Assembly (NCBI GenBank): GCA_965224465.1
Contig: OZ245049.1
Location: 1,170,001-1,202,000 of the forward strand
Length of the DNA stretch: 32,000 nucleotides
Source of the DNA: Flavobacteriaceae bacterium
GTDB lineage: Bacteria > Bacteroidota > Bacteroidia > Flavobacteriales > Flavobacteriaceae
Direction of reading: 5' to 3'
Part shown: one piece after another, positions 1 to 32,000 of the stretch
Layout: every line of letters begins with the position of its first letter
How positions within the stretch are numbered: the stretch's first letter is position 1
The notes under the pieces: model-generated
What the model was told of the DNA's origin: nothing
Databases searched by the model: none
What the model saw: only the letters and a program-made list of their open reading frames with translations
Position numbers and translations under genes: made by a program

Positions 1-578
1 ACATCTCCAATTTTCTTGTAAATTTCCTCTCCCGTAATTTGCTCTAGCAAAGTTCCTTTATCCTTTGAATTGGCAGATAAAAAAGAAGCAAATTCCCCTT
101 GCGCCAACATTACTGAACGTAAAAACTGGTTGTAATCTAACTGAGTTACACGTACAACAGCCTCTTGTACCTCCCGTTTTTTCTCTGCAATTATCAAGCC
201 CTCAGAAATATTTTTAAGACGTACTTCTTCTTGTGGCTTATTTAACACTTTTCCGTGCTTAGAAATCAGTCGCATATACCAACTAGCCTCATACGTAATT
301 CCTCTATTCTTAAATAAAACCCGCGCCATAGCGTCACGTGCACCAAAACTAATTACATCCTTGAGTCCTGCCTTGATATTGGATTGTTTGAAACGCGGCA
401 CTTGATGATACAAAGCTATTGTAATTGCATCCAAAATAGTGGTCTTACCTGCACCCGTAGGTCCGGTAATCGCATACAATCCAACATTTTCGAAATGAGG
501 TCCTTCTAGATCAATACAAATAACCGTATCAGATTTAAGAGAATATAAATTCTGTAGTTCAATTTTTAAAATTTTCAT
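1..578 (-). CDS. sbcC: SbcC/Rad50-family nuclease ATPase subunit, N-terminal part (gene runs off window start)
   Basis: Own translation of the minus strand from ATG at 578-576: MKILKIELQNLYSLKSDTVICIDLEGPHFENVGLYAITGPTGAGKTTILDAI..., with Walker A GPTGAGKT. The frame stays open to position 1. It starts 15 nt after the sbcD stop (sbcDC operon layout). It is absent from the ORF track because it is truncated by the window edge. Confidence 0.85.
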   Translation of the reverse strand, partial: MKILKIELQNLYSLKSDTVICIDLEGPHFENVGLYAITGPTGAGKTTILDAITIALYHQVPRFKQSNIKAGLKDVISFGARDAMARVLFKNRGITYEASWYMRLISKHGKVLNKPQEEVRLKNISEGLIIAEKKREVQEAVVRVTQLDYNQFLRSVMLAQGEFASFLSANSKDKGTLLEQITGEEIYKKIGD

Positions 579-592
579 AGTCCGCTACGTTA

Positions 593-1801
593 TTAATTAT
601 CTAAAGCTATTTGTAAGGCTTCATTAAAAGCATCTAAAACTGTTTTGTTTTTCTCCAAATCAAACTCCATTTCCTCACATTTCATTTTAAAAACATGTAA
701 GGGAGATAATTCTTTTACATGCCTAGTATTGGCTGTCAATTCTTCCAAGCCAACAATAGAACGCTGCGTATTCAAACTCACTTTTAGCACTTCTAAATCA
801 AGCGTGTCTGCTATTTTATTAATAGCCCCAGCACCCAAGGCACTATGCAACTCATCTTCTAAAACTACTTCTACCCATGGAGTTAAATGATATTGATTTG
901 ATGCCACAGCCTGTAATTTTTCTTCACAAAGTTCTAAATTCCCTTTCACACGAATCACCTCTCTAAATCTAGGGATCTCTCTATCTATAACCGCATCAAT
1001 CTTGTTGTTCTTTGTTTCTAAAATCAGTACTTTTTTTACTTGATTAATTTCGCTAAAACTAAGAATCACTGGAGAACCAGCATAGCGTACCTTTGGATTC
1101 CCACCAACTATCTGCGGCCTATGTAAATGTCCTAATGCAATATAATCAAAACAACTAGGAAAATCTTCTGCTCCAATATGTCCTAAATTACCAACATAAA
1201 TATTTTGTTCACTATCCGATACCGTTCCGCCAACAGCAAACAAATGCCCCATTGCAATCATAGGATATTGGGCTGAATTTATTGCTATGGATTTCTCCGC
1301 AACTTCTGAATAATGCTGTATTAAAGCAGTCTTGTAACGTTCGGTAATATCATCAAATTGCTCGCCCGCAACAGCTTTCCTTATATCCTGATCTCTTAGA
1401 TATGGGACTGCAGCTACCACAATAGATTCCGTTCCTACAGTCAATTTAAACACCTCATCCGCAAGATCCTCCGTCGCTTTCCCTACTACTTTTACTGCCA
1501 ATGTTTCTAACAATTCTTTTGGAGCATTTAAGGTGCCTGGAGAATCATGATTCCCTCCAGTTACAATCACATGCTTGCAATCACTAGCATGCAGCTGCAC
1601 TAAAAAATCATAATACATTTTCAAACTTAAGGTAGAAGGTGTTCCTGTATCAAAAATATCTCCTGAAATTAATAACACATCTACTTGTTCTGAACTAATG
1701 GTATCCAACAACCATTTTAAAAACAGTTCCTGTTCCTGAGTTTGAACCTGATCGTGTAATCTATGGCCTAAATGCCAATCAGAAGTATGTAGTATTTTCA
1801 T
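593..1801 (-). CDS. sbcD: SbcD/Mre11-family exonuclease subunit
   Basis: 402-aa ORF with calcineurin-like phosphoesterase motifs: DWHLG near the N-terminus, GDIFD, GNHD, GHLH. It lies immediately upstream of sbcC on the same strand. Confidence 0.9.
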   Translation of the reverse strand: MKILHTSDWHLGHRLHDQVQTQEQELFLKWLLDTISSEQVDVLLISGDIFDTGTPSTLSLKMYYDFLVQLHASDCKHVIVTGGNHDSPGTLNAPKELLETLAVKVVGKATEDLADEVFKLTVGTESIVVAAVPYLRDQDIRKAVAGEQFDDITERYKTALIQHYSEVAEKSIAINSAQYPMIAMGHLFAVGGTVSDSEQNIYVGNLGHIGAEDFPSCFDYIALGHLHRPQIVGGNPKVRYAGSPVILSFSEINQVKKVLILETKNNKIDAVIDREIPRFREVIRVKGNLELCEEKLQAVASNQYHLTPWVEVVLEDELHSALGAGAINKIADTLDLEVLKVSLNTQRSIVGLEELTANTRHVKELSPLHVFKMKCEEMEFDLEKNKTVLDAFNEALQIALDN

Positions 1802-2010
1802 CTATTTAAACAATTATATTAAAGCGGTCAGAAAGCACATAGCAAGAAGAAATCAATTCGTACATATGTTCCTAATTATGTATCGTTTTTTAATCCTAAA
1901 AAAACCAACCATTTATTCATACAAAAGTAACAAAGCTTTCACTGAATAAAAATAACAATTAACTTTTTATTTAAGCATTCAAAAACAAATTTAATCCTTG
2001 TGGAGGAATT

Positions 2011-2178
2011 ACACCAATTAAATTTCGATTAACAGTTTAGAAATGGAATTATTTTTTGTTTGTTCTCCGACTGAGCGTATAGCTAAGTGAAAAATATAAG
2101 GATAGCAATCGTTCTATTTTTCAACAAGACTAGAACGTAAAACAAGCTATTTATATCGTGCATTTTGGGTTGTAATTG
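2011..2178. repeat. Dispersed repeat family B, copy 1 (with an internal insertion)
   Basis: Shares ...cagtttagaaatg(g)aattattttttg..ttctccga... and ...atcgttct(a/g)tt..aaca(a/c)g.(c/t)ag(a/c)acgtaaaaca..ctatttatatc..cattttgg.ttg with 3861-4006 and 5631-5780. It contains a hairpin (cgttctat / tagaacg). Confidence 0.7.
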
Positions 2179-2308
2179 CTATTAAACCCGCTAGAATCGA
2201 ATTCGAAATAGATAATAGTCTTTACAAATCCCACGCGTCCCATTGGGTTGAGCGCATTGATTTAATATAAAACAATCTTCATCACTTTTATTCTTTTAGC
2301 TAAAAAAA

Positions 2309-2339
2309 GTCGAGTACTCTAAACAATAGAATACTCGAC
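2309..2339 (-). terminator. Rho-independent-type hairpin downstream of the alkaline phosphatase gene
   Basis: GTCGAGTA-15 nt loop-TACTCGAC, an 8-bp perfect stem. It is flanked by an A-run (2301-2308) and a T-run (2340-2344), so it could terminate in both directions. It lies 24 nt past the stop at 2363. Confidence 0.5.
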
Positions 2340-2362
2340 TTTTTAAAATTTTTGTTGGAGTT

Positions 2363-3487
2363 TTATTTATTCCAAGATGTAATTTCCATTATTTTATGAA
2401 AAATTTCTGTGTTTTCGTAAATCCCAGAAAATGATTCAGAACCTGGCCCATACGCAAATACGGGAACTAGTGTCGCTGAATGACCATTCGTAGAAAACGT
2501 CATATTAATTTCATTATAATCACTGTATCCCTTTCCTTCTTTCGTTTCTTTCCTAGCTGATCCAAGAGTAAAACCTCCCGTTTCATGATCTGCAGTAACA
2601 ATAACCAACGTATTCCCATCTTTTTCAGCAAAATCCAAGGCAACGCCAACAGCATCATCAAAGTCAATTAATTCCGAAACTAAATAAGGAGCATCATTAC
2701 TGTGACCGCCCCAATCAATTTGTGATCCTTCCACCATCAAAAAGAAATTAGGATGCTCTTTATCTTTACTTAAAAATTTCAATCCCAAATCTGTCGCTCT
2801 TGATAAATAATCACCACGACCATCTTTTACAGATTTCATATGATTATCTGCCAATAAATAACCTACTTTAGACTGAGATTTTATAGTAGAAAAATCTCCT
2901 AGAGCTACCGTATCAATAGAGAACCCTTTTTCTTCAAAACTCATTAAAAGATTTTGATGATCTTCCCTTTTATTAAAATGTTTAATTCCACCAGCAGCAA
3001 AGAAATCTACACCAGAATTGGGTAAATAGGAAGCAATTTCTTGTGAAAAACTACGATTCAAACTGTGCGCAAAAAAACTAGCAGGTGTTGCATGCGTAAT
3101 AGAACACGTTGCAATTAGACCTGTTTTAATATGTTTCGGAGATACAATTTCAACAATTGTTTTAACCGCAGTGGAGTCATCCGACATCCCTATTGCTCCA
3201 TTATATGTTTTCACACCACAAGAAAAAGCTGTTGCTCCTGCTGCAGAATCCGTTATTAATTGCTGAGAAGAAGAGGTTTTAATTAGTCCGACAGTTTTAA
3301 AACGTGCATAATTAGGTGTCGAATCTTTATAAAAAAAGGCAGCTGATACTTGAGACAATCCCGTTCCATCCGCAATTAATAGAATTACATTGGTCGGTGC
3401 TTTTTTTACATGCCCTTCAACTTGTACATTTTTACAAGAAAACACACTTAAAACAAGTGCTATTAACAAAATCTTATCGAGTTTCAT
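2363..3487 (-). CDS. Alkaline phosphatase (PhoA family), secreted or lipoprotein
   Basis: 374-aa ORF. N-terminal signal with LSVFSC lipobox-like cysteine, DGTG metal-binding motif, TDSAAGATA (active-site Ser context D-S-A-A), and C-terminal DHETGG and GHS motifs. Confidence 0.85.
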   Translation of the reverse strand: MKLDKILLIALVLSVFSCKNVQVEGHVKKAPTNVILLIADGTGLSQVSAAFFYKDSTPNYARFKTVGLIKTSSSQQLITDSAAGATAFSCGVKTYNGAIGMSDDSTAVKTIVEIVSPKHIKTGLIATCSITHATPASFFAHSLNRSFSQEIASYLPNSGVDFFAAGGIKHFNKREDHQNLLMSFEEKGFSIDTVALGDFSTIKSQSKVGYLLADNHMKSVKDGRGDYLSRATDLGLKFLSKDKEHPNFFLMVEGSQIDWGGHSNDAPYLVSELIDFDDAVGVALDFAEKDGNTLVIVTADHETGGFTLGSARKETKEGKGYSDYNEINMTFSTNGHSATLVPVFAYGPGSESFSGIYENTEIFHKIMEITSWNK

Positions 3488-3673
3488 ACGATGTATATTT
3501 AAAATAATTATATAAAATTTAAAGGCACAAGTTATAAATTTTAAAATATATAAAGTTTCTTTTCCTTGAATTTATTACGATAAATATAAGAGGTAGCATG
3601 CTCGGTTCCTACAAAAAATTATTTCAAAATTTCGAAAAAGAATAGTGTAATATTAGGAACACGGAAATAGTAA

Positions 3674-3739
3674 TACCAAATACATTTCCATTGACGGTTT
3701 AGAAATGAAATTATTTTTTGTTTGTTCTCCGACTGGGTG
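3674..3739. repeat. Repeat family B, partial copy (5' half only)
   Basis: taccaaatacatttccattgacggtttagaaatgaaattattttttgtttgttctccgactgggtg matches the first half of the 3861 and 5631 copies. Confidence 0.6.
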
Positions 3740-3860
3740 TTTATATTAACCCAAAAGTATACCACTATTTCAGTCGAAAAGTATACCAGTAAATTTCTAC
3801 AAAAAACACACGTAGAAGTTGTTTTTAATGATTCCTGTTTTTTTTGTAGTTTTACTATCT

Positions 3861-4006
3861 TACACCAAACACATTTCCATTGACAATTTAGAAATGAATT
3901 ATTTTTTTTTGTTCTCCGAATGGGTGGATAGCCTTAACTATCGTTCTGTTATTTAACAACGACAGCACGTAAAACAATCTATTTATATCTGTCATTTTGG
4001 ATTGTT
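3861..4006. repeat. Repeat family B, full copy
   Basis: Near-identical to 5631-5780 (tacaccaaacacatttccattgaca.tttagaaatgaatta...ttctccgaatgggtggatagccttaactatcgttctgttatttaacaacg...cacgtaaaacaatctatttatatc..tcattttggattgt). Confidence 0.8.
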
Positions 4007-4346
4007 GGTATAATACGCACTAAGAGATACCCTTTCATAAATCAGGAAACTTTAAAGAAAAAAAAGTTGAATTTGATCTTTTTAAGTGACACTAATTCAA
4101 CTGTTTTAATTTTTTATTTCAAAACTAAGTGGCACACGTTGACCGTGATCAGTGGCGCAAATAGAACTGTGGTAATCTTTAATAATATACGAACTTCATT
4201 TTTTTGAACCACCGTATAGGTTCCTGAGAATTAGAAACAACCGAGCTTAGTATTCGTAAGACCTACCTATCACTAACTTGATTCGGAAAGTATGCGAAGC
4301 AGCTACCAGCTAAGTTAGAGCCGTCTCCTAGATTAGGAAACGTTTT

Positions 4347-4730
4347 TTAAAAACATATATATAAAACTCTATTAAATTTATTATCATAAAAATAATATTG
4401 TGCTGTGCAATAATCTCTTTCATCATTATCTATTATTTCATGGCAAGAAGAATTAAAGTAATATTCTACTATAAAACCTTTATTTATTTCTTTAGTATTA
4501 TTAGGCTTTCCAAAATTTTTATAAAACTTTCGGGATGTTTTTCCGTATAGATTGTTTTTAATTATAATATATTCAGATAGTTGCTTGTTTCGTATATTTA
4601 AACAACCTAGACTGTCTTTTTTCCATTCATTAGTCTTATTATTAAAGTTATTTACTTTTTTATAATTCGAACACGAAAGAGAAATTAGTACAATAATAAA
4701 TGATAATATGCTATTTTTTAATGTCCCCAT
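4347..4730 (-). CDS. Small lipoprotein, possible immunity partner of the upstream toxin-like ORF
   Basis: The track ORF is 4347..4787. The internal ATG at 4730 gives MGTLKNSILSFIIVLISLSCSN..., a signal peptide with a lipobox Cys. It overlaps the stop of the metallopeptidase ORF (4711) by 20 nt. No recognisable domain. Confidence 0.55.
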   Translation of the reverse strand: MGTLKNSILSFIIVLISLSCSNYKKVNNFNNKTNEWKKDSLGCLNIRNKQLSEYIIIKNNLYGKTSRKFYKNFGKPNNTKEINKGFIVEYYFNSSCHEIIDNDERDYCTAQYYFYDNKFNRVLYICF

Positions 4731-5421
4731 CTTTGTCAAAAATAATATTTGAAACGTTGTTTGTTTGTCCTCTGCCTTTTTCATCAAAGTCTATTTTATT
4801 TAAAATGTCTTCAATGTTTTTTGTTGTAACTCTTCTCTTTCGAGGGTTTACTGTACCTCCTTTATCACCTGCTTTAACTTTTGGGTCGTATTGATATATT
4901 GCATCAACAAGTGTACCTCTTGCACACATAATATCGGGAACTCCCTTACCTCGTTGGTCAAATTCACTATGTTCCAACCCATATCCGTGTCCTAATTCAT
5001 GAGGAGCAGTTGTAGATTCTCCTAAATCATCTTTTGTACTGAAAAAACCTGAATTTTCTTCAAGACTGTAAAAACTCCTCAAAGGACTATTTTCTATTCT
5101 TACAAAATGTAAATCTGGATGCATGTTTTCTTTTGATATTTCTACTGCTTTATTTTCTGTTGTAATAGAATATTCAATATCAAATGTAACAGAATATTCA
5201 TCTTTTTTGAATTTAATCTTATTGGGCTTGTTATACTGTTTTTTTATTTCAGCCACAATCTTTTTTGATATATCATCAGTAGCAGTATTTCCATAGAAAA
5301 TAAAATTTGTAGCTATTTTTATAGTTTTCTTTTCAAAATCTATGAAAACATTAGAACTTTTTGGTGTTAAAAATATTGTTCGACTGTTCCCATCTTCAAA
5401 CCTAATAGTAAATCCTGTTTT
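4711..5421 (-). pseudogene. 5'-truncated zinc-metallopeptidase domain ORF (orphan toxin-like C-terminal fragment)
   Basis: The minus-strand frame is open from 5421 (an in-frame TAA sits at 5422-5424) to the stop at 4711. The first 55 codons (KTGFTIRFEDGNSRTIFLTPKSSNVFIDFEKKTIKIATNFIFYGNTATDDISKKI) have no ATG, GTG or TTG. The track start at 5256 is a GTG. It contains HELGHGYGLEH, i.e. the HExxHxxGxxH metzincin-type motif. Confidence 0.6.
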
Positions 5422-5630
5422 TTATATTTCAAGTAACTTTTCAGATAATGTTTACTAACGTTTGGTGTGGGGTTTTGTTGCGTATAATTAACAGTGAATT
5501 TCACAAGCACAAAACAAACTAGAAAATCCGACAGAATTATCCAAGTAGGCGATTAGCTGTAATAAATTTCACATCGTATTACACTAAATACCTCCTGTGT
5601 AGCTTAGGTTGTGTAACATTAACTTCTCTG

Positions 5631-5780
5631 TTACACCAAACACATTTCCATTGACAGTTTAGAAATGAATTATTTTTTTTTATTCTCCGAATGGGTGGAT
5701 AGCCTTAACTATCGTTCTGTTATTTAACAACGCTAGCACGTAAAACAATCTATTTATATCGCTCATTTTGGATTGTAATT
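5631..5780. repeat. Repeat family B, full copy
   Basis: See 3861-4006. It is preceded by an 8-bp-stem hairpin GTGTAACA-10 nt-TGTTACAC (about 5611-5636). Confidence 0.8.
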
Positions 5781-6029
5781 GGTTTTACACCTAAATAACA
5801 CTAGATTTGAGCACGCAAAATATACGTTTAATCCACCCAAGGGTCAAGCATTCCTGTAATCCGTAGATTGAAATGGATTAAAAGGCTTGAGCTGTGTACG
5901 GGAAACCTAATTTATACGGAGCAAAGACGAAGTGCACCGTTCTTAGTAAGTTTACGCCACCTAGTGAACCAATTGACACTGTACATTCTTTAAAAAAAAT
6001 AGAGACCAATTCCTTGGCATTTTTATCCT

Positions 6030-8519
6030 ATGGCATTCGATTATAAACAATTTGATTTACCGATAACGGAAGTCATATCAGAAATACAAGAACAGTTAAC
6101 AAACAATAATACACTTATTCTAAATGCACCTCCGGGGGCTGGAAAAAGTACTTTATTACCATTGGCTTTATTTGAAGAGACGTGGTTAAAAGGTCAAAAA
6201 ATAATATTGTTAGAACCTAGACGATTGGCAGCAAAAACAATTGCACATCGCTTGGCTTCTTTGTTAGGAGAAGACGTTGGAAAGACCGTCGGGTATCGCA
6301 TTCGATTTGAATCAAGAGTGAGTGCAGCTACACGCATTGAAATTCTTACAGAAGGTATTTTAACTCGCATGTTACAATCCGATAACGAATTGGAAGGCAT
6401 AGGAATGGTTATTTTTGATGAATATCACGAAAGAAGTATTCATACCGATGTTGCCTTGGCATTGTCTAGAGAGACCCAAGGTATTTTACGACCCGATTTA
6501 AGAATCCTAATTATGTCGGCAACCTTAAATATGCCAGAACTCGTTGATTTATTAGCCGCACCAGTAGTGCAAAGTCAAGGACGACAGTATCCGATAGACA
6601 TCATTTATACGGCATTGAACGACGAACGTATGATGGCAGAAATAACCGCTCAAACCGTACTCCTCGCTTTAAAAGAACAACAAGGAGATATCCTCGTATT
6701 TTTACCAGGACAAAGAGAGATTATTAAATGTGCTGAAATTGTACGAACACAAACCACTACTATTGAAGTTCATGAATTGTATGGGAAATTACCGCAATCA
6801 AAACAACAAGCCGCCATACGCCCAAACAAAACAGGAAAAAGGAAAGTTGTAATCGCAACTGCCATTGCAGAAACAAGTTTAACCATTGAAGGCGTAACCG
6901 TTGTTGTAGATTCTGGCTTCGGAAGAACATCACAATTTGATGCTAAAACAGGACTTTCAGGTTTACGAACCATTCATATAGCCAAAGATTCTGCAGATCA
7001 ACGCGCTGGTAGAGCAGGCCGTTTAGGCCCCGGAACTTGTTATAGAATGTGGACAAAAGGACAACATTCCCAATTAAAAGCACACCGAGTTCCTGAAATT
7101 ATGGAAGCAGATTTAGCACCACTGGCATTAGATTTAGCAAAATGGGGCATTCATGATGTCAATGATCTCACCTGGTTATCGCCACCGCCAACGTTTGCCA
7201 TGCATCAAGCAACCGACTTATTAGAAAACTTAAATGCCCTAGAAAACGGGAAGATTACAGCACACGGTACCCGTATGCAAAAATTGCCTTGTCACCCCAG
7301 AATTGCCCATTTATTATTAATTGCACAGCAAGAAGGCATGAGTGCTTTGGCAACCGATATTGCAGCTATATTAGAAGAAAGAGACCCCTTGCCTAAAGAA
7401 GCAGGCGTTGATATTAATTTAAGAATAGAAGCCTTACGAAGATATAGATCACTTCATAATAAAGGGGGTCGTTTTTCTCGCATAGAAAAAATAGCCAGTC
7501 AGTATCGAAAAATGATCGGCATAAAAACATCAAACGAAGCGGTAGATGAATTTGAAACTGGATTGCTTTTGGTACACGCATATCCAGAACGCATTGCCTT
7601 TGCCAGACCCGGGAATAATGCACAATTTCAATTGGCAAATGGAAAATATGCCATGATGTCTCATACAGATGATTTATCATCAGAATCCTGGTTGGCAATA
7701 GCCCACATGAATGCAACGGAAGGGACAGGACGTATTTTTTTAGCATCTGTATTAGACCCCACGGATTTAAAGCCATTTCTAAAAGAGGTTGACACCAATA
7801 CTTGGAATACAAAAAGAGGCGGCGTAGTGGCTACAAGAGACACCCGAATTGGAAGTATTGTTTTAAAATCCATCCCTTTACCAAATCCTTCTCAGGACAA
7901 AATATCCATGGCTATTAGTAAAGCTTTGATAAAAGAAGGAGAGCATTTATTGAATTTTGATTCCAAGGTACAGCAGTGGCAATATAGAATTCATACCCTC
8001 AGAAAGCTGCATCCTACATCAAATTGGCCAAACGTGAGCACCCCCCACTTATTACAAACAAATGCAGAATGGCTGTTGCCTTATTTATCGGGAATTAAAA
8101 AACCAGAGGCTTTAAAGAAAATCAATTTAGTGGAAGTTTTAAAGCATAGTTTGGATTATGAGCAGCAAAAAGAACTCAAGAAATTAGCACCCGAACACCT
8201 AGAAGTCCCCAGTGGTTCCAGCATACGATTAGAATATCAAAAGAATGGCTCCGCACCTGTATTACCAGTTCGAATTCAAGAAGTTTTTGGATTATCGGAT
8301 ACGCCAACTATTAACAATGGACAGACGGCAGTTTTAATGCATTTGCTTTCGCCAGGTTATAAGCCAGCACAAATTACAAGTGATTTACGTAGTTTTTGGT
8401 CTTCCACATACTTTGAGGTTCGAAAGGAATTAAGAGTCCGCTATAAAAGACATGCATGGCCAGAAGACCCTTCAAACGAACCCGCAATTAGAGGTACAAA
8501 AAGACAAAATAACAGATAG
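6030..8519 (+). CDS. hrpB: ATP-dependent RNA helicase HrpB (DEAH-box family)
   Basis: 829-aa ORF with GAGKST Walker A, FDEYHERS (DEAH-type motif II), SATL, QRAGRAGR motif VI, and a long C-terminal HrpB-type extension. Confidence 0.9.
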   Translation: MAFDYKQFDLPITEVISEIQEQLTNNNTLILNAPPGAGKSTLLPLALFEETWLKGQKIILLEPRRLAAKTIAHRLASLLGEDVGKTVGYRIRFESRVSAATRIEILTEGILTRMLQSDNELEGIGMVIFDEYHERSIHTDVALALSRETQGILRPDLRILIMSATLNMPELVDLLAAPVVQSQGRQYPIDIIYTALNDERMMAEITAQTVLLALKEQQGDILVFLPGQREIIKCAEIVRTQTTTIEVHELYGKLPQSKQQAAIRPNKTGKRKVVIATAIAETSLTIEGVTVVVDSGFGRTSQFDAKTGLSGLRTIHIAKDSADQRAGRAGRLGPGTCYRMWTKGQHSQLKAHRVPEIMEADLAPLALDLAKWGIHDVNDLTWLSPPPTFAMHQATDLLENLNALENGKITAHGTRMQKLPCHPRIAHLLLIAQQEGMSALATDIAAILEERDPLPKEAGVDINLRIEALRRYRSLHNKGGRFSRIEKIASQYRKMIGIKTSNEAVDEFETGLLLVHAYPERIAFARPGNNAQFQLANGKYAMMSHTDDLSSESWLAIAHMNATEGTGRIFLASVLDPTDLKPFLKEVDTNTWNTKRGGVVATRDTRIGSIVLKSIPLPNPSQDKISMAISKALIKEGEHLLNFDSKVQQWQYRIHTLRKLHPTSNWPNVSTPHLLQTNAEWLLPYLSGIKKPEALKKINLVEVLKHSLDYEQQKELKKLAPEHLEVPSGSSIRLEYQKNGSAPVLPVRIQEVFGLSDTPTINNGQTAVLMHLLSPGYKPAQITSDLRSFWSSTYFEVRKELRVRYKRHAWPEDPSNEPAIRGTKRQNNR

Positions 8520-8540
8520 CTTTTAATGGAAGATTGTTCC

Positions 8541-8889
8541 ATTTAACCGAATACTGTTTTTTTGAGTCATTCAAAATAAAACTGTTTTCACATACTATCC
8601 GGATAGCTGTAAAACTCAGAAGAAGCGGGCTGTTTTGGGCGTTCCCCAAGGGTCGGGCTATCCACTATATCTTTTTTTAAAAGAAAAAAAGGATGCCGCT
8701 GCTATCCCTAACGCAAATCAGGAATTAAATAGGAGGCTTTAGATATTAGTATTGAGATATTAGAAATAAGATAAAACCCAAGACGTAGCACTCAAACATA
8801 TGAATGTTCCAAATTTAAATAGGCTGATTATTTGGAAATCTAAGTCTTTGGAGATGGATGGTTAATCGTTGCGAGCAATAGCAATAAGC
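8541..8889 (-). repeat. Left part of a diverged type II intergenic repeat, interrupted by IS66
   Basis: atttaaccgaatactgttttt..gagtcattcaaaa...gggctgttttgggcg.tccccaagggtcgggctatcc...gctatccctaacgcaaat...tattgagat...catatgaatgt.ccaaatttaaatag parallels 24308-24640 of the type II repeat. It resumes after the IS at 10897. Confidence 0.7.
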
Positions 8890-8968
8890 GTAAGCGTACG
8901 GAGAACTACATCTTGTAAGAAGTTAAAAATAATCTAATTTTTGCATCTAAACAAAAACGAAAATATAA

Positions 8969-9322
8969 ATGTTAGGATTAGGTACAGAACACACGTATTA
9001 TTATCACTTATCTGCAGTTGATATGCGAAAAGGATTTAATGGATTAAGTGGATTAGTTAGTGAGCACATGGAACAAGAGCGAGATAGAAATAGTGTTTAT
9101 GCATTTATCAATAAGCAAAAAAATAAACTAAAACTTCTTCATTGGCGACCTGGAGGATTTGTACTGTATTATAAACGATTGGAACGAGGTATTTTTGAGC
9201 TTCCAAAATACGACATTGAAGATGGATTAGTAGTTTTGAGTTATACCCAAATGGTTATGGTTTTAGACGGAATTAGTATTATAAATACTCAGAAAAACGA
9301 ACGTTATTTAGAGGCTAAATAA
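8969..9322 (+). CDS. tnpB: IS66 family accessory protein TnpB (IS66 Orf2)
   Basis: 117 aa; VDMRKGFNGLSGLV ... LKLLHWRPGGFVLYYKRLERGIFELP is the characteristic IS66 Orf2 signature. Confidence 0.9.
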   Translation: MLGLGTEHTYYYHLSAVDMRKGFNGLSGLVSEHMEQERDRNSVYAFINKQKNKLKLLHWRPGGFVLYYKRLERGIFELPKYDIEDGLVVLSYTQMVMVLDGISIINTQKNERYLEAK

Positions 9323-9365
9323 TTCAATAAAACTGTAGGTTTTACCTGCTATTTAGTCTTGTTTT

Positions 9366-10868
9366 TTGTATATTTATAGTGTGGAAAACAATACAATAGA
9401 CATACAAAAAGAGCTGGTAATTTTAAAGATTGAACTTGAAAAAACAGCTCAAGAACTAGCTGAAATTAAGCAGCAATACGAGCAGCTTAAAAGAATGGTT
9501 TTCGGGTCTAAAAGCGAACGTTTTATCCCTGTTGACACAAATCAATTGTCGCTTTTCGGAAAAATAATAGCTGAGAAAGAAGAGGCATACAAAAAACATA
9601 TTGTAATCTACGAAAGAAAACAAAAGAAGAAAGGAAAGAAAAAACCTGTTCGCTCTTCTATACCTGCGCATTTTCCGCGAGTAGAAGAGATTATAGAGCC
9701 TAAGCACATAGAAGAAGGAGCTGTAAAAATAGGAGAAGAAGTTACAGAACTTTTAGAAATAACGCCTCTTTCCGTTTTTGTAAGACGAATTGTAAGACCT
9801 AAATATGCACTTCCGGAAGAAAAAGGCGTTGTTATAGCAGAATTACCAAGCTTACCGATACCTAAAGGAAATGCATCAGCAAGTTTATTGGCCTTTATAC
9901 TTATTTCAAAATTTGTAGACCATTTACCACTTTACAGATTAATTCAAATTTTTAAACGACAAGATTTAAAAGTAAGTAAATCAACAATTGGAGGATGGGT
10001 ATCTAAAAGTTCGGAGCTTATCGCTCCTTTATACGATACATTTAAGGCTCAGTTTTTAGAAAATGCCAATTATATTCAAGCAGACGAATCTCCTATAAAG
10101 GTTTTAGATAAAGACAAGAAAAAATCAACACACAGAGGGTATATGTGGGTGTATCGAAATCCTGTTAAAAATTTAGTTCTTTTTGAATACAATAAAGGGA
10201 GAGGAAAAGTTGTTCCAGAAGAGTTTTTTAAAGATTTCAATGGGACACTACAGTCCGATGGGTATGCTGCATACCAAAACTTAACAACAAAAGGAGAAAT
10301 TACTCTTTTAGGTTGCATGGCTCATGCTAGGCGGTATTTTGAGAAGGCGCTGGATAATGATCCTAAAAGAGCGGATGTTGTTTTGTTGGAAATTCAAAAG
10401 CTATACAAGATAGAACGTAAAATAAAAGAACAAGAATTAACTATTGAGCAAACTAAAGCATATAGAGAAAAACATGCATCACCTGTTTTAGACGGAATAG
10501 AAATTTATCTTACAAAAGAGCGAAAAAACGTACTGCCTAAAAGTGCCATAGGAAAAGCAATTGCTTATACTCTTAAAATATGGCAAAACCTAAAACTATA
10601 CATCGATGATGGCAGGTTTGAAATAGACAACAATAATATAGAAAATGCCATAAGACCTTTAGCTATTGGCAGAAAAAATTATCTCTTTGCTGGCAGTCAT
10701 GAGTCCGCACAAAACATAGCTCTATTTTATAGCTTTTTTGCTACTTGCAAAAAGAATAACGTAAACCCACATACGTGGCTATGTGATGTCCTTAATAGAT
10801 TACCAGAACATAAGGCTAATAAACTTTCGGAGTTACTGCCTCAAAATTGGAAGCCTGTTGATAAATAA
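9366..10868 (+). CDS. IS66 family DDE transposase (TnpC)
   Basis: 500 aa; coiled-coil N-terminus, then ADESPIKV, MWVY, LQSDGYAAY, CMAHARRYF and IENAIRPLAIGRKNYLFAGS motifs typical of IS66 transposases. The track start is a TTG at 9366; a GTG at 9381 is an alternative. Confidence 0.9.
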   Translation: MYIYSVENNTIDIQKELVILKIELEKTAQELAEIKQQYEQLKRMVFGSKSERFIPVDTNQLSLFGKIIAEKEEAYKKHIVIYERKQKKKGKKKPVRSSIPAHFPRVEEIIEPKHIEEGAVKIGEEVTELLEITPLSVFVRRIVRPKYALPEEKGVVIAELPSLPIPKGNASASLLAFILISKFVDHLPLYRLIQIFKRQDLKVSKSTIGGWVSKSSELIAPLYDTFKAQFLENANYIQADESPIKVLDKDKKKSTHRGYMWVYRNPVKNLVLFEYNKGRGKVVPEEFFKDFNGTLQSDGYAAYQNLTTKGEITLLGCMAHARRYFEKALDNDPKRADVVLLEIQKLYKIERKIKEQELTIEQTKAYREKHASPVLDGIEIYLTKERKNVLPKSAIGKAIAYTLKIWQNLKLYIDDGRFEIDNNNIENAIRPLAIGRKNYLFAGSHESAQNIALFYSFFATCKKNNVNPHTWLCDVLNRLPEHKANKLSELLPQNWKPVDK

Positions 10869-10896
10869 TCAAGGGTGTACTTTACCGTACGCTTAC

Positions 10897-11107
10897 CAAT
10901 AAGCACAAAAAAAACAGTAAAAACATATCCCCACAAAAGAGCGTGAGAGCAAATGAACTAAAATTAGGTGATATCTATTAAGTGCTTTGTCGATAGCCTC
11001 TTCATTAAATCACGCAATCCCCATAGTCGTTTTTTTTGAGCTGGTATTGTTGATAGGATGTTTATGTTGGGCGCTACGTAACGTAGGAATACTTAGTTAT
11101 TGGTGGT
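10897..11107 (-). repeat. Module A (cassette-3' repeat), diverged copy
   Basis: acagtaaaaacatatccccacaaaagagcgtgagagcaaat...tctattaag..ctttgtcgatagcctctt...cacgcaatccccatag...gttgggcgctacg...cttagttatt is homologous to 14870-15060, 20210-20398, 21870-22062, 24640-24835 and 26820-27015. It ends 6 nt before the stop of the 11113 gene. GTTGGGC lies at 11066-11072. Confidence 0.8.
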
Positions 11108-11112
11108 AGTTT

Positions 11113-11694
11113 TTATATCACGTAATCTAAATTATATTCATCAGGATATATAATCGTTAAATCACGACGGTTAAGCCCGTTCTTTTCAAAAATACAAATT
11201 TGAATAGCTGGTTTATAATCTAGAAATTGAGGTCTTAATAATTCAAATATTAATCTGAATCGATATTTTTGGTACTCTTCTTTATATTCTGAAATAGATT
11301 TTATACCGTATACTCTAATTGCCTCGTAATCAAATCCTATTTTTGTTTTAATAAACTCTAATATCCTAGCTACTGTTGTTTCGGGTGTAATTGTAATTAT
11401 ATTTTGGCCTTTTAAGAATGCAATACTATTACTGAAATCATTCATATGGTCTGTATCTCCAACTAAATCAAAACAGTTACTTGTGTCAAAGTCGCAAATA
11501 GTTTGGCATATAATATACTTTTTTTTATGTCTAACTTCTCCCCACCAATGTGCATTTTCAACAAATGTATCCCAAAAATAAAAACCTTCACCAAGCCAGG
11601 TGTTACCCCAATTACAAGGGAAAGGTGCATTCTTTAAAACATATTCAGGATTACCTTTGTCTTTAAGAGTTTGATATAAGATTTTTGATTTCAA
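11113..11694 (-). CDS. Hypothetical protein, last gene of the three-gene SecB-like cassette (candidate toxin/effector)
   Basis: 193-aa ORF with a TTG start, 6 nt after the stop of the SecB-like gene. It contains the GEGFYFWDT...AHWWGE motif. No domain recognised with confidence. Confidence 0.55.
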   Translation of the reverse strand: MKSKILYQTLKDKGNPEYVLKNAPFPCNWGNTWLGEGFYFWDTFVENAHWWGEVRHKKKYIICQTICDFDTSNCFDLVGDTDHMNDFSNSIAFLKGQNIITITPETTVARILEFIKTKIGFDYEAIRVYGIKSISEYKEEYQKYRFRLIFELLRPQFLDYKPAIQICIFEKNGLNRRDLTIIYPDEYNLDYVI

Positions 11695-11700
11695 ATCTTC

Positions 11701-12108
11701 TTAATTTTGAGTAGTGTTTTCCTTTAAAGGAATTTCTAAAGAAGATAAATTAAGTGTAGGTAATACAATTGGTGGAATGTTTGCTTGTAATGTAACAGTG
11801 CCAATAAATGCTCTTATGTAAGGGAAAATTATTGCAATACTATTTCTGTAAAAGTAAGTTGGGATATCAGAAAAACTAGTGTTTTCTTCGAATTTGAAAG
11901 TTGAATGACATTCTATTTCAACAAAATTTTCTTCTGATTTACCACTTTTAGAAGAGAATATAATAATTAACTTAAATTCAGATTTTTTGTGATTAAATAT
12001 TCCTTTTGGATTAAATGAGATATCTATATCGTTTGATGTTTTTTTTGAAAAATCTATATTAATCTTTTCAAATATATAATTGTCTAAATAGAATGCGGCT
12101 TTATTCAC
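11701..12108 (-). CDS. SecB-like chaperone family protein
   Basis: 135 aa. By eye it aligns along E. coli SecB. F.L.NYIFEKINIDFS matches FQIQRIYTKDISFE. FVEIECHSTFKF matches FLCEVQQGGIFSI. AIIFPYIRAFIGTVTLQANIPPIVLPTLNL matches [30 protein letters not shown]. Confidence 0.6.
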   Translation of the reverse strand: MNKAAFYLDNYIFEKINIDFSKKTSNDIDISFNPKGIFNHKKSEFKLIIIFSSKSGKSEENFVEIECHSTFKFEENTSFSDIPTYFYRNSIAIIFPYIRAFIGTVTLQANIPPIVLPTLNLSSLEIPLKENTTQN

Positions 12109-12124
12109 TTTGATGTTTTATTTG

Positions 12125-12367
12125 TTATGCTAATTTAAATAAAAAATCCGAAGCGAACTTCGGATTTGTGATAATATTATTAAGAGAATTGAATTCCCAG
12201 AATTCATTGTTATTTTCTATCTTATGATGATAAATAGTTTGTTCTATAAATTCATCAATTTTCGAACCTATACTATTGTATTTTTCAGATTCAGCCCAAT
12301 CGCTTATAATTTGTTCTTTCGAATTACTCTGAAAATACAATTTCAAATTTTCTAAAATTGTATTCAT
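12125..12367 (-). CDS. Small hypothetical protein, first gene of the SecB-like cassette (candidate antitoxin)
   Basis: 80-aa ORF ending 16 nt upstream of the SecB-like gene. A TACTTTTG (TAnnTTTG) -7-like box lies on the minus strand at 12404-12411, about 36 nt upstream of its ATG. Confidence 0.5.
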   Translation of the reverse strand: MNTILENLKLYFQSNSKEQIISDWAESEKYNSIGSKIDEFIEQTIYHHKIENNNEFWEFNSLNNIITNPKFASDFLFKLA

Positions 12368-12514
12368 AATTTTTAGTTTTTATATTTTATTACAAATATT
12401 GTGCAAAAGTATCTTAAATTTATTTATAATAAAAATATTATTGATATATAATTCTTTTATTAAAGATAGTGATAATTTAAAGAATATCAAAAGATGTTGC
12501 TGTTTTTTTTAATT

Positions 12515-12985
12515 ACCACCAACACCTCTATATCCACAATAACGAGCAAAACTTGACGTTATTTCCGTAATAGCTACAATAGCGGTTGTAATTATATTTA
12601 TTTTTAAATCCGCTATATACGGGTTCTCCAAGGCATTAATTTCCAGCGGAAAAACACTAAAATTATGGATTAATGATTAATGTTTTCGGTTTGTGAACGG
12701 GCGAAATACGGCATTAAATAAACTGAAAAAACACTCTTTCAAAAAAGAGAGAAATAACATGAAAACATTCTGAAATATGGCGAGTAAAGGACTTAAAACA
12801 AGTGTTTCATATAAAAAAAAAGGATGTAATTACTCCCCAAATGAGTGTTCCTAAAACATTGAAATTACACAGGAGGGTGTTTTAGGAGCTGTTGGTTGTA
12901 ATTCCCCAGCGTTCAGTGCAACAAGACGATAAAATCAGTGGGCCCCCCCGGACCCACGTAATTTTAATCGCTAGGTGTTTTGTGC
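12515..12985 (-). repeat. Degenerate type I intergenic repeat
   Basis: 12515-12640 matches the P end of type I (accaccaacacctctatatccacaataac.agc.aaacttgacgttatttccgtaatagctacaatagcgg...aaatccgctatatacgg). 12760-12900 resembles the type I centre (aacatgaaaa...gacttaaaacaag...acacaaggag..gtttta). The module A end is replaced by other sequence. Confidence 0.6.
12938..12957 (-). terminator. GC-rich hairpin downstream of the PIN-like gene
   Basis: The minus strand reads GTGGGTCC-GGG-GGGCCCAC, an 8-bp stem including one G-T pair, followed by TGATTTTAT. It lies 29 nt past the stop at 12986. It is a striking GC-rich island in AT-rich DNA. Confidence 0.45.
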
Positions 12986-14168
12986 TTAGTTTTTATCATT
13001 TTCATCATCAATATTAAACTTTCCGAAATATTTAAAATATTTATTATTATAAAGTTCTCTATCAATTTTTAAACTCTGAAGTCTTTCCTCTAGACTTTTT
13101 AAATCTATTGATAGATGTATATATTCTTCTTGATTGTTATCTTTATCAAAAGGTTCTTCTTTAATAATATTTTGACGATGTATTAATCTATTAATCTGTT
13201 CTTTAACTAACTGAATTTTATGCTCTAAATATTGTGCTTTATCTCTTGATTTATATCTCTCTTTCTTCTTGAAGAATCTAAGTAATTCTTCCTTTTTTAA
13301 TTCTTCTAATTCCTGAATTTCTGCTCTTTTTATTTCTTTTATTTCTTCAAGAGCTTTTTTATTGCCTTGTTCTTTTAAATGTTCTAGACCATATGATAAA
13401 AATCTTTCAGATGAATACATATGAAAATTAACATTTGCTTCTAATTTTATTTCCTCAATAAGCTCTTGTCTTGGTCCCATATTTCGACCATCTTTGATTT
13501 TCCACCACCAATCAATTTTTCTTTCATCTGTGATTAGAATAATTGGTTTTTTGTCTTTTTTTGCTTTGTCAATAATTTGTTTCCATAATACTAAATCTCC
13601 AAATTTTCTATTACCTTGTTTTGTTTTTTCATCTTCAAAGCCAGGTGGAATCTTTTTTTCAAATCTAGTTTTTCCTTCTAAATATATTTCCTGTAATTGC
13701 TCTTCAGTATATTCTTCTGAAATTTTATTCTTGAAAATTAAAGTTAAATCTTCGAAAATTGAATCTTTTTGTAAAAAATCGCAATATTTTTTGATACTAC
13801 TTTCAACTTCATTATTGACATCTTTAAAAACTTTTTTTAAGGAACTATGTAATTTGTCAGATAAAAAAGGAGGTTTGCTTGTTGATTGTAAGTCGCTTTC
13901 AATTTGACCAATTTTAGATATAAATTCTTTATATGCTTTTTCTTGGTCAGCAATTACTTCGTAGCGATTTCTATTATATTCTAAAGCAGATTGATGTGGT
14001 AACCAAATCTGTTTATTAAATTTTGTTATAAGTTCTAATAACGCTTTTCTTGTGTCATTTGAATATCTATAAAGATTTAAAAGGACATTTGCATCAAAAC
14101 AAATAATTCCATTATTCCAAAGATCTTTAATTACTTTTCTTATAAAATCCAGAAAAAATTTCTTTCAT
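12986..14168 (-). pseudogene. PIN-like (DUF4935-type) domain protein with coiled-coil C-terminus, disrupted by a 1-nt frameshift near the start
   Basis: The ORF track reports only the last 164 aa (12986..13480). The same frame is open up to 14164 with no ATG, GTG or TTG. It reads ..IRKVIKDLWNNGIICFDANVLLNLYRYSNDTRKALLELITKFNKQIWLPHQSALEYNRNRYEVI...PIILITDERKIDWWWKI.., which resembles the PIN-like DUF4935 family. The ATG at 14168-14166 gives MKEIFSGFYKKSN*, one frame off. Removing one base from the T4 run at 14135-14138 (A4 on the coding strand) yields MKEIFSGFYKKVIKDLW..., a continuous 393-aa protein. Confidence 0.75.
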
Positions 14169-14191
14169 AAAGTTTTAGTTTTTCAAATTAA

Positions 14192-15060
14192 GCACAACAC
14201 CTCTATATCCACAATAACCAGCCAAAACTTGACGTTATTTCCGTAATAGCTACAATAGCGGTGTAATACTATTTATTTTTAAATCCGCTATATACGGTAT
14301 ACAGCGCCCTTCAAATATACAAAAAACATCCTTTTTGCACACTAACCTTTTAATTGTTTTTTAGAAACGTTTTCAACTTTAACCGCTGTTTTTTTAGAAT
14401 CTCAACAAGAATACTTGTTCTTATCCTAAACGTGCTGTTTTAATATTAGATAGTATCGTTGTTTTTACGGGGAATATTTAGGCGTATTTATTAGTTTTCA
14501 AGTGTTTACTCCTTTGTTTAGATTGTTTTTTGACGTTTTTAGCGGTGTACAGGGAAGGAATTGGAAAGATTTTGTGAATTTCTTTGAAGTTTGCGAACTG
14601 GAATAGCACCTCCCTAAATAAAGGGAAGAGACATTTTTTTGTACTAAGAAAAAGCAATAGCAAACCACCTTAAAACATGAAAAACAAAAGACTTAAAACA
14701 AGCATATAAATTAAAAAAAAGAGGTAGTCAAACCAAAAAGGACTGTCTTCAAATTATTGAAAATACACAAGGAGCTGTTTTAACTAATAAGCAAACAAAA
14801 AAAACCGTAGTCACGTAATGGGAAACACATGCCAAAATACTGCTAACCAATACTTATCCATATCTAAAAACAGTAAAAATATATCCCCACAAAAGAGCGT
14901 GAGAACAAATGACCTAAAAATAGGTGATATCTATTAAGGTCTTTGTCGATAGCCTCTTAATAAAATCACGCAATCCCCATAGTATCATCTTTTGAGCCAG
15001 CATCCTCAACAGGATGTTCATGCTGGGCGCTACACACCGCATGAACACTTAGTTATTGTG
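14192..15060 (-). repeat. Type I composite intergenic repeat, copy 1 (P module + centre + module A)
   Basis: About 870 bp, collinear with 19529-20398; roughly nine of ten positions are identical by eye. It has terminal inverted 9-mers CACAATAAC (14210-14218) and GTTATTGTG (15052-15060). Internal hairpins: ATAGCGG/CCGCTAT, AACAAG-AATA-CTTGTT, and CATCCT-CAAC-AGGATG (15001-15016). Confidence 0.9.
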
Positions 15061-15069
15061 CATAGTTTT

Positions 15070-15477
15070 TTATTCATTTAACATTATCTGTCCAATAGCA
15101 CCGACTATAAAAAATGTAATACAACTTATTACAAATAGAATGAATTGGGCGATATACATACCAAATGACAAAGTCTCACTTAATAAATTAATAACTAAAA
15201 TAATTGAGGAAGGAATCAATCCGAAAATTATTATCAATGATATTATTAATGCAACAAGTTGCCATCTAGTTTTTTTATTTGAATTTGAGATTCCAGATGA
15301 AAACTTCACTACTGATTGTCCAAATAATATTAAGGATATAATTGACCATTCAGTATTATAAAAGATTGCACTTAGGTTGTTTTCATAGCTTCTAACAATT
15401 AATAATATTATAATTGGGAGCAATGTAAATAAGAATTCAGAGGTTAAAATATATTTTATTGTTTTATCTAATTTCAT
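15070..15477 (-). CDS. Small integral membrane protein (about 4 TM helices)
   Basis: 135-aa ORF that is almost entirely hydrophobic segments. Its start lies 3 nt after the stop of the upstream 287-aa gene, so they form a tight operon. Confidence 0.6.
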   Translation of the reverse strand: MKLDKTIKYILTSEFLFTLLPIIILLIVRSYENNLSAIFYNTEWSIISLILFGQSVVKFSSGISNSNKKTRWQLVALIISLIIIFGLIPSSIILVINLLSETLSFGMYIAQFILFVISCITFFIVGAIGQIMLNE

Positions 15478-15479
15478 TC

Positions 15480-16343
15480 TTAATTATTATGAATTACGTT
15501 AATAACTTCAATTATTTCTAATTTGTCAGAAATTAAGTACCCGTTTCTATTGTATTTTGAAGTTTGTCTAACACGTACATTAAGTGAATCTCCAGGAACA
15601 ACAGGAACTTGACCTGAATGAAATTTCTCCAACCACTCTTGGTGCAATATTTTAACAGTTACTGATTTAGTTCCGTGTTTAAAATTCCAAGCAGACTCAC
15701 CTAAAAAGTCAGGTTTTTTGATTAGATAAATCATTTCAGATTCATTTACTATTTCCTTTTCGGTTAAAGCTTCTTCAACAGCTTCAATGTCTATTTTGGG
15801 AGTTCCCGAGCTTATTTCTTTAACTTCTTTGTTATTACTCTTTAACTCAAAAGACTCATTACCGTTGAGTTTGTCGGTAGAATCATTAATTGAATTTATT
15901 GATTTCGCAAGTTTCAATAAATCTGGTTCTGCATAATTAAAAGTTTCTGTTAATTCTTTTTCATTTGCAATTTCTGAGATAGTAGTTTTTAAGTTCTCTA
16001 AATCTTCAACACTTGATTTTTTATCAGCTATGAATTTTAACGTTTCAGCCCTAGATTCTTCAATATATTCTTCAATTTTTTCGATTTCAGGAGCATTGTC
16101 AATTTGTCCATCTTGACTAATAACAATTGCACTATAAAGCTTTCCAATAATAGAACCTTTTTCAATGTCATCTAATATGATTTTAGATTTCACTGAAGTA
16201 TTGACACTTTCCGCAATTAAGTAATCTAAGTCATTGATTCCTTCAATCATCTCAGCAAAAGACCTAAATAACCTACTAGGATTTTCAGTATCTCTTTCGA
16301 AATCAAGTTTTATCTCAAATTTACTGTTAAATTCTTTTTTCAT
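15480..16343 (-). CDS. Hypothetical acidic/coiled-coil protein, partner of the 4-TM protein
   Basis: 287-aa ORF with typical coding composition. The central part is E/K-rich and the C-terminal ~80 aa look globular. No domain recognised. Confidence 0.6.
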   Translation of the reverse strand: MKKEFNSKFEIKLDFERDTENPSRLFRSFAEMIEGINDLDYLIAESVNTSVKSKIILDDIEKGSIIGKLYSAIVISQDGQIDNAPEIEKIEEYIEESRAETLKFIADKKSSVEDLENLKTTISEIANEKELTETFNYAEPDLLKLAKSINSINDSTDKLNGNESFELKSNNKEVKEISSGTPKIDIEAVEEALTEKEIVNESEMIYLIKKPDFLGESAWNFKHGTKSVTVKILHQEWLEKFHSGQVPVVPGDSLNVRVRQTSKYNRNGYLISDKLEIIEVINVIHNN

Positions 16344-16575
16344 TTTCCACTATTGTTCTTTCTCAGGAAGCGTTTTTAAATTATGCACAACGACCCGGCT
16401 AAGAAATCGTAGGGGAGTTTGAAACTCTGCCCTTTCAATTTACCACTTAGCCAAGCCAAATATTTTTATAATTAATTTTTCTTTTTTCGTTATCAAAATT
16501 TTGGTTTGGCGGTTTTTAATCGAAGCTCTGAACTTCCAATTTATCAACAAAACCCCTATGTTTTTTTAGTCATTG

Positions 16576-19038
16576 TTAGGGCTTCGTGTTTTTATTTATT
16601 GGTATAATATCTTCAATTTTGTCTTTTGAACCACCCTCTTTAAACATATCAGTTTCCTTAATCTCAATAATTTTACAATCTTTGGAGAACCAAATATATC
16701 CAAAAAAGTCTACATCAAATTCAATATTATTATCTAATTCTTCAATGTTTTTACCCCCTTTGATATACTCATCTTTAAGCTCTGTATTTGAATTTAGGTC
16801 AGATATTTTACTGTAAATATGAAGGTTTGGATTAATGTTTTCCATTTCACCCCAACGCTCTTGTGTCTTTTTTGGTAAACCGTCTATTTCTGACCAATCC
16901 CGATGTTTTACCATTGGCTTTCCAGTTTTTTCAATCAAAAACAGCGTATTATGCACCATGGAGTGCCCAGATGTGTAGCTATAGATTGGAATAGAATTAA
17001 ATCGATAATCTTCATTTCCAATTGGTTCGGTTATATTAGCATCCTTGAAATCTTTATGATACTTTATATTAATTCCAAAGCTAATTAATAAATAATCATC
17101 AGAGGAAGGATTTAATTGGCTTACGGCATCAAATATTTGTCCACTAGGCACTTCATATTTTTTGAATTTAGGTAATAAGGAAAGCTTAGTTGCGAAATGG
17201 GTATAATACTCACTTTTAATAGCTTGACCTGTAATTGAATCAGCATTTAAATGATGAACACTAGTATTATCAATAAATGCTTCTCTACTTAATAAAAAAC
17301 GAGTTCCTCTAATAACTTGCATGTATTCACTAATGGAGTCTCTATTACTTTTTTTAATATCAATCTCTGAACTAACCCTGTTTATATCATCATATGCTTT
17401 TCTAATAGAAGAAACTGTATTTGATTTTAAAGCCTCTATTTTTTCTTCTGAAAGTTCAGTAGTTTCTAATGTTTCTTGAAACCCATCTTTTATTTTAGCG
17501 GCTAATTTTTCAATATAAACTAACGGAGGTTCGACATTAATATTTTTGCAAAATTGTTTGGTAATTATATTTAAACCAAGTTTTTCTAATAAATCAGAAT
17601 TTGAAAGATGTTTTTCAATTATTTTACTAAATACTTTCAAGTTATCCTGCCATTCTTTTTTTTCACTCTGCTTTTTAGGTATTTGTGGAAGACCATGTAA
17701 TGGATGGTTACCATAATAACCAAAAGTTATATAGAGTCTAAGAAATAATAATCCAAGATATTCGCATATTACAAATTTCACATCTCTTTTATTATTCATA
17801 TTATCAAATCCCAAGTCTTTAAACCAAAAGCGTATAACTATGGAAGTGCTATGGAATCCTATTCCTAAATACGTGAAAAATAACTCAAATATACTTTGGG
17901 GATTTTGAGGTACTAATACAAAGTGAGGTGGTTGTGATTGTGTGTAAAGCCAAGCTTCTTTTAATGTTAAATATTGTTCTTTATGCATAAGGTAAGCACC
18001 AAGAGCAGTTTGTAATTGAATAAAGTACTCTCTATTTTGTGAAAACTTTTTTCGTTTTTCAATACTAACTTTTGTCTCTTTAAAGTTGTCATCATGCTCA
18101 GGATACGGAACCTTTAAATGGAAATCACAATATTGGTGTGAATTTCCCCAAAATTCTAAAACCTTTTCAGTTCTTCCCGATTCAATAACTGCTACAAGGT
18201 TTCTCCAAATAGCATTATAAGATTCTTGATGTAAAAATTGAGGTGCATGCTTCCCATAGTTCTCTGTAAAAAACACCGAGCCTATAAATGATTCAAATCT
18301 TTGGTAATAAAACTCCTCATTGGCTTTTAGGTAGGTAATTACGATATCAAATGTTCCATTATATATTTCAGGAGGGTATTGAACATATTCTTCGTTTTTT
18401 TGGTCTACAAATCTTAAGAAACCAAAAACACGATAGATATATAAATCACGAATATTATTTTCTAGTTTACGGTCTTTATTATTAATTGAATAGATAAAAA
18501 GGTCAATAATAGGGTGCCAGTAGTCAAGTATTTTTTCTTTTATTCCCCTCGAATTTTTTAGTTTTTCTCTTTCTTTAGTGTATTTGTCAAAGGTAAATCT
18601 GTTAGAATATAATTCGAACAAGTCTTGACCATTTTGATATTTTAATAATAGATTTAGATAGGGAAAAAATAGAATTAGTAGTGTTATTACAGAGATAAAA
18701 GCAACGATAAATACTCCTATTGACATTACAAAACAAAGAACAGTTAACCCTACAGATATTCTCAAATTCCAAATAAATAGTTTATGAATTTTTTCTTTCT
18801 TAAACTGATAAATAATGTGAGTGGATTTATATTGCTCATTTAACTTACTTACAGTTTGGATTATTAAAGGATATGCAATACCTAGTATTGCAGGAACAAA
18901 GGCGAGAACAATTTTAAACATTGGATTGTCAATGTATAGCCTTATAATTAAATCTTTGAGGGGTTGAAAAACGGCAACTAAAAGACCATATGATATGGAA
19001 TATATCTCTTTAATTATTTCAATAGTTTCCATATTCAT
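16576..19038 (-). CDS. Large membrane-anchored protein of unknown function
   Basis: 820-aa ORF. The N-terminal ~130 aa contain about 4 hydrophobic helices; the rest is soluble with no recognisable motif. Its stop codon is embedded in GCCCTAAC on the coding strand. Confidence 0.7.
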   Translation of the reverse strand: MNMETIEIIKEIYSISYGLLVAVFQPLKDLIIRLYIDNPMFKIVLAFVPAILGIAYPLIIQTVSKLNEQYKSTHIIYQFKKEKIHKLFIWNLRISVGLTVLCFVMSIGVFIVAFISVITLLILFFPYLNLLLKYQNGQDLFELYSNRFTFDKYTKEREKLKNSRGIKEKILDYWHPIIDLFIYSINNKDRKLENNIRDLYIYRVFGFLRFVDQKNEEYVQYPPEIYNGTFDIVITYLKANEEFYYQRFESFIGSVFFTENYGKHAPQFLHQESYNAIWRNLVAVIESGRTEKVLEFWGNSHQYCDFHLKVPYPEHDDNFKETKVSIEKRKKFSQNREYFIQLQTALGAYLMHKEQYLTLKEAWLYTQSQPPHFVLVPQNPQSIFELFFTYLGIGFHSTSIVIRFWFKDLGFDNMNNKRDVKFVICEYLGLLFLRLYITFGYYGNHPLHGLPQIPKKQSEKKEWQDNLKVFSKIIEKHLSNSDLLEKLGLNIITKQFCKNINVEPPLVYIEKLAAKIKDGFQETLETTELSEEKIEALKSNTVSSIRKAYDDINRVSSEIDIKKSNRDSISEYMQVIRGTRFLLSREAFIDNTSVHHLNADSITGQAIKSEYYTHFATKLSLLPKFKKYEVPSGQIFDAVSQLNPSSDDYLLISFGINIKYHKDFKDANITEPIGNEDYRFNSIPIYSYTSGHSMVHNTLFLIEKTGKPMVKHRDWSEIDGLPKKTQERWGEMENINPNLHIYSKISDLNSNTELKDEYIKGGKNIEELDNNIEFDVDFFGYIWFSKDCKIIEIKETDMFKEGGSKDKIEDIIPINKNTKP

Positions 19039-19070
19039 TTAACTTGTTCAATGGTCAGTGCATGAGCCCT

Positions 19071-19240
19071 AACACTAGGGCTAATAGCAGTACGACCGAA
19101 GGGTAGTATTGATTTTAGCTAATGTTGGGTGTCAGTACTTCGATTTTGTTATTCATATTGCTCAAATCTATAAAAATCTTTTTCTAGGAAGCACTATAGT
19201 ACTAGAAAAGAACCAAATAATAGGAGGATATTTCGTAACA
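19071..19240 (-). repeat. Module C (shared 5' leader), copy 1, containing an attC-like imperfect palindrome (19066-19130)
   Basis: Homologous to 21304-21470. The plus strand reads GCCCTAAC-ACTAGGGCTAATAGCAGTACGACC-GAA-GGGTAGTATTGATTTTAGCTAAT-GTTGGGT. A TAGATTTG -7-like box lies on the minus strand at 19163-19170. Confidence 0.7.
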
Positions 19241-19528
19241 GTATTTAATTCTATTTGATGTTTATTCGGAAATAAACGTAGTCTAATTAGATACAGAAAA
19301 CAACCTTTTATACTGATTATCAACTAATTACTTGATTTTGTCAAAAAAATCAACTAACTTGACTAAGTTTTTAGAACATTCCAATGTTTACAAGAGCGAT
19401 CTTGTACAGTGTAACTGTTAAAAACTTGGTTGAGACTTCAACTAACTATAATCCGTATAAAAACTCCAAATTTATCCGCAACAGCTCCTCAATTTTGTTA
19501 CGAAATCCAATTTCTTTTCTTGTATTAC

Positions 19529-20398
19529 ACCCAACACCTCTATATCCACAATAACAAGCCAAAACTTGACGTTATTTCCGTAATAGCTACAATAGCGGTG
19601 TAATACTATTTATTTTTAAATCCGCTATATACGATATACAGCGTCCTTCAAATATACAAAAAACATTCTTTTCGCACACTAACCTTTTAATTGTTTTTTA
19701 GAAAAGTTTTCAACTATAACCGCTGTTTTTTAGAATCTCAACAAGAATACTTGTTCTTATCCTAAACGTGCTGTTTTAAAATTAGTTAGTATCGTTGTTT
19801 TTACAGGGAACATCTAGGCGTATTTAGTAGTTTTCAGGTGTTTACTCCTTTGTTTAGATTGTTTTTTGACGTTTTTAACGGTGTACAGGGAAGGAATTGG
19901 AAAGATTTTGTGAATTTCTTTGAAGTTTGCGAACTGGAATAGCACCTCCCTAAATAAAGGGAAGAGACATTTTTTTGCACTAAGAGAAAGCAATAGCAAA
20001 CCACCTTAAAACATGAAAAACAAAAGGCTTAAAACAAGCATTTAAATTTAAAAAAAAGAGGTAGTCAAACCAAAAAGGACTGTCTTCAAATTATTAAAAA
20101 TACACAAAGAGCTGTTTTAACTAATAAGCAAACAAAAATAAACGTAGTCACGTAAGGGGAAACGAATGCCAAAATACTGCTGACCAATACTTATCCATAT
20201 CTAAAAACAGTAAAAACATATCCACACAAAAGAGCGTGAGAGCAAATAACCTAAAAACAAGTAGTATCTATTAAGGTCTTTGTCGATAGTCTCTTAATTA
20301 AATCTCGCAATCCCCATAGTATCATCTTTTGAGCCGGCATCCTCAACAGGATGTTTATGTTGGGTGCTACTCACCGCACGAACACTTAGTTATTGTGT
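19529..20398 (-). repeat. Type I composite intergenic repeat, copy 2
   Basis: Collinear with 14192-15060. ACCCAAC lies at 19529-19535, the hairpin CATCCT-CAAC-AGGATG at 20338-20353, GTTGGGT at 20359-20365 and GTTATTGTG at 20389-20397. It abuts the dinD stop (20403). Confidence 0.9.
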
Positions 20399-20402
20399 AG
20401 CG

Positions 20403-21239
20403 TTATTTTAGTTTTTTGGGATTTTTCAAACTTTTCTTTTCATCACTTTTTAAACGTCTGTCAATTTTACTTATGTCTTCTTCTGGAGATAAATTTTCAG
20501 GTGTAATTCCACGTGAAATTAACGTGTTTCGTACAGATTTATTATTCGTAATATGTTCCCTTGAAATTTGACTTTCAGTTCTCATATTATTCTCTTTTGC
20601 ATTGAAGATTGTAATTTCAGTAGCGAAATCTTTTGCTTTTAAAAGTATGGTAGGCATAAAATCAGCTAATGGCTTATTTTTAATTCCCCATCTATCTTTC
20701 ATTTGTTGAGTTGTCTTCCCAAATAAAGCAGTATCTCCTTTACTCCTGATTAGGGCGAAATTCTTATTGCCTCCAGTTTGTTCAAATATTATTTGAGATA
20801 ATTCTTTTTCAGTAGATTTTAATTTCTCTCTAGCTAAAACTCTTTCGTGCTCAAGCATTTTTTCCTCAATAAGTTCGGCTTTTCTAGTTTGAATAGCAAA
20901 ATAACGTTGTGCAAATGCTATTGTATTTTTTCTAGGGTCTCCGTTTTGAGTTATTAAGTAACAAGCAAATCTTGTCAACATTATATCTTCAATCTCTCTT
21001 TCACTTCCTGAGCCTAGAGTAACCATTTTGTTGACATCAACAAAATGGTCATCTATTTGCTGTTCAGAAACTTCACAAGCAGTTTTAGCTTTGTTAATTA
21101 CTAAGTTAAAGTTTCTCCATTCGTTATAGCCTAATAAATGTTGTAAGTCTCTTGCCATCCAAAATTCAACTCCATCAGATGTTTTATTGGAATGTGATTC
21201 AAAATTTTCGGTAAGGCTATGTATTATAGATGTTTTCAT
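20403..21239 (-). CDS. dinD: DNA damage-inducible protein D (DinD family)
   Basis: 278 aa. By eye, WMARDLQHLLGYNEWRNFNLVINKAKTACEVSEQQIDDHF...IMLTRFACYLITQNGDPRKNTIAFAQRYFAIQTRKAEL aligns closely with E. coli DinD (WSARQLGKLLGYSEYRHF...[36 protein letters not shown]). Confidence 0.8.
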   Translation of the reverse strand: MKTSIIHSLTENFESHSNKTSDGVEFWMARDLQHLLGYNEWRNFNLVINKAKTACEVSEQQIDDHFVDVNKMVTLGSGSEREIEDIMLTRFACYLITQNGDPRKNTIAFAQRYFAIQTRKAELIEEKMLEHERVLAREKLKSTEKELSQIIFEQTGGNKNFALIRSKGDTALFGKTTQQMKDRWGIKNKPLADFMPTILLKAKDFATEITIFNAKENNMRTESQISREHITNNKSVRNTLISRGITPENLSPEEDISKIDRRLKSDEKKSLKNPKKLK

Positions 21240-21303
21240 TCTTTAAAAATATGAATTTCAATTGTAATATCGTTGTTTTTCCTCATTTCTCCTAATGCTA
21301 CAC

Positions 21304-21470
21304 AACACTAGGGCTAATAGCAGTACGACCGAAGGGTAGTGTTGATTTTAGCCCTAGTGCTGGGTGTCAGTGCTTCAATTTTGTTATTCATATTGCTCAA
21401 ATCTATAAAAATCTTTTTCTAGGAAGCACTATAGTACTAGAAAATAACCAAATAACAGAAGGATATTTCC
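21304..21470 (-). repeat. Module C, copy 2, with the better-preserved attC-like palindrome (21300-21365)
   Basis: A 12-bp perfect inverted repeat, CACTAGGGCTAA (21306-21317) and TTAGCCCTAGTG (21348-21359), with imperfectly paired inner arms. On the coding strand it is flanked by ACCCAGC and GTTGTGT. A TAGATTTG box lies at 21398-21405 (minus strand). Confidence 0.7.
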
Positions 21471-22075
21471 ATAGACAGCTACAATAGCGGTGTAATTATA
21501 TTTAGTTTTAATTCCGCTATATACGGTATACAGCGTCCTTCAAATATACAAAAGACATCCTTTTTGCACACTACCCTTTTAATTATTTTTCAGAAAAGTT
21601 TTCAACTTTAATCGCTGTTTTTTAAAATCTCAACAAGAGTACTTGTTCTTATGATAAACATGCTGTTTAATATTAGAAAGTATCCTTGTTTCTACGGGGA
21701 GCATCTAGGCGTATTTAGTAATTTCAGGTGTTTGTTTATCTACTTACAGTCCCAAATGACCGATATAAATAGTTAGTTTACATTCTAGTGTTATTGAAAA
21801 CAGAACGATAGCCACGCAAAGAAAAATGCATACCAAAACGCTACTAACCAACAATAATCAGTATCTAAAAACAGTAAAAACATATCCCAACAAAAGAGCG
21901 TAAGAACAAATGACCTAAAACAAGTAGTATCTATTAAGGTCTTTGTCGATAGCCTCTTCATTAAATCTCGCAATCCCCATAGTATCATCTTTTGAGCCGG
22001 CATCCTCAACAGGATGTTTATGTTGGGTGCTACGCACCACACGAACACTCTTAGTTATTGTGTGTTGGCTTTATT
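21464..22075 (-). repeat. Type I repeat variant (P end truncated, centre replaced by an inverted family-B segment)
   Basis: 21470-21735 matches the type I P region from agctacaatagcgg onward. 21749-21815 is the reverse complement of the family B 3' half (ccaaatgaccgatataaatag...aacagaacgatagcc). 21850-22062 is module A (hairpin 22001-22016, GTTGGGT 22022-22028). Confidence 0.8.
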
Positions 22076-22530
22076 TGTTATTATTCTTGTTCAAACTCCA
22101 CATTTACATCAAAATATTTAGGGTTATTATTTATTTCAAATAAGTTTCCGGAAATTTCAATTCCTTTGAAATCGGGTAAAATCCTAACATTTTCATTGTT
22201 TACTTTTTTTATTTTATATGGAAATAAATATCTTGATTTAAATCTAATCATATCAGCCATAGGATTATCTTTGGTCAAAGTTGTATCTTTATTTTTCTCA
22301 GATTCTGCCAAGCCTTTAGGACTTATTTTTACAGAAAACCTTTCTCTATTGAATGTCGTATTATAAAATTTATTAAAATCAGGAATACCATTATCTTTAT
22401 CTTTTTTCATATTTTTTGTTTTGTTAGATAACAATTCTAATTCTTTAATATTCTGTCCTTTTAATTTTTCGCCAAATAATTTTAATTCTGAAACATCATC
22501 AAAAGTGTAAATGATTTTCATTTCAAATTT

Positions 22531-23520
22531 TAGGGTTACCTATTTAAATCTCACTAATATTTTGTTTTTCTGAAAGGATTTTTTACTTTTAGAAAAAGAA
22601 AGCTATGAAAATATTAAAAGAATTATCTCGTAAAGAATTTCACACTAAGTTTGGAGAAGAGAGTTTATGTTTATCTTTTTTATCATCTGTAAAATGGGAA
22701 GAAGGTTTTTCCTGTTTTAAATGTAAAAACACAAAGTTTTTAAAAGGAAAAAGAGCGTATAATAGACGTTGTACAAAATGCGGATATGATGAGTCTCCAA
22801 CTGCGAACACTCTATTTCATAAAGTTAAATTTGGTATTGTAGAAGCCTTTGAAATGACTTATGATATAGTTACCAGTAAGAAAGGAGCGAATAGTATTTG
22901 GTTAGCAGAAAGGCACGGTGTTAAACAGATGACAGCTTGGTTGTTTAGAAGAAAAGTACAAGAAGCAATGAAAAGTAGTGAGAAATATCCTTTAGAAAAA
23001 GAAGTTCATGTAGACGAGTTTGAAATAGGTACACCAAAAAAAGGAGAGCAAGGACGTAGTAAATCAGCTACTAAAATTAGAGTTGTAATTGCCATTGAAA
23101 ATAGAAATGGTAAACCAGGCAGAGCATACGCAAAGGTGATAGAAGATTATAGTTGCAAATCATTAAAACCAATATTTGAGAAACATATAAAGTTTGATGC
23201 CAATATAGTTACAGATGGCTGGTCAGGATATAAACCTTTAAAAAAGAACTTCCCAAATTTAACACAAATATTATCTAATAATGGTGAGAATTTTAAGATG
23301 CTACATTTTCAGATAAGAAACTTTAAAAATTGGTTAAGAGGCGTTCATTCGTATTGTGAGAAAGAGTATATAAATCAATACATTCAAGAGTATTTCTATC
23401 GATTTAATCGACTCAATTTTAGAGAAAACATCTTAGAAAACCTACTAAAAAGAATGTGTAAAGAAAAACCAATAACCTATAAATCAATCAAATATATTGC
23501 GACTTAAGAGGGTAACCCTA
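22531..23520 (+). mobile_element. IS1595-family insertion sequence
   Basis: Inverted ends TAGGGTTACC (22531-22540) and GGTAACCCTA (23511-23520). It is flanked by a perfect 8-bp duplication TCAAATTT (22523-22530 and 23521-23528). It carries a single transposase ORF. Confidence 0.85.
22605..23507 (+). CDS. IS1595 family transposase (N-terminal zinc ribbon + DDE domain)
   Basis: 300 aa. CFKC...CTKCG zinc-ribbon pairs, then VHVDEFEIG, VTDGWSGY and a C-terminal YIQEYFYRFNR region typical of ISXO2-like/IS1595 transposases. Confidence 0.85.
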   Translation: MKILKELSRKEFHTKFGEESLCLSFLSSVKWEEGFSCFKCKNTKFLKGKRAYNRRCTKCGYDESPTANTLFHKVKFGIVEAFEMTYDIVTSKKGANSIWLAERHGVKQMTAWLFRRKVQEAMKSSEKYPLEKEVHVDEFEIGTPKKGEQGRSKSATKIRVVIAIENRNGKPGRAYAKVIEDYSCKSLKPIFEKHIKFDANIVTDGWSGYKPLKKNFPNLTQILSNNGENFKMLHFQIRNFKNWLRGVHSYCEKEYINQYIQEYFYRFNRLNFRENILENLLKRMCKEKPITYKSIKYIAT

Positions 23521-24080
23521 TCAAATTTTTTAGATATTGAATCTGCTTTAATGTACAAACTGAAATTCTCTAATTGTTTTATTTTATCTTGTTTTTCCTT
23601 ACTTAACTTAGATATGCTGTCTTTTTTTGCATTTAAAAATTCTGAAAAAATAATTAAAGTATCTAACTGCTTATTATTTTTTCCTTCTTTAGTGTTCTTT
23701 CCCATTTTCATCATTTCAGATAGGTCAAACCCTAAACTATACCTTCCACTTCCATTAGTTTCAAATTTTGTTTCTTGAACAATTTCACAACTTGTTAGAA
23801 TGAACAATGAAATGATAAATACTATGTTAATTTTCTTCATTTATTTCGGTTTTACGCTTGTTTTTAGCTTACACACAACGATTTGTATAAGAACAATAAG
23901 GGATTAAAATGTACTCTATTTTCCGTTTATTACTTAGTGAAATTTACAATTTTTCTTTTAAAAACAGATACGAAAAATTGTAAATTTTGCGGACTTTGTA
24001 AAATGTACTAAACTTTGATTTAAGCACCAAACCCCATATTATTTTTACACGTTGTTGAACTAAACCTAAAGGTAGATTTT

Positions 24081-24835
24081 ACACCCGCTGCGCAAAGTCT
24101 CCCGACTTTGAGCCTTGTTTTCCCTAATATATTTTTATCGTAAAAAAAATTAAAATAGCTCAACAAACAGCCGATGTAGTAGCAGTCATAAAATGTATCT
24201 TATGTGCAACGAATAACTAATTAAGAGGTCATTTTACTATGAATGAAAACATGAAATATTACTCTAGGAATATAGGAATCAAAATAATAGGTATCGTTTA
24301 TCTATTTAACCGTTTAAATACTATTGTTTTGAGGTATTCAAAAATTCAACTATTATAACTTTACTAGCCGGCTATTTTGGGTACTCCAAGGGTCGGGATA
24401 TACGCTCATCTCTTCTGTATTTTTAGATTGGAGTCTCTCCGTTACACCAATCTAAAAAAAACTAAAGGGTAACCGCAGCTATCCCTAACGTAAATGAGTA
24501 TTGAGATGTTACATGTAAGAATGAAGAAATAAGAGAGGATGTAAAATACATGAATGTCCTAATTTAAATAGCCATACAAATGTTTATAAAACGCATGCCA
24601 AAAGCGCTGCTGACCAATACTTATCCGTATCTAAAAACAGTAAAAATATATCCCCACAAAAGAGCGTGAGAGCAAATAATTTAAAACAAGTGATATCTAT
24701 TAAGGTCTTTGTCAATAGCCTCTTAATAAACCTCGCAATCCCCATAGTATCATCTTTTGAGCCGGCATCCTCAACAGGATGTTTATGCTGGGCGCTACGC
24801 ACGGCACGAATACATAGTTATTGTACATAATACTT
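24081..24835 (-). repeat. Type II composite intergenic repeat, copy 1 (module E + REP-like element + module A)
   Basis: About 750 bp, nearly identical to 26267-27015. It contains hairpin CAAAGTC-TCCC-GACTTTG (24093-24110). It also has a CCAAGGGTCGGG...GCTATCCCTAACG element with an internal 12-bp-stem hairpin (TTTTTAGATTGG/CCAATCTAAAAA). Module A hairpin lies at 24766-24781. Confidence 0.9.
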
Positions 24836-24842
24836 TCTTTAT

Positions 24843-25163
24843 TCAGAATCCAAATCCGAACGGTTTTTTCCATTTCGTTATGGTTTTTAATTCTGTTGGT
24901 ATTTCCCAAATATCCAATTCCATTTTCCAATCAGTTTTATATCCTTCTGCTTTGGGGTCAAATTTTAGTTTCTCATTCTTAAATCCGTTATCCTTGAATA
25001 TATTCACAATGTGTTGTAATAGATTCCAAACGGGTTTTTCGTATTCTTCTATTGTTTGCGCTGTAAATTGGAAATAAAAGCCAGATTCCGCTCTCCAAAA
25101 TATTAGAGAAGCAGTTCCTTTGTCACATTTCGGACGGTCAATAACCCAATACAATTGGTCCAT
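24843..25163 (-). CDS. Hypothetical 106-aa protein (cassette gene; its 5' end is duplicated at 29786-29861)
   Basis: ORF MDQLYWVIDRPKCDKGTASLIFWRAESGFYFQF... with coding-like composition. Module A starts right after its stop. No domain recognised. Confidence 0.55.
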   Translation of the reverse strand: MDQLYWVIDRPKCDKGTASLIFWRAESGFYFQFTAQTIEEYEKPVWNLLQHIVNIFKDNGFKNEKLKFDPKAEGYKTDWKMELDIWEIPTELKTITKWKKPFGFGF

Positions 25164-25567
25164 CGTCTCAGTTGTAATTATCAGCTAAGAAGTATTGCTC
25201 CGCTGAATTCAGAGTTTTAAATTTCTCAAAATTAGGAATTATTTATTCGACATTCTTTTCGTCCTCATTGAATGCAAATTCGATGAAATTTCTCTTAATA
25301 AGGAATATTTTATGTGGTCGGATTATCATTTTTTTCGCATTATGTACAACGCTTAGCTAAGCGCAGTACAAGTATAAAAGTACAAACTTTCAAGCTTGCA
25401 ATTAGCCAAAGCTTTTTATTTTGTTTTATCTTCTTTTTCTAAGACCAAATCAAAAAATGTACCTCCCGTGAGACTTCGTGTTGGCGGTCTTCGTTAAATG
25501 TACTGAACTTTTGGATAATCACAAAACCCGCATTGATGTTAGGTGTATTGTACTTTCGCACTTTTAT

Positions 25568-25852
25568 TTATTCTACCGTTAATTTTATTGTTAAACCCAA
25601 TGCACTTGCTAAAAGAGCAAAATTTGACATTCGCATATCCTCTCCGTTTTCAATTCGTGAAATGTATGGTCTTTTCTTTCCAACTTTTTTTGCCAGATTT
25701 TCCTGACTCAAGTGTAATTCTTTTCGACGGTTTTTTAGGATTTCTCCGAAGTAATATGAAAATGCTTCTTCTTTAAATTTTTGACGTTCAGAAGATCCTT
25801 CCTTTCCGTAACGTTGTGCGATGAGCTCTTTTGCGTTTATTGATTTTCCCAT
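25568..25852 (-). CDS. XRE-family helix-turn-helix antitoxin (HigA-like)
   Basis: 94 aa. LKNRRKELHLSQENLAKKVGKKRPYISRIENGE is a classic Cro/C1-type HTH. Its start lies 3 nt after the stop of the upstream toxin gene. Confidence 0.8.
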   Translation of the reverse strand: MGKSINAKELIAQRYGKEGSSERQKFKEEAFSYYFGEILKNRRKELHLSQENLAKKVGKKRPYISRIENGEDMRMSNFALLASALGLTIKLTVE

Positions 25853-25854
25853 GA

Positions 25855-26193
25855 TTATTTTTCCTTTAAATACTCAATTAATAATGATTCTGCTTTTTTG
25901 ATAGCCTTTTTATAATCTTTGGTAGATTTTTTTTGGAAACCATATAAGCACACAGCTTTTGTGGATTCGGTAAAATTTAAGTGGTCAATAGCAAAAATTA
26001 TGATTCGATATTCATTTCCCGATTTGATTCGTAATTCATAGAATTGAGTGGACTTTAGTTTTTTCAAGAAGTTTGAGTTAATTATTTTAACGTCTCCAAT
26101 AATTTCTAATAGCTGAAAAAACTTCAAGGTAAATTTCTCATTTTGTTTATCCACAAATTCAAGACATTCCTCGGTGATATTTATATCTCTCAC
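25855..26193 (-). CDS. RelE/HigB superfamily toxin (Gp49-like)
   Basis: 112 aa with a GTG start. FYELRIKSGNEYRIIIFAI...AVCLYGFQKKSTKDYKKAIKKAESL matches the Gp49/HigB pattern (..ElR...g...yRi.f......v.l.gF.KK....). The toxin-first order is typical of higBA. Confidence 0.7.
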   Translation of the reverse strand: MRDINITEECLEFVDKQNEKFTLKFFQLLEIIGDVKIINSNFLKKLKSTQFYELRIKSGNEYRIIIFAIDHLNFTESTKAVCLYGFQKKSTKDYKKAIKKAESLLIEYLKEK

Positions 26194-26200
26194 CCTGCAA

Positions 26201-26220
26201 ATGTAACGAATAAGTTACAT
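26201..26220. promoter_or_regulatory. Palindromic operator-like site upstream of the toxin-antitoxin pair
   Basis: ATGTAAC-gaataa-GTTACAT, a 7-bp perfect inverted repeat 8 nt upstream of the GTG start at 26193. Confidence 0.4.
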
Positions 26221-26266
26221 AATTTAAATAATTATCATTAGAGTTTGTTTTTTTGCATGAAGTACA

Positions 26267-27015
26267 ACATCCGCTGCGCAAAGTCTCCCGACTTTGAGCC
26301 TTGTTTTTCCTAATATATTTTTATCGTAAAAAAAATTAAAATAGCTCAACAAACAGCCGCTGTAGTAGCAGTCTTAAAATGTATCTTATGTGCAACGAAT
26401 AACTAATTAAGAGGTCATTTTACTATGAATGAAAACATGAAATATTACTCTAGGAATATAGGAATCAAAATAATAGGTATCGTTTATCTATTTAACCGTT
26501 TAAATACTATTGTTTTGAGGTATTCAAAAATTCAACTATTATAACTTTACTAGCCGGCTATTTTGGGTACTCCAAGGGTCGGGATATACGCTCATCGCTT
26601 CTGTATTTTTAGATTGGAGTCTCTCCGTTACACCAATCTAAAAAAACTAAAGGGTAACCGAAGCTATCCCTAACGCAAATAAGTATTGAGATGTTACATG
26701 TAAGAATGAAGAAATAAGAGAGGATGTAAAATACATGAATGTCCTAATTTAAATAGCCATACAAATGTTTAGAAAACGCATGCCAAAAGCGCTGCTGACC
26801 AATACTTATCCGTATCTAAAAACAGTAAAAATATATCTCCACAAAAGAGCGTGAGAGCAAATGACCTAAAAACAGGTGGCACCTATTAAGGTCTTTATCA
26901 ATAGCCTCTTAATAAACCTCGCAATCCCCATAGTATCATCTTTTGAGCCGGCATCCTCAACAGGATGTTTATGTTGGGCATACTCAGCACACGAACACTC
27001 TTAGTTATTATACAT
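26267..27015 (-). repeat. Type II composite intergenic repeat, copy 2
   Basis: Collinear and near-identical to 24081-24835. Module A hairpin lies at 26952-26967 and GTTGGGC at 26972-26978. It abuts the stop of the 27020 gene. Confidence 0.9.
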
Positions 27016-27019
27016 AGTT

Positions 27020-27925
27020 TTATTTTGATATAAGTCTTAGTTCTAAACTTAATTTTGTATTAACACTTAGATTATTTTTCATTCCAGATATCAAATTATT
27101 ATTGAAATATAGAATACTACTTACAATACTTTTCTCGATTTCAGAATATTCAATTTTTTTAATACTCTCAGGTTTCTTCTTTACCCCATATCTAACTTTA
27201 GCAAATCTTATTCCCTTAGGATTAGGTTTATTATGTCTAGATTTTATTTTAAAATTGCAAATTTTTCCTGTTTTATTTATAACAAAAGTAATAAAAAAGC
27301 TTACATCATTATCTAATTTAGAGTAATCGATATAGTACATCATAGTTTTATTAAAAGAAGTGTATAAACAGTCAATTAGACAATTATCATCAAATTGAAT
27401 ACCTTCAAATTTCGGAGGTATATCTAATTCCTCAATTAAATAAACTTTCTTATAATTTTTCTCCTTTCTATTCAAAACCTCAGAAACATGAGAATTGTCA
27501 GCAGGGATTTCTTTTAAGATTATTTTGGATCCAGTATAATTTTCTACTTTTTCGATTTGCAGAATAATATTATTAAAAAAAAGGAAAACTTTATCATTTT
27601 TTGTCAAATAAAAATAGGCGTGATTACCAATTGTAATCTCGTTAAAACGATTTACACTAAACTTTTTGTTTTCTAAAAAACTAAGATCATTAGGCTTGTT
27701 ACTTGTAAAGATTTGATTTATTCCGAAATCAAAAATTAAATCAATGAAACTTTGACTCATACCTTCTATTTCATCTTTATCAAGACCCCTTCCTACAAAA
27801 CTGCTGTATGTACAGTCAATAACTTTCCATTTCCCTTCAAGAGTTATATTCCCTTCACCTTTAGCTAAACATGAGGTCGTAAAAACTATATTAAATAGTA
27901 ATAAAAATAGATATTTAAAATTCAT
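27020..27925 (-). CDS. Lipoprotein with a possible TonB-C-like C-terminal domain
   Basis: 301 aa. The signal peptide ends FTTSC (lipobox). The C-terminal segment ELDIPPKFEGI...FFITFVINKTGKICNFKI resembles the TonB C-terminal fold pattern; this resemblance is weak. Confidence 0.6.
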   Translation of the reverse strand: MNFKYLFLLLFNIVFTTSCLAKGEGNITLEGKWKVIDCTYSSFVGRGLDKDEIEGMSQSFIDLIFDFGINQIFTSNKPNDLSFLENKKFSVNRFNEITIGNHAYFYLTKNDKVFLFFNNIILQIEKVENYTGSKIILKEIPADNSHVSEVLNRKEKNYKKVYLIEELDIPPKFEGIQFDDNCLIDCLYTSFNKTMMYYIDYSKLDNDVSFFITFVINKTGKICNFKIKSRHNKPNPKGIRFAKVRYGVKKKPESIKKIEYSEIEKSIVSSILYFNNNLISGMKNNLSVNTKLSLELRLISK

Positions 27926-27951
27926 TATTCTTTGTTCTTTTTTTAATTATT

Positions 27952-28262
27952 GCTAACACCTCTATATCCACATTAACAAGCCAAAACTTAACGTTATTTC
28001 CGTAATAGCTACAATAGCGGTGTAATTATATTTATTTTTAAATCCGCTATATACGGTATACAGCGTCCTTCAAATATACAAAAACATCCTTTTCGCACAC
28101 TAACCTTTTAATTATTTTTTTATAAAAGTTTTCAACTTTAAACGCTGTTTTTTAAAATTTCAACAAGACTACTTGTTCTTATGATAAACATGCTATTTTA
28201 ATATTAGATAGTATCGTTGTTTTTACGGGGAACATTTAAGCATACTTAGTAGTTCTCAAGCG
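27952..28262 (-). repeat. P module (cassette-5' part of the type I repeat), isolated copy
   Basis: gctaacacctctatatccacattaacaagccaaaactt.acgttatttccgtaatagctacaatagcggtg...caaatatacaaaaa...ctcaacaag..tacttgttctta... matches 14192-14500 and 19529-19840. It starts 26 nt upstream of the ATG at 27925. A TATATTTG box lies on the minus strand at 28071-28078. Confidence 0.85.
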
Positions 28263-28269
28263 CTTACAT

Positions 28270-29719
28270 CCGCTGCGCAAAGTCTCCCGACTTTGAGCCT
28301 TGTTTTCCCTAATATATTTTTATCGTAAAAAAATTTAAAATAGCTCAACAAACAGCCGCTGTAGTAGCGTTTCGTTCTATTTTTTAACAACGATAGAACG
28401 TAAAATAAACTATTTATATCGGTCATTTTGGATGGTAATTGTATTAAATTTCGAAAAACACCTAAGGTACTCCCGATAGAATGGTTGCTTTCTCCATCTC
28501 TATGTAATGTAATAATTTGTTTTAAATCCATTGGATCAAGTGTAGACAACAAATCAGTTAAACTTGATCTTTTAAAGTGGCACAAGTTGAACCATAAACA
28601 CTGGCACTAACCGACCATAATCCGTGGCACAAATAGAACCGTGGTAGTCAGATGTTCTGTTTCACAAGATAATTGATGAGTACCATTACTCTTTATCAGG
28701 CAGTTTTTAAATTCGATTATTTCACCATTCTTTTCTGTTAATATTATTTCAGAGTTTAGCGAAATACTTATTTGTATTGCATAGTGTTTATGAGGTAAAT
28801 TACCCGCTGCGCAAAGTCTCCCGACTTTGAGCCTTATTTCCCCTAATATATTTTTATCGTAAAAAAAATTAAAACAGCTCAACAAACAGCCGCTGTAGTA
28901 GCCTTTCATTCTGTTTTTTAACAACGATAGAACGTAAAATAAACTATTTATATCGGTCATTTTGGATGGTAATTGTATTAAATTTCGAAAAACACCTAAG
29001 GTACTCCCGATAGAATGGTTGCTTTCTCCATCTCTATGTAATGTAATAATTTGTTTTAAATCCATTGGATCAAGTGTAGACAACAAATCAGTTAAACTTG
29101 ATCTTTTAAAGTGGCACAAGTTGAACCATAAACACTGGCACTAACCGACCATAATCCGTGGCACAAATAGAACCGTGGTAGTCAGATGTTCTGTTTCACA
29201 AGATAATTGATGAGTACCATTACTCTTTATCAGGCAGTTTTTAAATTCGATTATTTTACCATTCTTTTCTGTTAATATTATTTCAGAGTTTAGCGAAATA
29301 CTTATTTGTATTGCATAGTGTTTATGAGGTAAATTACCCGCTGCGCAAAGTCTCCCGACTTTGAGCCTTATTTCCCCTAATATATTTTTATCGTAAAAAA
29401 AATTAAAATAGCTCAACAAACAGCCGCTGTAGTAGCCTTTCGTTCTATTTTTTAACAACGATAGAACGTAAAATAAACTATTTATATCGGTCATTTTGGA
29501 TGGTAATTGTATTAAATTCCGAAAAACACCTAAGGTACTCCCGATAGAACGGTTGCTTTCTCCATCTCTATGTAATGTAATAATTTGTTTTAAATCCATT
29601 GGATCGAGTGTAGACAACAAATCAGTTAAACTTGATCTTTTAAAGTGGCACAAGTTGAACCATAAACACTGGCACTAACCGACCATAATCCGTGGCACAA
29701 ATAGAACCGTGGTAGTCAG
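28270..29719. repeat. Tandem direct repeat, 534-bp unit, about 2.7 copies
   Basis: ccgctgcg recurs at 28270, 28804 and 29338, an exact 534-bp spacing. The track ORFs 28607..29119 and 29141..29653 are offset by 534 and nearly identical. Each unit holds module E, the family B 3' half, an HTH-like ORF start, GTGGCAC-type iterated motifs ending ...GTGGTAGTCAG, and a ~180-nt gene-fragment-like piece. Confidence 0.9.
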
Positions 29720-29785
29720 TACCATCTTTTGAGCCGGTATAGTCAACACTATATTTATACTGGATGCTACGCATCGCACGAACAC
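29720..29785 (-). repeat. Module A fragment with a variant hairpin, truncated on both sides
   Basis: taccatcttttgagccggTATAGTCAACACTATAtttatactggatgctacgcatcgcacgaacac is collinear with the canonical tatcatcttttgagccggCATCCTCAACAGGATGtttatgttgggtgctac.caccgcacgaacac. Confidence 0.75.
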
Positions 29786-29861
29786 CCGCTCTCCAAAATA
29801 TTAGAGAAGCAGTTCCTTTGTCACATTTCGGACGGTCAATAATCCAATACAATTGGTCCAT
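29786..29861 (-). pseudogene. Truncated duplicate (first 25 codons) of the 106-aa cassette gene
   Basis: MDQLYWIIDRPKCDKGTASLIFWRA matches 24843..25163 and is then fused to module A sequence. The upstream 29862-30255 is homologous to 25164-25560. Confidence 0.8.
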
Positions 29862-30261
29862 CGTCTCAGTTGTAATTATCAGCTAAGAAGTATTGCTCCG
29901 CTGAATTCAGAGTTTTAAATTTTTCAAAATTAGGAATTATTTATTCGACATTCTTTTCGTCCTCATTGAATGCAAATTCGATGAAATTTTTATTAATAAG
30001 GAATGTTTTACGTTGTCGGATTATCATTTTTTTCACATTATGAACAACGCTTAGCTAAACGCAGTACAGATTTAAAAGTACAAACTTTAAAGCTTGCACT
30101 TAGCCAAATATTTTAATTTATCTTTTTTTTCTAAGACCAAATCAAAAAACTCACCTCCCATGACACTTCGTGTTGATGGTATTCGCTAAAAACACGGAAC
30201 TTTTGGCTAAGCACCAAACCCGCATTGTGTCAAGGTTTTGTTACAAGCCGCATATCTTGTT

Positions 30262-32000
30262 TTATAATTTTCTCTTTAGTTTTTCCACATATAATAAAGT
30301 CAGTCCAAATAACACGAATACAACAATCAAATTCGGTTCGCTCATCCTTTGTGCTTCTTCTCCAAGATCTAATGATTTATTTCCAGATAAAACTTGTTTT
30401 TGTTTCTTTTTTAATATTGCTTTTTGTGCTTCATTTTCTACAACTAAGTAAGAAGTTAATGGTGTCATTACTCTTGAAATAAAACTGTATTTTACTAAAT
30501 TTAACCATTCTTTATTTGCTGTAGCAGGGTGTAAAACCTGTGATGTCCACATCCCTTGGATTTTCAATGCAGTTTCCCAATCTTTTTCTTTTATTTCAAC
30601 CTCAGATATTTCAAAAACATCTTTTTTAAATATGATACTTGGTTCATTATCATTTGGTAAATAAGAGATGCTGTTATCGCTGTGTTTATATTCTAATACT
30701 GAATTCCTAAAAGAATAAGGAATGGTATCTGCCAAAGGTTGTAAAGGATTTGACACTAAAGAATGTGTTTCTAATTCCCCACTTTTCTTTAGGTTAAAAA
30801 ACAAACTACTCTCGGGGAAAGTCATTTTAAAATCTAAAAAATCTTTATCGATTATTGCTTCTTGAATAGAGTCAGTTACCACAACTATAACAGGATAAAA
30901 ATCTGTATTATTTTTAAATGAATTGTAAAGCGTTTTCTTTATGGCTCTATCCAAATAAAATCCACCTTCAAAATTTTGAGATTGGAATTTTTCCGTCCAT
31001 TTATCATCAAATTTACTTGTTGTTACATAACTATTTACAAAACTAATTTTTGCGTTTTCACTTAATGATGTATCTGTTTTAACAAACTGCTCTATTCTAT
31101 TGGTAATTTCAGTTATGCGCTTACTATCCGAAGCATCAACTAAAAAATGAAAATATGGTTTTCGTTGAACTTGTTTTAATTTTTGTTTTTGCTTAGAAGA
31201 AACGTAACATATATTATCTGTTTTAGTATCGGTAAATATTGATTCATTAGGATTGCCAAGTACAATAATATTTCCGTCAATAGTTAATTTTACAGGTTCT
31301 TTGTGCAACAACTCAATTCCTGTCTTTCGGACTTCACCACTAGCAAAGGGGAACACTCTAAATGCAACTTTATTACCCGTCAAATAATACAATATCCCTG
31401 GGTCTCTGTTCTCATTTCGAATTTGAGAAAATATCCACATTGCAGATTTTTTTTCAGCCAAAATCCCCATTTCTTTTCTATCTCCTACATATAAAAAATA
31501 ATCACTAATCCAACAACCAACTGGCAACTCAATGGTTGTGGCATATTCAGAAATGCCATTGTTCTCATTTTTATTAGTGATTTCTAATTCAATCCAACTT
31601 TTCCAAGCATTCTGACTTTTATCAAAGGTACTGTTTGTTGAAATATTTGTAATTTCTACATTACGATTTCTAATGTTTTCTGCTCTTATTTCAAAGGAAG
31701 CCTTCTTCCCAAAGAATATTTTTTCAATAGTATTAATTTTACTAGCAGATAGAGTCAGATTATCCAACACAATCCAATTAAAATAAGTTGACAAATACGG
31801 AACCTGTGTTCCAAAAATTCCGCCACGAAAACTTTTTCTATGATGTTTTACAACATTTAGAGTTTTTTGAAGTGAACTTTTATCAATATCATAATTTTTT
31901 GAAAAATCTGGCGTGTATATGTAATCAAGAGTTTCGTTTAGAACGCTTTTGTCTTTTTGATAAATACCCGTAATTGAAAAAGGAATAATCAGTATGCCAA
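30262..32000 (-). CDS. MSEP-CTERM sorting-domain protein (XrtN-system type), C-terminal ~579 aa; gene runs off window end
   Basis: The C-terminus is ...EEAQRMSEPNLIVVFVLFGLTLLYVEKLKRKL: an MSEP motif, a TM helix and a basic tail, i.e. the exosortase-type sorting signal. The track start (TTG at 31794) is not the true start. The same frame stays open upstream to 32000 (GILIIPFSITGIYQKDKSVLNETLDYIYTPDFSKNYDIDKSSLQKTLNVVKHHRKSFRGGIFGTQVPYLSTYFNW...). Confidence 0.65.
   Translation of the reverse strand, partial: GILIIPFSITGIYQKDKSVLNETLDYIYTPDFSKNYDIDKSSLQKTLNVVKHHRKSFRGGIFGTQVPYLSTYFNWIVLDNLTLSASKINTIEKIFFGKKASFEIRAENIRNRNVEITNISTNSTFDKSQNAWKSWIELEITNKNENNGISEYATTIELPVGCWISDYFLYVGDRKEMGILAEKKSAMWIFSQIRNENRDPGILYYLTGNKVAFRVFPFASGEVRKTGIELLHKEPVKLTIDGNIIVLGNPNESIFTDTKTDNICYVSSKQKQKLKQVQRKPYFHFLVDASDSKRITEITNRIEQFVKTDTSLSENAKISFVNSYVTTSKFDDKWTEKFQSQNFEGGFYLDRAIKKTLYNSFKNNTDFYPVIVVVTDSIQEAIIDKDFLDFKMTFPESSLFFNLKKSGELETHSLVSNPLQPLADTIPYSFRNSVLEYKHSDNSISYLPNDNEPSIIFKKDVFEISEVEIKEKDWETALKIQGMWTSQVLHPATANKEWLNLVKYSFISRVMTPLTSYLVVENEAQKAILKKKQKQVLSGNKSLDLGEEAQRMSEPNLIVVFVLFGLTLLYVEKLKRKL

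Follow-up and report, generated by a model that had tools for sequence, protein, structure and literature searches.

The window analyzed here, a 32,000-nt stretch of a Flavobacteriaceae genome, raises the question of whether the genes between an hrpB helicase gene and a gene for an MSEP-CTERM sorting-domain protein form an array of mobile-type cassettes, and of what marks the edges of those cassettes. The region at 8520–30261 consists of nine minus-strand cassettes, with conserved noncoding junction elements between them, and has a GC content of 25–35% versus 37–41% in hrpB. The hrpB gene (6030–8519, plus strand; Pfam HrpB_C, DEAD and Helicase_C), whose product has 93% amino acid identity with a MAG homologue, flanks the 3' (distal) end of the array. 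The MSEP-CTERM gene (30262–32000, minus strand; TIGR04286, 533 bits, profile positions 415–913 of 920) flanks the 5' (proximal) end, and its frame is open to 32000 and leaves the window. DNA homology with the closest hrpB relative (L002) ends at 8546, 27 nt past the hrpB stop, and the array start directly abuts the MSEP-CTERM stop at 30262; a junction element also abuts the MSEP stop of a homologue in another locus (L005). Every family-supported ORF at 11113–32000 is on the minus strand, except for the IS66 genes and an IS1595 transposase. These results bear out the preliminary description of a discrete array between the two genes with all non-IS genes on the minus strand. Its estimate of about ten gene units holds as regards an array, but the units resolve into nine cassettes plus a decayed head, with an 820-aa gene as a cassette of its own. 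The cassettes carry one to three genes each, and the cargo comprises phage-defence, toxin-antitoxin and orphan genes.

The cassette edges are short complementary boxes, and the long modules form the inner part of the junction elements. The 5' box (R') has the form GTT-N7-ATT and the 3' box (R'') the form AAC-N7'-AAY. N7 and N7' are mutually complementary and distinct for each cassette, so that the two ends of a cassette are able to pair as a 13-bp helix. Cognate boxes bound eight of the nine window cassettes, and the same signature bounds 10 cassettes of an array in Maribacter antarcticus (L010) and one in a related MAG (L001). The capture array with non-canonical long repeats proposed in the preliminary description is supported by covarying boxes, but not in its use of the long modules as cassette edges.

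To assess covariation, 19 cassettes of the window, L001 and L010 were aligned. The 13-pair helix had 70 compensatory cells compared with 20 ± 3.5 after shuffling, 88% of its cells were paired compared with 60%, and the covariation score was 0.75 compared with 0.19 (0/500 shuffles in each case), while slid registers gave 28–48% pairing. Helix columns 10–15 were 100% Watson-Crick, with all four pair types present and no G-U. Cognate box pairs outscored non-cognate pairs in both L010 (p = 2e-4) and the window (p = 0.005). The covariation test is partly circular, as many pairs were picked by a complementarity search, and this was addressed by shuffle and control-locus counts. Exact matches to the signature numbered nine in L010 versus 0.25 in shuffles and five in the window array versus 0.62 (0/300 for both), with none on the opposite strand and one in 94 kb of control loci.

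The junctions run from ...AAY to GTT... and measure 183–196 nt (D-type) or 0.75–1.3 kb (A-type composites). Self-BLAST and nhmmer recovered their repeat families, as expected from the recurring noncoding modules reported earlier, and the elements are built of modules A (seven copies), P (five copies), X, Y, C, D, E and T. Six long copies of module A (10891–11115, 14824–15073, 20161–20408, 21825–22075, 24590–24838 and 26775–27025; nhmmer, E 1e-64 to 1e-84) each begin 2–25 nt past a stop codon and a 68-nt fragment lies at 29718–29785, which agrees with the earlier placement of this module 3' of six cassettes plus a fragment. Module A provides a terminator-like hairpin and T-run just past the upstream cargo. 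Module P (12505–12625, 14180–14507, 19517–19843, 21455–21733 and 27939–28265) provides, immediately ahead of the downstream cargo, the Bacteroidetes -7 box TATATTTG and a conserved leader block of 65 nt. Several composites are near duplicates of one another: 14187–15071 matches 19524–20408 at 94%, 24081–24829 matches 26267–27016 at 96%, and 25088–25535 matches 29786–30227 at 91%. Repeat family E, which recurs within the array, also flanks genes at 2009–5791 outside it. A terminal inverted repeat of 13 nt in the A-X-P composite is not kept in L001 or in a metagenome contig (L007).

Read from the MSEP-CTERM gene, with all junctions and cassettes on the minus strand, the array opens with a decayed head, J0 (27958–30261). 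An R''-like GCTTGTAAC lies at the MSEP stop, and J0 further contains a truncated second copy of D and the DUF4274 gene (29786–30227), the 68-nt fragment of the A core (29718–29785), a 534-nt unit repeated 2.7 times (28270–29719) and P5 (27958–28267). Cassette 1 (27007–27957) carries a 301-aa lipoprotein gene (27020–27925), and its boxes, R' GTT-AGCAATA-ATT (27957–27945) and R'' AAC-TATGTAT-AAT (27019–27007), are non-cognate, the latter resembling the DUF4274 box. Junction J1 (26269–27006), an A6-Y composite that shares 96% identity with A5-Y of J3, leads to cassette 2 (25547–26268), with genes for a HigB-like (Gp49) toxin (25855–26193) and an HTH_3 antitoxin (25568–25852) between R' GTT-GTACTT (26268–26260) and R'' AAGTAC-AAT (25555–25547). 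J2 (25351–25546), a D-type element of 196 nt, has its homologue in M. antarcticus in the junction that lies upstream of DUF4274 there (nhmmer search of L010 with the D model, E 7e-56). Cassette 3 (24820–25350) holds a DUF4274 gene with a decayed N-terminus (ORF 24843–25163; Pfam PF14096) and the boxes R' GTT-GTACATA-AT (25350–25339) and R'' AT-TATGTAC-AAT (24831–24820). J3 (23880–24819) is composed of A5, Y with a Flavo-1-like hairpin, and a D-like end. Cassette 4 (22057–23879), with a lipoprotein gene (23484–23840) and a 146-aa gene (22081–22521), is split by an IS1595-family insertion (transposase 22605–23507, plus strand) and is bounded by R' GTT-GTGTGTA-AGCT (23879–23866) and R'' AGCC-AACACAC-AAT (22070–22057). 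J4 (21307–22056) comprises A4, an inverted E element, a partial P, and C. Cassette 5 (20392–21306) contains dinD (20403–21239; NF008573, 377 bits; PADLOC PDC-S13, 2.6e-115), with R' GTT-GTGTAGC-ATT (21306–21294) and an R'', AAC-GCTACAC-AAT (20404–20392), that overlaps the dinD stop codon.

Further towards hrpB, J5 (19074–20391) is an A3-X-P3-C composite with an orphan R' at the P3 end (19535–19523). Cassette 6 (16575–19073), delimited by R' GTT-AGGGCT (19073–19065) and R'' AGCCCT-AAC (16583–16575), carries the 820-aa orphan gene (16576–19038). J6 (16392–16574) is a short D-like element of 183 nt, related by BLAST to an L010 junction. Cassette 7 (15055–16391) has genes for a 287-aa LAPAL-family protein (15480–16343; NCBIfam NF053583, 3e-25) and a 135-aa membrane protein (15070–15477) between R' GTT-GTGCATA-ATT (16391–16379) and R'' AAC-TATGCAC-AAT (15067–15055). 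In J7 (14199–15054), an A2-X-P2 composite, module A has its terminator-like hairpin and T-run at 14907–14882 and module P has the TATATTTG -7 box and the conserved leader block. Cassette 8 (12980–14198) carries a PIN_8-domain gene (Pfam PF18476, 4.6e-62), a 392-aa open frame at 14164–12986 with an ATG at 14166 and a frameshift in a T6 run; its boxes are R' GTT-GTGCTTA-ATT (14198–14186) and R'' AAC-TAAGCAC-AAA (about 12993–12980). J8 (12524–12979) has a terminator-like hairpin (12957–12938), a diverged X (12683–12884) and a partial P (12505–12625). Cassette 9 (11099–12523; R' GTT-GGTGGTA-ATT, 12523–12511; R'' AAC-TACCACC-AAT, 11111–11099) is a CmdTAC/PD-T4-9-like toxin-antitoxin-chaperone defence module identified by PADLOC (PD-T4-9_A 8e-82, PD-T4-9_C 3e-59) and a SecB Pfam match, with genes at 12125–12367, 11701–12108 and 11113–11694. 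The last junction, J9, starts with module A copy 1 (10897–11098; nhmmer E 2.6e-64) and is cut by an IS66-family insertion sequence (8890–10896, plus strand; Pfam TnpB_IS66 and DDE_Tnp_IS66; tnpB 8969–9322, transposase 9366–10868), flanked by an 8-bp target duplication, GCTTATTG, at 8882–8889 and 10897–10904. The terminal part of J9 is a Y' remnant (8520–8889; nhmmer Y model match 8505–8824, E 1e-19) with a Flavo-1 hairpin inside it at 8647–8719 (Rfam RF01705, 56 bits). The HigB/HTH pair, the SecB-like three-gene module, the PIN-like protein and DinD named in the preliminary description were each confirmed by these domain and system matches.

Comparison with other loci also backed the cassette-capture reading. 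In L001 and L007, modules A and P enclose cargo unrelated to that of the window, and in M. antarcticus unrelated cargo is likewise enclosed by the same modules or boundary signature. The DUF4274 cassette, with the box GTACATA, adjoins different downstream junctions in Maribacter and in the window, and the homology between the two breaks exactly at the box. The dinD gene has 87% nucleotide identity with Algibacter, confined to the ORF ± 11 nt and with no shared modules, and the DinD protein falls in a cluster at ≥90% with Maribacter and Algibacter proteins. Together, the homology limits of DUF4274 and dinD indicated that the cargo is separable from the modules. The linkage of D and DUF4274 suggests that a junction may travel with its downstream gene, which would be the opposite of the arrangement in canonical integrons.

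The boxes show the geometry of the R' and R'' boxes of integron attC sites, but of the RYYYAAC/GTTRRRY consensus they share the AAC/GTT triplets only, and in the window most R'' boxes end in AAT. The A-type junctions exceed any attC in length by a factor of 5–10, and they contain both a terminator-like hairpin (in A) and a promoter of Bacteroidetes type (in P). When four L010 junctions (146–148 nt each) were folded, three gave single-stranded DNA hairpins with paired ends; the four folds had z-scores of -2.0 to -5.1, and the non-coding strand was more stable by 2–5 kcal/mol. The fold of J6 as single-stranded DNA likewise pairs its ends (z -3.6 top strand, -2.65 bottom strand). The fold of the A core was unremarkable on either strand (z -2.3 to +0.4) and the module alignment folds were weak. 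PD-T4-9/CmdTAC, PDC-S13, HigBA and PIN_8 are typical integron-cassette cargo (PMC9519451, PMC11618068, 10.1101/2024.07.02.601686). Domain searches across the 32 kb found no recombinase domain in any window ORF tested, as the preliminary description had stated, and MSEP-CTERM sits 5' of the array, where an integron or rAID would carry its recombinase.

Covariation shows that the arms pair, as DNA or as RNA. The boxes might then act in mRNA, the 5'-UTR box pairing with the 3'-UTR box in a stem that encloses the ORF, like the RNase III stems around rRNA, for processing, stability or translational control, while homologous or illegitimate recombination of the ordinary kind assembled and moved the cassettes. 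R' lies downstream of the P -7 box and R'' upstream of the A hairpin, or of a GC hairpin in L010, which would place both arms within one transcript, and the lack of a recombinase in the window is in keeping with such a role. We consider it unlikely, as G-U pairs occur in 0 of 133 cells in the variable columns, and helix position 11, A·C in 17 of 19 cassettes, is a mismatch in the mRNA strand, whereas the opposite strand has a G·T wobble there. Moreover, the arms coincide exactly with the points where conserved junction gives way to variable cargo and with the inter-genus homology breakpoint, the non-coding strand gives the better fold in the L010 junctions, and the acquisition of the same junctions by unrelated genes is left unexplained. 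We regard as less probable still a variable defence island without a dedicated site-specific system, in which the promoter and terminator modules are expression signals and RecA homology, and gene units are gained, lost and duplicated after DNA uptake. The modules would suffice for homologous recombination (250–890 nt at 83–98% identity), and the mosaic junctions, tandem triplication, duplicated D and DUF4274, non-cognate cassette 1, absence of a recombinase from the 32 kb and lack of synteny of the locus in hrpB relatives all fit. Homologous recombination, however, cannot insert unrelated ORFs between modules so that the edges are sharp to within a few nucleotides, nor does it explain complementary, cassette-specific N7 boxes of fixed geometry in two genera or homology that breaks exactly at the boxes.

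The modules might instead be generic, genome-wide MITE/REP-type repeats, dense here by chance, with the cassettes being ordinary genes between insertions. Family E outside the array, the terminal inverted repeat of A-X-P and the Flavo-1 hairpin forming part of Y are in line with this, the last being a repeat that is widespread in flavobacteria and occurs in either orientation (PMC9723704). To this explanation we give hardly any credence: the ten A copies, and likewise every P copy, have one orientation relative to the genes, A invariably begins 2–25 nt past a stop codon, the inverted repeat is lost in L001 and L007, and cargo neighbours differ from ancestral neighbours. In addition, a search of 185,579 species-representative genomes gave a single stretch with the A core, which was absent from the metagenome, viral, plasmid and phage collections searched, and no module copies occurred in about 94 kb of related control loci. 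A Flavobacteriales counterpart of Bacteroidales rAID-1, with a XerD-like recombinase elsewhere or lost and serving a poly-immunity or defence array, is a doubtful alternative, about on a par with a role of the boxes in RNA. Immunity proteins are often small lipoproteins or membrane proteins, as are many products of the cargo genes in the window and in L001 and L007. The short co-oriented genes, low GC and repeated intergenic motifs fit the published definition of rAID-1 (10.1101/471110, PMC12247911), a likeness at the level of that definition. Against it, the defining 5' recombinase gene is missing: MSEP-CTERM takes its place in the window, and L001 has a metallophosphoesterase there. The cargo gave no match to a T6SS immunity family and, where identified, is phage-defence and toxin-antitoxin, and Ross et al. 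report that the rAID recombinase has close homologues in Bacteroidales only.

We conclude, with a probability of roughly 0.6, that the region is a set of nine mobile-type cassettes on the integron plan with non-canonical recombination sites. It is a genuine integron-like or rAID-like cassette array of a non-canonical type, for which we infer the following mechanism. A site-specific, probably tyrosine, recombinase encoded outside the window would excise and insert cassettes, cutting the folded single strand at the GTT/AAC triplets, as IntI does at attC. Each junction element would act as an attC site whose variable loop has been greatly enlarged and has acquired expression signals. Owing to these signals, we propose, each cassette would be insulated and self-expressed, with no reliance on one Pc promoter. 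The long junction homologies may also permit RecA-mediated duplication, deletion and shuffling, of which the 94–98% identical composites, the 534-nt triplication and the non-cognate cassette 1 are candidate products. Anchored at the 3' end of MSEP-CTERM, the array would stockpile defence, toxin-antitoxin and orphan genes. The bacterial group to which this flavobacterium belongs has been regarded as almost entirely without integrons, and the array described here is an integron-like cassette array found within that group.

Examination of the array bore out the organization set out in the preliminary description. The nine cassettes were all on the minus strand, and from 11113 to the end of the window every ORF with family support was on that strand, the only plus-strand genes being an IS66 pair and an IS1595 transposase. 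The GC content of the array was 25–35%, compared with 37–41% for hrpB, which flanked it on one side as proposed, with the MSEP-CTERM gene (TIGR04286) on the other. A truncation of the MSEP-CTERM gene was considered and rejected, as its ORF simply continues past the window edge. At L005, a locus found through an MSEP-CTERM relative, the array also abuts the stop codon of this gene and a junction ending ...ATACAAACCGTT|GTAAAGC comes after the gene; the shared position suggests a fixed attachment point.

Searches of Pfam, NCBIfam and PADLOC identified phage-defence and toxin-antitoxin cargo and several orphans and lipoproteins, with no match to any named immunity family. The anti-phage genes formed a cluster in which each of the systems expected was recognized: the HigB(Gp49)/HTH pair (HigBA-type) was present, the SecB-like trio was a toxin-antitoxin-chaperone defence system of the PD-T4-9/CmdTAC type (PADLOC, 8e-82 and 3e-59; PMC9519451, PMC11618068), DinD was matched at 377 bits and also called as PDC-S13 by PADLOC (2.6e-115), and the gene described as PIN-like was assigned to PF18476 PIN_8, the 392-aa frame of which is frameshifted at a T6 run. 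PADLOC also gave a weak PDC-S42 match. Near the start of the PIN_8 gene (14140–14170) the ATG is at 14166, and the one-base shift of the 392-aa frame occurs within the T6 run, a few codons downstream; a sequencing error could account for this, as could a pseudogene or phase variation by slippage. The cargo proteins were singletons with the exception of DinD, which clustered at 90% or more with proteins of Maribacter and Algibacter. The IS66-family element (tnpB and transposase, 8890–10896) is intact, sits in the first copy of module A and has a clean 8-bp target duplication, GCTTATTG, at 8882–8889 and 10897–10904, so that it looks like a recent simple insertion.

The closest homologue of the DUF4274 protein of the array was found in Maribacter antarcticus (L010), in an array of 13 kb whose 15 small genes are co-oriented. 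This stretch (JHZC01000028.1, 1–13227) was observed to hold 13 co-oriented cassettes, including KAP NTPase, Amj, DUF6090, DUF4274, DUF4440 and HTH genes, whose spacers of ~150–320 nt have hairpin junction elements and the boundary signature; no recombinase was identified on it. The Maribacter spacers start right past a stop codon with ...TGCCAACAACGTGTATAA... and end ahead of the next start with ...CATACACnnnACGTT..., and the bases gene-ward of the 5′ GTT complement those gene-ward of the 3′ AAC of the same gene (e.g., GTT-GGCATTA-ATTT with AAAC-TAATGCC-AAC, and GTT-ACAGCAC-AT with AC-GTGCTGT-AAC). Cognate pairs outscored non-cognate pairs (p = 2e-4).

Complementary boxes of this kind were present at eight of the nine window cassettes, at ten in Maribacter and at one in L001, a Flavobacteriaceae metagenome-assembled genome. 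The boxes are 13–14 bp long, with the form GTT-N7-ATT at the 5′ end of the cassette (R′) and AAC-N7′-AAY at its 3′ end (R″, which ends in AAT in most window copies), and they match the RYYYAAC/GTTRRRY consensus only at the triplets. The N7 and N7′ sequences, respectively, were GGTGGTA and TACCACC for the CmdTAC cassette, GTGCTTA and TAAGCAC for PIN_8, GTGCATA and TATGCAC for the 287+135 aa cassette, AGGGCT and AGCCCT for the 820-aa cassette, GTGTAGC and GCTACAC for DinD, GTACATA and TATGTAC for DUF4274, and GTACTT and AAGTAC for HigBA. The remaining pair, GTGTGTA and AACACAC, belongs to a cassette (22057–23879) that is split by an IS1595-family transposase gene (22605–23507, plus strand); these outer boxes still match across the insertion, which shows that the lipoprotein fragment and the 146-aa gene on either side are parts of one cassette. 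The sole non-cognate cassette encodes a 301-aa lipoprotein and its R″ resembles the DUF4274 box, as would be expected if homologous recombination had copied a junction.

Alignment of the boxes of 19 cassettes from three genomes (the window, L001 and L010) and scoring against shuffles showed that the 13-pair helix formed by the two ends was 88% paired, compared with 60% after shuffling and 28–48% in slid registers. The covariation score was 0.75 against 0.19, and there were 70 compensatory cells against 20 ± 3.5, neither value being reached in 500 shuffles. Ten of the helix pairs vary on both sides. In the six central columns every pair is Watson-Crick (100%), all four types being represented and G-U absent. 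The coding strand has an A·C mismatch at position 11 in 17 of the 19 cassettes, which on the other strand is a G·T wobble. The exact signature was observed nine times in the Maribacter array (shuffle mean 0.25) and five times in the window array (shuffle mean 0.62), counts that none of 300 shuffles reached, and once in 94 kb of control loci scanned on both strands; no matches were found on the opposite strand of either array. The boxes covary with the cargo, and cassette identity is written in the 7-nt box pair.

The DUF4274 cassette allowed these boundaries to be compared between genera. It has the same box in Maribacter and in the window and is preceded in both by a homologous D junction (the window D module is repeated upstream of five Maribacter genes), whereas different junction types follow it and the homology stops exactly at R″. 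This arrangement indicates recombination at the boxes, and it hints that a junction may travel with its downstream gene, which would be opposite to canonical integrons. In integrons, recombination at G|TT leaves complementary cassette ends, TT-N.../...N′-AA, at the GTT/AAC triplets of the attC R boxes (PMC4889954, PMC6393395). As the cassettes studied here show ends of the G|TT type, the junction elements would correspond to attC sites, and integron recombination at GTT/AAC would explain the cassette ends, with a recombinase that we propose lies outside the window. It is possible that the helix acts at the RNA level instead, since both of its arms are in one predicted transcript. A DNA-level helix is favored over this by the lack of G-U pairs, by a mismatch that is strand-asymmetric and by arms that coincide with the homology breakpoints. 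Recombination at the boxes is also not the only process in the array, as homologous recombination between the long junctions clearly reshapes it as well. This is indicated by two pairs of duplicated composites with 94–98% identity (14187–15071 and 19524–20408; 24081–24829 and 26267–27016), the triplication of a 534-nt unit, the non-cognate boxes of cassette 1, and a truncated second copy of D plus DUF4274 that is fused to an A core.

Folding of the junctions as single-stranded DNA gave mixed results when compared with attC sites, whose imperfect hairpins favour the bottom strand. For four Maribacter junctions (146–148 nt of each) the z-scores lay between −2.0 and −5.1; hairpins with paired ends were formed by three of them, and the non-coding strand was the more stable in all four. 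The short window junctions J2 (196 nt) and J6 (183 nt), which are of the same type as those of Maribacter, had z-scores of −2.6 to −3.6 and no strand preference, and the ends of J2 were unpaired in the minimum-energy fold. The A-type window junctions are 0.75–1.3 kb long and look like the D/Maribacter-type element with an enlarged interior.

The modules that make up this interior, whose repetition had been reported from the sequence alone, were confirmed by self-BLAST and profile searches. Module A is present as six long copies, each 2–25 nt past a stop codon, and as a 68-nt fragment (29718–29785), and module P as five copies; the other repeat families are X, Y, C, D, E and the 534-nt unit (2.7 copies). 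Module A has a terminator-like hairpin with a T-run. Module P has a predicted Bacteroidetes −7 box and a 65-nt leader block, of which the sequence, not the fold, is conserved in three genomes. The −7 box (TAnnTTTG) is conserved, reading TATATTTG in the window and L001, and TATTTTTG in L007, a metagenome contig. We infer from these predicted signals that each cassette would thereby be insulated and self-expressed. The most conserved 40 nt of the P core also has, antisense to the cargo, a near-consensus sigma-70-type TTGACG-N16-TACAAT on the plus strand (12547–12586, 14223–14262, 19560–19599 and 27982–28021), which is kept in L007 and reads CACAAT in L001. Bacteroidetes housekeeping promoters use boxes other than TTGACG/TACAAT.

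Other identities for the modules found little support. As structured RNAs or attC-like hairpins they were rejected on weak RNAalifold energies (−19 and −18 kcal/mol for the two strands of A, −3.6 kcal/mol for the P leader), and the A-core folds were not unusually stable (z −2.3 to +0.4). One A-core helix was 97% paired on the plus strand only, and two covarying alleles of a 5-bp core hairpin were observed together with “hybrid” copies, which is suggestive but too weak to build on. An Rfam scan of the window gave nothing for modules A and P, its only match being Flavo-1, and a scan of the Maribacter junctions gave nothing relevant. The modules were rejected as coding, as the ORFs of A, X, Y, D and T vary between copies, indels shift their frames and there was no Pfam match. 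The A-X-P composite was rejected as a MITE bounded by terminal inverted repeats, as neither L001 nor L007 retains its 13-nt inverted repeat. Scanning for a degenerate motif (YWCAANARC) gave no useful information.

Several repeats were observed in and near the junctions. The Flavo-1 match (RF01705, 56 bits, 8647–8719, minus strand) is in the last junction remnant beside hrpB, weaker copies are at 24456–24507 and 26641–26692, and module Y holds a Flavo-1-like hairpin with a loop insertion. Flavo-1 is a widespread flavobacterial repeat found in either orientation (PMC9723704), and finding it inside the junctions prompts one to ask whether Flavo-1 could be a DNA-level element with a link to the arrays. 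Repeat E (~165–180 nt, containing the hairpin CGTTCTA...TAGAACG) is found beside minus-strand genes to the left of hrpB (2009–2188, 3675–3743, 3860–4005, 5631–5791) and recurs at 28372–29516, at 21744–21811 (inverted) and at about 5300–5340 of L001. The flanked genes encode an SbcD-like protein, an alkaline phosphatase and unknown ORFs, and this stretch is possibly a further gene set structured by repeats; the exact boundary-box signature was not found at these genes, the one match in 1–8519 (485/389) being judged spurious. The 534-nt noncoding unit (28270–29719; 2.7 repeats, 98% identity) combines the 3′ end of Y with an E element as a mosaic, its 170-aa ORFs had no family matches and are probably spurious, and its repetition points to recent unequal crossing-over at the array head.

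The modules were rare in other genomes. An A-core probe found a single stretch (L001) among 185,579 species-representative genomes and nothing in metagenome, viral, plasmid and phage collections, and, with the best-conserved block of P as the probe, the one match was the metagenome contig L007. At both loci the order gene, A, P, gene recurs around unrelated cargo. Three hrpB-relative loci (L002–L004, 86–93% identical in hrpB) had no modules and other, ordinary genes downstream of hrpB. Synteny followed through these relatives and those of the MSEP-CTERM gene (L005, L006) was discounted, the locus not being conserved and no modules being present there, and a phage or plasmid origin was rejected as there were no BLAST or pattern matches. 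At L002 (GCA_002401385.1, 6586–8644), two genes downstream of hrpB encode MORN-like repeats of ~24 aa (YYENGQL...GEWK), which appear as a 72-nt periodic DNA repeat. In the Algibacter assembly L008, nucleotide homology to the window was limited to the dinD ORF ±11 nt, and the modules were absent. In L008 and L009, also an Algibacter assembly, dinD (5800–7100) shares 87% DNA identity with that of the window, stands alone between a thiamine operon and small ORFs and has the arms of a weak inverted repeat (TTGTAACGATTA / TAATACGATACAA) on its two sides. This dinD may have inserted as a lone cassette at a secondary site. In a 5.18-Mb genome (ERZ25072999, 8958–13408), two identical DUF4274 genes with noncoding gaps of 0.9–1.4 kb and an adjoining IS1595 transposase were observed without the boundary signature or window modules.

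Integrons are the classic bacterial gene-capture system, and the array has a number of features in common with them. It is co-oriented, with mostly single-gene cassettes; its putative recombination element opens at or beside the stop with ...AAC and closes with GTT... ahead of the following gene; nucleotides past the 5′-edge GTT complement those before the 3′-edge AAC of the same cassette; and the sequence varies while pairing and a conserved mismatch are kept, with a non-coding-strand bias in the folded Maribacter junctions. Toxin-antitoxin, phage-defence and orphan cargo, IS insertions and decayed cassettes are further shared features. In contrast to integrons, the paired box is 13–14 bp (GTT-N7-ATT) rather than 7 bp and its R″ mostly ends in AAT, the elements are modular and 183 nt to 1.3 kb long rather than the 57–141 nt of attC, the cassettes would not be promoterless, as the junctions hold a terminator-like hairpin and a predicted promoter, and junction linkage is possibly to the downstream gene. 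No recombinase domain was identified among the window ORFs tested, and no intI, attI or Pc was in view in the window.

rAID-1 clusters of Bacteroidales, from the same phylum, share with the array defensive cargo and short co-directional low-GC genes with repeated intergenic motifs that have been called reminiscent of integrons. They are defined by a 5′ XerD-like recombinase with at least 44% identity to BF9343_RS08045, at least two co-directional downstream genes and a GC content of 41% or less (10.1101/471110, PMC12247911). The nine minus-strand cassettes at 25–35% GC agree with the gene part of this definition. The XerD-like recombinase is absent from the 5′ flank, the usual place of the recombinase in integrons and rAID-1, which is occupied by the MSEP-CTERM gene in the window and by a metallophosphoesterase gene in L001. 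In addition, rAID-1 carries orphan T6SS immunity genes, the cargo identified here by Pfam, NCBIfam and PADLOC is phage-defence, toxin-antitoxin and orphan, and the window junctions are much longer.

As in defence islands, low-GC defence and toxin-antitoxin genes and IS elements cluster between two core genes and the content differs between relatives; unlike in ordinary islands, there are repeated junction elements, strict co-orientation and cassette-specific paired boxes. MITE/REP repeats (Correia elements, BIMEs, Flavo-1) are likewise conserved, noncoding and intergenic, some with promoter or terminator activity, and the Flavo-1 hairpin and repeat E are embedded in window junctions. The modules differ from such repeats in having one orientation, a fixed apposition to stop and start codons and no target-site duplications, in being confined to arrays at all four loci, with no copies in about 94 kb of related loci, and in having boundaries that covary with cargo. 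Judged on sequence, the system appears to work like integrons and rAID-1, and we rate the array as of an integron-like or rAID-like kind, with a signature that makes a search for its recombinase, as well as for further arrays, directly testable.

IntegronFinder surveys of Bacteroidetes found only loner integrases (In0) and a complete integron in Salinibacter, with essentially no cassette arrays (PMC9024848), and a 2024 survey of integron defence cassettes counted Bacteroidota with the clades in which no integrons had been found before (10.1101/2024.07.02.601686). Our literature search found no description of such arrays in Flavobacteriia. We speculate, with a probability of roughly 0.4, that Flavobacteriia have an unrecognised class of integron-type system. 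Its sites would have an extended, structure-specified box of 13–14 bp (GTT-N7-ATT / AAC-N7′-AAY), the enlarged loop would have become a portable terminator-plus-promoter unit by which every stockpiled cassette is insulated and expressed, and the recombinase would be encoded away from the array, either as a new enzyme or as a loner IntI-like gene (In0) such as those reported in Bacteroidetes. If this speculation is correct, it would explain why surveys based on attC models find almost no arrays in the phylum.

The covarying GTT/AAC boxes provide a concrete, searchable signature for cassette systems in Bacteroidota and, as a scan for it detected arrays of two genera and produced hardly any false matches, a genome-wide survey and a hunt for the recombinase are feasible. 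The occurrence of the DUF4274 cassette beside different junction types across genera bears on how cassettes arise and are exchanged. It is possible that the recombination elements took up a terminator and a promoter, a solution to cassette expression other than a single Pc. The array represents a reservoir of compact defence systems (CmdTAC-like, PDC-S13/DinD, PIN_8 and HigBA) in marine Flavobacteriales.

Follow-up and report, generated by a model that had tools for sequence, protein, structure and literature searches.

The closest described relatives of the locus analysed here are the CmdTAC systems of Escherichia coli ECOR22 and O112ab:H26 (PD-T4-9; Vassallo 2022, 2024, Mets 2024), in which GA sites in single-stranded RNA are ADP-ribosylated and a capsid protein triggers an abortive-infection defence (PMC11618068, PMC9519451, bioRxiv 10.1101/2024.02.24.581848). 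The toxin family, CmdT or PD-T4-9_A, was described between 2022 and 2024, and Y41 has been found experimentally to be essential in E. coli CmdT. CmdTAC is a toxin-antitoxin-chaperone (TAC) module: its operon combines a toxin-antitoxin pair with the gene of a SecB-like chaperone. TAC antitoxins bear a disordered chaperone-addiction (ChAD) extension with aromatic residues at their C-terminus. In another such module, HigB-HigA-SecB(TA) of Mycobacterium tuberculosis (Rv1955-1957), the labile antitoxin has a SecB-like chaperone of its own, and a ChAD has been demonstrated by experiment.

The stretch of 32,000 nucleotides studied here (the window) contains a cassette of three co-oriented minus-strand genes with the same three components as E. 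coli CmdTAC: a cmdA-like antitoxin gene (12125..12367, 80 aa, ATG start), the SecB-like chaperone gene cmdC (11701..12108, 135 aa, GTG start) and the ADP-ribosyltransferase toxin gene cmdT (11113..11694, 193 aa, TTG start). The NCBI/ENA gene calls place the starts of all three proteins at the same positions, and the antitoxin-chaperone and chaperone-toxin gaps are 16 and 6 nt. These gaps and the coordinates of the three open reading frames are exactly those given in the first-pass annotation of this DNA, and the sequence strings that it quoted (GEGFYFWDT, AHWWGE and FPY.R) are all present. We consider it likely, with a probability of roughly 80%, that the cassette is a TAC module of the CmdTAC (PADLOC PD-T4-9) type, belonging to a Bacteroidota clade and circularly permuted to the order cmdA-like, cmdC, cmdT. 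Its toxicity, ADP-ribosylation, chaperone dependence and role in phage defence are predicted by analogy with the E. coli system. The first-pass annotation had proposed a possible TAC module of unusual gene order, with a SecB-like chaperone that stands alone in accessory DNA, and had staked this on the middle protein having a SecB fold and on the trio being conserved elsewhere. PADLOC models and a conserved trio bear out the core of the proposal: the family profile of the chaperone did reach SecB, the three genes are a conserved unit in other species, and their order is antitoxin-chaperone-toxin (A-C-T), not the canonical toxin-antitoxin-chaperone (T-A-C).

Profile matches place the 193-aa protein clearly within the CmdT / PD-T4-9_A family of ADP-ribosyltransferase (ART) toxins. 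It matches the PADLOC PD-T4-9_A model PDLC04068 over its full length with an E value of 8.4e-82 and cross-matches the second PD-T4-9_A model, PDLC04069, at 1.9e-15. Among the proteobacterial CmdT loci, which were retrieved by tblastn, a Vibrio P2-like phage locus has its genes labelled PD-T4-9 A, B and C in the record, and its A and C proteins match the same pairs of models reciprocally. An AF2 model of the window toxin (pLDDT 92.1, pTM 0.86) predicts one compact domain, about 190 aa long and without an extra delivery domain, whose best Foldseek matches are all ARTs, namely PARP1 (probability 0.80), diphtheria toxin and PARP4; the ART domain of a phage polyvalent protein is also matched (E 3.5e-4, probability 1.0). 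Against solved ARTs in the PDB, Foldseek gives weak matches, with a best E of 0.039, no E below 1e-3 and a TM of about 0.38; they are consistent but individually insignificant. A single-sequence phmmer search with the toxin against PDB sequences returned nothing useful, and its Pfam and NCBIfam matches (OTU1_UBXL and others), being far below threshold and mutually unrelated, were dismissed as chance.

The putative catalytic triad is Q8-Y39-Q165. None of 82 toxins, proteobacterial ones included, departs from Y39 or Q165, and all 22 invariant toxin residues are intact in the window copy. The tyrosine lies in a G-[FY]-Y-F-W-D motif which we take to resemble the Tyr motif of PARP and diphtheria toxin. 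E. coli CmdT and the window toxin have in common the compact ART of about 190 aa, the G-F-Y-F-W Tyr motif and the Gln at the third triad position; they differ at the first position, where the window toxin has Gln and the triad as published (H-Y-[E/D/Q]) has His. This Gln is found in 78 of 79 Bacteroidota toxins and also in the T-A-C toxin of a Psychrobacter plasmid, while the Vibrio and Acinetobacter toxins have His, and we therefore regard it as a clade feature and not as a lesion. No experimental test of the triad His in any CmdT was found in the literature.

This substitution bears on whether the cassette might be a decaying or inactive remnant, disabled by the His-to-Gln change in the toxin, by a Pro35Ser change in the antitoxin or by the nearby insertion of IS66. 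Residue 35 of the antitoxin is a near-invariant Pro that is Ser in the window, and an IS66 element ends 216 bp downstream of the toxin gene. Against such decay, the Gln is shared by the clade, Ser35 recurs in another family member (P0010), the inverted repeats of the IS lie outside the cassette, and the three reading frames are full length with the invariant toxin residues in place; we judge a dead remnant to be very unlikely.

The chaperone is the component for which the first-pass annotation had named a family, and here its SecB-like assignment stands, the similarity exceeding what chance would give. The 135-aa protein is, as far as sequence comparison tells, homologous to CmdC and SecB-like: it matches the PADLOC PD-T4-9_C model PDLC04072 over its full length (E 3.1e-59) and PDLC04071 at 2.7e-14, and Pfam SecB over residues 23-123 (E 2.8e-5), with a score of 24.5 bits that falls just below the gathering score of 26 bits. 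A profile built from 45 sequences of the chaperone family aligns nearly full length with SecB of E. coli (1QYN, E 1.8e-4) and of Haemophilus influenzae (1FX3, E 8.7e-4). It was by this family profile alone that SecB was reached, since single-sequence phmmer against PDB sequences yielded nothing useful. Members of the chaperone's cluster carry the name "preprotein translocase subunit SecB" in the annotation of JGI.

Such names, given by some annotators, would suit a housekeeping SecB gene that stands by chance beside two unrelated small genes. We give this reading a negligible probability. SecB is mainly proteobacterial, with 9 of 3813 catalogued SecBs coming from Bacteroidetes, in agreement with the remark in the first-pass annotation that canonical SecB is not generally part of Bacteroidota secretion; moreover, the trio is kept as a unit with gaps of few nucleotides in 75 of 80 related loci, and the locus is accessory and occurs on viral contigs as well. 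The chaperone scores 13-22 bits against the NCBIfam SecB equivalogs, whose cut-offs are 103-223 bits (22 versus 143 in one case), and E. coli SecB, 153 residues long, is aligned with it no further than residue 138, which lies before the C-terminal SecA-binding tail of SecB. The same two observations weigh against a reading in which the 193-aa ART acts as an effector that is secreted or delivered on contact, with the 80-aa protein for its immunity and the SecB-like protein as chaperone for export. Export is the classical role of SecB, and the 80-aa protein has a Pfam match to the C-terminal domain of the T6SS immunity protein Tdi1 (E 0.014, 15.7 bits versus a cut-off of 27.4); but this match is far below threshold and comes with similarly weak, unrelated companions, and the toxin is a single compact domain homologous over its whole length to the cytoplasmic CmdT, so that an exported effector is hardly credible. 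The Pfam and NCBIfam matches of the 80-aa protein in question (Tdi1_C, Sif, DUF2972, TraH and SifA), far below threshold and mutually unrelated, were set aside as chance.

The 80-aa protein is best read, from sequence, as the positional equivalent and a probable remote homologue of CmdA. A profile of its homologues finds the open reading frame between toxin and chaperone in all nine T-A-C Bacteroidota loci (E values from 4e-7 to 1.6e-15), and in hhalign the 80-aa family and the Vibrio-type CmdA (PD-T4-9_B) align in register over 40 columns at the N-terminus, with a probability of 57% and a P value of 1e-4. PADLOC has a single B model, PDLC04070, and it matches neither the window antitoxin nor the other Bacteroidota or the Moraxellaceae antitoxins; the CmdTAC antitoxin is highly variable according to the original authors. 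The first-pass annotation had considered both partners of the chaperone apparently novel, and this is not supported, with the larger one a CmdT-type ART and the smaller one in the position of CmdA. In a shallow AF2 model (13 sequences), two helices (residues 4-14 and 17-28) have a pLDDT of 81-93 and a third spans residues 33-51; the pLDDT falls below 50 at residues 57-61 and 66-80. The low-confidence C-terminal tail (residues 57-80), which ends in ...NPKFASDFLFKLA, is rich in Phe and Trp. Small size, N-terminal helices and a disordered tail are common to this protein and E. coli CmdA, but the window antitoxin has 80 aa and ends in -KLA and CmdA has 121 aa and ends in -LAA (or AA). HigA similarly ends in Val-Ala, an aliphatic residue plus Ala that acts as a ClpXP degron, and the window antitoxin in Leu-Ala. 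A C-terminal Ala or -LA degron was nevertheless discarded as a family-wide feature, because only 11 of 77 Bacteroidota antitoxins have Ala as their last residue. HigBA-SecB(TA) differs from the cassette in its unrelated toxin (a RelE-like RNase), its unrelated antitoxin (an HTH protein) and its T-A-C order.

How widespread is the permuted order? Among 80 related loci from other species, 66 are A-C-T, with a median chaperone-to-toxin gap of 7 nt, and nine are T-A-C; the small protein is homologous in both arrangements. The nine T-A-C Bacteroidota loci form one clade among the 80 sampled loci in a neighbour-joining tree of the toxins. As this tree carries no support values, we draw no direction for the change of gene order. 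Tenacibaculum and a Salinivirgaceae MAG have the trio too, kept together between other flanking genes, relatives occur patchily in 270 species-level genomes, and copies of the cassette are also present on IMG/VR viral contigs. The cassette has the operon of SecB-like chaperone gene and toxin-antitoxin pair that characterises TACs in general, but not the gene order stated for them in the literature, since here the antitoxin comes first and the toxin last. No report of the antitoxin-chaperone-toxin order was found in the literature searched. The cassette would be a new gene-order variant of the known CmdTAC, and it shows that TAC architecture is not bound to the order toxin-antitoxin-chaperone. 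This order has been called universal among TACs, and CmdTAC was searched for by it. The census of Vassallo 2022 looked for a toxin, a second ORF and a chaperone resembling SecB, an order that the cassette does not have, so that a phylum-wide clade would have been missed or undercounted. Some of the published "toxin-less antitoxin-chaperone" pairs may likewise have a toxin downstream.

Comparison with individual relatives shows what is shared and where they diverge. E. coli CmdTAC and the cassette have in common a SecB-like chaperone of about 135 aa, a tight operon and a location in mobile or accessory DNA; they differ in gene order, in an intragenic terminator-like hairpin, present here and not seen in the three proteobacterial loci, and in the host phylum, whose translation initiation is not led by Shine-Dalgarno sequences. 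The PD-T4-9 locus of Vibrio phage 10N.286.54.F9_PE001 (PQ189358) has an antitoxin of 87 aa, which is close in size to the window antitoxin and has in common with it the N-terminal pattern L..L...T.E....GP..[DE]F[LI]E. Its toxin and those of the Psychrobacter plasmid pA39BP1 and the Acinetobacter plasmid pAS74-4 are 27-35% identical to that of the window, and the chaperones of all three are homologous to the window's, but they have T-A-C order, antitoxins ending in -FAA, -KVA and -FAA, and no hairpin with a U-tract. Bacteroidota T-A-C relatives such as L064, L069 and L083 contain the same three families and, immediately ahead of the chaperone gene, the same hairpin within the antitoxin gene, and differ from the cassette in having the canonical gene order.

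The distribution and the neighbourhood also matter for what the module does. The first descriptions of TAC systems presented them as stress-responsive modules, and the patchy distribution of the cassette and its place beside IS elements, within a low-GC island, would fit a selfish addiction or stress-responsive TAC that stabilises the island or a prophage, with no role in phage defence. On the other hand, homologous E. coli systems defend native and heterologous hosts against T-even phages, relatives reside in the accessory locus of a P2-like phage and on viral contigs, as is usual for defence cargo, and the low-GC region of the window, which holds IS66 and IS1595, also contains PDC candidate defence genes according to PADLOC. 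Addiction without defence is in our opinion unlikely, and both roles are compatible.

If the cassette is a CmdTAC defence module, as we prefer, the 193-aa ART would, by homology to E. coli, be kept inactive in a complex with the 80-aa antitoxin and a SecB-like chaperone tetramer. Upon infection, a phage structural protein that has just been made would compete for the chaperone, the antitoxin deprived of chaperone protection would be degraded, and the freed toxin would ADP-ribosylate single-stranded mRNA and stop translation, resulting in abortive infection. With the antitoxin and chaperone genes placed first, this anatomy suggests that synthesis of the two neutralising proteins precedes that of the toxin.

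The antitoxin ORF contains, at its 3′ end, a covarying, terminator-like hairpin. This RNA element, identified by folding, scanning and covariation, covers the last antitoxin codons (12134..12167, minus strand) and consists of a perfect 10-bp stem (AAATCCGAAG/CTTCGGATTT) closed by a UUCG loop and followed by a U-rich tract, with the antitoxin stop codon (12127..12125) beginning 16 nt past the end of the stem. The 106 nt around it fold with a z-score of -2.7, and the hairpin is unique in the window, with one match versus 0.01 expected. About 75 of 77 Bacteroidota loci carry it. In a protein-anchored alignment 95.6% of cells are paired versus 85.4% in shuffles, seven of the nine pairs are changed on both sides, and there are 70 double-change cells versus 20 in shuffles, a number that none of 500 shuffles reached. 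The stop codon lies 5-75 nt beyond the stem in all hairpin loci, and the end of the ORF after the U-tract is unconstrained. The hairpin and U-tract are absent from the 3′ end of the antitoxin gene in the three proteobacterial loci; in these and in L084, the loci without a hairpin, the antitoxins end in -AA or -VA, an ending that is ssrA-like in the proteobacterial three. The literature searched contained no description of a covarying intragenic hairpin inside the antitoxin ORF of a toxin-antitoxin system.

The hairpin and U-tract coincide with the conserved C-terminal antitoxin motif NPKF.S[DG]FF. Selection at the RNA level explains much of the conservation of this tail, which for this reason cannot be read as a chaperone-addiction motif. 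More generally, the hairpin warns that RNA should be checked before conserved antitoxin tails are taken as peptide motifs.

Judging by its anatomy, some of the transcripts probably end at the hairpin and U-tract, behind the antitoxin. Intra-operon attenuators are terminators in which a hairpin and U-tract lie within a transcription unit, and SsrA tagging acts on proteins made from truncated mRNAs, as for LacI. As in those cases, the antitoxin hairpin lies upstream of the stop codon and terminated transcripts would be non-stop, but here both termination and tagging are only predicted. Termination at the hairpin would make the antitoxin message more abundant than the chaperone-toxin message, and the transcripts ending there would lack a stop codon. 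It is conceivable, though we regard it as doubtful, that in Bacteroidota CmdTAC the lability of the antitoxin comes from this ORF-internal terminator, through non-stop mRNA and SsrA tagging, and not from an LAA degron. The indications are circumstantial: the position of the stop codon past the stem, the unconstrained end of the ORF, and the -AA or -VA endings of the antitoxins whose loci have no hairpin. The tmRNA-tagged antitoxin would then go to ClpXP unless shielded by the chaperone; the hairpin would also set the ratio of antitoxin to chaperone-toxin message, and could tie expression of chaperone and toxin to how closely the ribosome follows RNA polymerase. A literature search for Bacteroidota tmRNA tag sequences returned papers on E. 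coli ssrA and none for Bacteroidota. Whatever its role, the hairpin is a concrete regulatory feature accessible to mutation.

The host phylum offers a further point of comparison. Bacteroidota mRNAs are naturally without Shine-Dalgarno sequences (PMC6847099, PMC7797042), and modification of GA within Shine-Dalgarno sites is one of the options left open for the translation block in E. coli. That a CmdT clade thrives in a phylum without these sequences argues for a translation block independent of GA in Shine-Dalgarno sites, and this clade would be a natural system for probing such dependence.

Upstream of the antitoxin gene, the sequence read and ORF list reveal an AT-rich non-coding stretch (12368..12937, minus strand), with no minus-strand ORF of at least 50 aa, which presumably contains the promoter of the cassette. 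A sigma-70 scan was uninformative (14 sites versus 12.8 expected), and the sigma-70 model is in any event unsuited to Bacteroidota. At the far end of this stretch, a consensus scan identified an intrinsic-terminator-like hairpin, GTGGGTCCGGGGGGGCCCAC followed by a T-run (12938..12957, minus strand), directly downstream of a 164-aa ORF at 12986..13480; we infer that the upstream gene terminates here and that the transcription unit of the cassette has its 5′ boundary at this point.

The three minus-strand genes at 11113-12367 are a real, intact CmdTAC-family module, so that their kind is already known, and they form a variant set apart by four traits: the genes stand in rotated order, the toxin triad is Q-Y-Q, the antitoxin is short and divergent, and a covarying terminator-like hairpin lies within a gene. 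An 80-aa antitoxin ORF (12125..12367, ATG start) is followed by a 135-aa chaperone ORF (11701..12108, GTG start) and a 193-aa toxin ORF (11113..11694, TTG start), with gaps of 16 nt and 6 nt, respectively. The three co-oriented ORFs and both gaps match the first-pass annotation exactly, and all three proteins are called genes with identical starts on a 5.24-Mb NCBI/ENA contig. PADLOC matched the 193-aa protein over its full length to PD-T4-9_A (PDLC04068, E 8.4e-82; PDLC04069, E 1.9e-15) and the 135-aa protein, also full length, to PD-T4-9_C (PDLC04072, E 3.1e-59; PDLC04071, E 2.7e-14); the 80-aa protein matched none of its models. PD-T4-9 was later renamed CmdTAC; its genes, in T-A-C order, encode the ADP-ribosyltransferase toxin CmdT, the antitoxin CmdA and the SecB-like chaperone CmdC. 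The proposal of a TAC-type module with unusual order is therefore borne out by CmdTAC-family homology and an A-C-T arrangement instead of T-A-C, and the 193-aa partner, taken at first for novel, is not, given its match to PD-T4-9_A.

The resemblance of the middle gene to SecB also held. Besides the PD-T4-9_C match, Pfam SecB hits the 135-aa protein with an E of 2.8e-5, slightly below the gathering score, and a family profile built from 45 sequences matches the SecB structures of E. coli (1QYN, E 1.8e-4) and H. influenzae (1FX3, E 8.7e-4) across positions 3-126 of 135. The protein nevertheless scores far short of the cut-offs of the NCBIfam SecB equivalogs. Its sequence profile therefore places the protein in the SecB family, though not as a housekeeping SecB. 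The literature places SecB chiefly in proteobacteria, with SecB-like genes of other phyla being TA-associated, which agrees with the first-pass remark that canonical SecB is generally not part of Bacteroidota secretion.

None of the 161 database relatives of the toxin, almost all from Bacteroidota, carries a functional name. An alignment of 41 toxins contains 22 invariant residues, and AlphaFold2 models the toxin with confidence (pLDDT 92.1, pTM 0.86). In the PDB, the model came closest to the catalytic domains of PARP1, diphtheria toxin and PARP4, with weak scores (best E 0.039, TM ~0.38); among viral models, the top matches were phage polyvalent-protein ART domains (E 3.5e-4, probability 1.0), together with a 'PolyVal ADP-ribosyltransferase', Tpt1 and PARPs. 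Proteobacterial T-A-C loci were identified with tblastn in three places: a P2-like Vibrio phage, with genes already named PD-T4-9 A/B/C in its record, a Psychrobacter plasmid and an Acinetobacter plasmid. Aligning these three toxins with those of Bacteroidota placed a putative triad at Q8, Y39 and Q165; the last two are invariant, and the first is Gln in 78/79 toxins from Bacteroidota and in the Psychrobacter toxin but His in those of Vibrio and Acinetobacter. Compared with the published CmdT triad, Bacteroidota toxins retain the Tyr shown by experiment to be essential and a Gln that is permitted at the third position, whereas a conserved Gln stands in for His.

Only 15 close relatives of the 80-aa protein turned up in the database. 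When a profile was made from small ORFs 5′ of the chaperone gene of related loci, it picked up, in each of the nine Bacteroidota loci with canonical order, the ORF that separates toxin and chaperone (E 4e-7 to 1.6e-15), and thus the small protein is one and the same component in the two arrangements. The PADLOC B model recognises only the Vibrio-type CmdA family. Profile-profile comparison of the two families aligned 40 N-terminal columns in register (probability 57%, P 1e-4), with the shared pattern L..L...T.E....GP..[DE]F[LI]E, which is suggestive but not conclusive of homology. The predicted structure, with helices at 4-14 and 17-28 (pLDDT 81-93) and at 33-51 before a low-confidence tail, agrees with the published CmdA shape, in which two helices at the N-terminus precede a disordered tail. 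The window antitoxin has Ser where Pro35 is near-invariant in the family.

A terminator scan located within the antitoxin ORF a hairpin (12167..12134, minus strand) with a perfect 10-bp stem, a UUCG loop and a U-rich tract; it occurs once only in the window, and the stop codon begins 16 nt past the stem end. About 75/77 homologous loci of both orders carry an equivalent hairpin on the codons N-P-K-F-x-S-[DG]-F-F, as do copies on viral contigs. Stem sequences are diverse, such as CCGAAG/CTTCGG, CCAGAG/CTCTGG, CCCGGAAT/ATTCCGGG, GACTCCGAA/TTCGGAGTC and GGTTCGAAT/ATTCGAACC. Covariation was counted in 39-nt segments that had been anchored at the Pro codon in the protein alignment and aligned with MAFFT, which avoids circularity. 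Standard pairs filled 95.6% of cells (shuffles 85.4 +/- 0.7%) and 70 cells were double changes (shuffles 20 +/- 4), neither value being reached in 500 shuffles; 7/9 pairs had changed on both sides, as reached by 3/500 shuffles, and sliding the 3′ partner by 1-3 columns left 21-61% of cells paired. In the clearest pair, the third base of the Asn/Ser codon, where changes are often synonymous, is matched by the second base of the Asp/Gly codon (40 sequences with C-G, 28 with U-A, no mismatches), a coupling that protein-level selection cannot produce. Therefore, what looks like a 'conserved C-terminal motif' in the antitoxin is, at least in part, an RNA hairpin and U-tract read as protein, and no evidence for a chaperone-addiction peptide can be drawn from it. 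The stop codon lies 3′ of the stem in every hairpin locus, at 5-75 nt, and the ORF end past the U-tract shows no conservation. The hairpin is absent from all three proteobacterial loci examined, whose antitoxins end in -FAA, -KVA and -FAA. The sole Bacteroidota antitoxin of the sample without it (L084:1660-1890, MAG Candidatus Enterocola sp.) ends in ...NSMAA, like the ssrA-type ends of proteobacterial CmdA; this is one case, yet it fits a trade-off between hairpin and hard-coded degron.

How would such a module act? In E. coli CmdTAC (PMC11618068, PMC9519451, bioRxiv 10.1101/2024.02.24.581848), the chaperone guards the antitoxin from ClpXP until nascent T4 capsid protein titrates the chaperone and the antitoxin is degraded; freed CmdT then attaches ADP-ribose to the N6 position of adenine in GA sites of single-stranded mRNA, arresting translation. 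Beyond the homology of all three parts, their conservation as a unit and the RNA element, which are established here, the remaining steps are what we infer. By analogy with E. coli, a T:A:C4 complex would exist in the resting cell, capture of the chaperone by a phage protein would release the toxin, and mRNA ADP-ribosylation would arrest translation. The gene arrangement suggests that antitoxin and chaperone may be produced ahead of the toxin, and the hairpin, from its anatomy, could be a leaky terminator favouring the antitoxin message. In most loci, terminated messages, if termination happens at all, would carry no stop codon. That the degron, directly encoded in E. coli CmdA, is here added by tmRNA tagging seems unlikely. 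Since Bacteroidota mRNAs lack Shine-Dalgarno sequences (PMC6847099, PMC7797042), this clade touches the question of how CmdT blocks translation.

Toxin relatives, sought in one genome per species, occur in 270 genomes, and among the best 80 loci 66 are antitoxin-chaperone-toxin (median gaps 5 nt from A to C and 7 nt from C to T), 9 toxin-antitoxin-chaperone and 5 degraded or interrupted by contig ends. In a neighbour-joining toxin tree, the nine T-A-C loci form a single clade among A-C-T loci, with proteobacterial T-A-C toxins as outgroup, which implies one or two rearrangements, undirected since the tree has no support values. Because the A-C pair is adjacent in both orders, the change is an operon rotation. 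According to Sala et al., the antitoxin lay downstream of the toxin in all TACs known at that time, and the CmdTAC census required a toxin, then an ORF, then a chaperone (Vassallo 2022); our literature search found no description of the A-C-T order. Sala et al. also catalogued 'toxin-less' antitoxin-chaperone pairs, which two loci resemble (L011:2144-3142 and L086:2558-3679): antitoxin and chaperone are intact and the toxin ORF, truncated or uncallable, looks decayed. An IMG/VR contig (L098:2205-3491) holds a distant toxin relative (50.7 bits) with T-A-C spacing and a 244-nt gap ahead of the chaperone gene, and thus both orders are present on predicted viral DNA. Toxins from MAGs labelled 'Candidatus Saccharibacteria' (L069) and 'Clostridia' (L075) fall inside otherwise Bacteroidota-only clades, a sign of either contaminated bins or horizontal transfer.

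The surroundings look like an accessory or defence island, with roughly 11-29 kb at 25-33% G+C (25-30% around the cassette) compared with 36-41% in housekeeping genes at 6-8.5 kb. To the left lie SbcD-like, alkaline-phosphatase and HrpB-like genes and, between the HrpB-like helicase gene and an IS66-family element, a Flavo-1 RNA motif (8647-8719, minus strand; Rfam 56.1 bits, gathering score 42, E 8.5e-10), consistent with a Flavobacteriia origin of the window. The IS66-family element (8890-10896) has 21-nt inverted repeats starting GTAAGCGTACGG at 8890-8910 and 10876-10896, carries only TnpB-like (8969-9322) and DDE transposase (9366-10868) ORFs, without space for IS66 orf1, and has its near end 216 bp away from the stop codon of the toxin gene, on the downstream side. 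The gene upstream of the cassette is closed by a terminator (12957..12938, minus strand). Further right, among low-GC ORFs of unknown function, a minus-strand run of genes (15070-19038), which may represent a second module of defence or prophage-remnant type, encodes a 135-aa hydrophobic protein, a 287-aa LAPAL-motif protein (NCBIfam 'putative phage structural protein', E 3.3e-25; weak hit to PADLOC candidate PDC-S42, E 4.4e-8) and a protein of 820 aa without family match. It is followed by a 278-aa Bro-N domain protein (20403-21239, minus strand), matching PADLOC candidate PDC-S13 over its full length (E 2.6e-115) and a type I specificity-subunit model (E 1e-48), and by an IS1595-family (ISXO2-like) transposase (22605-23507, plus strand), the second mobile element of the low-GC stretch.

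Follow-up and report, generated by a model that had tools for sequence, protein, structure and literature searches.

Surveys with IntegronFinder have detected almost no integrons in Bacteroidota, Bacteroidetes having yielded isolated integrases only, plus one complete integron in Salinibacter (10.1101/2022.02.28.482270), and a later study treats the Bacteroidota as a group in which integrons had so far been missing from the findings (10.1101/2024.07.02.601686). The closest described system to the one considered here is rAID (recombinase-associated acquired interbacterial defence) of gut Bacteroidales, with an XerD-like recombinase, co-oriented short genes and intergenic motifs that were called "reminiscent of integrons"; its descriptions give no crossover point, no pairing of core and inverse core and no site structure (10.1101/471110; PMC12247911).

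The stretch of DNA analysed here (32,000 nucleotides, in the following referred to as the window; G+C content approximately 31%) probably carries a chromosomal array of gene cassettes that belongs to an integron-like system in Bacteroidota. The array (Table 1) comprises at least 12 cassettes with genes of 25–35% G+C that are unrelated to one another, all co-oriented on the minus strand (from approximately 30264 down to 10897) and separated by mosaic repeats in inter-cassette units of 0.17–1.9 kb. At its downstream end the array is truncated by an insertion that we take to be of the IS66 family from reading the protein sequences of both its open reading frames; in a self-comparison of the window the repeat homology ceases at 10897. 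A Flavo-1 RNA is present in the window at 8647–8719, which together with the G+C content makes Flavobacteriia the probable class of the host. The upstream end of the array runs off the window. Upstream of the other cassette genes lies a gene for an MSEP-CTERM/VIT protein, which is also a cassette because a native attC-like unit follows it; a homologue is a verified cassette in Aequorivita viscosa (locus L002, 4088–7468). Since a native site follows also this gene, the array extends past the upstream end of the window.

Compared with rAID, the array has in common the repetitive conserved intergenic motifs, the low G+C content, the phylum and the breaking of assemblies inside arrays. rAID loci have a recombinase gene upstream of at least two co-oriented genes of low G+C content; the window has such genes, with the head of the array lying beyond it, and the related loci described below have the recombinase. 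rAID has, however, been defined in Bacteroidales by orphan T6SS immunity genes, whereas here the host is Flavobacteriia-like and the cargo consists of toxin-antitoxin and anti-phage genes. No T6SS immunity family was found in the window with the libraries used. Its cargo is HigBA, PD-T4-9, PDC-S13, PIN_8, two copies of DUF4274, MSEP-CTERM and unknowns, of which the first four are typical of cassette arrays.

Table 1. Coordinates of the features in the window (cassettes c1 to c11 are listed by their 5′ junctions; "partner" is the complementary word at the other end of the same cassette).
Feature	Coordinates	Strand	Details
Cassette array	10897–30264	−	Self-comparison, ORF orientation, junction table
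Native attC-like unit after MSEP-CTERM/VIT gene	30046–30242	−	Approximately 90% identical to 25348–25549
Start of c1	30036–30048	−	GTT (G at 30048), then GTTCATAATG; DUF4274 copy cut short at 29786, in fusion with S module
Start of c2	27945–27957	−	P-module end, GTT 27957–27955, then AGCAATAATT; 301-aa protein
Start of c3	26256–26268	−	GTT (G at 26268), then GTACTTCATG; cassette 26265–25550; partner GCGAAAGTAC at 25559–25550, then AAT; HigB/HigA toxin-antitoxin pair (Gp49 and HTH_3 matches)
Native attC-like unit	25348–25549	−	202 nt, between HigBA and DUF4274; AAT ACACC ... GCTTAGCTAAGCGTT
Start of c4	25338–25350	−	GTT (G at 25350), then GTACATAATG; cassette 25347–24823; partner TATTATGTAC at 24832–24823; DUF4274
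Miniature IS91-type element	24054–24822	−	Both ends, no genes; S hairpin at 24822; hairpin and TTTAGTTCAAC at 24075–24054
Start of c5	23867–23879	−	GTT (G at 23879), then GTGTGTAAGC; cassette 23876–22060; partner GCCAACACAC at 22069–22060
IS1595-family transposase within c5	22605–23507	+	DDE_Tnp_IS1595, E = 1.6e-21
Start of c6	21294–21306	−	C-module end, GTT 21306–21304, then GTGTAGCATT; cassette 21303–20395; partner AACGCTACAC at 20404–20395; Bro-N/PDC-S13 candidate defence protein (PDC-S13, E = 2.6e-115)
Start of c7	19523–19535	−	P-module end, GTT 19535–19533, then GGGTGTAATA
Start of c8	19061–19073	−	C-module end, GTT 19073–19071, then AGGGCTCATG; cassette 19070–16578; partner AGCCCT then AAC at 16583–16575; 820-aa protein
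Native attC-like unit without S module	16389–16577	−	189 nt; AAC, AATGAC..., ending ...CTTAGCCGGGTCGTT; aligns with other native units
Start of c9	16379–16391	−	GTT (G at 16391), then GTGCATAATT; cassette 16388–15058; partner AACTATGCAC at 15067–15058; genes for 287 aa (weak PDC-S42 match) and 135 aa
S module	14971–15057	−	AATAACTAAG, bulged hairpin with covariation, ...ATGGGGATTG; starts of further copies: 11101, 20394, 22059, 24822 and 27009; partial copy 29785–29718
P module (unit tail)	14196–14509	−	Self-comparison repeat families
Start of c10	14186–14198	−	P-module end, GTT 14198–14196, then GTGCTTAATT at 14195–14186; partner AACTAAGCAC at 12991–12982; PIN_8 protein (E = 4.6e-62), frameshift within T-run
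Unit without S module, ending in P module	12521–12981	−	Starts AAA ACACC TA... right after c10
Start of c11	12511–12523	−	P-module end, GTT 12523–12521, then GGTGGTAATT; cassette 12520–11102; partner AACTACCACC at 11111–11102, then AATAAC; PD-T4-9 anti-phage system (PD-T4-9_A, E = 8e-82; PD-T4-9_C, E = 3e-59)
IS66-family insertion	8969–10868	+	ORFs of 117 aa and 500 aa; cuts last unit at 10897

An initial annotation of the window had noticed that the conservation of the repeats ends at a GTT just upstream of each cassette. Alignment bears this out for the four copies of one repeat module (P module), which are near-identical up to ...GGATATAGAGGTGTT and then diverge, and for the two copies of another (C module), which likewise end ...GCCCTAGTGTT. 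Conservation on the 3′ side of the cassettes begins, as had also been claimed, with (C)ACAATAACTAAG, of which there are 6 occurrences with at most one mismatch versus 0.56 expected. Five more units that the annotation had not listed also end in GTT and belong to other sequence families (...GCTAAGCGTT twice, ...GCCGGGTCGTT, ...ACAAATCGTT and ...GCGGATGTT). In total, 11 of 11 unit ends in the window are GTT, and they come from at least five unrelated tail sequences. GTT unit ends are far beyond chance.

That this GTT is an integron-type crossover boundary was proposed in the annotation, and it is supported by the many unrelated tails, in many organisms, that end in it and by what follows the GTT: the next bases can pair with those that close their own cassette just before an AAY. 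In the window this holds for 8 of the 11 junctions, where the first 6–10 nt of the cassette recur as reverse complement at its other end, just before the AAY of the next unit. Complementarity of the bases after GTT to the cassette's own inverse core is the rule for integron cassettes (R′/R″). The cassettes have the form GTT/N6-7 AATT ... gene(s) ... AACT N6-7′/AAY, in which the slashes mark the boundaries and N′ is the reverse complement of N. For example, the pair GTTAGGG/CCCTAAC of c8 resembles a classical core and inverse core and encloses the stop codon of the 820-aa gene, this stop codon consisting of the T of the partner word and AA. For c7 no partner of GGGTGTAATA was located; because the C module comes approximately 150 nt further on, c7 is read as a degenerate or empty cassette. 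The 3′ partner of c2 appears to have been overwritten via homology with the unit after c4, the 95% repeat 24081–24840/26267–27025 in the self-comparison spanning the position of this partner.

The junction position was tested statistically on a larger sample. The motif AATAACTAWGNRTTC-N13-17-CCCARCAT, a degenerate pattern from the conserved start of the S module (see below), matches more than 120 metagenome contigs, mostly marine, always 10–15 nt past a stop codon on the same strand; this sample is confined to units with the IS91-derived S module. From each site the 10 nt before AATAAC were taken, and their reverse complement was sought upstream with at most one mismatch and blind to GTT. Such a word is found in 69 of 112 non-redundant sites, 400–3007 nt upstream (median 815), and GTT precedes it in 67 of the 69 cassettes located in this independent way. 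When the 10-mers were swapped among loci, the means were 6.7 matches and 0.6 matches with GTT. It should be noted that the complementarity counts at positions 0–9 are partly inflated by the search criterion; at position +10, beyond the search word, complementarity is still 84%, and at +7 the metagenome cassettes have a fixed A·C mismatch. The consensus is ...AAMCGTT/R-N5-AATT at the 5′ end and ACT-N6/AATAAC at the 3′ end.

The initial annotation needs amending in several respects. Divergence immediately after GTT is not total, AATT or AATA being conserved at +7 to +10 in most copies. The heptamers, which had been said to approximate GTTRRRY, follow instead GTT-R-N5-AATT, with only the first base constrained (a purine in 66 of 67). 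And of the inverted 9-mers CACAATAAC/GTTATTGTG that were thought to bound the unit, both exist, their CAC being, however, cassette-specific sequence. The true inverse core consists of 7–10 cassette-specific nt together with the AAY with which the unit opens.

The rule is also obeyed where there is no S module, namely in c3, c8 and c10 of the window, in the five cassettes of A. viscosa L002 and in locus L165 of a 3.5-Mb genome, which has 135-nt sites and the junction pair ACCTAAC and GTTAGGT. A. viscosa carries the same ACAATAACTAAG-type start and motifs; the hairpin differs in sequence, with the pairing kept. In a compact contig with three cassettes (L141) the tails are unrelated to those of the window yet end ...CGTT, and here, too, the word after GTT returns in reverse complement at the end of its cassette. 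Altogether the range of the rule covers the isolate A. viscosa, a plasmid of Chondrinema litorale, a 3.5-Mb genome and more than 100 marine metagenome contigs.

The native sites have a common layout: the inverse core (N7′ plus AAY), an ACACC-like spacer of 5–7 nt, an imperfect hairpin, a spacer of 7–9 nt and (C)GTT. In L165 (135 nt) and A. viscosa L002 (approximately 150 nt), where native sites are 135–150 nt long, the first spacer is ATCACC or ACACGCC and the imperfect hairpin is, e.g., TATACGCAAGCAGGGG ... CCCTGCCTGCGTATA. This layout of N7-AAC, spacer, hairpin, spacer and (C)GTT-N7 resembles the R″-L″...L′-R′ of attC; in both loci R″, spacer, L″...L′, spacer and R′ follow each other, and the L stem shows a single A/G asymmetry. 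In the window the S module is missing from four units (30242–30046, 25549–25348, 16577–16389 and 12981–12521); native sites are 189–202 nt long, sites range up to approximately 900 nt, and many have grown to 0.8–0.9 kb. The enlargement would be due to insertion of the S module at the inverse core and to the length of the P and C tails, which may carry promoters. When the top and bottom strands of 65 tails were folded, no significant bias was found (p = 0.066), and because of this G·T/A·C asymmetries were dropped as a marker of the recombined strand. The mismatch at +7 speaks for the bottom strand, the GTT/AAT pair in sites with an S module for the top one.

A recombinase gene is absent from the window. 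In related loci a tyrosine recombinase of 374–386 aa is encoded directly upstream of the cassettes and co-oriented with them, and within 35–70 nt past its stop codon each of 6 loci has a short hairpin, then a spacer and then the [CT]GTT at which the first cassette begins, with a start of the usual form. The protein passes the model NF040815 "site-specific tyrosine recombinase/integron integrase" (223 bits, cutoff 220) and fails the integron-integrase model TIGR02249 (220.5, cutoff 265), to which it aligns in two stretches. Its closest solved structure is that of XerA (4a8e, E = 1.4e-42). It aligns also to VchIntIA in two pieces, residues 208–242, the IntI-specific insertion, being without counterpart. 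This insertion reads the extrahelical bases of folded attC. The recombinase family has thousands of members, largely from Bacteroidota, and contigs with homologues mostly end 0.1–0.7 kb past the gene, as would be expected if assemblies break at the arrays. Downstream of one homologue come a HigBA cassette and an S-like site, downstream of another a restriction-modification-like cassette of 7.4 kb whose ends, GTTAGGT/ACCTAAC, are perfect. In searches from Bacteroidales-type homologues no named B. fragilis protein was among the matches, and these searches thus gave no link to BF9343_RS08045, the reference recombinase of rAID.

We propose that an Xer-like tyrosine recombinase of this kind, encoded at the head of the array, would cut at or within GTT, that the cassette would leave as a circle, its own ends (N7′-AAY and GTT-N7) pairing and closing the site, and that it would re-enter at the head site or at another GTT junction. 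Excision and reinsertion at GTT would explain why the conservation of the repeats stops there, the next bases travelling with the cassette. Conservation alone places the cut to GTT and not to a single nucleotide (G/TT or GTT/), and the substrates would be folded single strands. Cassette movement is suggested by the sequence pattern; among the loci compared there was no cassette in two contexts and no empty site. Against folded strands speak the length of the units (0.8–2.6 kb), which simple hairpins of a single strand hardly accommodate, and the fact that the recombinase is without the IntI insertion.

It could be argued, with the relationship to XerA, the absence of an IntI-specific domain and the lack of a significant strand bias in tail folding, that recombination is of the double-strand Xer/dif type, as with the pdif modules of Acinetobacter plasmids, which the cassettes resemble in being gene modules bounded by inverted sites for Xer-type recombinases. 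The sites would then be duplexes around GTT, and the inverted ends by-products or of other function. However, pdif sites are conserved 28-bp duplexes, whereas here each cassette has inverted ends of its own, and conservation is limited to their being complementary. From one cassette to another the 7 nt after GTT vary, which leaves neither a protein-binding arm nor a common overlap region, and yet their covariation with the other end of the same cassette is perfect, which argues for a base-paired, hence folded, substrate. Besides, duplex recombination between the inverted ends of one cassette would invert the cassette rather than move it. This explanation is therefore considered unlikely.

The S module, which begins many of the units, turned out to be a miniature element of the IS91 type that has invaded the site at its inverse core. 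This is concluded because the sequence 24822–23877 has both ends of the element, with native sequence resuming after GTTCAAC: the native unit resumes at 24053 and runs to 23877, with full-length homology to native units. In approximately 20 of 120 metagenome loci the same ends flank genes for an IS91 transposase and a tyrosine recombinase; S is followed approximately 270 nt on by an antisense IS91-family Y2 transposase gene (NF033538, E = 4e-126) and one for a 298-aa tyrosine recombinase, after which come the hairpin and TTTAGTTCAAC and then the native tail and GTT. The hairpin of the S module shows compensatory changes in 6 of 12 pairs. The GCCCAAC, ACCCAAC or GCCCAGC approximately 40 nt into the unit, which the initial annotation had fitted to RYYYAAC, is present and is the 3′ strand of this covarying hairpin; as an inverse core it was rejected, since it sits in the terminal hairpin of the inserted S module. 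The view that the S module belongs to the attC-like site was rejected as well, since this module forms one end of an IS91-type element, native sites without it exist and the unit 24822–23877 has the element within native sequence. The inverse core is also the position of group II introns, in antisense, in L141 and in the C. litorale plasmid (L155).

The IS91-family end raises the question whether the array is a rolling-circle array of the IS91/ISCR type, with units that are IS91 elements or their remnants, adjacent genes captured by read-through and GTT lying in the target or terminus. GTTC and CTTG are targets of IS91-family elements, and transposase and recombinase genes do lie between S and the hairpin with GTTCAAC in the approximately 20 loci mentioned. 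The element ends, however, at GTTCAAC, 60–200 nt before the cassette junction, and the same GTT/AAY junctions occur without IS91 sequence in L165, in L002 and in the window (16577–16389, 25549–25348 and 12981–12521). Moreover, rolling-circle capture predicts no inverted complementary cassette ends. There is no Y2 transposase gene in the window, and the IS ends there enclose only the element 24822–24054. Capture of this type is thus very improbable.

The P module, one of the unit tails, has a TATATTTG motif and then a hairpin, ACACCGCTAT/ATAGAGGTGT, adjoining GTT. The motif resembles the Bacteroidetes −7 promoter box and may have a promoter role. Scans of genome and metagenome collections for the exact P-module pattern gave no matches, and unit tails are lineage-specific. 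Exact look-ups of proteins encoded in the window were likewise without a match. Could the repeats act in RNA rather than as recombination sites, for example by terminating or processing the cassette transcripts, or as leaders that shield them from one another? The hairpins covary and the S module starts right past stop codons. Against this speaks that Rfam, at gathering and at permissive thresholds, has no family for any of the repeats, that the S hairpin is a transposon end, that a recombinase gene consistently adjoins the first junction and that pairing of cassette ends over 0.4–7 kb has no obvious role in RNA, so that we give this explanation hardly any credence. Least probable, and strongly disfavoured, is that promoter and leader sequences were spread as shared intergenic regulatory repeats by homologous recombination or gene conversion, with GTT being incidental: the promoter-like TATATTTG does lie upstream of genes and gene conversion between units is visible (95% identity of 24081–24840 and 26267–27025), but GTT ends at least five unrelated tails in the window and dozens elsewhere, and homologous exchange inside repeats cannot produce cassette-specific inverted ends.

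With integrons, and with sedentary chromosomal ones in particular, the integron-like system proposed here shares cassettes of one orientation with an imperfect-palindrome site behind each, conserved site boundaries GTT (3′) and AAC (5′), bases after GTT that belong to the next cassette and pair with its own inverse core, stop codons overlapping the inverse core, and toxin-antitoxin and anti-phage cargo. Shared, too, is the similarity of the sites within one genome. The sites are also invaded in antisense by an insertion sequence and group II introns, as in integrons. For example, IS1111-attC elements and group IIC-attC introns resemble the S element and the introns in L141 and L155 in their fixed, antisense position at the inverse core. 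Here, however, the insertion sequence is of another family, with an IS91 Y2 transposase and a small tyrosine recombinase, and many gene-less miniature copies now make up most of the repeat.

This does not mean that the array is an integron. In related arrays the recombinase is Xer-like, without the IntI-specific insertion, and is encoded co-oriented directly upstream, whereas the integron integrase is divergent and comes with attI and a Pc promoter. The paired core (GTT plus N7, a mismatch and 3 nt) is longer than the GTTRRRY of integrons, the sites are 135–200 nt when native and 0.9–2.6 kb when invaded versus 57–141 nt for attC, and the units may carry promoters of their own. Of the marks of an integron, complementarity of GTT and inverse core was found, an integrase with IntI domain and a divergent integrase gene with attI and Pc were not; because the tests of integrase and orientation failed, the array was not filed as an integron.

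More generally, and tentatively, we consider it possible that Bacteroidota have their own widespread integron lineage, which would comprise the rAID loci of gut bacteria and the arrays of marine Flavobacteriia, with an Xer-like recombinase without IntI domain, with folded GTT/AAC sites whose variable arms are borne by the cassettes, and with sites that are dedicated targets of an IS91-plus-recombinase element and of group II introns. If this is true, integron-type gene capture would be older than the IntI family or would have been reinvented more often, and the cassette pool of the phylum, which includes defence systems and even an MSEP-CTERM surface protein, would have been missed by surveys based on IntI and attC. 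The analysis provides a testable boundary rule, GTT/N7 ... N7′/AAY, a site architecture and a candidate recombinase. The rule lets cassettes of Bacteroidota be delimited automatically, and thereby be mined for toxin-antitoxin and anti-phage genes, and it opens the mechanism of rAID-type arrays to direct tests. And attC-like sites draw dedicated parasites in Bacteroidota, too.

Integron cassettes are promoterless, whereas the inter-cassette units of the array may themselves supply a predicted promoter. The sequence TATATTTG, which fits the Bacteroidetes −7 promoter motif TAnnTTTG, is kept at the equivalent position across the P modules (the unit tails ending at GTT), and on the strength of this conservation and fit the units may drive the downstream cassette. 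A likeness to integrons is found at the cassette ends of two related loci outside the window, where group II introns are inserted directly 3′ of the inverse core (N7′-AAT); these antisense introns abutting the inverse core parallel the group IIC-attC introns of integrons (see the table).

Features in and around the cassette array (window positions unless a related locus is named)
Feature	Position	Orientation	Remarks
Group II intron	L141, ~6640-7020	antisense	
Group II intron	L155, 8625-10465	antisense	RVT_1 and GIIM matches
PIN_8 gene, cassette c10	14168-12986		ATG at 14168
P-module motif TATATTTG	14311-14318		
DUF4274, second copy, with the S-module sequence fused to it	29861-29718		
MSEP-CTERM/VIT surface protein gene	30262-31794 and beyond		cassette-borne; homologues L001-L034
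534-bp unit, three tandem copies	28270-29719		98% identity
86-nt dispersed repeat (TAGCAATCGTTCTATTTTTCAACAA...TTTGGGTTGTAATTG)	2103-2188, 3935-4020, 5706-5791, 28366-28451, 28900-28985, 29434-29519		
86-nt dispersed repeat, inverted copy	~21741-21812	inverted	
Flavo-1 RNA	8647-8719	(-)	56 bits; just beyond the array
Flavo-1-similar stretches (52 nt)	24456-24507, 26641-26692		73% similarity to part of Flavo-1 RNA

The second DUF4274 copy is truncated after 76 nt and joined to the S module (the end of an IS91-derived miniature element) at a point 13 nt inside the usual start of that module, and this fusion is a deletion independent of the GTT/AAY sites that bound the cassettes. In two related contigs (L071 and L086), CTTAGTTATT, which is AATAACTAAG reverse-complemented, directly closes the S hairpin; the resulting compact palindrome of ~75 nt could represent either a minimal version of the IS91-type element or the footprint left by its excision. 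Both Flavo-1-similar stretches lie within IS91-derived miniature elements. The tandem 534-bp units all fall within a single inter-cassette unit, and the ORF in each (109–170 aa) has no family match. The 86-nt repeat, which is found both within the array and outside it between housekeeping-type genes, is possibly a small mobile or REP-like element in its own right.

The PIN_8 gene has an open frame of 392 codons with which its ATG is out of frame, the shift lying within a seven-T run (~14158-14152), and the gene may either have decayed to a pseudogene or be controlled by slippage. The MSEP-CTERM/VIT copy comprises 510 aa versus ~830 aa in its homologues, and upstream of 31794 its frame lacks a start codon. 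Homologues with 65–68% identity are scattered across Flavobacteriales, Chitinophagales, Marinilabiliales, Spirochaetia and Fibrimonadales, a distribution that suggests horizontal spread of this gene.

Most of the contigs examined (L156, L158, L159 and L160–L163) that carry homologues of the head-of-array recombinase, a Xer-like tyrosine recombinase, end 120–700 nt past its stop codon, which is the pattern that assemblies breaking within repeat-rich arrays would produce. If they do break there, such cassette arrays would be under-represented in draft genomes and MAGs.

Follow-up and report, generated by a model that had tools for sequence, protein, structure and literature searches.

Two unrelated genes in the chromosome of an uncultured Flavobacteriaceae bacterium, dinD and a gene coding for a protein of 820 aa, are preceded by the same short module of non-coding DNA, which ends in an imperfect palindrome. 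The question raised by this locus is whether the palindrome takes part in recombination, as the attC sites of integrons do, or belongs to a transcribed leader that both genes have in common; an earlier note on this DNA had put forward both possibilities. Integrons are the textbook system of gene capture and shuffling; they depend on IntI and are nearly confined to Proteobacteria, and their attC sites are imperfect palindromes of ~57-141 nt with L''/L' arms and extrahelical bases. In what follows, the window is the whole stretch of DNA analysed, 32,000 nucleotides in length.

The repeated module and its palindrome

The module and its palindrome (S1) are located as follows:

Module copy 2: 21304..21469, minus strand; promoter-like part plus S1.
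Module copy 1: 19071-19234, minus strand; it ends in the invariant TT with which cassette C4 begins.
S1 copy 2: 21306..21367, minus strand; candidate minimal junction (attC-like) element, ACACCCAGC...CACTAGGGCTAA...TTAGCCCTAGTG, the last base being the G of G|TT (the bar marks the cassette boundary).
S1 copy 1: 19073..19132, minus strand; 2-nt deletion in the left arm, starts with ACACCCAAC and ends in G|TT.

When the window was compared with itself by blastn, the module of ~170 nt described in the earlier note was recovered twice, with 94% identity over 166 nt and with an imperfect palindrome of 60-62 nt at the 3' end of both copies; the genes behind them are indeed unrelated (BLASTP E = 2). 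At ~21464-21470, copy 2 is fused to a long junction element of which only a part is left. The palindrome is the top short-range inverted repeat within 20.4-30.4 kb, and the inverted-repeat search places its arms at 21300-21330 and 21335-21365 (31 nt, 77% complementary). On the coding (minus) strand, S1 copy 2 has the perfect 12-nt arms reported before (CACTAGGGCTAA and TTAGCCCTAGTG, with the centre CCCTTCGG) and no bulge, and S1 has the arms GCTAA/TTAGC. The arm indel announced for copy 1 is present, GG being missing from its left arm, and a 2-nt bulge appears in the circularised fold. The end motifs also read as noted, that is, ACCCAAC (copy 1) and ACCCAGC (copy 2) on the left, GTTAGGG (copy 1) and GTTGTGT (copy 2) on the right. 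Those of copy 2, in which AGC takes the place of AAC, each agree with the attC R''/R' motif in 6/7 positions.

Folded as single-stranded DNA, S1 copy 2 reaches -14.5 kcal/mol on the coding strand and -16.9 kcal/mol on the other strand (z ~ -4; 0/200 shuffles equally good). S1 copy 1 folds weakly in the context of the array (z -1.4 to -2.8). When the C5 site is circularised in silico, it forms a single hairpin of 18 bp from which 2 nt bulge out (z -4.7 and -5.6); the same sequence left in array context gives z -1.7.

No third copy of the module was detected in the window by nhmmer and short-word blastn. Nor were further palindrome copies met with elsewhere: none was found in viral contigs, searched with an exact 26-mer, nor in GTDB representative genomes and JGI metagenome contigs, searched with purine/pyrimidine-degenerate patterns. 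In blastn searches of plasmids (query, the spacer) and phages (query, the region with module copy 2 and dinD, hence copy 2 only), the matches were confined to the dinD coding part. Rfam offered no family for the module at gathering or permissive thresholds, and the scan of 18950-21550 returned only noise. Besides, the module is absent from six DinD loci of other genomes (protein identity 89-93%, DNA identity 81-89%), where DNA homology begins 6-30 nt upstream of the ATG; the conservation upstream of orthologues that a gene-specific 5'-UTR cis-regulatory element would display is lacking at all six.

Cassette boundaries and junction elements

Repeated junction elements lie between unrelated genes from 30261 to 8889. 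The cassettes and the gene that matter most for the module are these:

Cassette C6 (dinD): 20393..21305, minus strand; 5' end TTGTGTAGC at 21305, 3' end GCTACACAA at 20401-20393.
dinD gene: 21239-20403, minus strand; 278 aa, Bro-N 7.8e-10, PADLOC PDC-S13 2.6e-115.
Cassette C5: 19073..19534, minus strand; ORF-less, 5' end TTGGGTGTA at 19534, S1 copy 1 at the 3' end.
Cassette C4 (820-aa gene): 16576..19072, minus strand; 5' end TTAGGGCTC at 19072, 3' end AAGCCCTAA at 16584-16576.
Cassette C3: 15056..16390, minus strand; 287-aa LAPAL-family gene and 135-aa gene, 5' end TTGTGCATA, 3' end TATGCACAA.

Cassette C5 consists of ~300 nt of unique non-coding DNA followed by module copy 1. In C4, the 3' end AAGCCCTAA overlaps the stop codon of the 820-aa gene, whose product gave no family match in family and defence profile scans. 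The homology of the two module copies stops at ...GTG|TT, and S1 sits exactly on a cassette boundary. The other junction types, those of a related MAG included, likewise finish in G|TT, apart from two junctions of variant B that read G|TA.

Most cassettes start with TT+N9 and end in N9'+AA, N9' being the reverse complement of N9, and the junction then ends in G. The rule is satisfied in 8/10 cassettes of the window and approximately in 3/3 of a related MAG. Exact 9-mers, unique in the 32-kb strand, stand at the predicted spot for 12522/11108, 14197/12988, 16390/15064 and 21305/20401; the ends match in 8/9 positions for 19072/16584, 19534/19133 and 26267/25556, and matching ends are absent in two cassettes, those of the 301-aa (27956/27008) and 146-aa (22058) proteins. 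The base after AA may be C, T, A or G, with no conserved C. Related to this, a matrix test was carried out in which the 5' and 3' ends of the cassettes were set by conserved flanks alone. Six 5' ends found their best partner in the 3' end that belongs to the same cassette (10-12/12); for the seventh cassette (27956/27008) the own pair scored 8/12 and several non-cognate pairs were as good. In the genome locus L001 the cassette pairs scored 12/12 (run 13) and 10/12. The pair L6023/L6684 (10/12) is not set apart because the best non-cognate scores are also 10/12, and the mismatch at the first T of L6023 is the mismatch seen in the matrix test.

The left end of S1 copy 1, ACCCAAC, is complementary to TTGGGTGT at 19534, with which the ORF-less cassette closed by this copy begins. 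The ends of C5 thus hold an 8-nt complement, formed by the inverse core ACACCCAA and the core TTGGGTGT, and the R' of the own cassette reads GTTGGGT. The match of ACACCCAAC to the 5' end of C5 is ambiguous because other junction elements also open with an ACACCy box (AACACCTAG at 12979, TACACCTAAC at 25547 and CACCTTATAA in the locus L008), and the 8-nt match could be partly due to this box.

The junction elements between cassettes are conserved, non-coding DNA; they range from ~60 to 860 nt in the window and reach ~940 nt in L001. Those other than S1 measure 185, 198, 457 and ~860 nt, and the following ones are referred to below:

S2: 16391..16575, minus strand; 185 nt, after the 820-aa gene, palindrome GGCTTGGCTAAG...CTTAGCCGGGTC, ends G|TT.
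S3: 25350..25547, minus strand; after the HigBA cassette, with GTACTGCnnTTAGCnnnGnG|TTG in common with S1.
S4: 30048..30261, minus strand; array head element directly behind the MSEP-CTERM gene, homologous to S3.
Long junction, type A: 19535..20392, minus strand; 858 nt, 5' part D7 (TAACTAAGTGTTCG...CATCCTGTTGAGGATG...), ends GAGGTG|TT.
Second full type A junction: 14198..15055, minus strand; 94% identical to 19535-20392.

S1 and S2-S4 have in common GTACTGCnnTTAGC...G|TTG and the arms GGCTAA/TTAGC. As for the 3' ends, type A finishes in GAGGTG|TT (4 copies), S1 in CTAGTG|TT (2 copies), and S2, S3 and S4 in GTCG|TT or AGCG|TT; the three copies of variant B (GCGGrTG) allow the boundary to be placed to 1-2 nt only, and 2/3 read G|TA. 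Among the junctions of L001, 2/3 end in GGGTG|TT; in the remaining one, L6023, the first T is replaced by G. Within the type A junction at 19535..20392 lies a conserved -7 box, TTTTGTATATTTGAAG; the block that holds this box is conserved between the window and L001, the surrounding sequence having diverged. The D7 pattern was found at a single genome locus, L001, and in no viral or metagenome contig. The -7-type box of the long junctions reads TATATTTG.

Three other descriptions of the junctions were rejected. That every junction 3' end is a significant palindrome closed by an ACAyC...GrTGT stem is at odds with the 3'-end folds of type A and L001, which are no better than those of shuffles. 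If the long spacer were an ORF-less cassette of its own, beginning at the GTGTT inside D7, its 3' end should hold a complementary inverse core, and by eye none is seen there. Finally, if the junction elements had been inserted into existing palindromes, their flanking arms would be complementary; mostly they are not, and the ends of one cassette pair instead.

The array, its genes and related loci

The array and its insertion sequences extend as follows:

Whole cassette array: 8889..30261, minus strand; at least 10 cassettes, ~21 kb.
IS66 within the array: 8889-10896; clear inverted repeats and 8-bp TSD.
IS1595 within the array: transposase gene at 22605-23507.

The array is bounded by the MSEP-CTERM gene at its head and by hrpB at its tail; it is interrupted by the two insertion sequences, and beyond IS66 it goes on for ~340 nt, including Flavo-1, to ~8550, adjoining hrpB. 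The gene types found in it are those of defence or toxin-antitoxin systems, namely PD-T4-9 A (8e-82), PD-T4-9 C (3e-59), PDC-S13 and Gp49/HTH (HigBA). No tyrosine recombinase was found by Pfam, NCBIfam or PADLOC in the ~35 window ORFs scanned (the Pfam scan left out four small plus-strand ORFs, 13494-13907, 15056-15361, 22058-22366 and 30170-30451) nor beside the array, and the only enzymes of recombination type in the ORFs scanned are the IS66 and IS1595 transposases. The array and its flanks are thus devoid of a recombinase gene, and the cassettes can be called putatively mobile only. The ORFs of L001 that were scanned also contain no recombinase, and the L008 genes downstream of hrpB have no precomputed Pfam match.

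In a related MAG, whose HrpB is 93% identical, an array adjoins hrpB as well, with different cassettes and the same logic (...CCG|TTAGCAAAC / GTTTGCTAA|). The dinD locus of Kordia antarctica retains the cassette ends GTT|GTGTAGCAT...ATGCTACA. In L001, a short junction of 145 nt folds likewise when circularised (z -4.3), and the cassette products resemble lipoprotein or TPR proteins. The similarity of two further hrpB relatives (L009 and L010) to the window is limited to hrpB, plus a short IS66 fragment in L009; the genes downstream of hrpB in L009 are on the plus strand, and L010 has no array-type repeat structure.

Explanations of the palindrome and comparison with known systems

The size, end motifs, bulge and position of S1 fit the logic of attC because S1 lies on a boundary and the cassette ends are complementary, and an attC-like reading of the palindrome is largely supported as regards architecture and position. 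We consider it probable that the palindrome is the minimal form (~60 nt) of the element that separates the cassettes of this integron-like array, carried on the chromosome of an uncultured member of the Flavobacteriaceae. The 166-nt module is better read as the 3' part of an ORF-less cassette with a promoter-like TAGATTTG box, together with its junction element, and it looks like a shared leader because the unit sits upstream of whichever cassette is next. Of the leader shared by two genes that had been proposed, what stands is that the same unit precedes both; the unit itself is better understood as an ORF-less cassette bearing a putative promoter, plus a junction, before two cassettes.

According to this junction reading, a site-specific recombinase, presumably encoded elsewhere in the genome, would cut at G|TT, and in the excised cassette circle the junction element would be linked to the 5' end of the same cassette. 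Pairing of the inverse core ACACCCAA with the core TTGGGTGT could then, together with the palindrome arms, give one long imperfect hairpin. Folded from a single strand in vivo, this hairpin would be what the recombinase acts on, as in the case of attC. With an active promoter, the hairpin would also form part of the transcript, in the 5' UTR of the cassette that lies downstream, and a promoter and 5'-UTR role may hold alongside the junction role.

It seems quite unlikely that the element is a transcribed leader only and takes no part in recombination; on this view, a promoter and a hairpin in the 5' UTR, acting as operator, attenuator or mRNA stabiliser, would have been copied before two genes. 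The -7-like box TAGATTTG is where it had been reported at both sites on the minus strand, 19163-19170 (copy 1) and 21398-21405 (copy 2); it matches the Bacteroidota -7 consensus TAnnTTTG perfectly, no -33 TTG being evident by eye upstream of it, and in each copy it precedes the palindrome by ~30 nt, within a 67-nt stretch identical in both. The palindrome in turn stands ~34 nt (copy 1) and 66 nt (copy 2) ahead of the ATG, and S1 copy 2 as RNA is a strong hairpin (-30 kcal/mol, z -5.7). However, TAnnTTTG occurs in the window at chance frequency (56 found, 54 expected), the stem is not followed by a T-run on the coding strand, no regulator gene is linked to the module, which is missing from DinD homologues elsewhere, and the homology breaks exactly at G|TT like other junction types (the two variant-B G|TA cases excepted), with the own ends of the downstream cassettes pairing across the S1 boundary. 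That the module is a plain segmental duplication, a gene-conversion tract or a MITE-like insertion, functionless in itself, is very improbable. The copies are only two, 94% identical and 2.2 kb apart, and copy 2 runs into a truncated long junction, which points to recombination of an illegitimate or homologous kind; nevertheless, their flanks are unrelated on both sides, there are neither MITE-type terminal inverted repeats nor target duplications (TSD), both copies are at cassette boundaries, the 3' edge is the array-wide G|TT boundary, and S2-S4 are diverged relatives at other boundaries.

The attC architecture claimed in the earlier note stood for size, end motifs, 2-nt bulge and position, and failed on the long sister junctions, the lack of a tyrosine recombinase and the post-AA base, which is not a conserved C. 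That S1 is a genuine integron attC site, the array being a CALIN or a sedentary integron with IntI elsewhere, is unlikely in our opinion. Several features speak for it: S1 has R''/R' ends, forms an imperfect palindrome that is 60-62 nt long and bulged, and takes the 3' position of a cassette with G|TT; copy 1 reads ACCCAAC (RYYYAAC) ... GTTAGGG and its own R', GTTGGGT, fits GTTRRRY; and the 820-aa cassette has GTTAGGGC / GCCCTAAC, near classic core sites. CALINs without integrase are common, and integrons have been reported in Bacteroidota. Sedentary integrons typically carry cassettes with toxin-antitoxin and defence genes (bioRxiv 10.1101/2024.07.02.601686). On the other hand, there is no IntI or other tyrosine recombinase in the ORFs scanned in the 32 kb or flanking the array, and at the head, where a complete integron would carry intI, attI and Pc, the array abuts the MSEP-CTERM gene. 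The sister sites of the array measure 185-860 nt (~940 nt in L001), and on its own the 3' end of type A shows no significant structure, whereas in an attC array all inter-cassette sites would be attC-sized and structured. The base after AA varies, and the cores are cassette-specific over 9-13 nt, with no consensus. Moreover, in the IntegronFinder 2.0 survey integrons are essentially unreported in the host family, Flavobacteriaceae, and the Bacteroidetes record is limited to In0 elements, known from before, and a single complete integron, in Salinibacter.

Returning to the junction reading, the finding points to an integron-like cassette logic in marine Flavobacteriaceae, with an anti-phage stock, putative promoters borne by the junctions and no adjacent integrase. 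We suggest tentatively that the array may represent an undescribed system of Flavobacteriaceae parallel to integrons, with a trans-acting or novel recombinase, boundaries made of G|TT and complements of 9-13 nt, junctions going from a 60-nt hairpin to promoter-bearing spacers of 0.9 kb, and anti-phage banks at loci that differ by genome. If this is true, either integron-type recombination would have a far wider substrate range, with an 'attC' of up to 0.9 kb, or a second, independent machinery would exist; the rule G|TT+N9 ... N9'+AA could then be used for mining Bacteroidota cassettes and new defence genes, such as those of the 820-aa, 301-aa and 146-aa proteins.

The array resembles integron attC arrays in its G|TT delimitation, in the cassette start TT... 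complementary to the ...AA inverse core, in the ~60-nt imperfect palindrome with bulged bases, in its ORF-less cassettes and in its co-oriented unrelated genes, which include a toxin-antitoxin pair and anti-phage systems. It differs from them in having no IntI/attI beside it and ordinary chromosomal genes as flanks, junctions of 60 to ~860 nt, the long ones with their own conserved -7 box, a complementarity that is specific to each cassette and spans 9-13 nt, where integrons have a 7-nt consensus, and a base opposite G that is not conserved. Oral Treponema integrons carry ORF-less, promoter-bearing gene cassettes (bioRxiv 10.1101/427781); there too, an ORF-less cassette between array recombination sites gives the downstream cassette a promoter, which here is putative, predicted from a Bacteroidota-type TAnnTTTG motif in an array that is only integron-like. 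The rAID-1 arrays of Bacteroidales have a XerD-like recombinase at the head and interbacterial immunity genes, and their repetitive intergenic sequences were called reminiscent of integrons by the authors (Ross et al., bioRxiv 10.1101/471110). They belong to the same phylum, and in both cases small accessory or defensive genes are lined up in an array, with repetitive sequences between the genes; the locus studied here has no XerD-family recombinase heading an array of orphan immunity genes, and its cassettes in the window are anti-phage or toxin-antitoxin ones. Finally, sedentary integrons store anti-phage defence systems as cassettes (bioRxiv 10.1101/2024.07.02.601686). Both cases have defence systems as single cassettes in a chromosomal array, those of sedentary integrons being IntI-dependent and having canonical attC sites, whereas the present array belongs to Flavobacteriaceae and has atypical junctions.

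The module and dinD

Self-alignment of the window pairs 19071-19234 with 21304-21469 over 166 nt at 94% identity, and sensitive searches found no third copy of this module within the window. As an earlier note made from the sequence alone had claimed, the two copies lie upstream of unrelated genes; both are on the minus strand, each precedes a minus-strand gene, and the two encoded proteins are unrelated to each other:

19038-16576, minus strand: 820-aa gene downstream of module copy 1; no family in Pfam, PADLOC or NCBIfam
21239-20403, minus strand: 278-aa gene downstream of module copy 2; Bro-N, PDC-S13 (2.6e-115)

Many sources name the 278-aa protein DNA damage-inducible protein D (DinD). 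Each module copy is closed by an imperfect palindrome, whose arms in copy 2 (CACTAGGGCTAA and TTAGCCCTAGTG) are perfect, as had also been reported; in copy 1 two G are missing from the left arm. Copy 2 is much more stably folded than its shuffled versions, as single-stranded DNA (z about -4) and as RNA (-30 kcal/mol, z -5.7).

At the protein level DinD is 78-93% identical across many Bacteroidota. Six loci from other genomes were compared (Kordia antarctica, two Polaribacter MAGs, one JGI contig, one ENA contig and Tenacibaculum finnmarkense), where dinD either has only unrelated neighbours or belongs to a type I restriction-modification operon. In all six, DNA homology to the window starts just 6-30 nt upstream of the ATG and runs to the stop codon or a few nt past it. 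This start contradicts the reading of the module as dinD's own leader, and the module is independent of the downstream gene.

Related to dinD, in T. finnmarkense (CP116303, 6091-14282) the gene is flanked by hsdS and hsdR of a type I restriction-modification system, in agreement with PADLOC, where the DinD of the window matches a type I specificity-subunit model (1e-48). The dinD coding region contains a perfect 13-bp inverted repeat, ACCATTTTGTTGA CA TCAACAAAATGGT (21022-21049), which is conserved in the six other loci, seen as reverse-strand BLAST matches. In the ENA contig (ERZ25039505 contig_8442, 9000-11000) dinD immediately follows a Gp49/HTH toxin-antitoxin pair, the whole being flanked by another repeat family, the imperfect palindrome TTCCGCTCGGTCGCAA...TTGCGCACCrTAAAC, and by a leader, TTCCCAAyrCACTTTwATCAATAAAA, that recurs; this arrangement may be a different type of cassette array.

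Cassettes and junction elements

The minus strand forms a single array between about 30261 and 8889, in which unrelated genes alternate with repeated non-coding junction elements. Its head adjoins the 3' end of an MSEP-CTERM sorting-domain gene (TIGR04286, 1.6e-159) whose reading frame is open up to the window edge, its tail faces the convergent hrpB, and two insertion sequences interrupt it. The units between junctions are here called cassettes. Most of them begin with TT+N9 right after the final G of the junction, and most end with the reverse complement N9+AA directly before the next junction element.

Cassettes of the array, all on the minus strand, with their ends and the match between them
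193-aa and 135-aa genes, PD-T4-9 A and C (8e-82, 3e-59): 5' TTGGTGGTA (12522), 3' TACCACCAA (11108); exact, unique 9-mer
12986-14150, apparently frameshifted gene with 11 stop codons, apparent PIN-like N-terminal part (by eye only), sole intact part a C-terminal 164-aa ORF: 5' TTGTGCTTA (14197), 3' TAAGCACAA (12988); exact, unique 9-mer
287-aa and 135-aa genes, LAPAL family, weak PDC-S42: 5' TTGTGCATA (16390), 3' TATGCACAA (15064); exact, unique 9-mer
820-aa gene, no family: 5' TTAGGGCTC (19072), 3' AAGCCCTAA (16584); 8/9
19534-19073, ORF-less cassette C5, containing module copy 1: 5' TTGGGTGTA (19534), 3' GACACCCAA (19133); 8/9
278-aa gene, DinD/PDC-S13: 5' TTGTGTAGC (21305), 3' GCTACACAA (20401); exact, unique 9-mer
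Gp49/HigB and HTH genes, toxin-antitoxin pair (HigBA): 5' TTGTACTTC (26267), 3' AAAGTACAA (25556); 8/9
106-aa gene, DUF4274: 5' TTGTACATAAT (25349), 3' ATTATGTACAA (to 24821); run of 11
146-aa gene beside IS1595, no family: rule fails
301-aa gene, no family: rule fails

Insertion sequences in the array
8889-10896: IS66-family element with TnpB and TnpC ORFs, inverted repeats GTAAGCGTACGG and 8-bp target duplication GCTTATTG
22605-23507: IS1595 transposase gene

The IS66 element interrupts a cassette 12 nt from its start (TTGTGCTTATTG), and that start comes after a short junction made of D7, a 68-nt block present seven times, and about 200 nt.

Junction elements, all on the minus strand
20392-19535 and 15055-14198: long element of about 860 nt, 94% identical, the commonest junction; partial copies elsewhere
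12979-12523: 457-nt element
S1: 60-62 nt, the module palindrome, shortest of the junctions
16575-16391: S2, short S-family junction
25547-25350: S3, short S-family junction
30261-30048: S4, short S-family junction

On the coding strand the long element starts TAACTAAGTGTTCG..., carries D7 and a TTTTGTATATTTGAAG block, and ends GAGGTG/TT (the slash marks the proposed boundary). The S elements share GGCTAA ... GTACTGCnnTTAGCnnnGnG/TTG. Variant B junctions end GCGGrTG, are followed in two of three copies by TA, not TT, and have a boundary placed to within 1-2 nt only. The same long element occurs in the only match in the genome collection, the related MAG locus NVRM01000012.1 (L001, Flavobacteriaceae NORP167), where only the first ~250 nt and the last ~130 nt, including the -7 box block, are conserved with the window; a short junction of this locus (145 nt, 4112-4256) contains a long imperfect palindrome.

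The D7 block holds a hairpin, CATCCT-GTTG-AGGATG (20340-20360 and six other copies; 5105-5141 and 6714-6750 in L001), that covaries: it reads TATAGT..ACTATA in the 29718 copy and in the second L001 copy, with compensatory changes in three of six pairs, a score equalled by 2 of 500 shuffles. In the first L001 copy and at 11025 the arms are hybrid and non-pairing, as if crossovers fell in the GTTG centre. Other repeats were also observed. Three tandem 534-nt units (98% identical, 28270-29719), each with a 170-aa ORF of no family, contain an 86-nt repeat with further copies between housekeeping genes (2103, 3935, 5706) and, in inverted orientation, at 21744-21811 within a junction element. A Flavo-1 RNA (Rfam RF01705, 56 bits; 8647-8719, minus, the same strand as the array) lies in the terminal ~340 nt of the array, with the last partial junction element on one side and hrpB on the other; a full long junction gave no similar match.

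When 5' and 3' ends were set by conserved flanks only and compared in a matrix, the cassette's own 3' end was the best match for six 5' ends (10-12/12), including the L001 pairs at 12/12 (run of 13) and 10/12. Non-cognate scores reach 10/12, so the sixth pair (L001 6023/6684, 10/12) is not separated from that range; in the seventh cassette (301-aa, 27956/27008) the own pair scores 8/12, no better than several non-cognate pairs. Kordia dinD keeps the cassette ends ...ACGTT/GTGTAGCAT ... ATGCTACA/, therefore the inverted ends travel with the cassette; the DNA that precedes it is similar to the long junction at its 3' end (TTATGGAAATAACAGCAATTTCAG versus TTACGGAAATAACGTCAAGTTTTG).

The closest HrpB (93% identical) belongs to another Flavobacteriaceae MAG, NVSY01000023.1, where hrpB is followed by minus-strand genes, none with a precomputed Pfam hit. 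This is an array with short junctions at the same hrpB-adjacent locus (3100-13077, the contig continuing for more than 50 kb), and its cassettes differ from those of the window. By eye, its junctions read ...CCG/TTAGCAAAC..., ...CCG/TTGGCAAAC... and ...ACG/TTACCTGCAA..., its cassettes end GTTTGCTAA/, GATTTGCTAA/ and TTGCAGGAA/, its junction elements span ~40 to 540 nt, often starting CACCTTATAA, and about 4-5 of 7 cassettes fit the rule. No similar array was found at two more distant hrpB relatives; the evidence covers two copies of S1 and arrays in three genomes.

The ORF-less cassette and promoter-like boxes

C5 starts TTGGGTGTA directly after a complete long junction and contains ~300 nt of unique non-coding DNA followed by the module, in the order TAGATTTG, ACACCCAA/C and palindrome, where ACACCCAA/C is the complement of C5's own start. 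When its 3' end is joined in silico to its own 5' end, a single 18-bp hairpin forms, and the indel of copy 1, which the earlier note had expected to create bulged bases, is its two-base bulge. For the circularised site the folding energy is -14.6 kcal/mol (top strand, z -4.7) and -17.3 kcal/mol (bottom strand, z -5.6), versus z -1.7 for the same DNA in array context, the hairpin being continuous only in circular topology.

The final G of S1 directly precedes the 820-aa cassette in copy 1 and the dinD cassette in copy 2, and both cassettes follow the TT+N9 rule. Copy 2 consists of the same unit of promoter-like part and S1, joined at ~21464-21470 to a truncated long junction, in a stretch where both sequences resemble each other (TTACGGAAATAAC versus CTATGGAAATATC); its inverse core has AGC in place of AAC. 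ACACCCAAC is ambiguous, as an ACACCy box, complementary to the GGTG of junction ends, opens several other junction elements too.

The TAGATTTG boxes were located where they had been described (19163-19170 and 21398-21405); junctions contain such promoter-like boxes, and the -7 motif occurs across the window at chance frequency. A near-consensus sigma-70 promoter, TTGACA-17-GATAAT (11/12; 19316-19344, minus), also lies in the unique part of C5, ~150 nt upstream of the TAGATTTG box.

Proposed mobility and comparison with known systems

The common boundaries are sharp at G/TT, those of variant B being uncertain, and end complementarity is specific to each cassette. In integron cassettes, the core site G/TTRRRY pairs with the inverse core RYYYAA/C. 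The relation between cassette ends described here is the same, but it extends over 9-13 nt and is cassette-specific. By analogy with integrons, we propose that a site-specific recombinase encoded elsewhere would cut at G/TT, that cassettes would move as circles of cassette plus junction, and that the substrate would be the folded or paired R''/R' stem with the palindrome. C5 could act as a movable promoter, as ORF-less integron cassettes are described to do (bioRxiv 10.1101/427781). If the promoter fires, the hairpin would also lie in the 5' UTR, so regulatory and recombination roles can coexist.

The attC architecture proposed in the earlier note holds for the palindrome in its ends, size, bulge and position. 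That the element belongs to the integron family is less likely: sister junctions measure 185 to ~860 nt in the window and ~940 nt in L001, no base is conserved after AA, and neither IntI nor any other integrase or site-specific recombinase was found among the scanned ORFs in or beside the array (Pfam left out four small plus-strand ORFs, 13494-13907, 15056-15361, 22058-22366 and 30170-30451).

A literature search found no description of arrays of this kind in Flavobacteriia. A review counts Bacteroidota among the phyla with integrons, and IntegronFinder 2.0 reports for Bacteroidetes one complete integron, in Salinibacter, and before that only In0 elements. In the rAID-1 arrays of Bacteroidales the intergenic sequences are repetitive and were called 'reminiscent of integrons' (bioRxiv 10.1101/471110); unlike the present array, rAID-1 has a XerD-like recombinase and immunity genes as its defining features.

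Follow-up and report, generated by a model that had tools for sequence, protein, structure and literature searches.

The window analysed here, 32,000 nt of Flavobacteriaceae DNA, contains a repeated spacer (module A) that carries a small bulged hairpin, and one diverged copy in which stem bases are changed on both sides with pairing retained. The initial annotation took this apparent covariation as evidence for selection on a folded strand, DNA or RNA, and compared the hairpin with the attC sites of integrons. Is the hairpin a conserved structure, or a short palindrome that has come to resemble one? Seven copies are present in the window, at cassette junctions only:

14996..15027, plus strand: hairpin copy with intact inner stem and outer stem GCCAG/CTGGG (motif search)
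20333..20364, plus strand: hairpin copy, consensus (motif search)
21996..22027, plus strand: hairpin copy, consensus (motif search)
24761..24792, plus strand: hairpin copy with a single mismatch to the consensus, CTGGG (motif search)
26947..26978, plus strand: hairpin copy, consensus (motif search)
29733..29764, plus strand: variant copy GCCGG-TATAGT-CAAC-ACTATA-TTTATA-CTGGA, within a 68-nt module A remnant
11040..11071, plus strand: seventh, degenerate copy, CATCCT-ATCA-ACAATA on the minus strand, with the stem broken

The first five are the near-identical plus-strand copies originally described, and all were recovered with a 32-nt motif that is not expected to match shuffled sequence; in the order listed they depart from it at 3, 0, 0, 1 and 0 positions. 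Two of these departures had gone unreported (TTCATG-CTGGG in the 14996 copy, in addition to GCCAG, and CTGGG in the 24761 copy), as had the degenerate seventh copy, which sits in the last copy of module A (10910-11098), abutting an IS66 element. The variant reads as first described but starts at 29733, one base earlier than had been given: three of its six inner pairs are changed on both sides and still complementary, all six pairs being kept, the loop is retained, and one outer G-T pair has become G-C. It is no chance alignment: the variant is a true homologue, sharing 82% identity with module A over 68 nt (E ~1e-12, within the window). The five consensus copies, on the other hand, are non-independent observations, because the surrounding repeats are 85-95% identical over >240 nt. 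In favor of a conserved hairpin, its 16 nt are identical in these five copies and their 5' flanks differ at ~11 of 32 positions; the 3' flank is as invariant as the hairpin.

Module A begins directly past the 3' junction of a cassette (...GCTACACAAT, followed across the junction by AACTAAGTGTTCG). Its best-conserved blocks are GGCTCAAAAGATGATACTATGGGGATTGCG and ATTTGCTCTCACGCT...TTTTTACTGTTTTT, and the stem arms are its most variable part. The hairpin is located 33-48 nt into the module, without R-box cores.

20160..20391, minus strand: module A, representative copy, ~230-260 nt, non-coding (sequence comparison)
~14823-15054, 21823-22056, 24589-24819, 26774-27006 and 10910-11098: further copies of module A
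29718-29785: module A remnant of 68 nt, joined to codons 1-25 from a duplicate of the DUF4274 cassette gene
29640-29861, minus strand: chimeric 73-aa ORF arising from that fusion (ORF and homology comparison)

The position of the variant inside this ORF, together with a loose likeness between translations (VRAMRSIQYKYSVDYTGSKDGT vs VRAVSSTQHKHPVEDAGSKDDT), would allow the pattern to be read as codon-level changes in a conserved peptide, a reading to which we give almost no credence. The ORF is chimeric: its first 25 codons are the N-terminus of DUF4274, and homology to the intact gene (24843-25163) ends exactly where homology to module A begins. All other copies of module A contain stops in every frame (in all six for 20160-20391), indels shift the frame between copies, and a search of 5.8 billion protein sequences with the concatenated six-frame translation gave no match; given stops in all frames and no protein match, a coding origin is in practice refuted. 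Genetic code 4 was also considered and rejected: table 11 already yields long, non-overlapping ORFs, and table 4 opens none through module A.

Short perfect hairpins are common in this DNA. When one 260-nt module is shuffled, a 6-bp stem with a loop of 3-8 nt appears in 30% of cases, and the array averages 1.5 such hairpins per 260 nt; because they are expected by chance, the mere presence of the hairpin is unremarkable and the compensated variant alone is notable. The 6-bp stem has an energy of about -4.7 kcal/mol with DNA parameters. For the full consensus structure the values are -3.0 (plus strand) vs -2.1 kcal/mol (minus strand), and for the variant -1.8 and -1.7 kcal/mol: the better pairing of the plus strand noted at the outset is real but small. 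Over its first 115 nt, module A has no folding advantage over shuffles (z -1.1 to +0.8 for five copies on both strands), whereas two positive controls, the short spacer at 21290-21372 of the window and an L018 spacer, clearly have one (z -3.4 to -5.1).

Covariation was assessed in 11 distinct copies, the seven of the window plus four from a related Flavobacteriaceae MAG (loci L002 and L013). In pattern scans of genome and metagenome collections (GTTG-N8-GGCTCAAAAGATG-N-TACT, in hindsight too strict a pattern), true homologues among the matches listed came from one lineage (one MAG), the other 10 loci matching the pattern only; no similar DNA was found in phage or plasmid collections, and module A is absent from the Tenacibaculum, L015, L017, L019 and L020 loci, which do have the same cassette gene. 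The copies of the MAG read CATCCT-GTTG-ACTATA (in two different cassettes), CACGCT-GTTG-ACTATA and CATAGT-ATTA-ACTATA. Among the six distinct non-consensus copies, then, one is fully compensated, one has five of six pairs, and four have 2-3 uncompensated mismatches. These four adjoin apparently intact cassette genes, and when forced into the structure first proposed they give +4.6 to +7.4 kcal/mol (plus strand). Uncompensated, stem-breaking copies thus occur both in the window (the 11040 copy) and in the relative, an outcome that the initial annotation had itself named as contrary to its reading, and with 2-3 stem mismatches in four of six non-consensus copies the step from covariation to selection on a folded strand fails.

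Among the three pairs that vary, the C-G state is confined to the five near-identical paralogues (CG 5, UA 1, other 5; CG 5, AU 2, GU 1, other 3; CG 5, GC 2, other 4), and the covariation term of RNAalifold is +0.7 kcal/mol, that is, no covariation. On the side of a conserved stem, with G-T pairs allowed, 93.6% of cells are paired on the plus strand, a value attained by 4 of 500 column shuffles and one that relatedness alone can yield. The outer stem is paired in 11 of 11 copies if G-T is allowed; its variation consists of transitions only, and pairing persists through these because G-T pairs tolerate either transition (the sole change at an outer C-G pair likewise preserved pairing). Between the 20322 and 29722 copies there are 12 differences, six in the 12 stem positions and six in the 44 others: a stem that changes faster than its flanks is not what is expected from purifying selection. 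Taken together, the small hairpin is real, is not kept in related copies, and is probably an incidental near-palindrome within a long spacer.

The comparison with attC suits the locus and not the hairpin. It is the repeats at the cassette ends that truly co-vary. Judged by its sequence, the stretch of 10.9-30.2 kb (minus strand) is a cassette array of an integron-like and rAID-like kind, with module A at the 3' junction; its cassettes are bounded by GTTG-x ... x'-CAA(C/T) inverted repeats:

24820..25350, minus strand: DUF4274 cassette; 5' end GTTGTACATAAT (25339-25350), 3' end ATTATGTACAAT (24820-24831), an 11-nt inverted repeat
11099..12523, minus strand: two-gene cassette (genes 11113-11694 and 11701-12108); 5' end GTTGGTGGTAAT, 3' end CTACCACCAAT
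20392..21306, minus strand: Bro-N cassette; 5' end GTTGTGTAGC, 3' end GCTACACAAT
25547..26268, minus strand: HigB/HigA-like toxin-antitoxin cassette; 5' end GTTGTACTTC, 3' end GAAAGTACAAT
12977..14198, minus strand: PIN_8 cassette; 5' end GGTGTTGTGCTTA, 3' end TAAGCACAAAACACC
19124..19535, minus strand: cassette without an ORF; 5' end GTTGGGTGTA, 3' end GACACCCAAC

Proteins encoded by cassettes of the window include DUF4274, Gp49/HTH toxin-antitoxin, PIN_8, Bro-N, SecB-like and numerous unknown ones; the PIN_8 gene has its ATG put out of frame by a T6 run. For 22 cassettes, whose ends were compiled by hand, the six variable end bases are complementary at 4.9 of 6 positions when both ends belong to one cassette and at 2.0 of 6 when they come from different cassettes; none of 100,000 permutations was as high as the former. 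This junction-based test was used in place of a generic scan for GTT...AAC inverted repeats, which was too noisy where A+T predominates (44 hits vs 31 in shuffles). One cassette gene, of 209 aa, keeps its flanks (GTTGTAGTGC...GCACTACAAC) in three different arrays in which the spacers differ. As in integrons, the array is co-oriented and each of its cassettes is followed by a site, the 5' end of each cassette is complementary to its own 3' core, and the ends (RYACAAC/GTTGTRY) are near the integron consensus RYYYAAC/GTTRRRY; unlike in integrons, the complementarity extends over 9-15 nt and not 6-7. Integron-like arrays whose cassettes have 9-15 nt of covarying end sequence around the cores GTTG/CAAC occur in marine Flavobacteriaceae. 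The exact junctions given here yield a testable prediction of the points at which cassettes are cut and joined.

The spacers between cassettes are themselves repeated: module A seven times, the promoter-bearing part four to five times, and type-2, type-3 and type-4 spacers twice each.

19537..19659, minus strand: type-1 inter-cassette module, conserved 3' part (sequence comparison), ending ...GATATAGAGGT just ahead of the GTTG of the next cassette
19645-19659, minus strand: Bacteroidetes-type -7 promoter motif TTGTATATTTGAAGG (also given as TATATTTG), motif only
14308-14322, 21537-21551 and 28067-28081: additional copies of the promoter motif, motif only
25164..25546, minus strand: type-3 inter-cassette module, resembling modules of the Maribacter array and duplicated at 29862-30261; it starts after ...GTACAAT-ACACC and ends GCTTAGCTAAGC-GTTG
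21290..21372, minus strand: short attC-like site, a ~66-nt imperfect palindrome ending ...CCCTAGT-GTTG
19056-19136: diverged second copy of the short attC-like site

The motif in the type-1 module is a putative promoter for the next cassette. Attempts to pair the first part of module A with the promoter-bearing end, across the long spacer, were unconvincing, since RNAduplex always returns some match in A+T-rich DNA; a long-range helix proposed by RNAalifold (CAAT..AGTGTT with GATGAT..ATTG) is almost invariant and so uninformative. A GGGCGCT/AGCGCCC match in one module is without counterpart in the others.

Short attC-like spacers are present at 21290-21372 of the window and in the Maribacter and Bizionia loci. 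They are imperfect palindromes with an R box, an asymmetric spacer and an L box, and they fold well, better on the bottom strand; for 21290-21372 the energies are -14.5 (minus strand, z -3.5) and -16.9 kcal/mol (plus strand, z -4.3). The hairpin is unlike them. It is not a palindrome of 55-140 nt bounded by RYYYAAC/GTTRRRY but a 32-nt element with CCGG/TTGG as its outer stem; the nearest R''-like core (..CAAT followed by AAC) is the one of the cassette junction, 33 nt upstream; there is no clear better-than-chance fold with a bottom-strand preference; and pairing is not maintained across diverged sites, four of six non-consensus copies having 2-3 mismatches in 6 bp. Spacers of the module A type are, moreover, 750-900 nt in full, with a promoter-like motif inside and no overall attC fold.

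The hairpin could nonetheless be a stem under weak constraint, akin to the L box or the variable terminal structure of attC, in a folded bottom-strand substrate made up of the start of module A; the tyrosine recombinase of the array would read it by shape, with broken copies representing decaying or inactive sites. We regard this as unlikely, though several observations fit: module A starts exactly at an R''-like cassette junction, the plus strand of the window, which corresponds to the bottom strand of the array, has a slight advantage in pairing (-3.0 vs -2.1 kcal/mol), the outer stem is paired in every copy with G-T allowed, arms have been made complementary repeatedly, and the loop is the junction core GTTG, an identity that may or may not be coincidence. 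In addition, the distance from CAATAAC to GTTGAGG is ~55 nt, the minimal size of an attC, and this stretch holds a second imperfect hairpin, TGTTCGTG...CATAAACA. This second hairpin, however, is without covariation, and a short attC of 55 nt, with CAATAAC and the GTTG loop as its limits, was rejected: it gives no fold signal, and its putative junction GTTG-AGGATG has no R''-type partner (CATCCT-CAAC). Over its first 115 nt the module folds no better than shuffles, where true attC-like sites reach z -3.4 to -5.1, the stem is missing from four of six independent non-consensus copies beside apparently intact cassette genes, and the breakpoints of mosaic modules fall elsewhere, ~255 nt into the module and at the junctions of GTTG with x. 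A broader version, more speculative still, is that the 0.75-0.9 kb spacers of the module A type are new, expanded equivalents of attC, served by an XerD/IntI-like recombinase and supplied with their own promoter, the first ~60-90 nt, including the hairpin and its GTTG loop, forming part of the single-stranded substrate of this recombinase; repeated perfecting of arms would then be the footprint of frequent hairpin extrusion.

Function in RNA, in the 3' UTR of cassette transcripts, was weighed on similar terms. The hairpin lies on the transcribed strand, ~45-60 nt after the upstream cassette gene has reached its stop codon, and its stem has enough symmetry to form in gene-strand RNA; like a Rho-independent terminator or a 3'-UTR stabilizer, it is a stem-loop soon after a stop codon, and might protect against 3' exonucleases, be a processing site or terminate transcription. 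Yet the stem is of 6 bp only (about -4.7 kcal/mol) and leads into CCGGCUCAAAAG rather than a U-run, the related lineage has not conserved the hairpin, and neither an Rfam family match nor covariation in the alifold alignment was obtained: a role of this kind seems very improbable. The suggestion that the hairpin acts as a terminator found no support in a scan for intrinsic terminators (a G+C-rich stem plus T-run), which passed over it (the bases after the stem, CCGGCTCAAAAG, contain no T-run) and returned a weak candidate alone, ~115 nt further on, at 20239-20222. Rfam 15 gave no match in 19000-30300 at E up to 1, and neither tRNAs nor Rfam elements explain the repeats. The sole Rfam match in the window is Flavo-1, at 8647-8719. 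A subterminal hairpin of the IS200/IS605 type was likewise rejected: no TnpA (HUH) or TnpB gene is present in the window, and copies are found at cassette junctions only.

How, then, might perfect stems have arisen? With moderate confidence we favor the view that the hairpin is a weak near-palindrome in the non-coding spacer of a recombinase-associated cassette array, its perfect stems being products of one-arm events and not a conserved structure. The arm ACTATA or ACAATA is common to the variant, the 11040 copy and every MAG copy; the arm CATCCT unites the five consensus copies with the 11040 copy and with two copies of the MAG. Because arm states are shared in this way, the ancestor of this short palindrome in the first 70 nt of module A would by parsimony have been imperfect – CATCCT-GTTG-ACTATA on the gene strand, with three of six pairs – a reconstruction made on paralogues prone to gene conversion, with no true outgroup. 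In two or three separate events one arm would have been rewritten as the complement of its partner: the 3' arm to AGGATG in the lineage of the five window consensus copies, the 5' arm to TATAGT in the 29733 copy, and the 5' arm to CATAGT in one copy of the relative. Multi-base changes of this sort point to template switching during replication at a quasi-palindrome, a process that creates and perfects hairpins in single events (PMC8794818, PMC7202029), and they may have spread among paralogous modules by gene conversion.

The likeness to template switching is that clustered one-arm changes yield an exact complement and pass for compensatory substitutions (PMC8794818, PMC7202029); it differs here in being deduced from pattern only, and in that an ancestor with three of six pairs offers little homology for priming. 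A one-arm templated change would imitate compensatory evolution with no pair ever having been maintained. Three arm-perfecting events in a small sample could be explained equally by selection for pairing, and with 11 copies from two lineages mutational bias and selection are inseparable. The case carries a caution nonetheless: one doubly substituted paralogue can mimic covariation where templated change in a single arm, or mixed alleles, would account for it.

The role of the surrounding array is on firmer ground. Inverted repeats bound each cassette, GTTG-x at its 5' end and x'-CAA(C/T) at its 3' end; they resemble the R'/R'' cores of integrons and, by analogy, may pair in single-stranded DNA or bind an XerD/IntI-like tyrosine recombinase by which cassettes would be moved. 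Module A and its partner segment would serve as the inter-cassette spacer that also gives the next cassette a promoter-like motif. A Pfam scan of window ORFs revealed no tyrosine recombinase. At the Bizionia locus L022 an XerD/IntI-like recombinase lies directly upstream of such cassettes; it is co-oriented with the array, and its scores of 71.8 and 115.7 bits are below the integron-integrase (TIGR02249) cut-off of 265, the best match being an XerA/XerD-like model. An adjacent, divergently transcribed IntI-type integrase is thus lacking in both the window and L022, and surveys with IntegronFinder report almost no integrons in Bacteroidetes (bioRxiv 10.1101/2022.02.28.482270).

An upstream, same-strand recombinase of the XerD family, as at L022, is also a feature of rAID-1 arrays, in which it precedes at least two co-oriented short genes of low G+C and cassettes code for orphan immunity proteins of polymorphic toxin systems. 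Arrays related to that of the window carry families of such immunity proteins (Imm51, Imm33-like, PoNi, DUF6882 and DUF1963). The window array has conserved, repetitive intergenic motifs, as rAID-1 arrays are described to have. On the other side, the host is a member of the Flavobacteriaceae and not of the Bacteroidales, to which close homologues of the rAID-1 recombinase are stated to be restricted (bioRxiv 10.1101/471110; PMC12247911); the window is without a recombinase; and its cassettes mostly hold toxin-antitoxin, PIN, Bro-N and unknown genes rather than recognized T6SS immunity genes. For the rAIDs of gut Bacteroidales, how arrays are built is described by the authors as still unknown (PMC12247911).

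Further observations concern the array and its surroundings. The G+C content of the array is 0.25-0.35 vs 0.39-0.41 for the neighboring HrpB gene, and the end of the window (32000) falls inside a VIT-like gene. Elements of the IS110 family are inserted exactly at the core, where IS1111-attC elements likewise insert.

The initial annotation described five near-identical copies of a bulged hairpin (a 6-bp stem plus an outer stem) within module A, a non-coding repeat of ~230-260 nt that follows cassettes, together with a diverged copy with seemingly compensated changes. The five copies are present as a 32-nt motif (GCCGGCATCCTCAACAGGATGTTTATGTTGGG) on the plus strand at 14996, 20333, 21996, 24761 and 26947 (3, 0, 0, 1 and 0 mismatches, respectively), against zero expected in shuffles. 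The variant too is genuine (82% identity over 68 nt to consensus copies, E ~1e-12, within-window BLAST): it reads GCCGG-TATAGT-CAAC-ACTATA-TTTATA-CTGG, starts at 29733 – one base before the coordinate first assigned – and does carry three inner pairs changed on both sides with complementarity kept. A seventh module A copy (10910-11098) had escaped mention; in its hairpin region (11040-11071: CATCCT-ATCA-ACAATA, gene strand) the stem is broken. Because the five consensus hairpins lie inside repeats that are 85-95% identical over >240 nt, they count as little more than one observation. A perfect 6-bp hairpin with a 3-8-nt loop occurs in 30% of shuffles of one 260-nt module, and across the array perfect 6-bp hairpins number 1.5 per 260 nt.

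Pattern scans covered genome and metagenome collections. Among the matches listed, true module A homologues occur in one place only, the related Flavobacteriaceae MAG NORP167 (NVRM01000012.1), and the same homologues are found in a second assembly of that sample. On the gene strand two MAG copies, behind two different cassette genes, read CATCCT-GTTG-ACTATA; the third distinct copy is CACGCT-GTTG-ACTATA and the fourth CATAGT-ATTA-ACTATA. Pairs were scored on an alignment of 11 distinct copies: the first variable pair is CG in 5, UA in 1 and unpaired in 5; the second CG in 5, AU in 2, GU in 1 and unpaired in 3; the third CG in 5, GC in 2 and unpaired in 4. C-G at these pairs is found solely in the five near-identical paralogues. 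The six non-consensus copies comprise one that is fully compensated, one with 5/6 pairs and four with 2-3 mismatches. Sampling copies more widely thus produced the outcome that the initial annotation had itself set against its reading: given the mismatched copies, and perfect stems traceable to one-arm changes, the claim that covariation marks a selected structure is unsupported.

All six non-consensus copies (the variant, 11040 and the four from the MAG) have the 3' arm ACTATA (or ACAATA), and the 5' arm CATCCT occurs in the five consensus copies as well as in the 11040 copy and two of those from the MAG. Since both arms are common across lineages, the most parsimonious ancestor, judged from these sequences, is an imperfect CATCCT-GTTG-ACTATA with 3/6 pairs. 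Both perfect stems would then be derived, each via changes in a single arm: ACTATA to AGGATG (three changes) would give the window consensus and CATCCT to TATAGT (three changes) the variant, with MAG CATAGT a two-base version of the latter; no stem pair would have been retained through a double change. Copies 20322 and 29722 differ at 12 positions, six among the 12 stem positions and six among the other 44; the stem has therefore changed more quickly than the sequence around it, where a constrained helix would show the reverse. Across both lineages nothing in the first 130 nt varies more than the stem arms, and strongly conserved blocks (GGCTCAAAAGATGATACTATGGGGATTGCG and ATTTGCTCTCACGCT...TTTTTACTGTTTTT) follow immediately 3' of the hairpin. 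Template switching at quasi-palindromes leaves this characteristic mark, clustered changes that turn one arm into a perfect complement of its partner, and would have made these arms complementary, although selection for pairing leads to the same end states and 11 copies cannot separate the two. Hairpins created and 'maintained' in one step by template switching have been documented (PMC8794818, PMC7202029). We lean towards an incidental quasi-palindrome, its arms rendered complementary by one-arm events, in a spacer of an integron-like, rAID-like cassette array (rAID-1 being the recombinase-associated arrays of Bacteroidales). The array context is highly probable, and is held with much more confidence than the mutational mechanism.

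The main rival, which we consider unlikely, is that the stem belongs to a folded recombination substrate, in which it would be loosely constrained. Energies of the bulged structure, computed with DNA parameters, agree with the strand preference proposed for the consensus (-3.0 kcal/mol on the plus strand vs -2.1 on the minus strand); the variant gives -1.8 and -1.7 kcal/mol, and four copies +4.6 to +7.4 kcal/mol (plus strand). If G-T pairs are counted, 11/11 copies have a paired outer 4-bp stem on the plus strand, and 93.6% of all cells are paired (column-shuffle control 4/500, a value of a size attainable from relatedness alone). Outer-stem variation consists of transitions only. Two of the three variable columns belong to G-T pairs, where neither transition abolishes pairing; in the third, a C-G pair has changed C-to-T and likewise stays paired. 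Because G-T pairs tolerate transitions, and the C-to-T change kept pairing by chance, invariance of the outer stem is little informative. RNAalifold on nine module A copies gave no covariation signal (term +0.7 kcal/mol), and its long-range helix is uninformative because it is almost invariant. Immediately upstream, another imperfect hairpin (TGTTCGTG...CATAAACA around GGTG/CACC, 85% paired) shows no covariation. An Rfam search of the array (E up to 1) returned no match, and a terminator scan did not call the hairpin, which has no T-run after its stem; a weak terminator candidate lies ~115 nt beyond, at 20239-20222. Shuffles fold as well as the first 115 nt of module A, for both strands and in all five copies analysed (z -1.1 to +0.8). 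The likeness to attC sites drawn for the hairpin accordingly fails there, and is apt for the locus, with its cassette-end cores and attC-like spacers.

Coding constraint was also considered. Genes from ~11.1 to 31.8 kb are all on the minus strand, and the variant lies inside a 73-aa ORF (29640-29861, minus strand). This ORF is a chimera: codons 1-25 are the N-terminus of the DUF4274 gene (24843-25163), and the DUF4274-side homology (25088-25535 with 29786-30227) ends exactly where module A homology starts. Module A has stops in 6/6 frames, its frame is shifted between copies by indels, and a concatenated six-frame query found no match among 5.8 billion proteins. The ORF being chimeric and module A non-coding, coding constraint is ruled out as an explanation of the pattern. 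The two homologous segments (91% identity) duplicate a type-3 spacer and the DUF4274 cassette start. The upstream DUF4274 copy is cut after codon 25 by a deletion that also took the first 7 nt of module A, which shows that the array has been shaped by illegitimate deletions as well.

Module A starts directly behind the 3' cassette core in the window (...x'-CAAT|AACTAAGTGTTCG...) and forms the first ~255 nt of a 750-900-nt spacer that exists in two versions.

Long spacers in the window
14187-15071, type 1 spacer
19524-20408, type 1 spacer
24081-24829, type 2 spacer
26267-27016, type 2 spacer

Type 1 ends in a conserved segment with a Bacteroidetes-type -7 motif (TTGTATATTTGAAGG, four copies), finishing ...GATATAGAGGT-GTTG|x at the next cassette. 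Because the long spacer is kept in the MAG (A part 83% identical, promoter part 72%), the module is maintained as a whole. The hairpin sits 33-48 nt inside module A. Mosaic breakpoints fall ~255 nt into module A and at GTTG|x junctions, with no evidence of recombination breakpoints at the hairpin; an L'-type partner for the module A start, sought near the far end, was not found.

Homologues of a MAG cassette gene (209 aa), 76-85% identical to it, occur in Maribacter, Tenacibaculum and several other Flavobacteriaceae assemblies. The DNA common to different arrays runs from (GT)TGTAGTGCATTTGAGAA-ATG to TAA-AAAC-GCACTACAA, its ends form a 10-nt inverted repeat (GTTGTAGTGC / GCACTACAAC), and the spacers outside it are completely different. 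Such sequence comparisons provide direct evidence that the unit moving between genomes would be the repeat-bounded cassette, not the spacer. This membrane-protein cassette is present in L013 (a MAG locus), L015, L017, L018, L019 and L020, loci with unrelated spacers and neighbours; the inverted-repeat ends were confirmed in L013, L015, L017 and L018.

Cassette-end inverted repeats
Maribacter locus L018: GTTGGCAGTA/TACTGCCAAC
Maribacter locus L018: GTTGTAAACA/TGTTTACAAC
Maribacter locus L018: GTTGTACCTA/TAGGTACAAC
Maribacter locus L018: GTTGTGCGTA/TACGCACAAC, plus others
Window, DUF4274 cassette: GTTGTACATAAT/ATTATGTACAAT
Window, Bro-N cassette: GTTGTGTAGC/GCTACACAAT
Window, two-gene cassette 11113-12108: GTTGGTGGTAAT/CTACCACCAAT
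Window, HigBA cassette: GTTGTACTTC/GAAAGTACAAT
Window, PIN_8 cassette: ends of the same kind
Window, ORF-less cassette: ends of the same kind

Over 22 cassettes (a hand-compiled list, poor cassettes included) the six variable bases beside the cores are complementary at 4.9/6 positions within a cassette vs 2.0/6 between cassettes, and 0/100,000 permutations reach the observed total. The array cores RYACAAC and GTTGTRY closely resemble their integron counterparts R'' (RYYYAAC) and R' (GTTRRRY), and spacers of L018 and of the Bizionia locus L022 have the attC anatomy R''-spacer-L''...L'-GAGACC-R'. These attC-like spacers fold well, the bottom strand better (L018 z -3.4 and -5.1), as does a 66-nt imperfect palindrome at window 21290-21372 (z -3.5 and -4.3). 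In both genera AACTGAG... directly follows a 3' cassette core (...CAACAAAG|AACTGAG...; L018 ~4166-5380, L022 12365-12488), an arrangement reminiscent of IS1111-attC elements, which target integron attC sites; the L018 stretch carries an IS110-family transposase gene, and the L022 contig ends before any gene.

In L022 an XerD/IntI-like tyrosine recombinase lies immediately upstream of attC-spacer cassettes on the same strand; it spans two ORFs and reaches neither the integron integrase nor the XerD cut-off of NCBIfam. A one-base frameshift within the conserved GLR..E motif region splits it (9279-10408), and each of the 120 matches listed for its C-terminal portion measures just 59-144 aa, some of them lying on contigs >250 kb. 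L019 holds an 82-aa integrase remnant within an array (6800-7264), preceded by a TGTACA-containing repeat cluster that resembles the commonest cassette core (GTACAAC). Such features could stem from frequent decay, from programmed frameshifting or from a cluster of binding sites. Arrays in relatives carry Imm51, Imm33-like, PoNi, DUF6882 and DUF1963 genes; window cargo comprises DUF4274, a Gp49/HTH toxin-antitoxin pair, PIN_8, Bro-N, a SecB-like protein and several unknowns. The Flavobacteriaceae arrays match the published description of Bacteroidales rAID-1, namely an XerD-family recombinase, co-oriented short low-G+C genes and intergenic repeats 'reminiscent of integrons' (bioRxiv 10.1101/471110; PMC12247911); how rAID-1 arrays are built is still unknown (PMC12247911). 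Integrons are almost absent from Bacteroidetes in IntegronFinder surveys (bioRxiv 10.1101/2022.02.28.482270). The hairpin by itself is of low interest; the array is moderately interesting and open to direct testing, since its cassette ends are precisely defined and co-vary strongly and its phylum is regarded as almost devoid of integrons.

Between a module A remnant and a promoter-bearing segment lies a tandem repeat (28270-29719; 534-nt unit, 2.7 copies, 98% identity), each unit holding a 170-aa ORF (no Pfam match), a type-2 spacer-end piece and a ~75-nt dispersed repeat. The latter's family (65-180 nt, 74-96% identity) occurs at 2009-2188, 3675-3743, 3860-4005, 5631-5791 and 28372-28448, in two more unit copies and inverted at 21744-21811, both within the array and, beyond it, between housekeeping genes, and may represent a REP- or MITE-like element. 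The PIN_8 cassette gene (12989-14164, minus strand) has a 392-codon open frame, but its ATG (~14150) lies out of frame by one base at a T6 run and no in-frame start precedes codon 229; this is a frameshifted gene, a sequencing error or slippage. One cassette region contains an IS1595-family transposase gene (22605-23507, plus strand) oriented opposite to the array. A Flavo-1 RNA (Rfam RF01705, 56 bits; 8647-8719, minus strand) adjoins plus-strand ORFs at 8969-9322 and 9366-10868, by eye a putative IS66-family element; because the end of this element abuts the last, degenerate module A copy at 10910, its insertion probably truncated the array's distal end.
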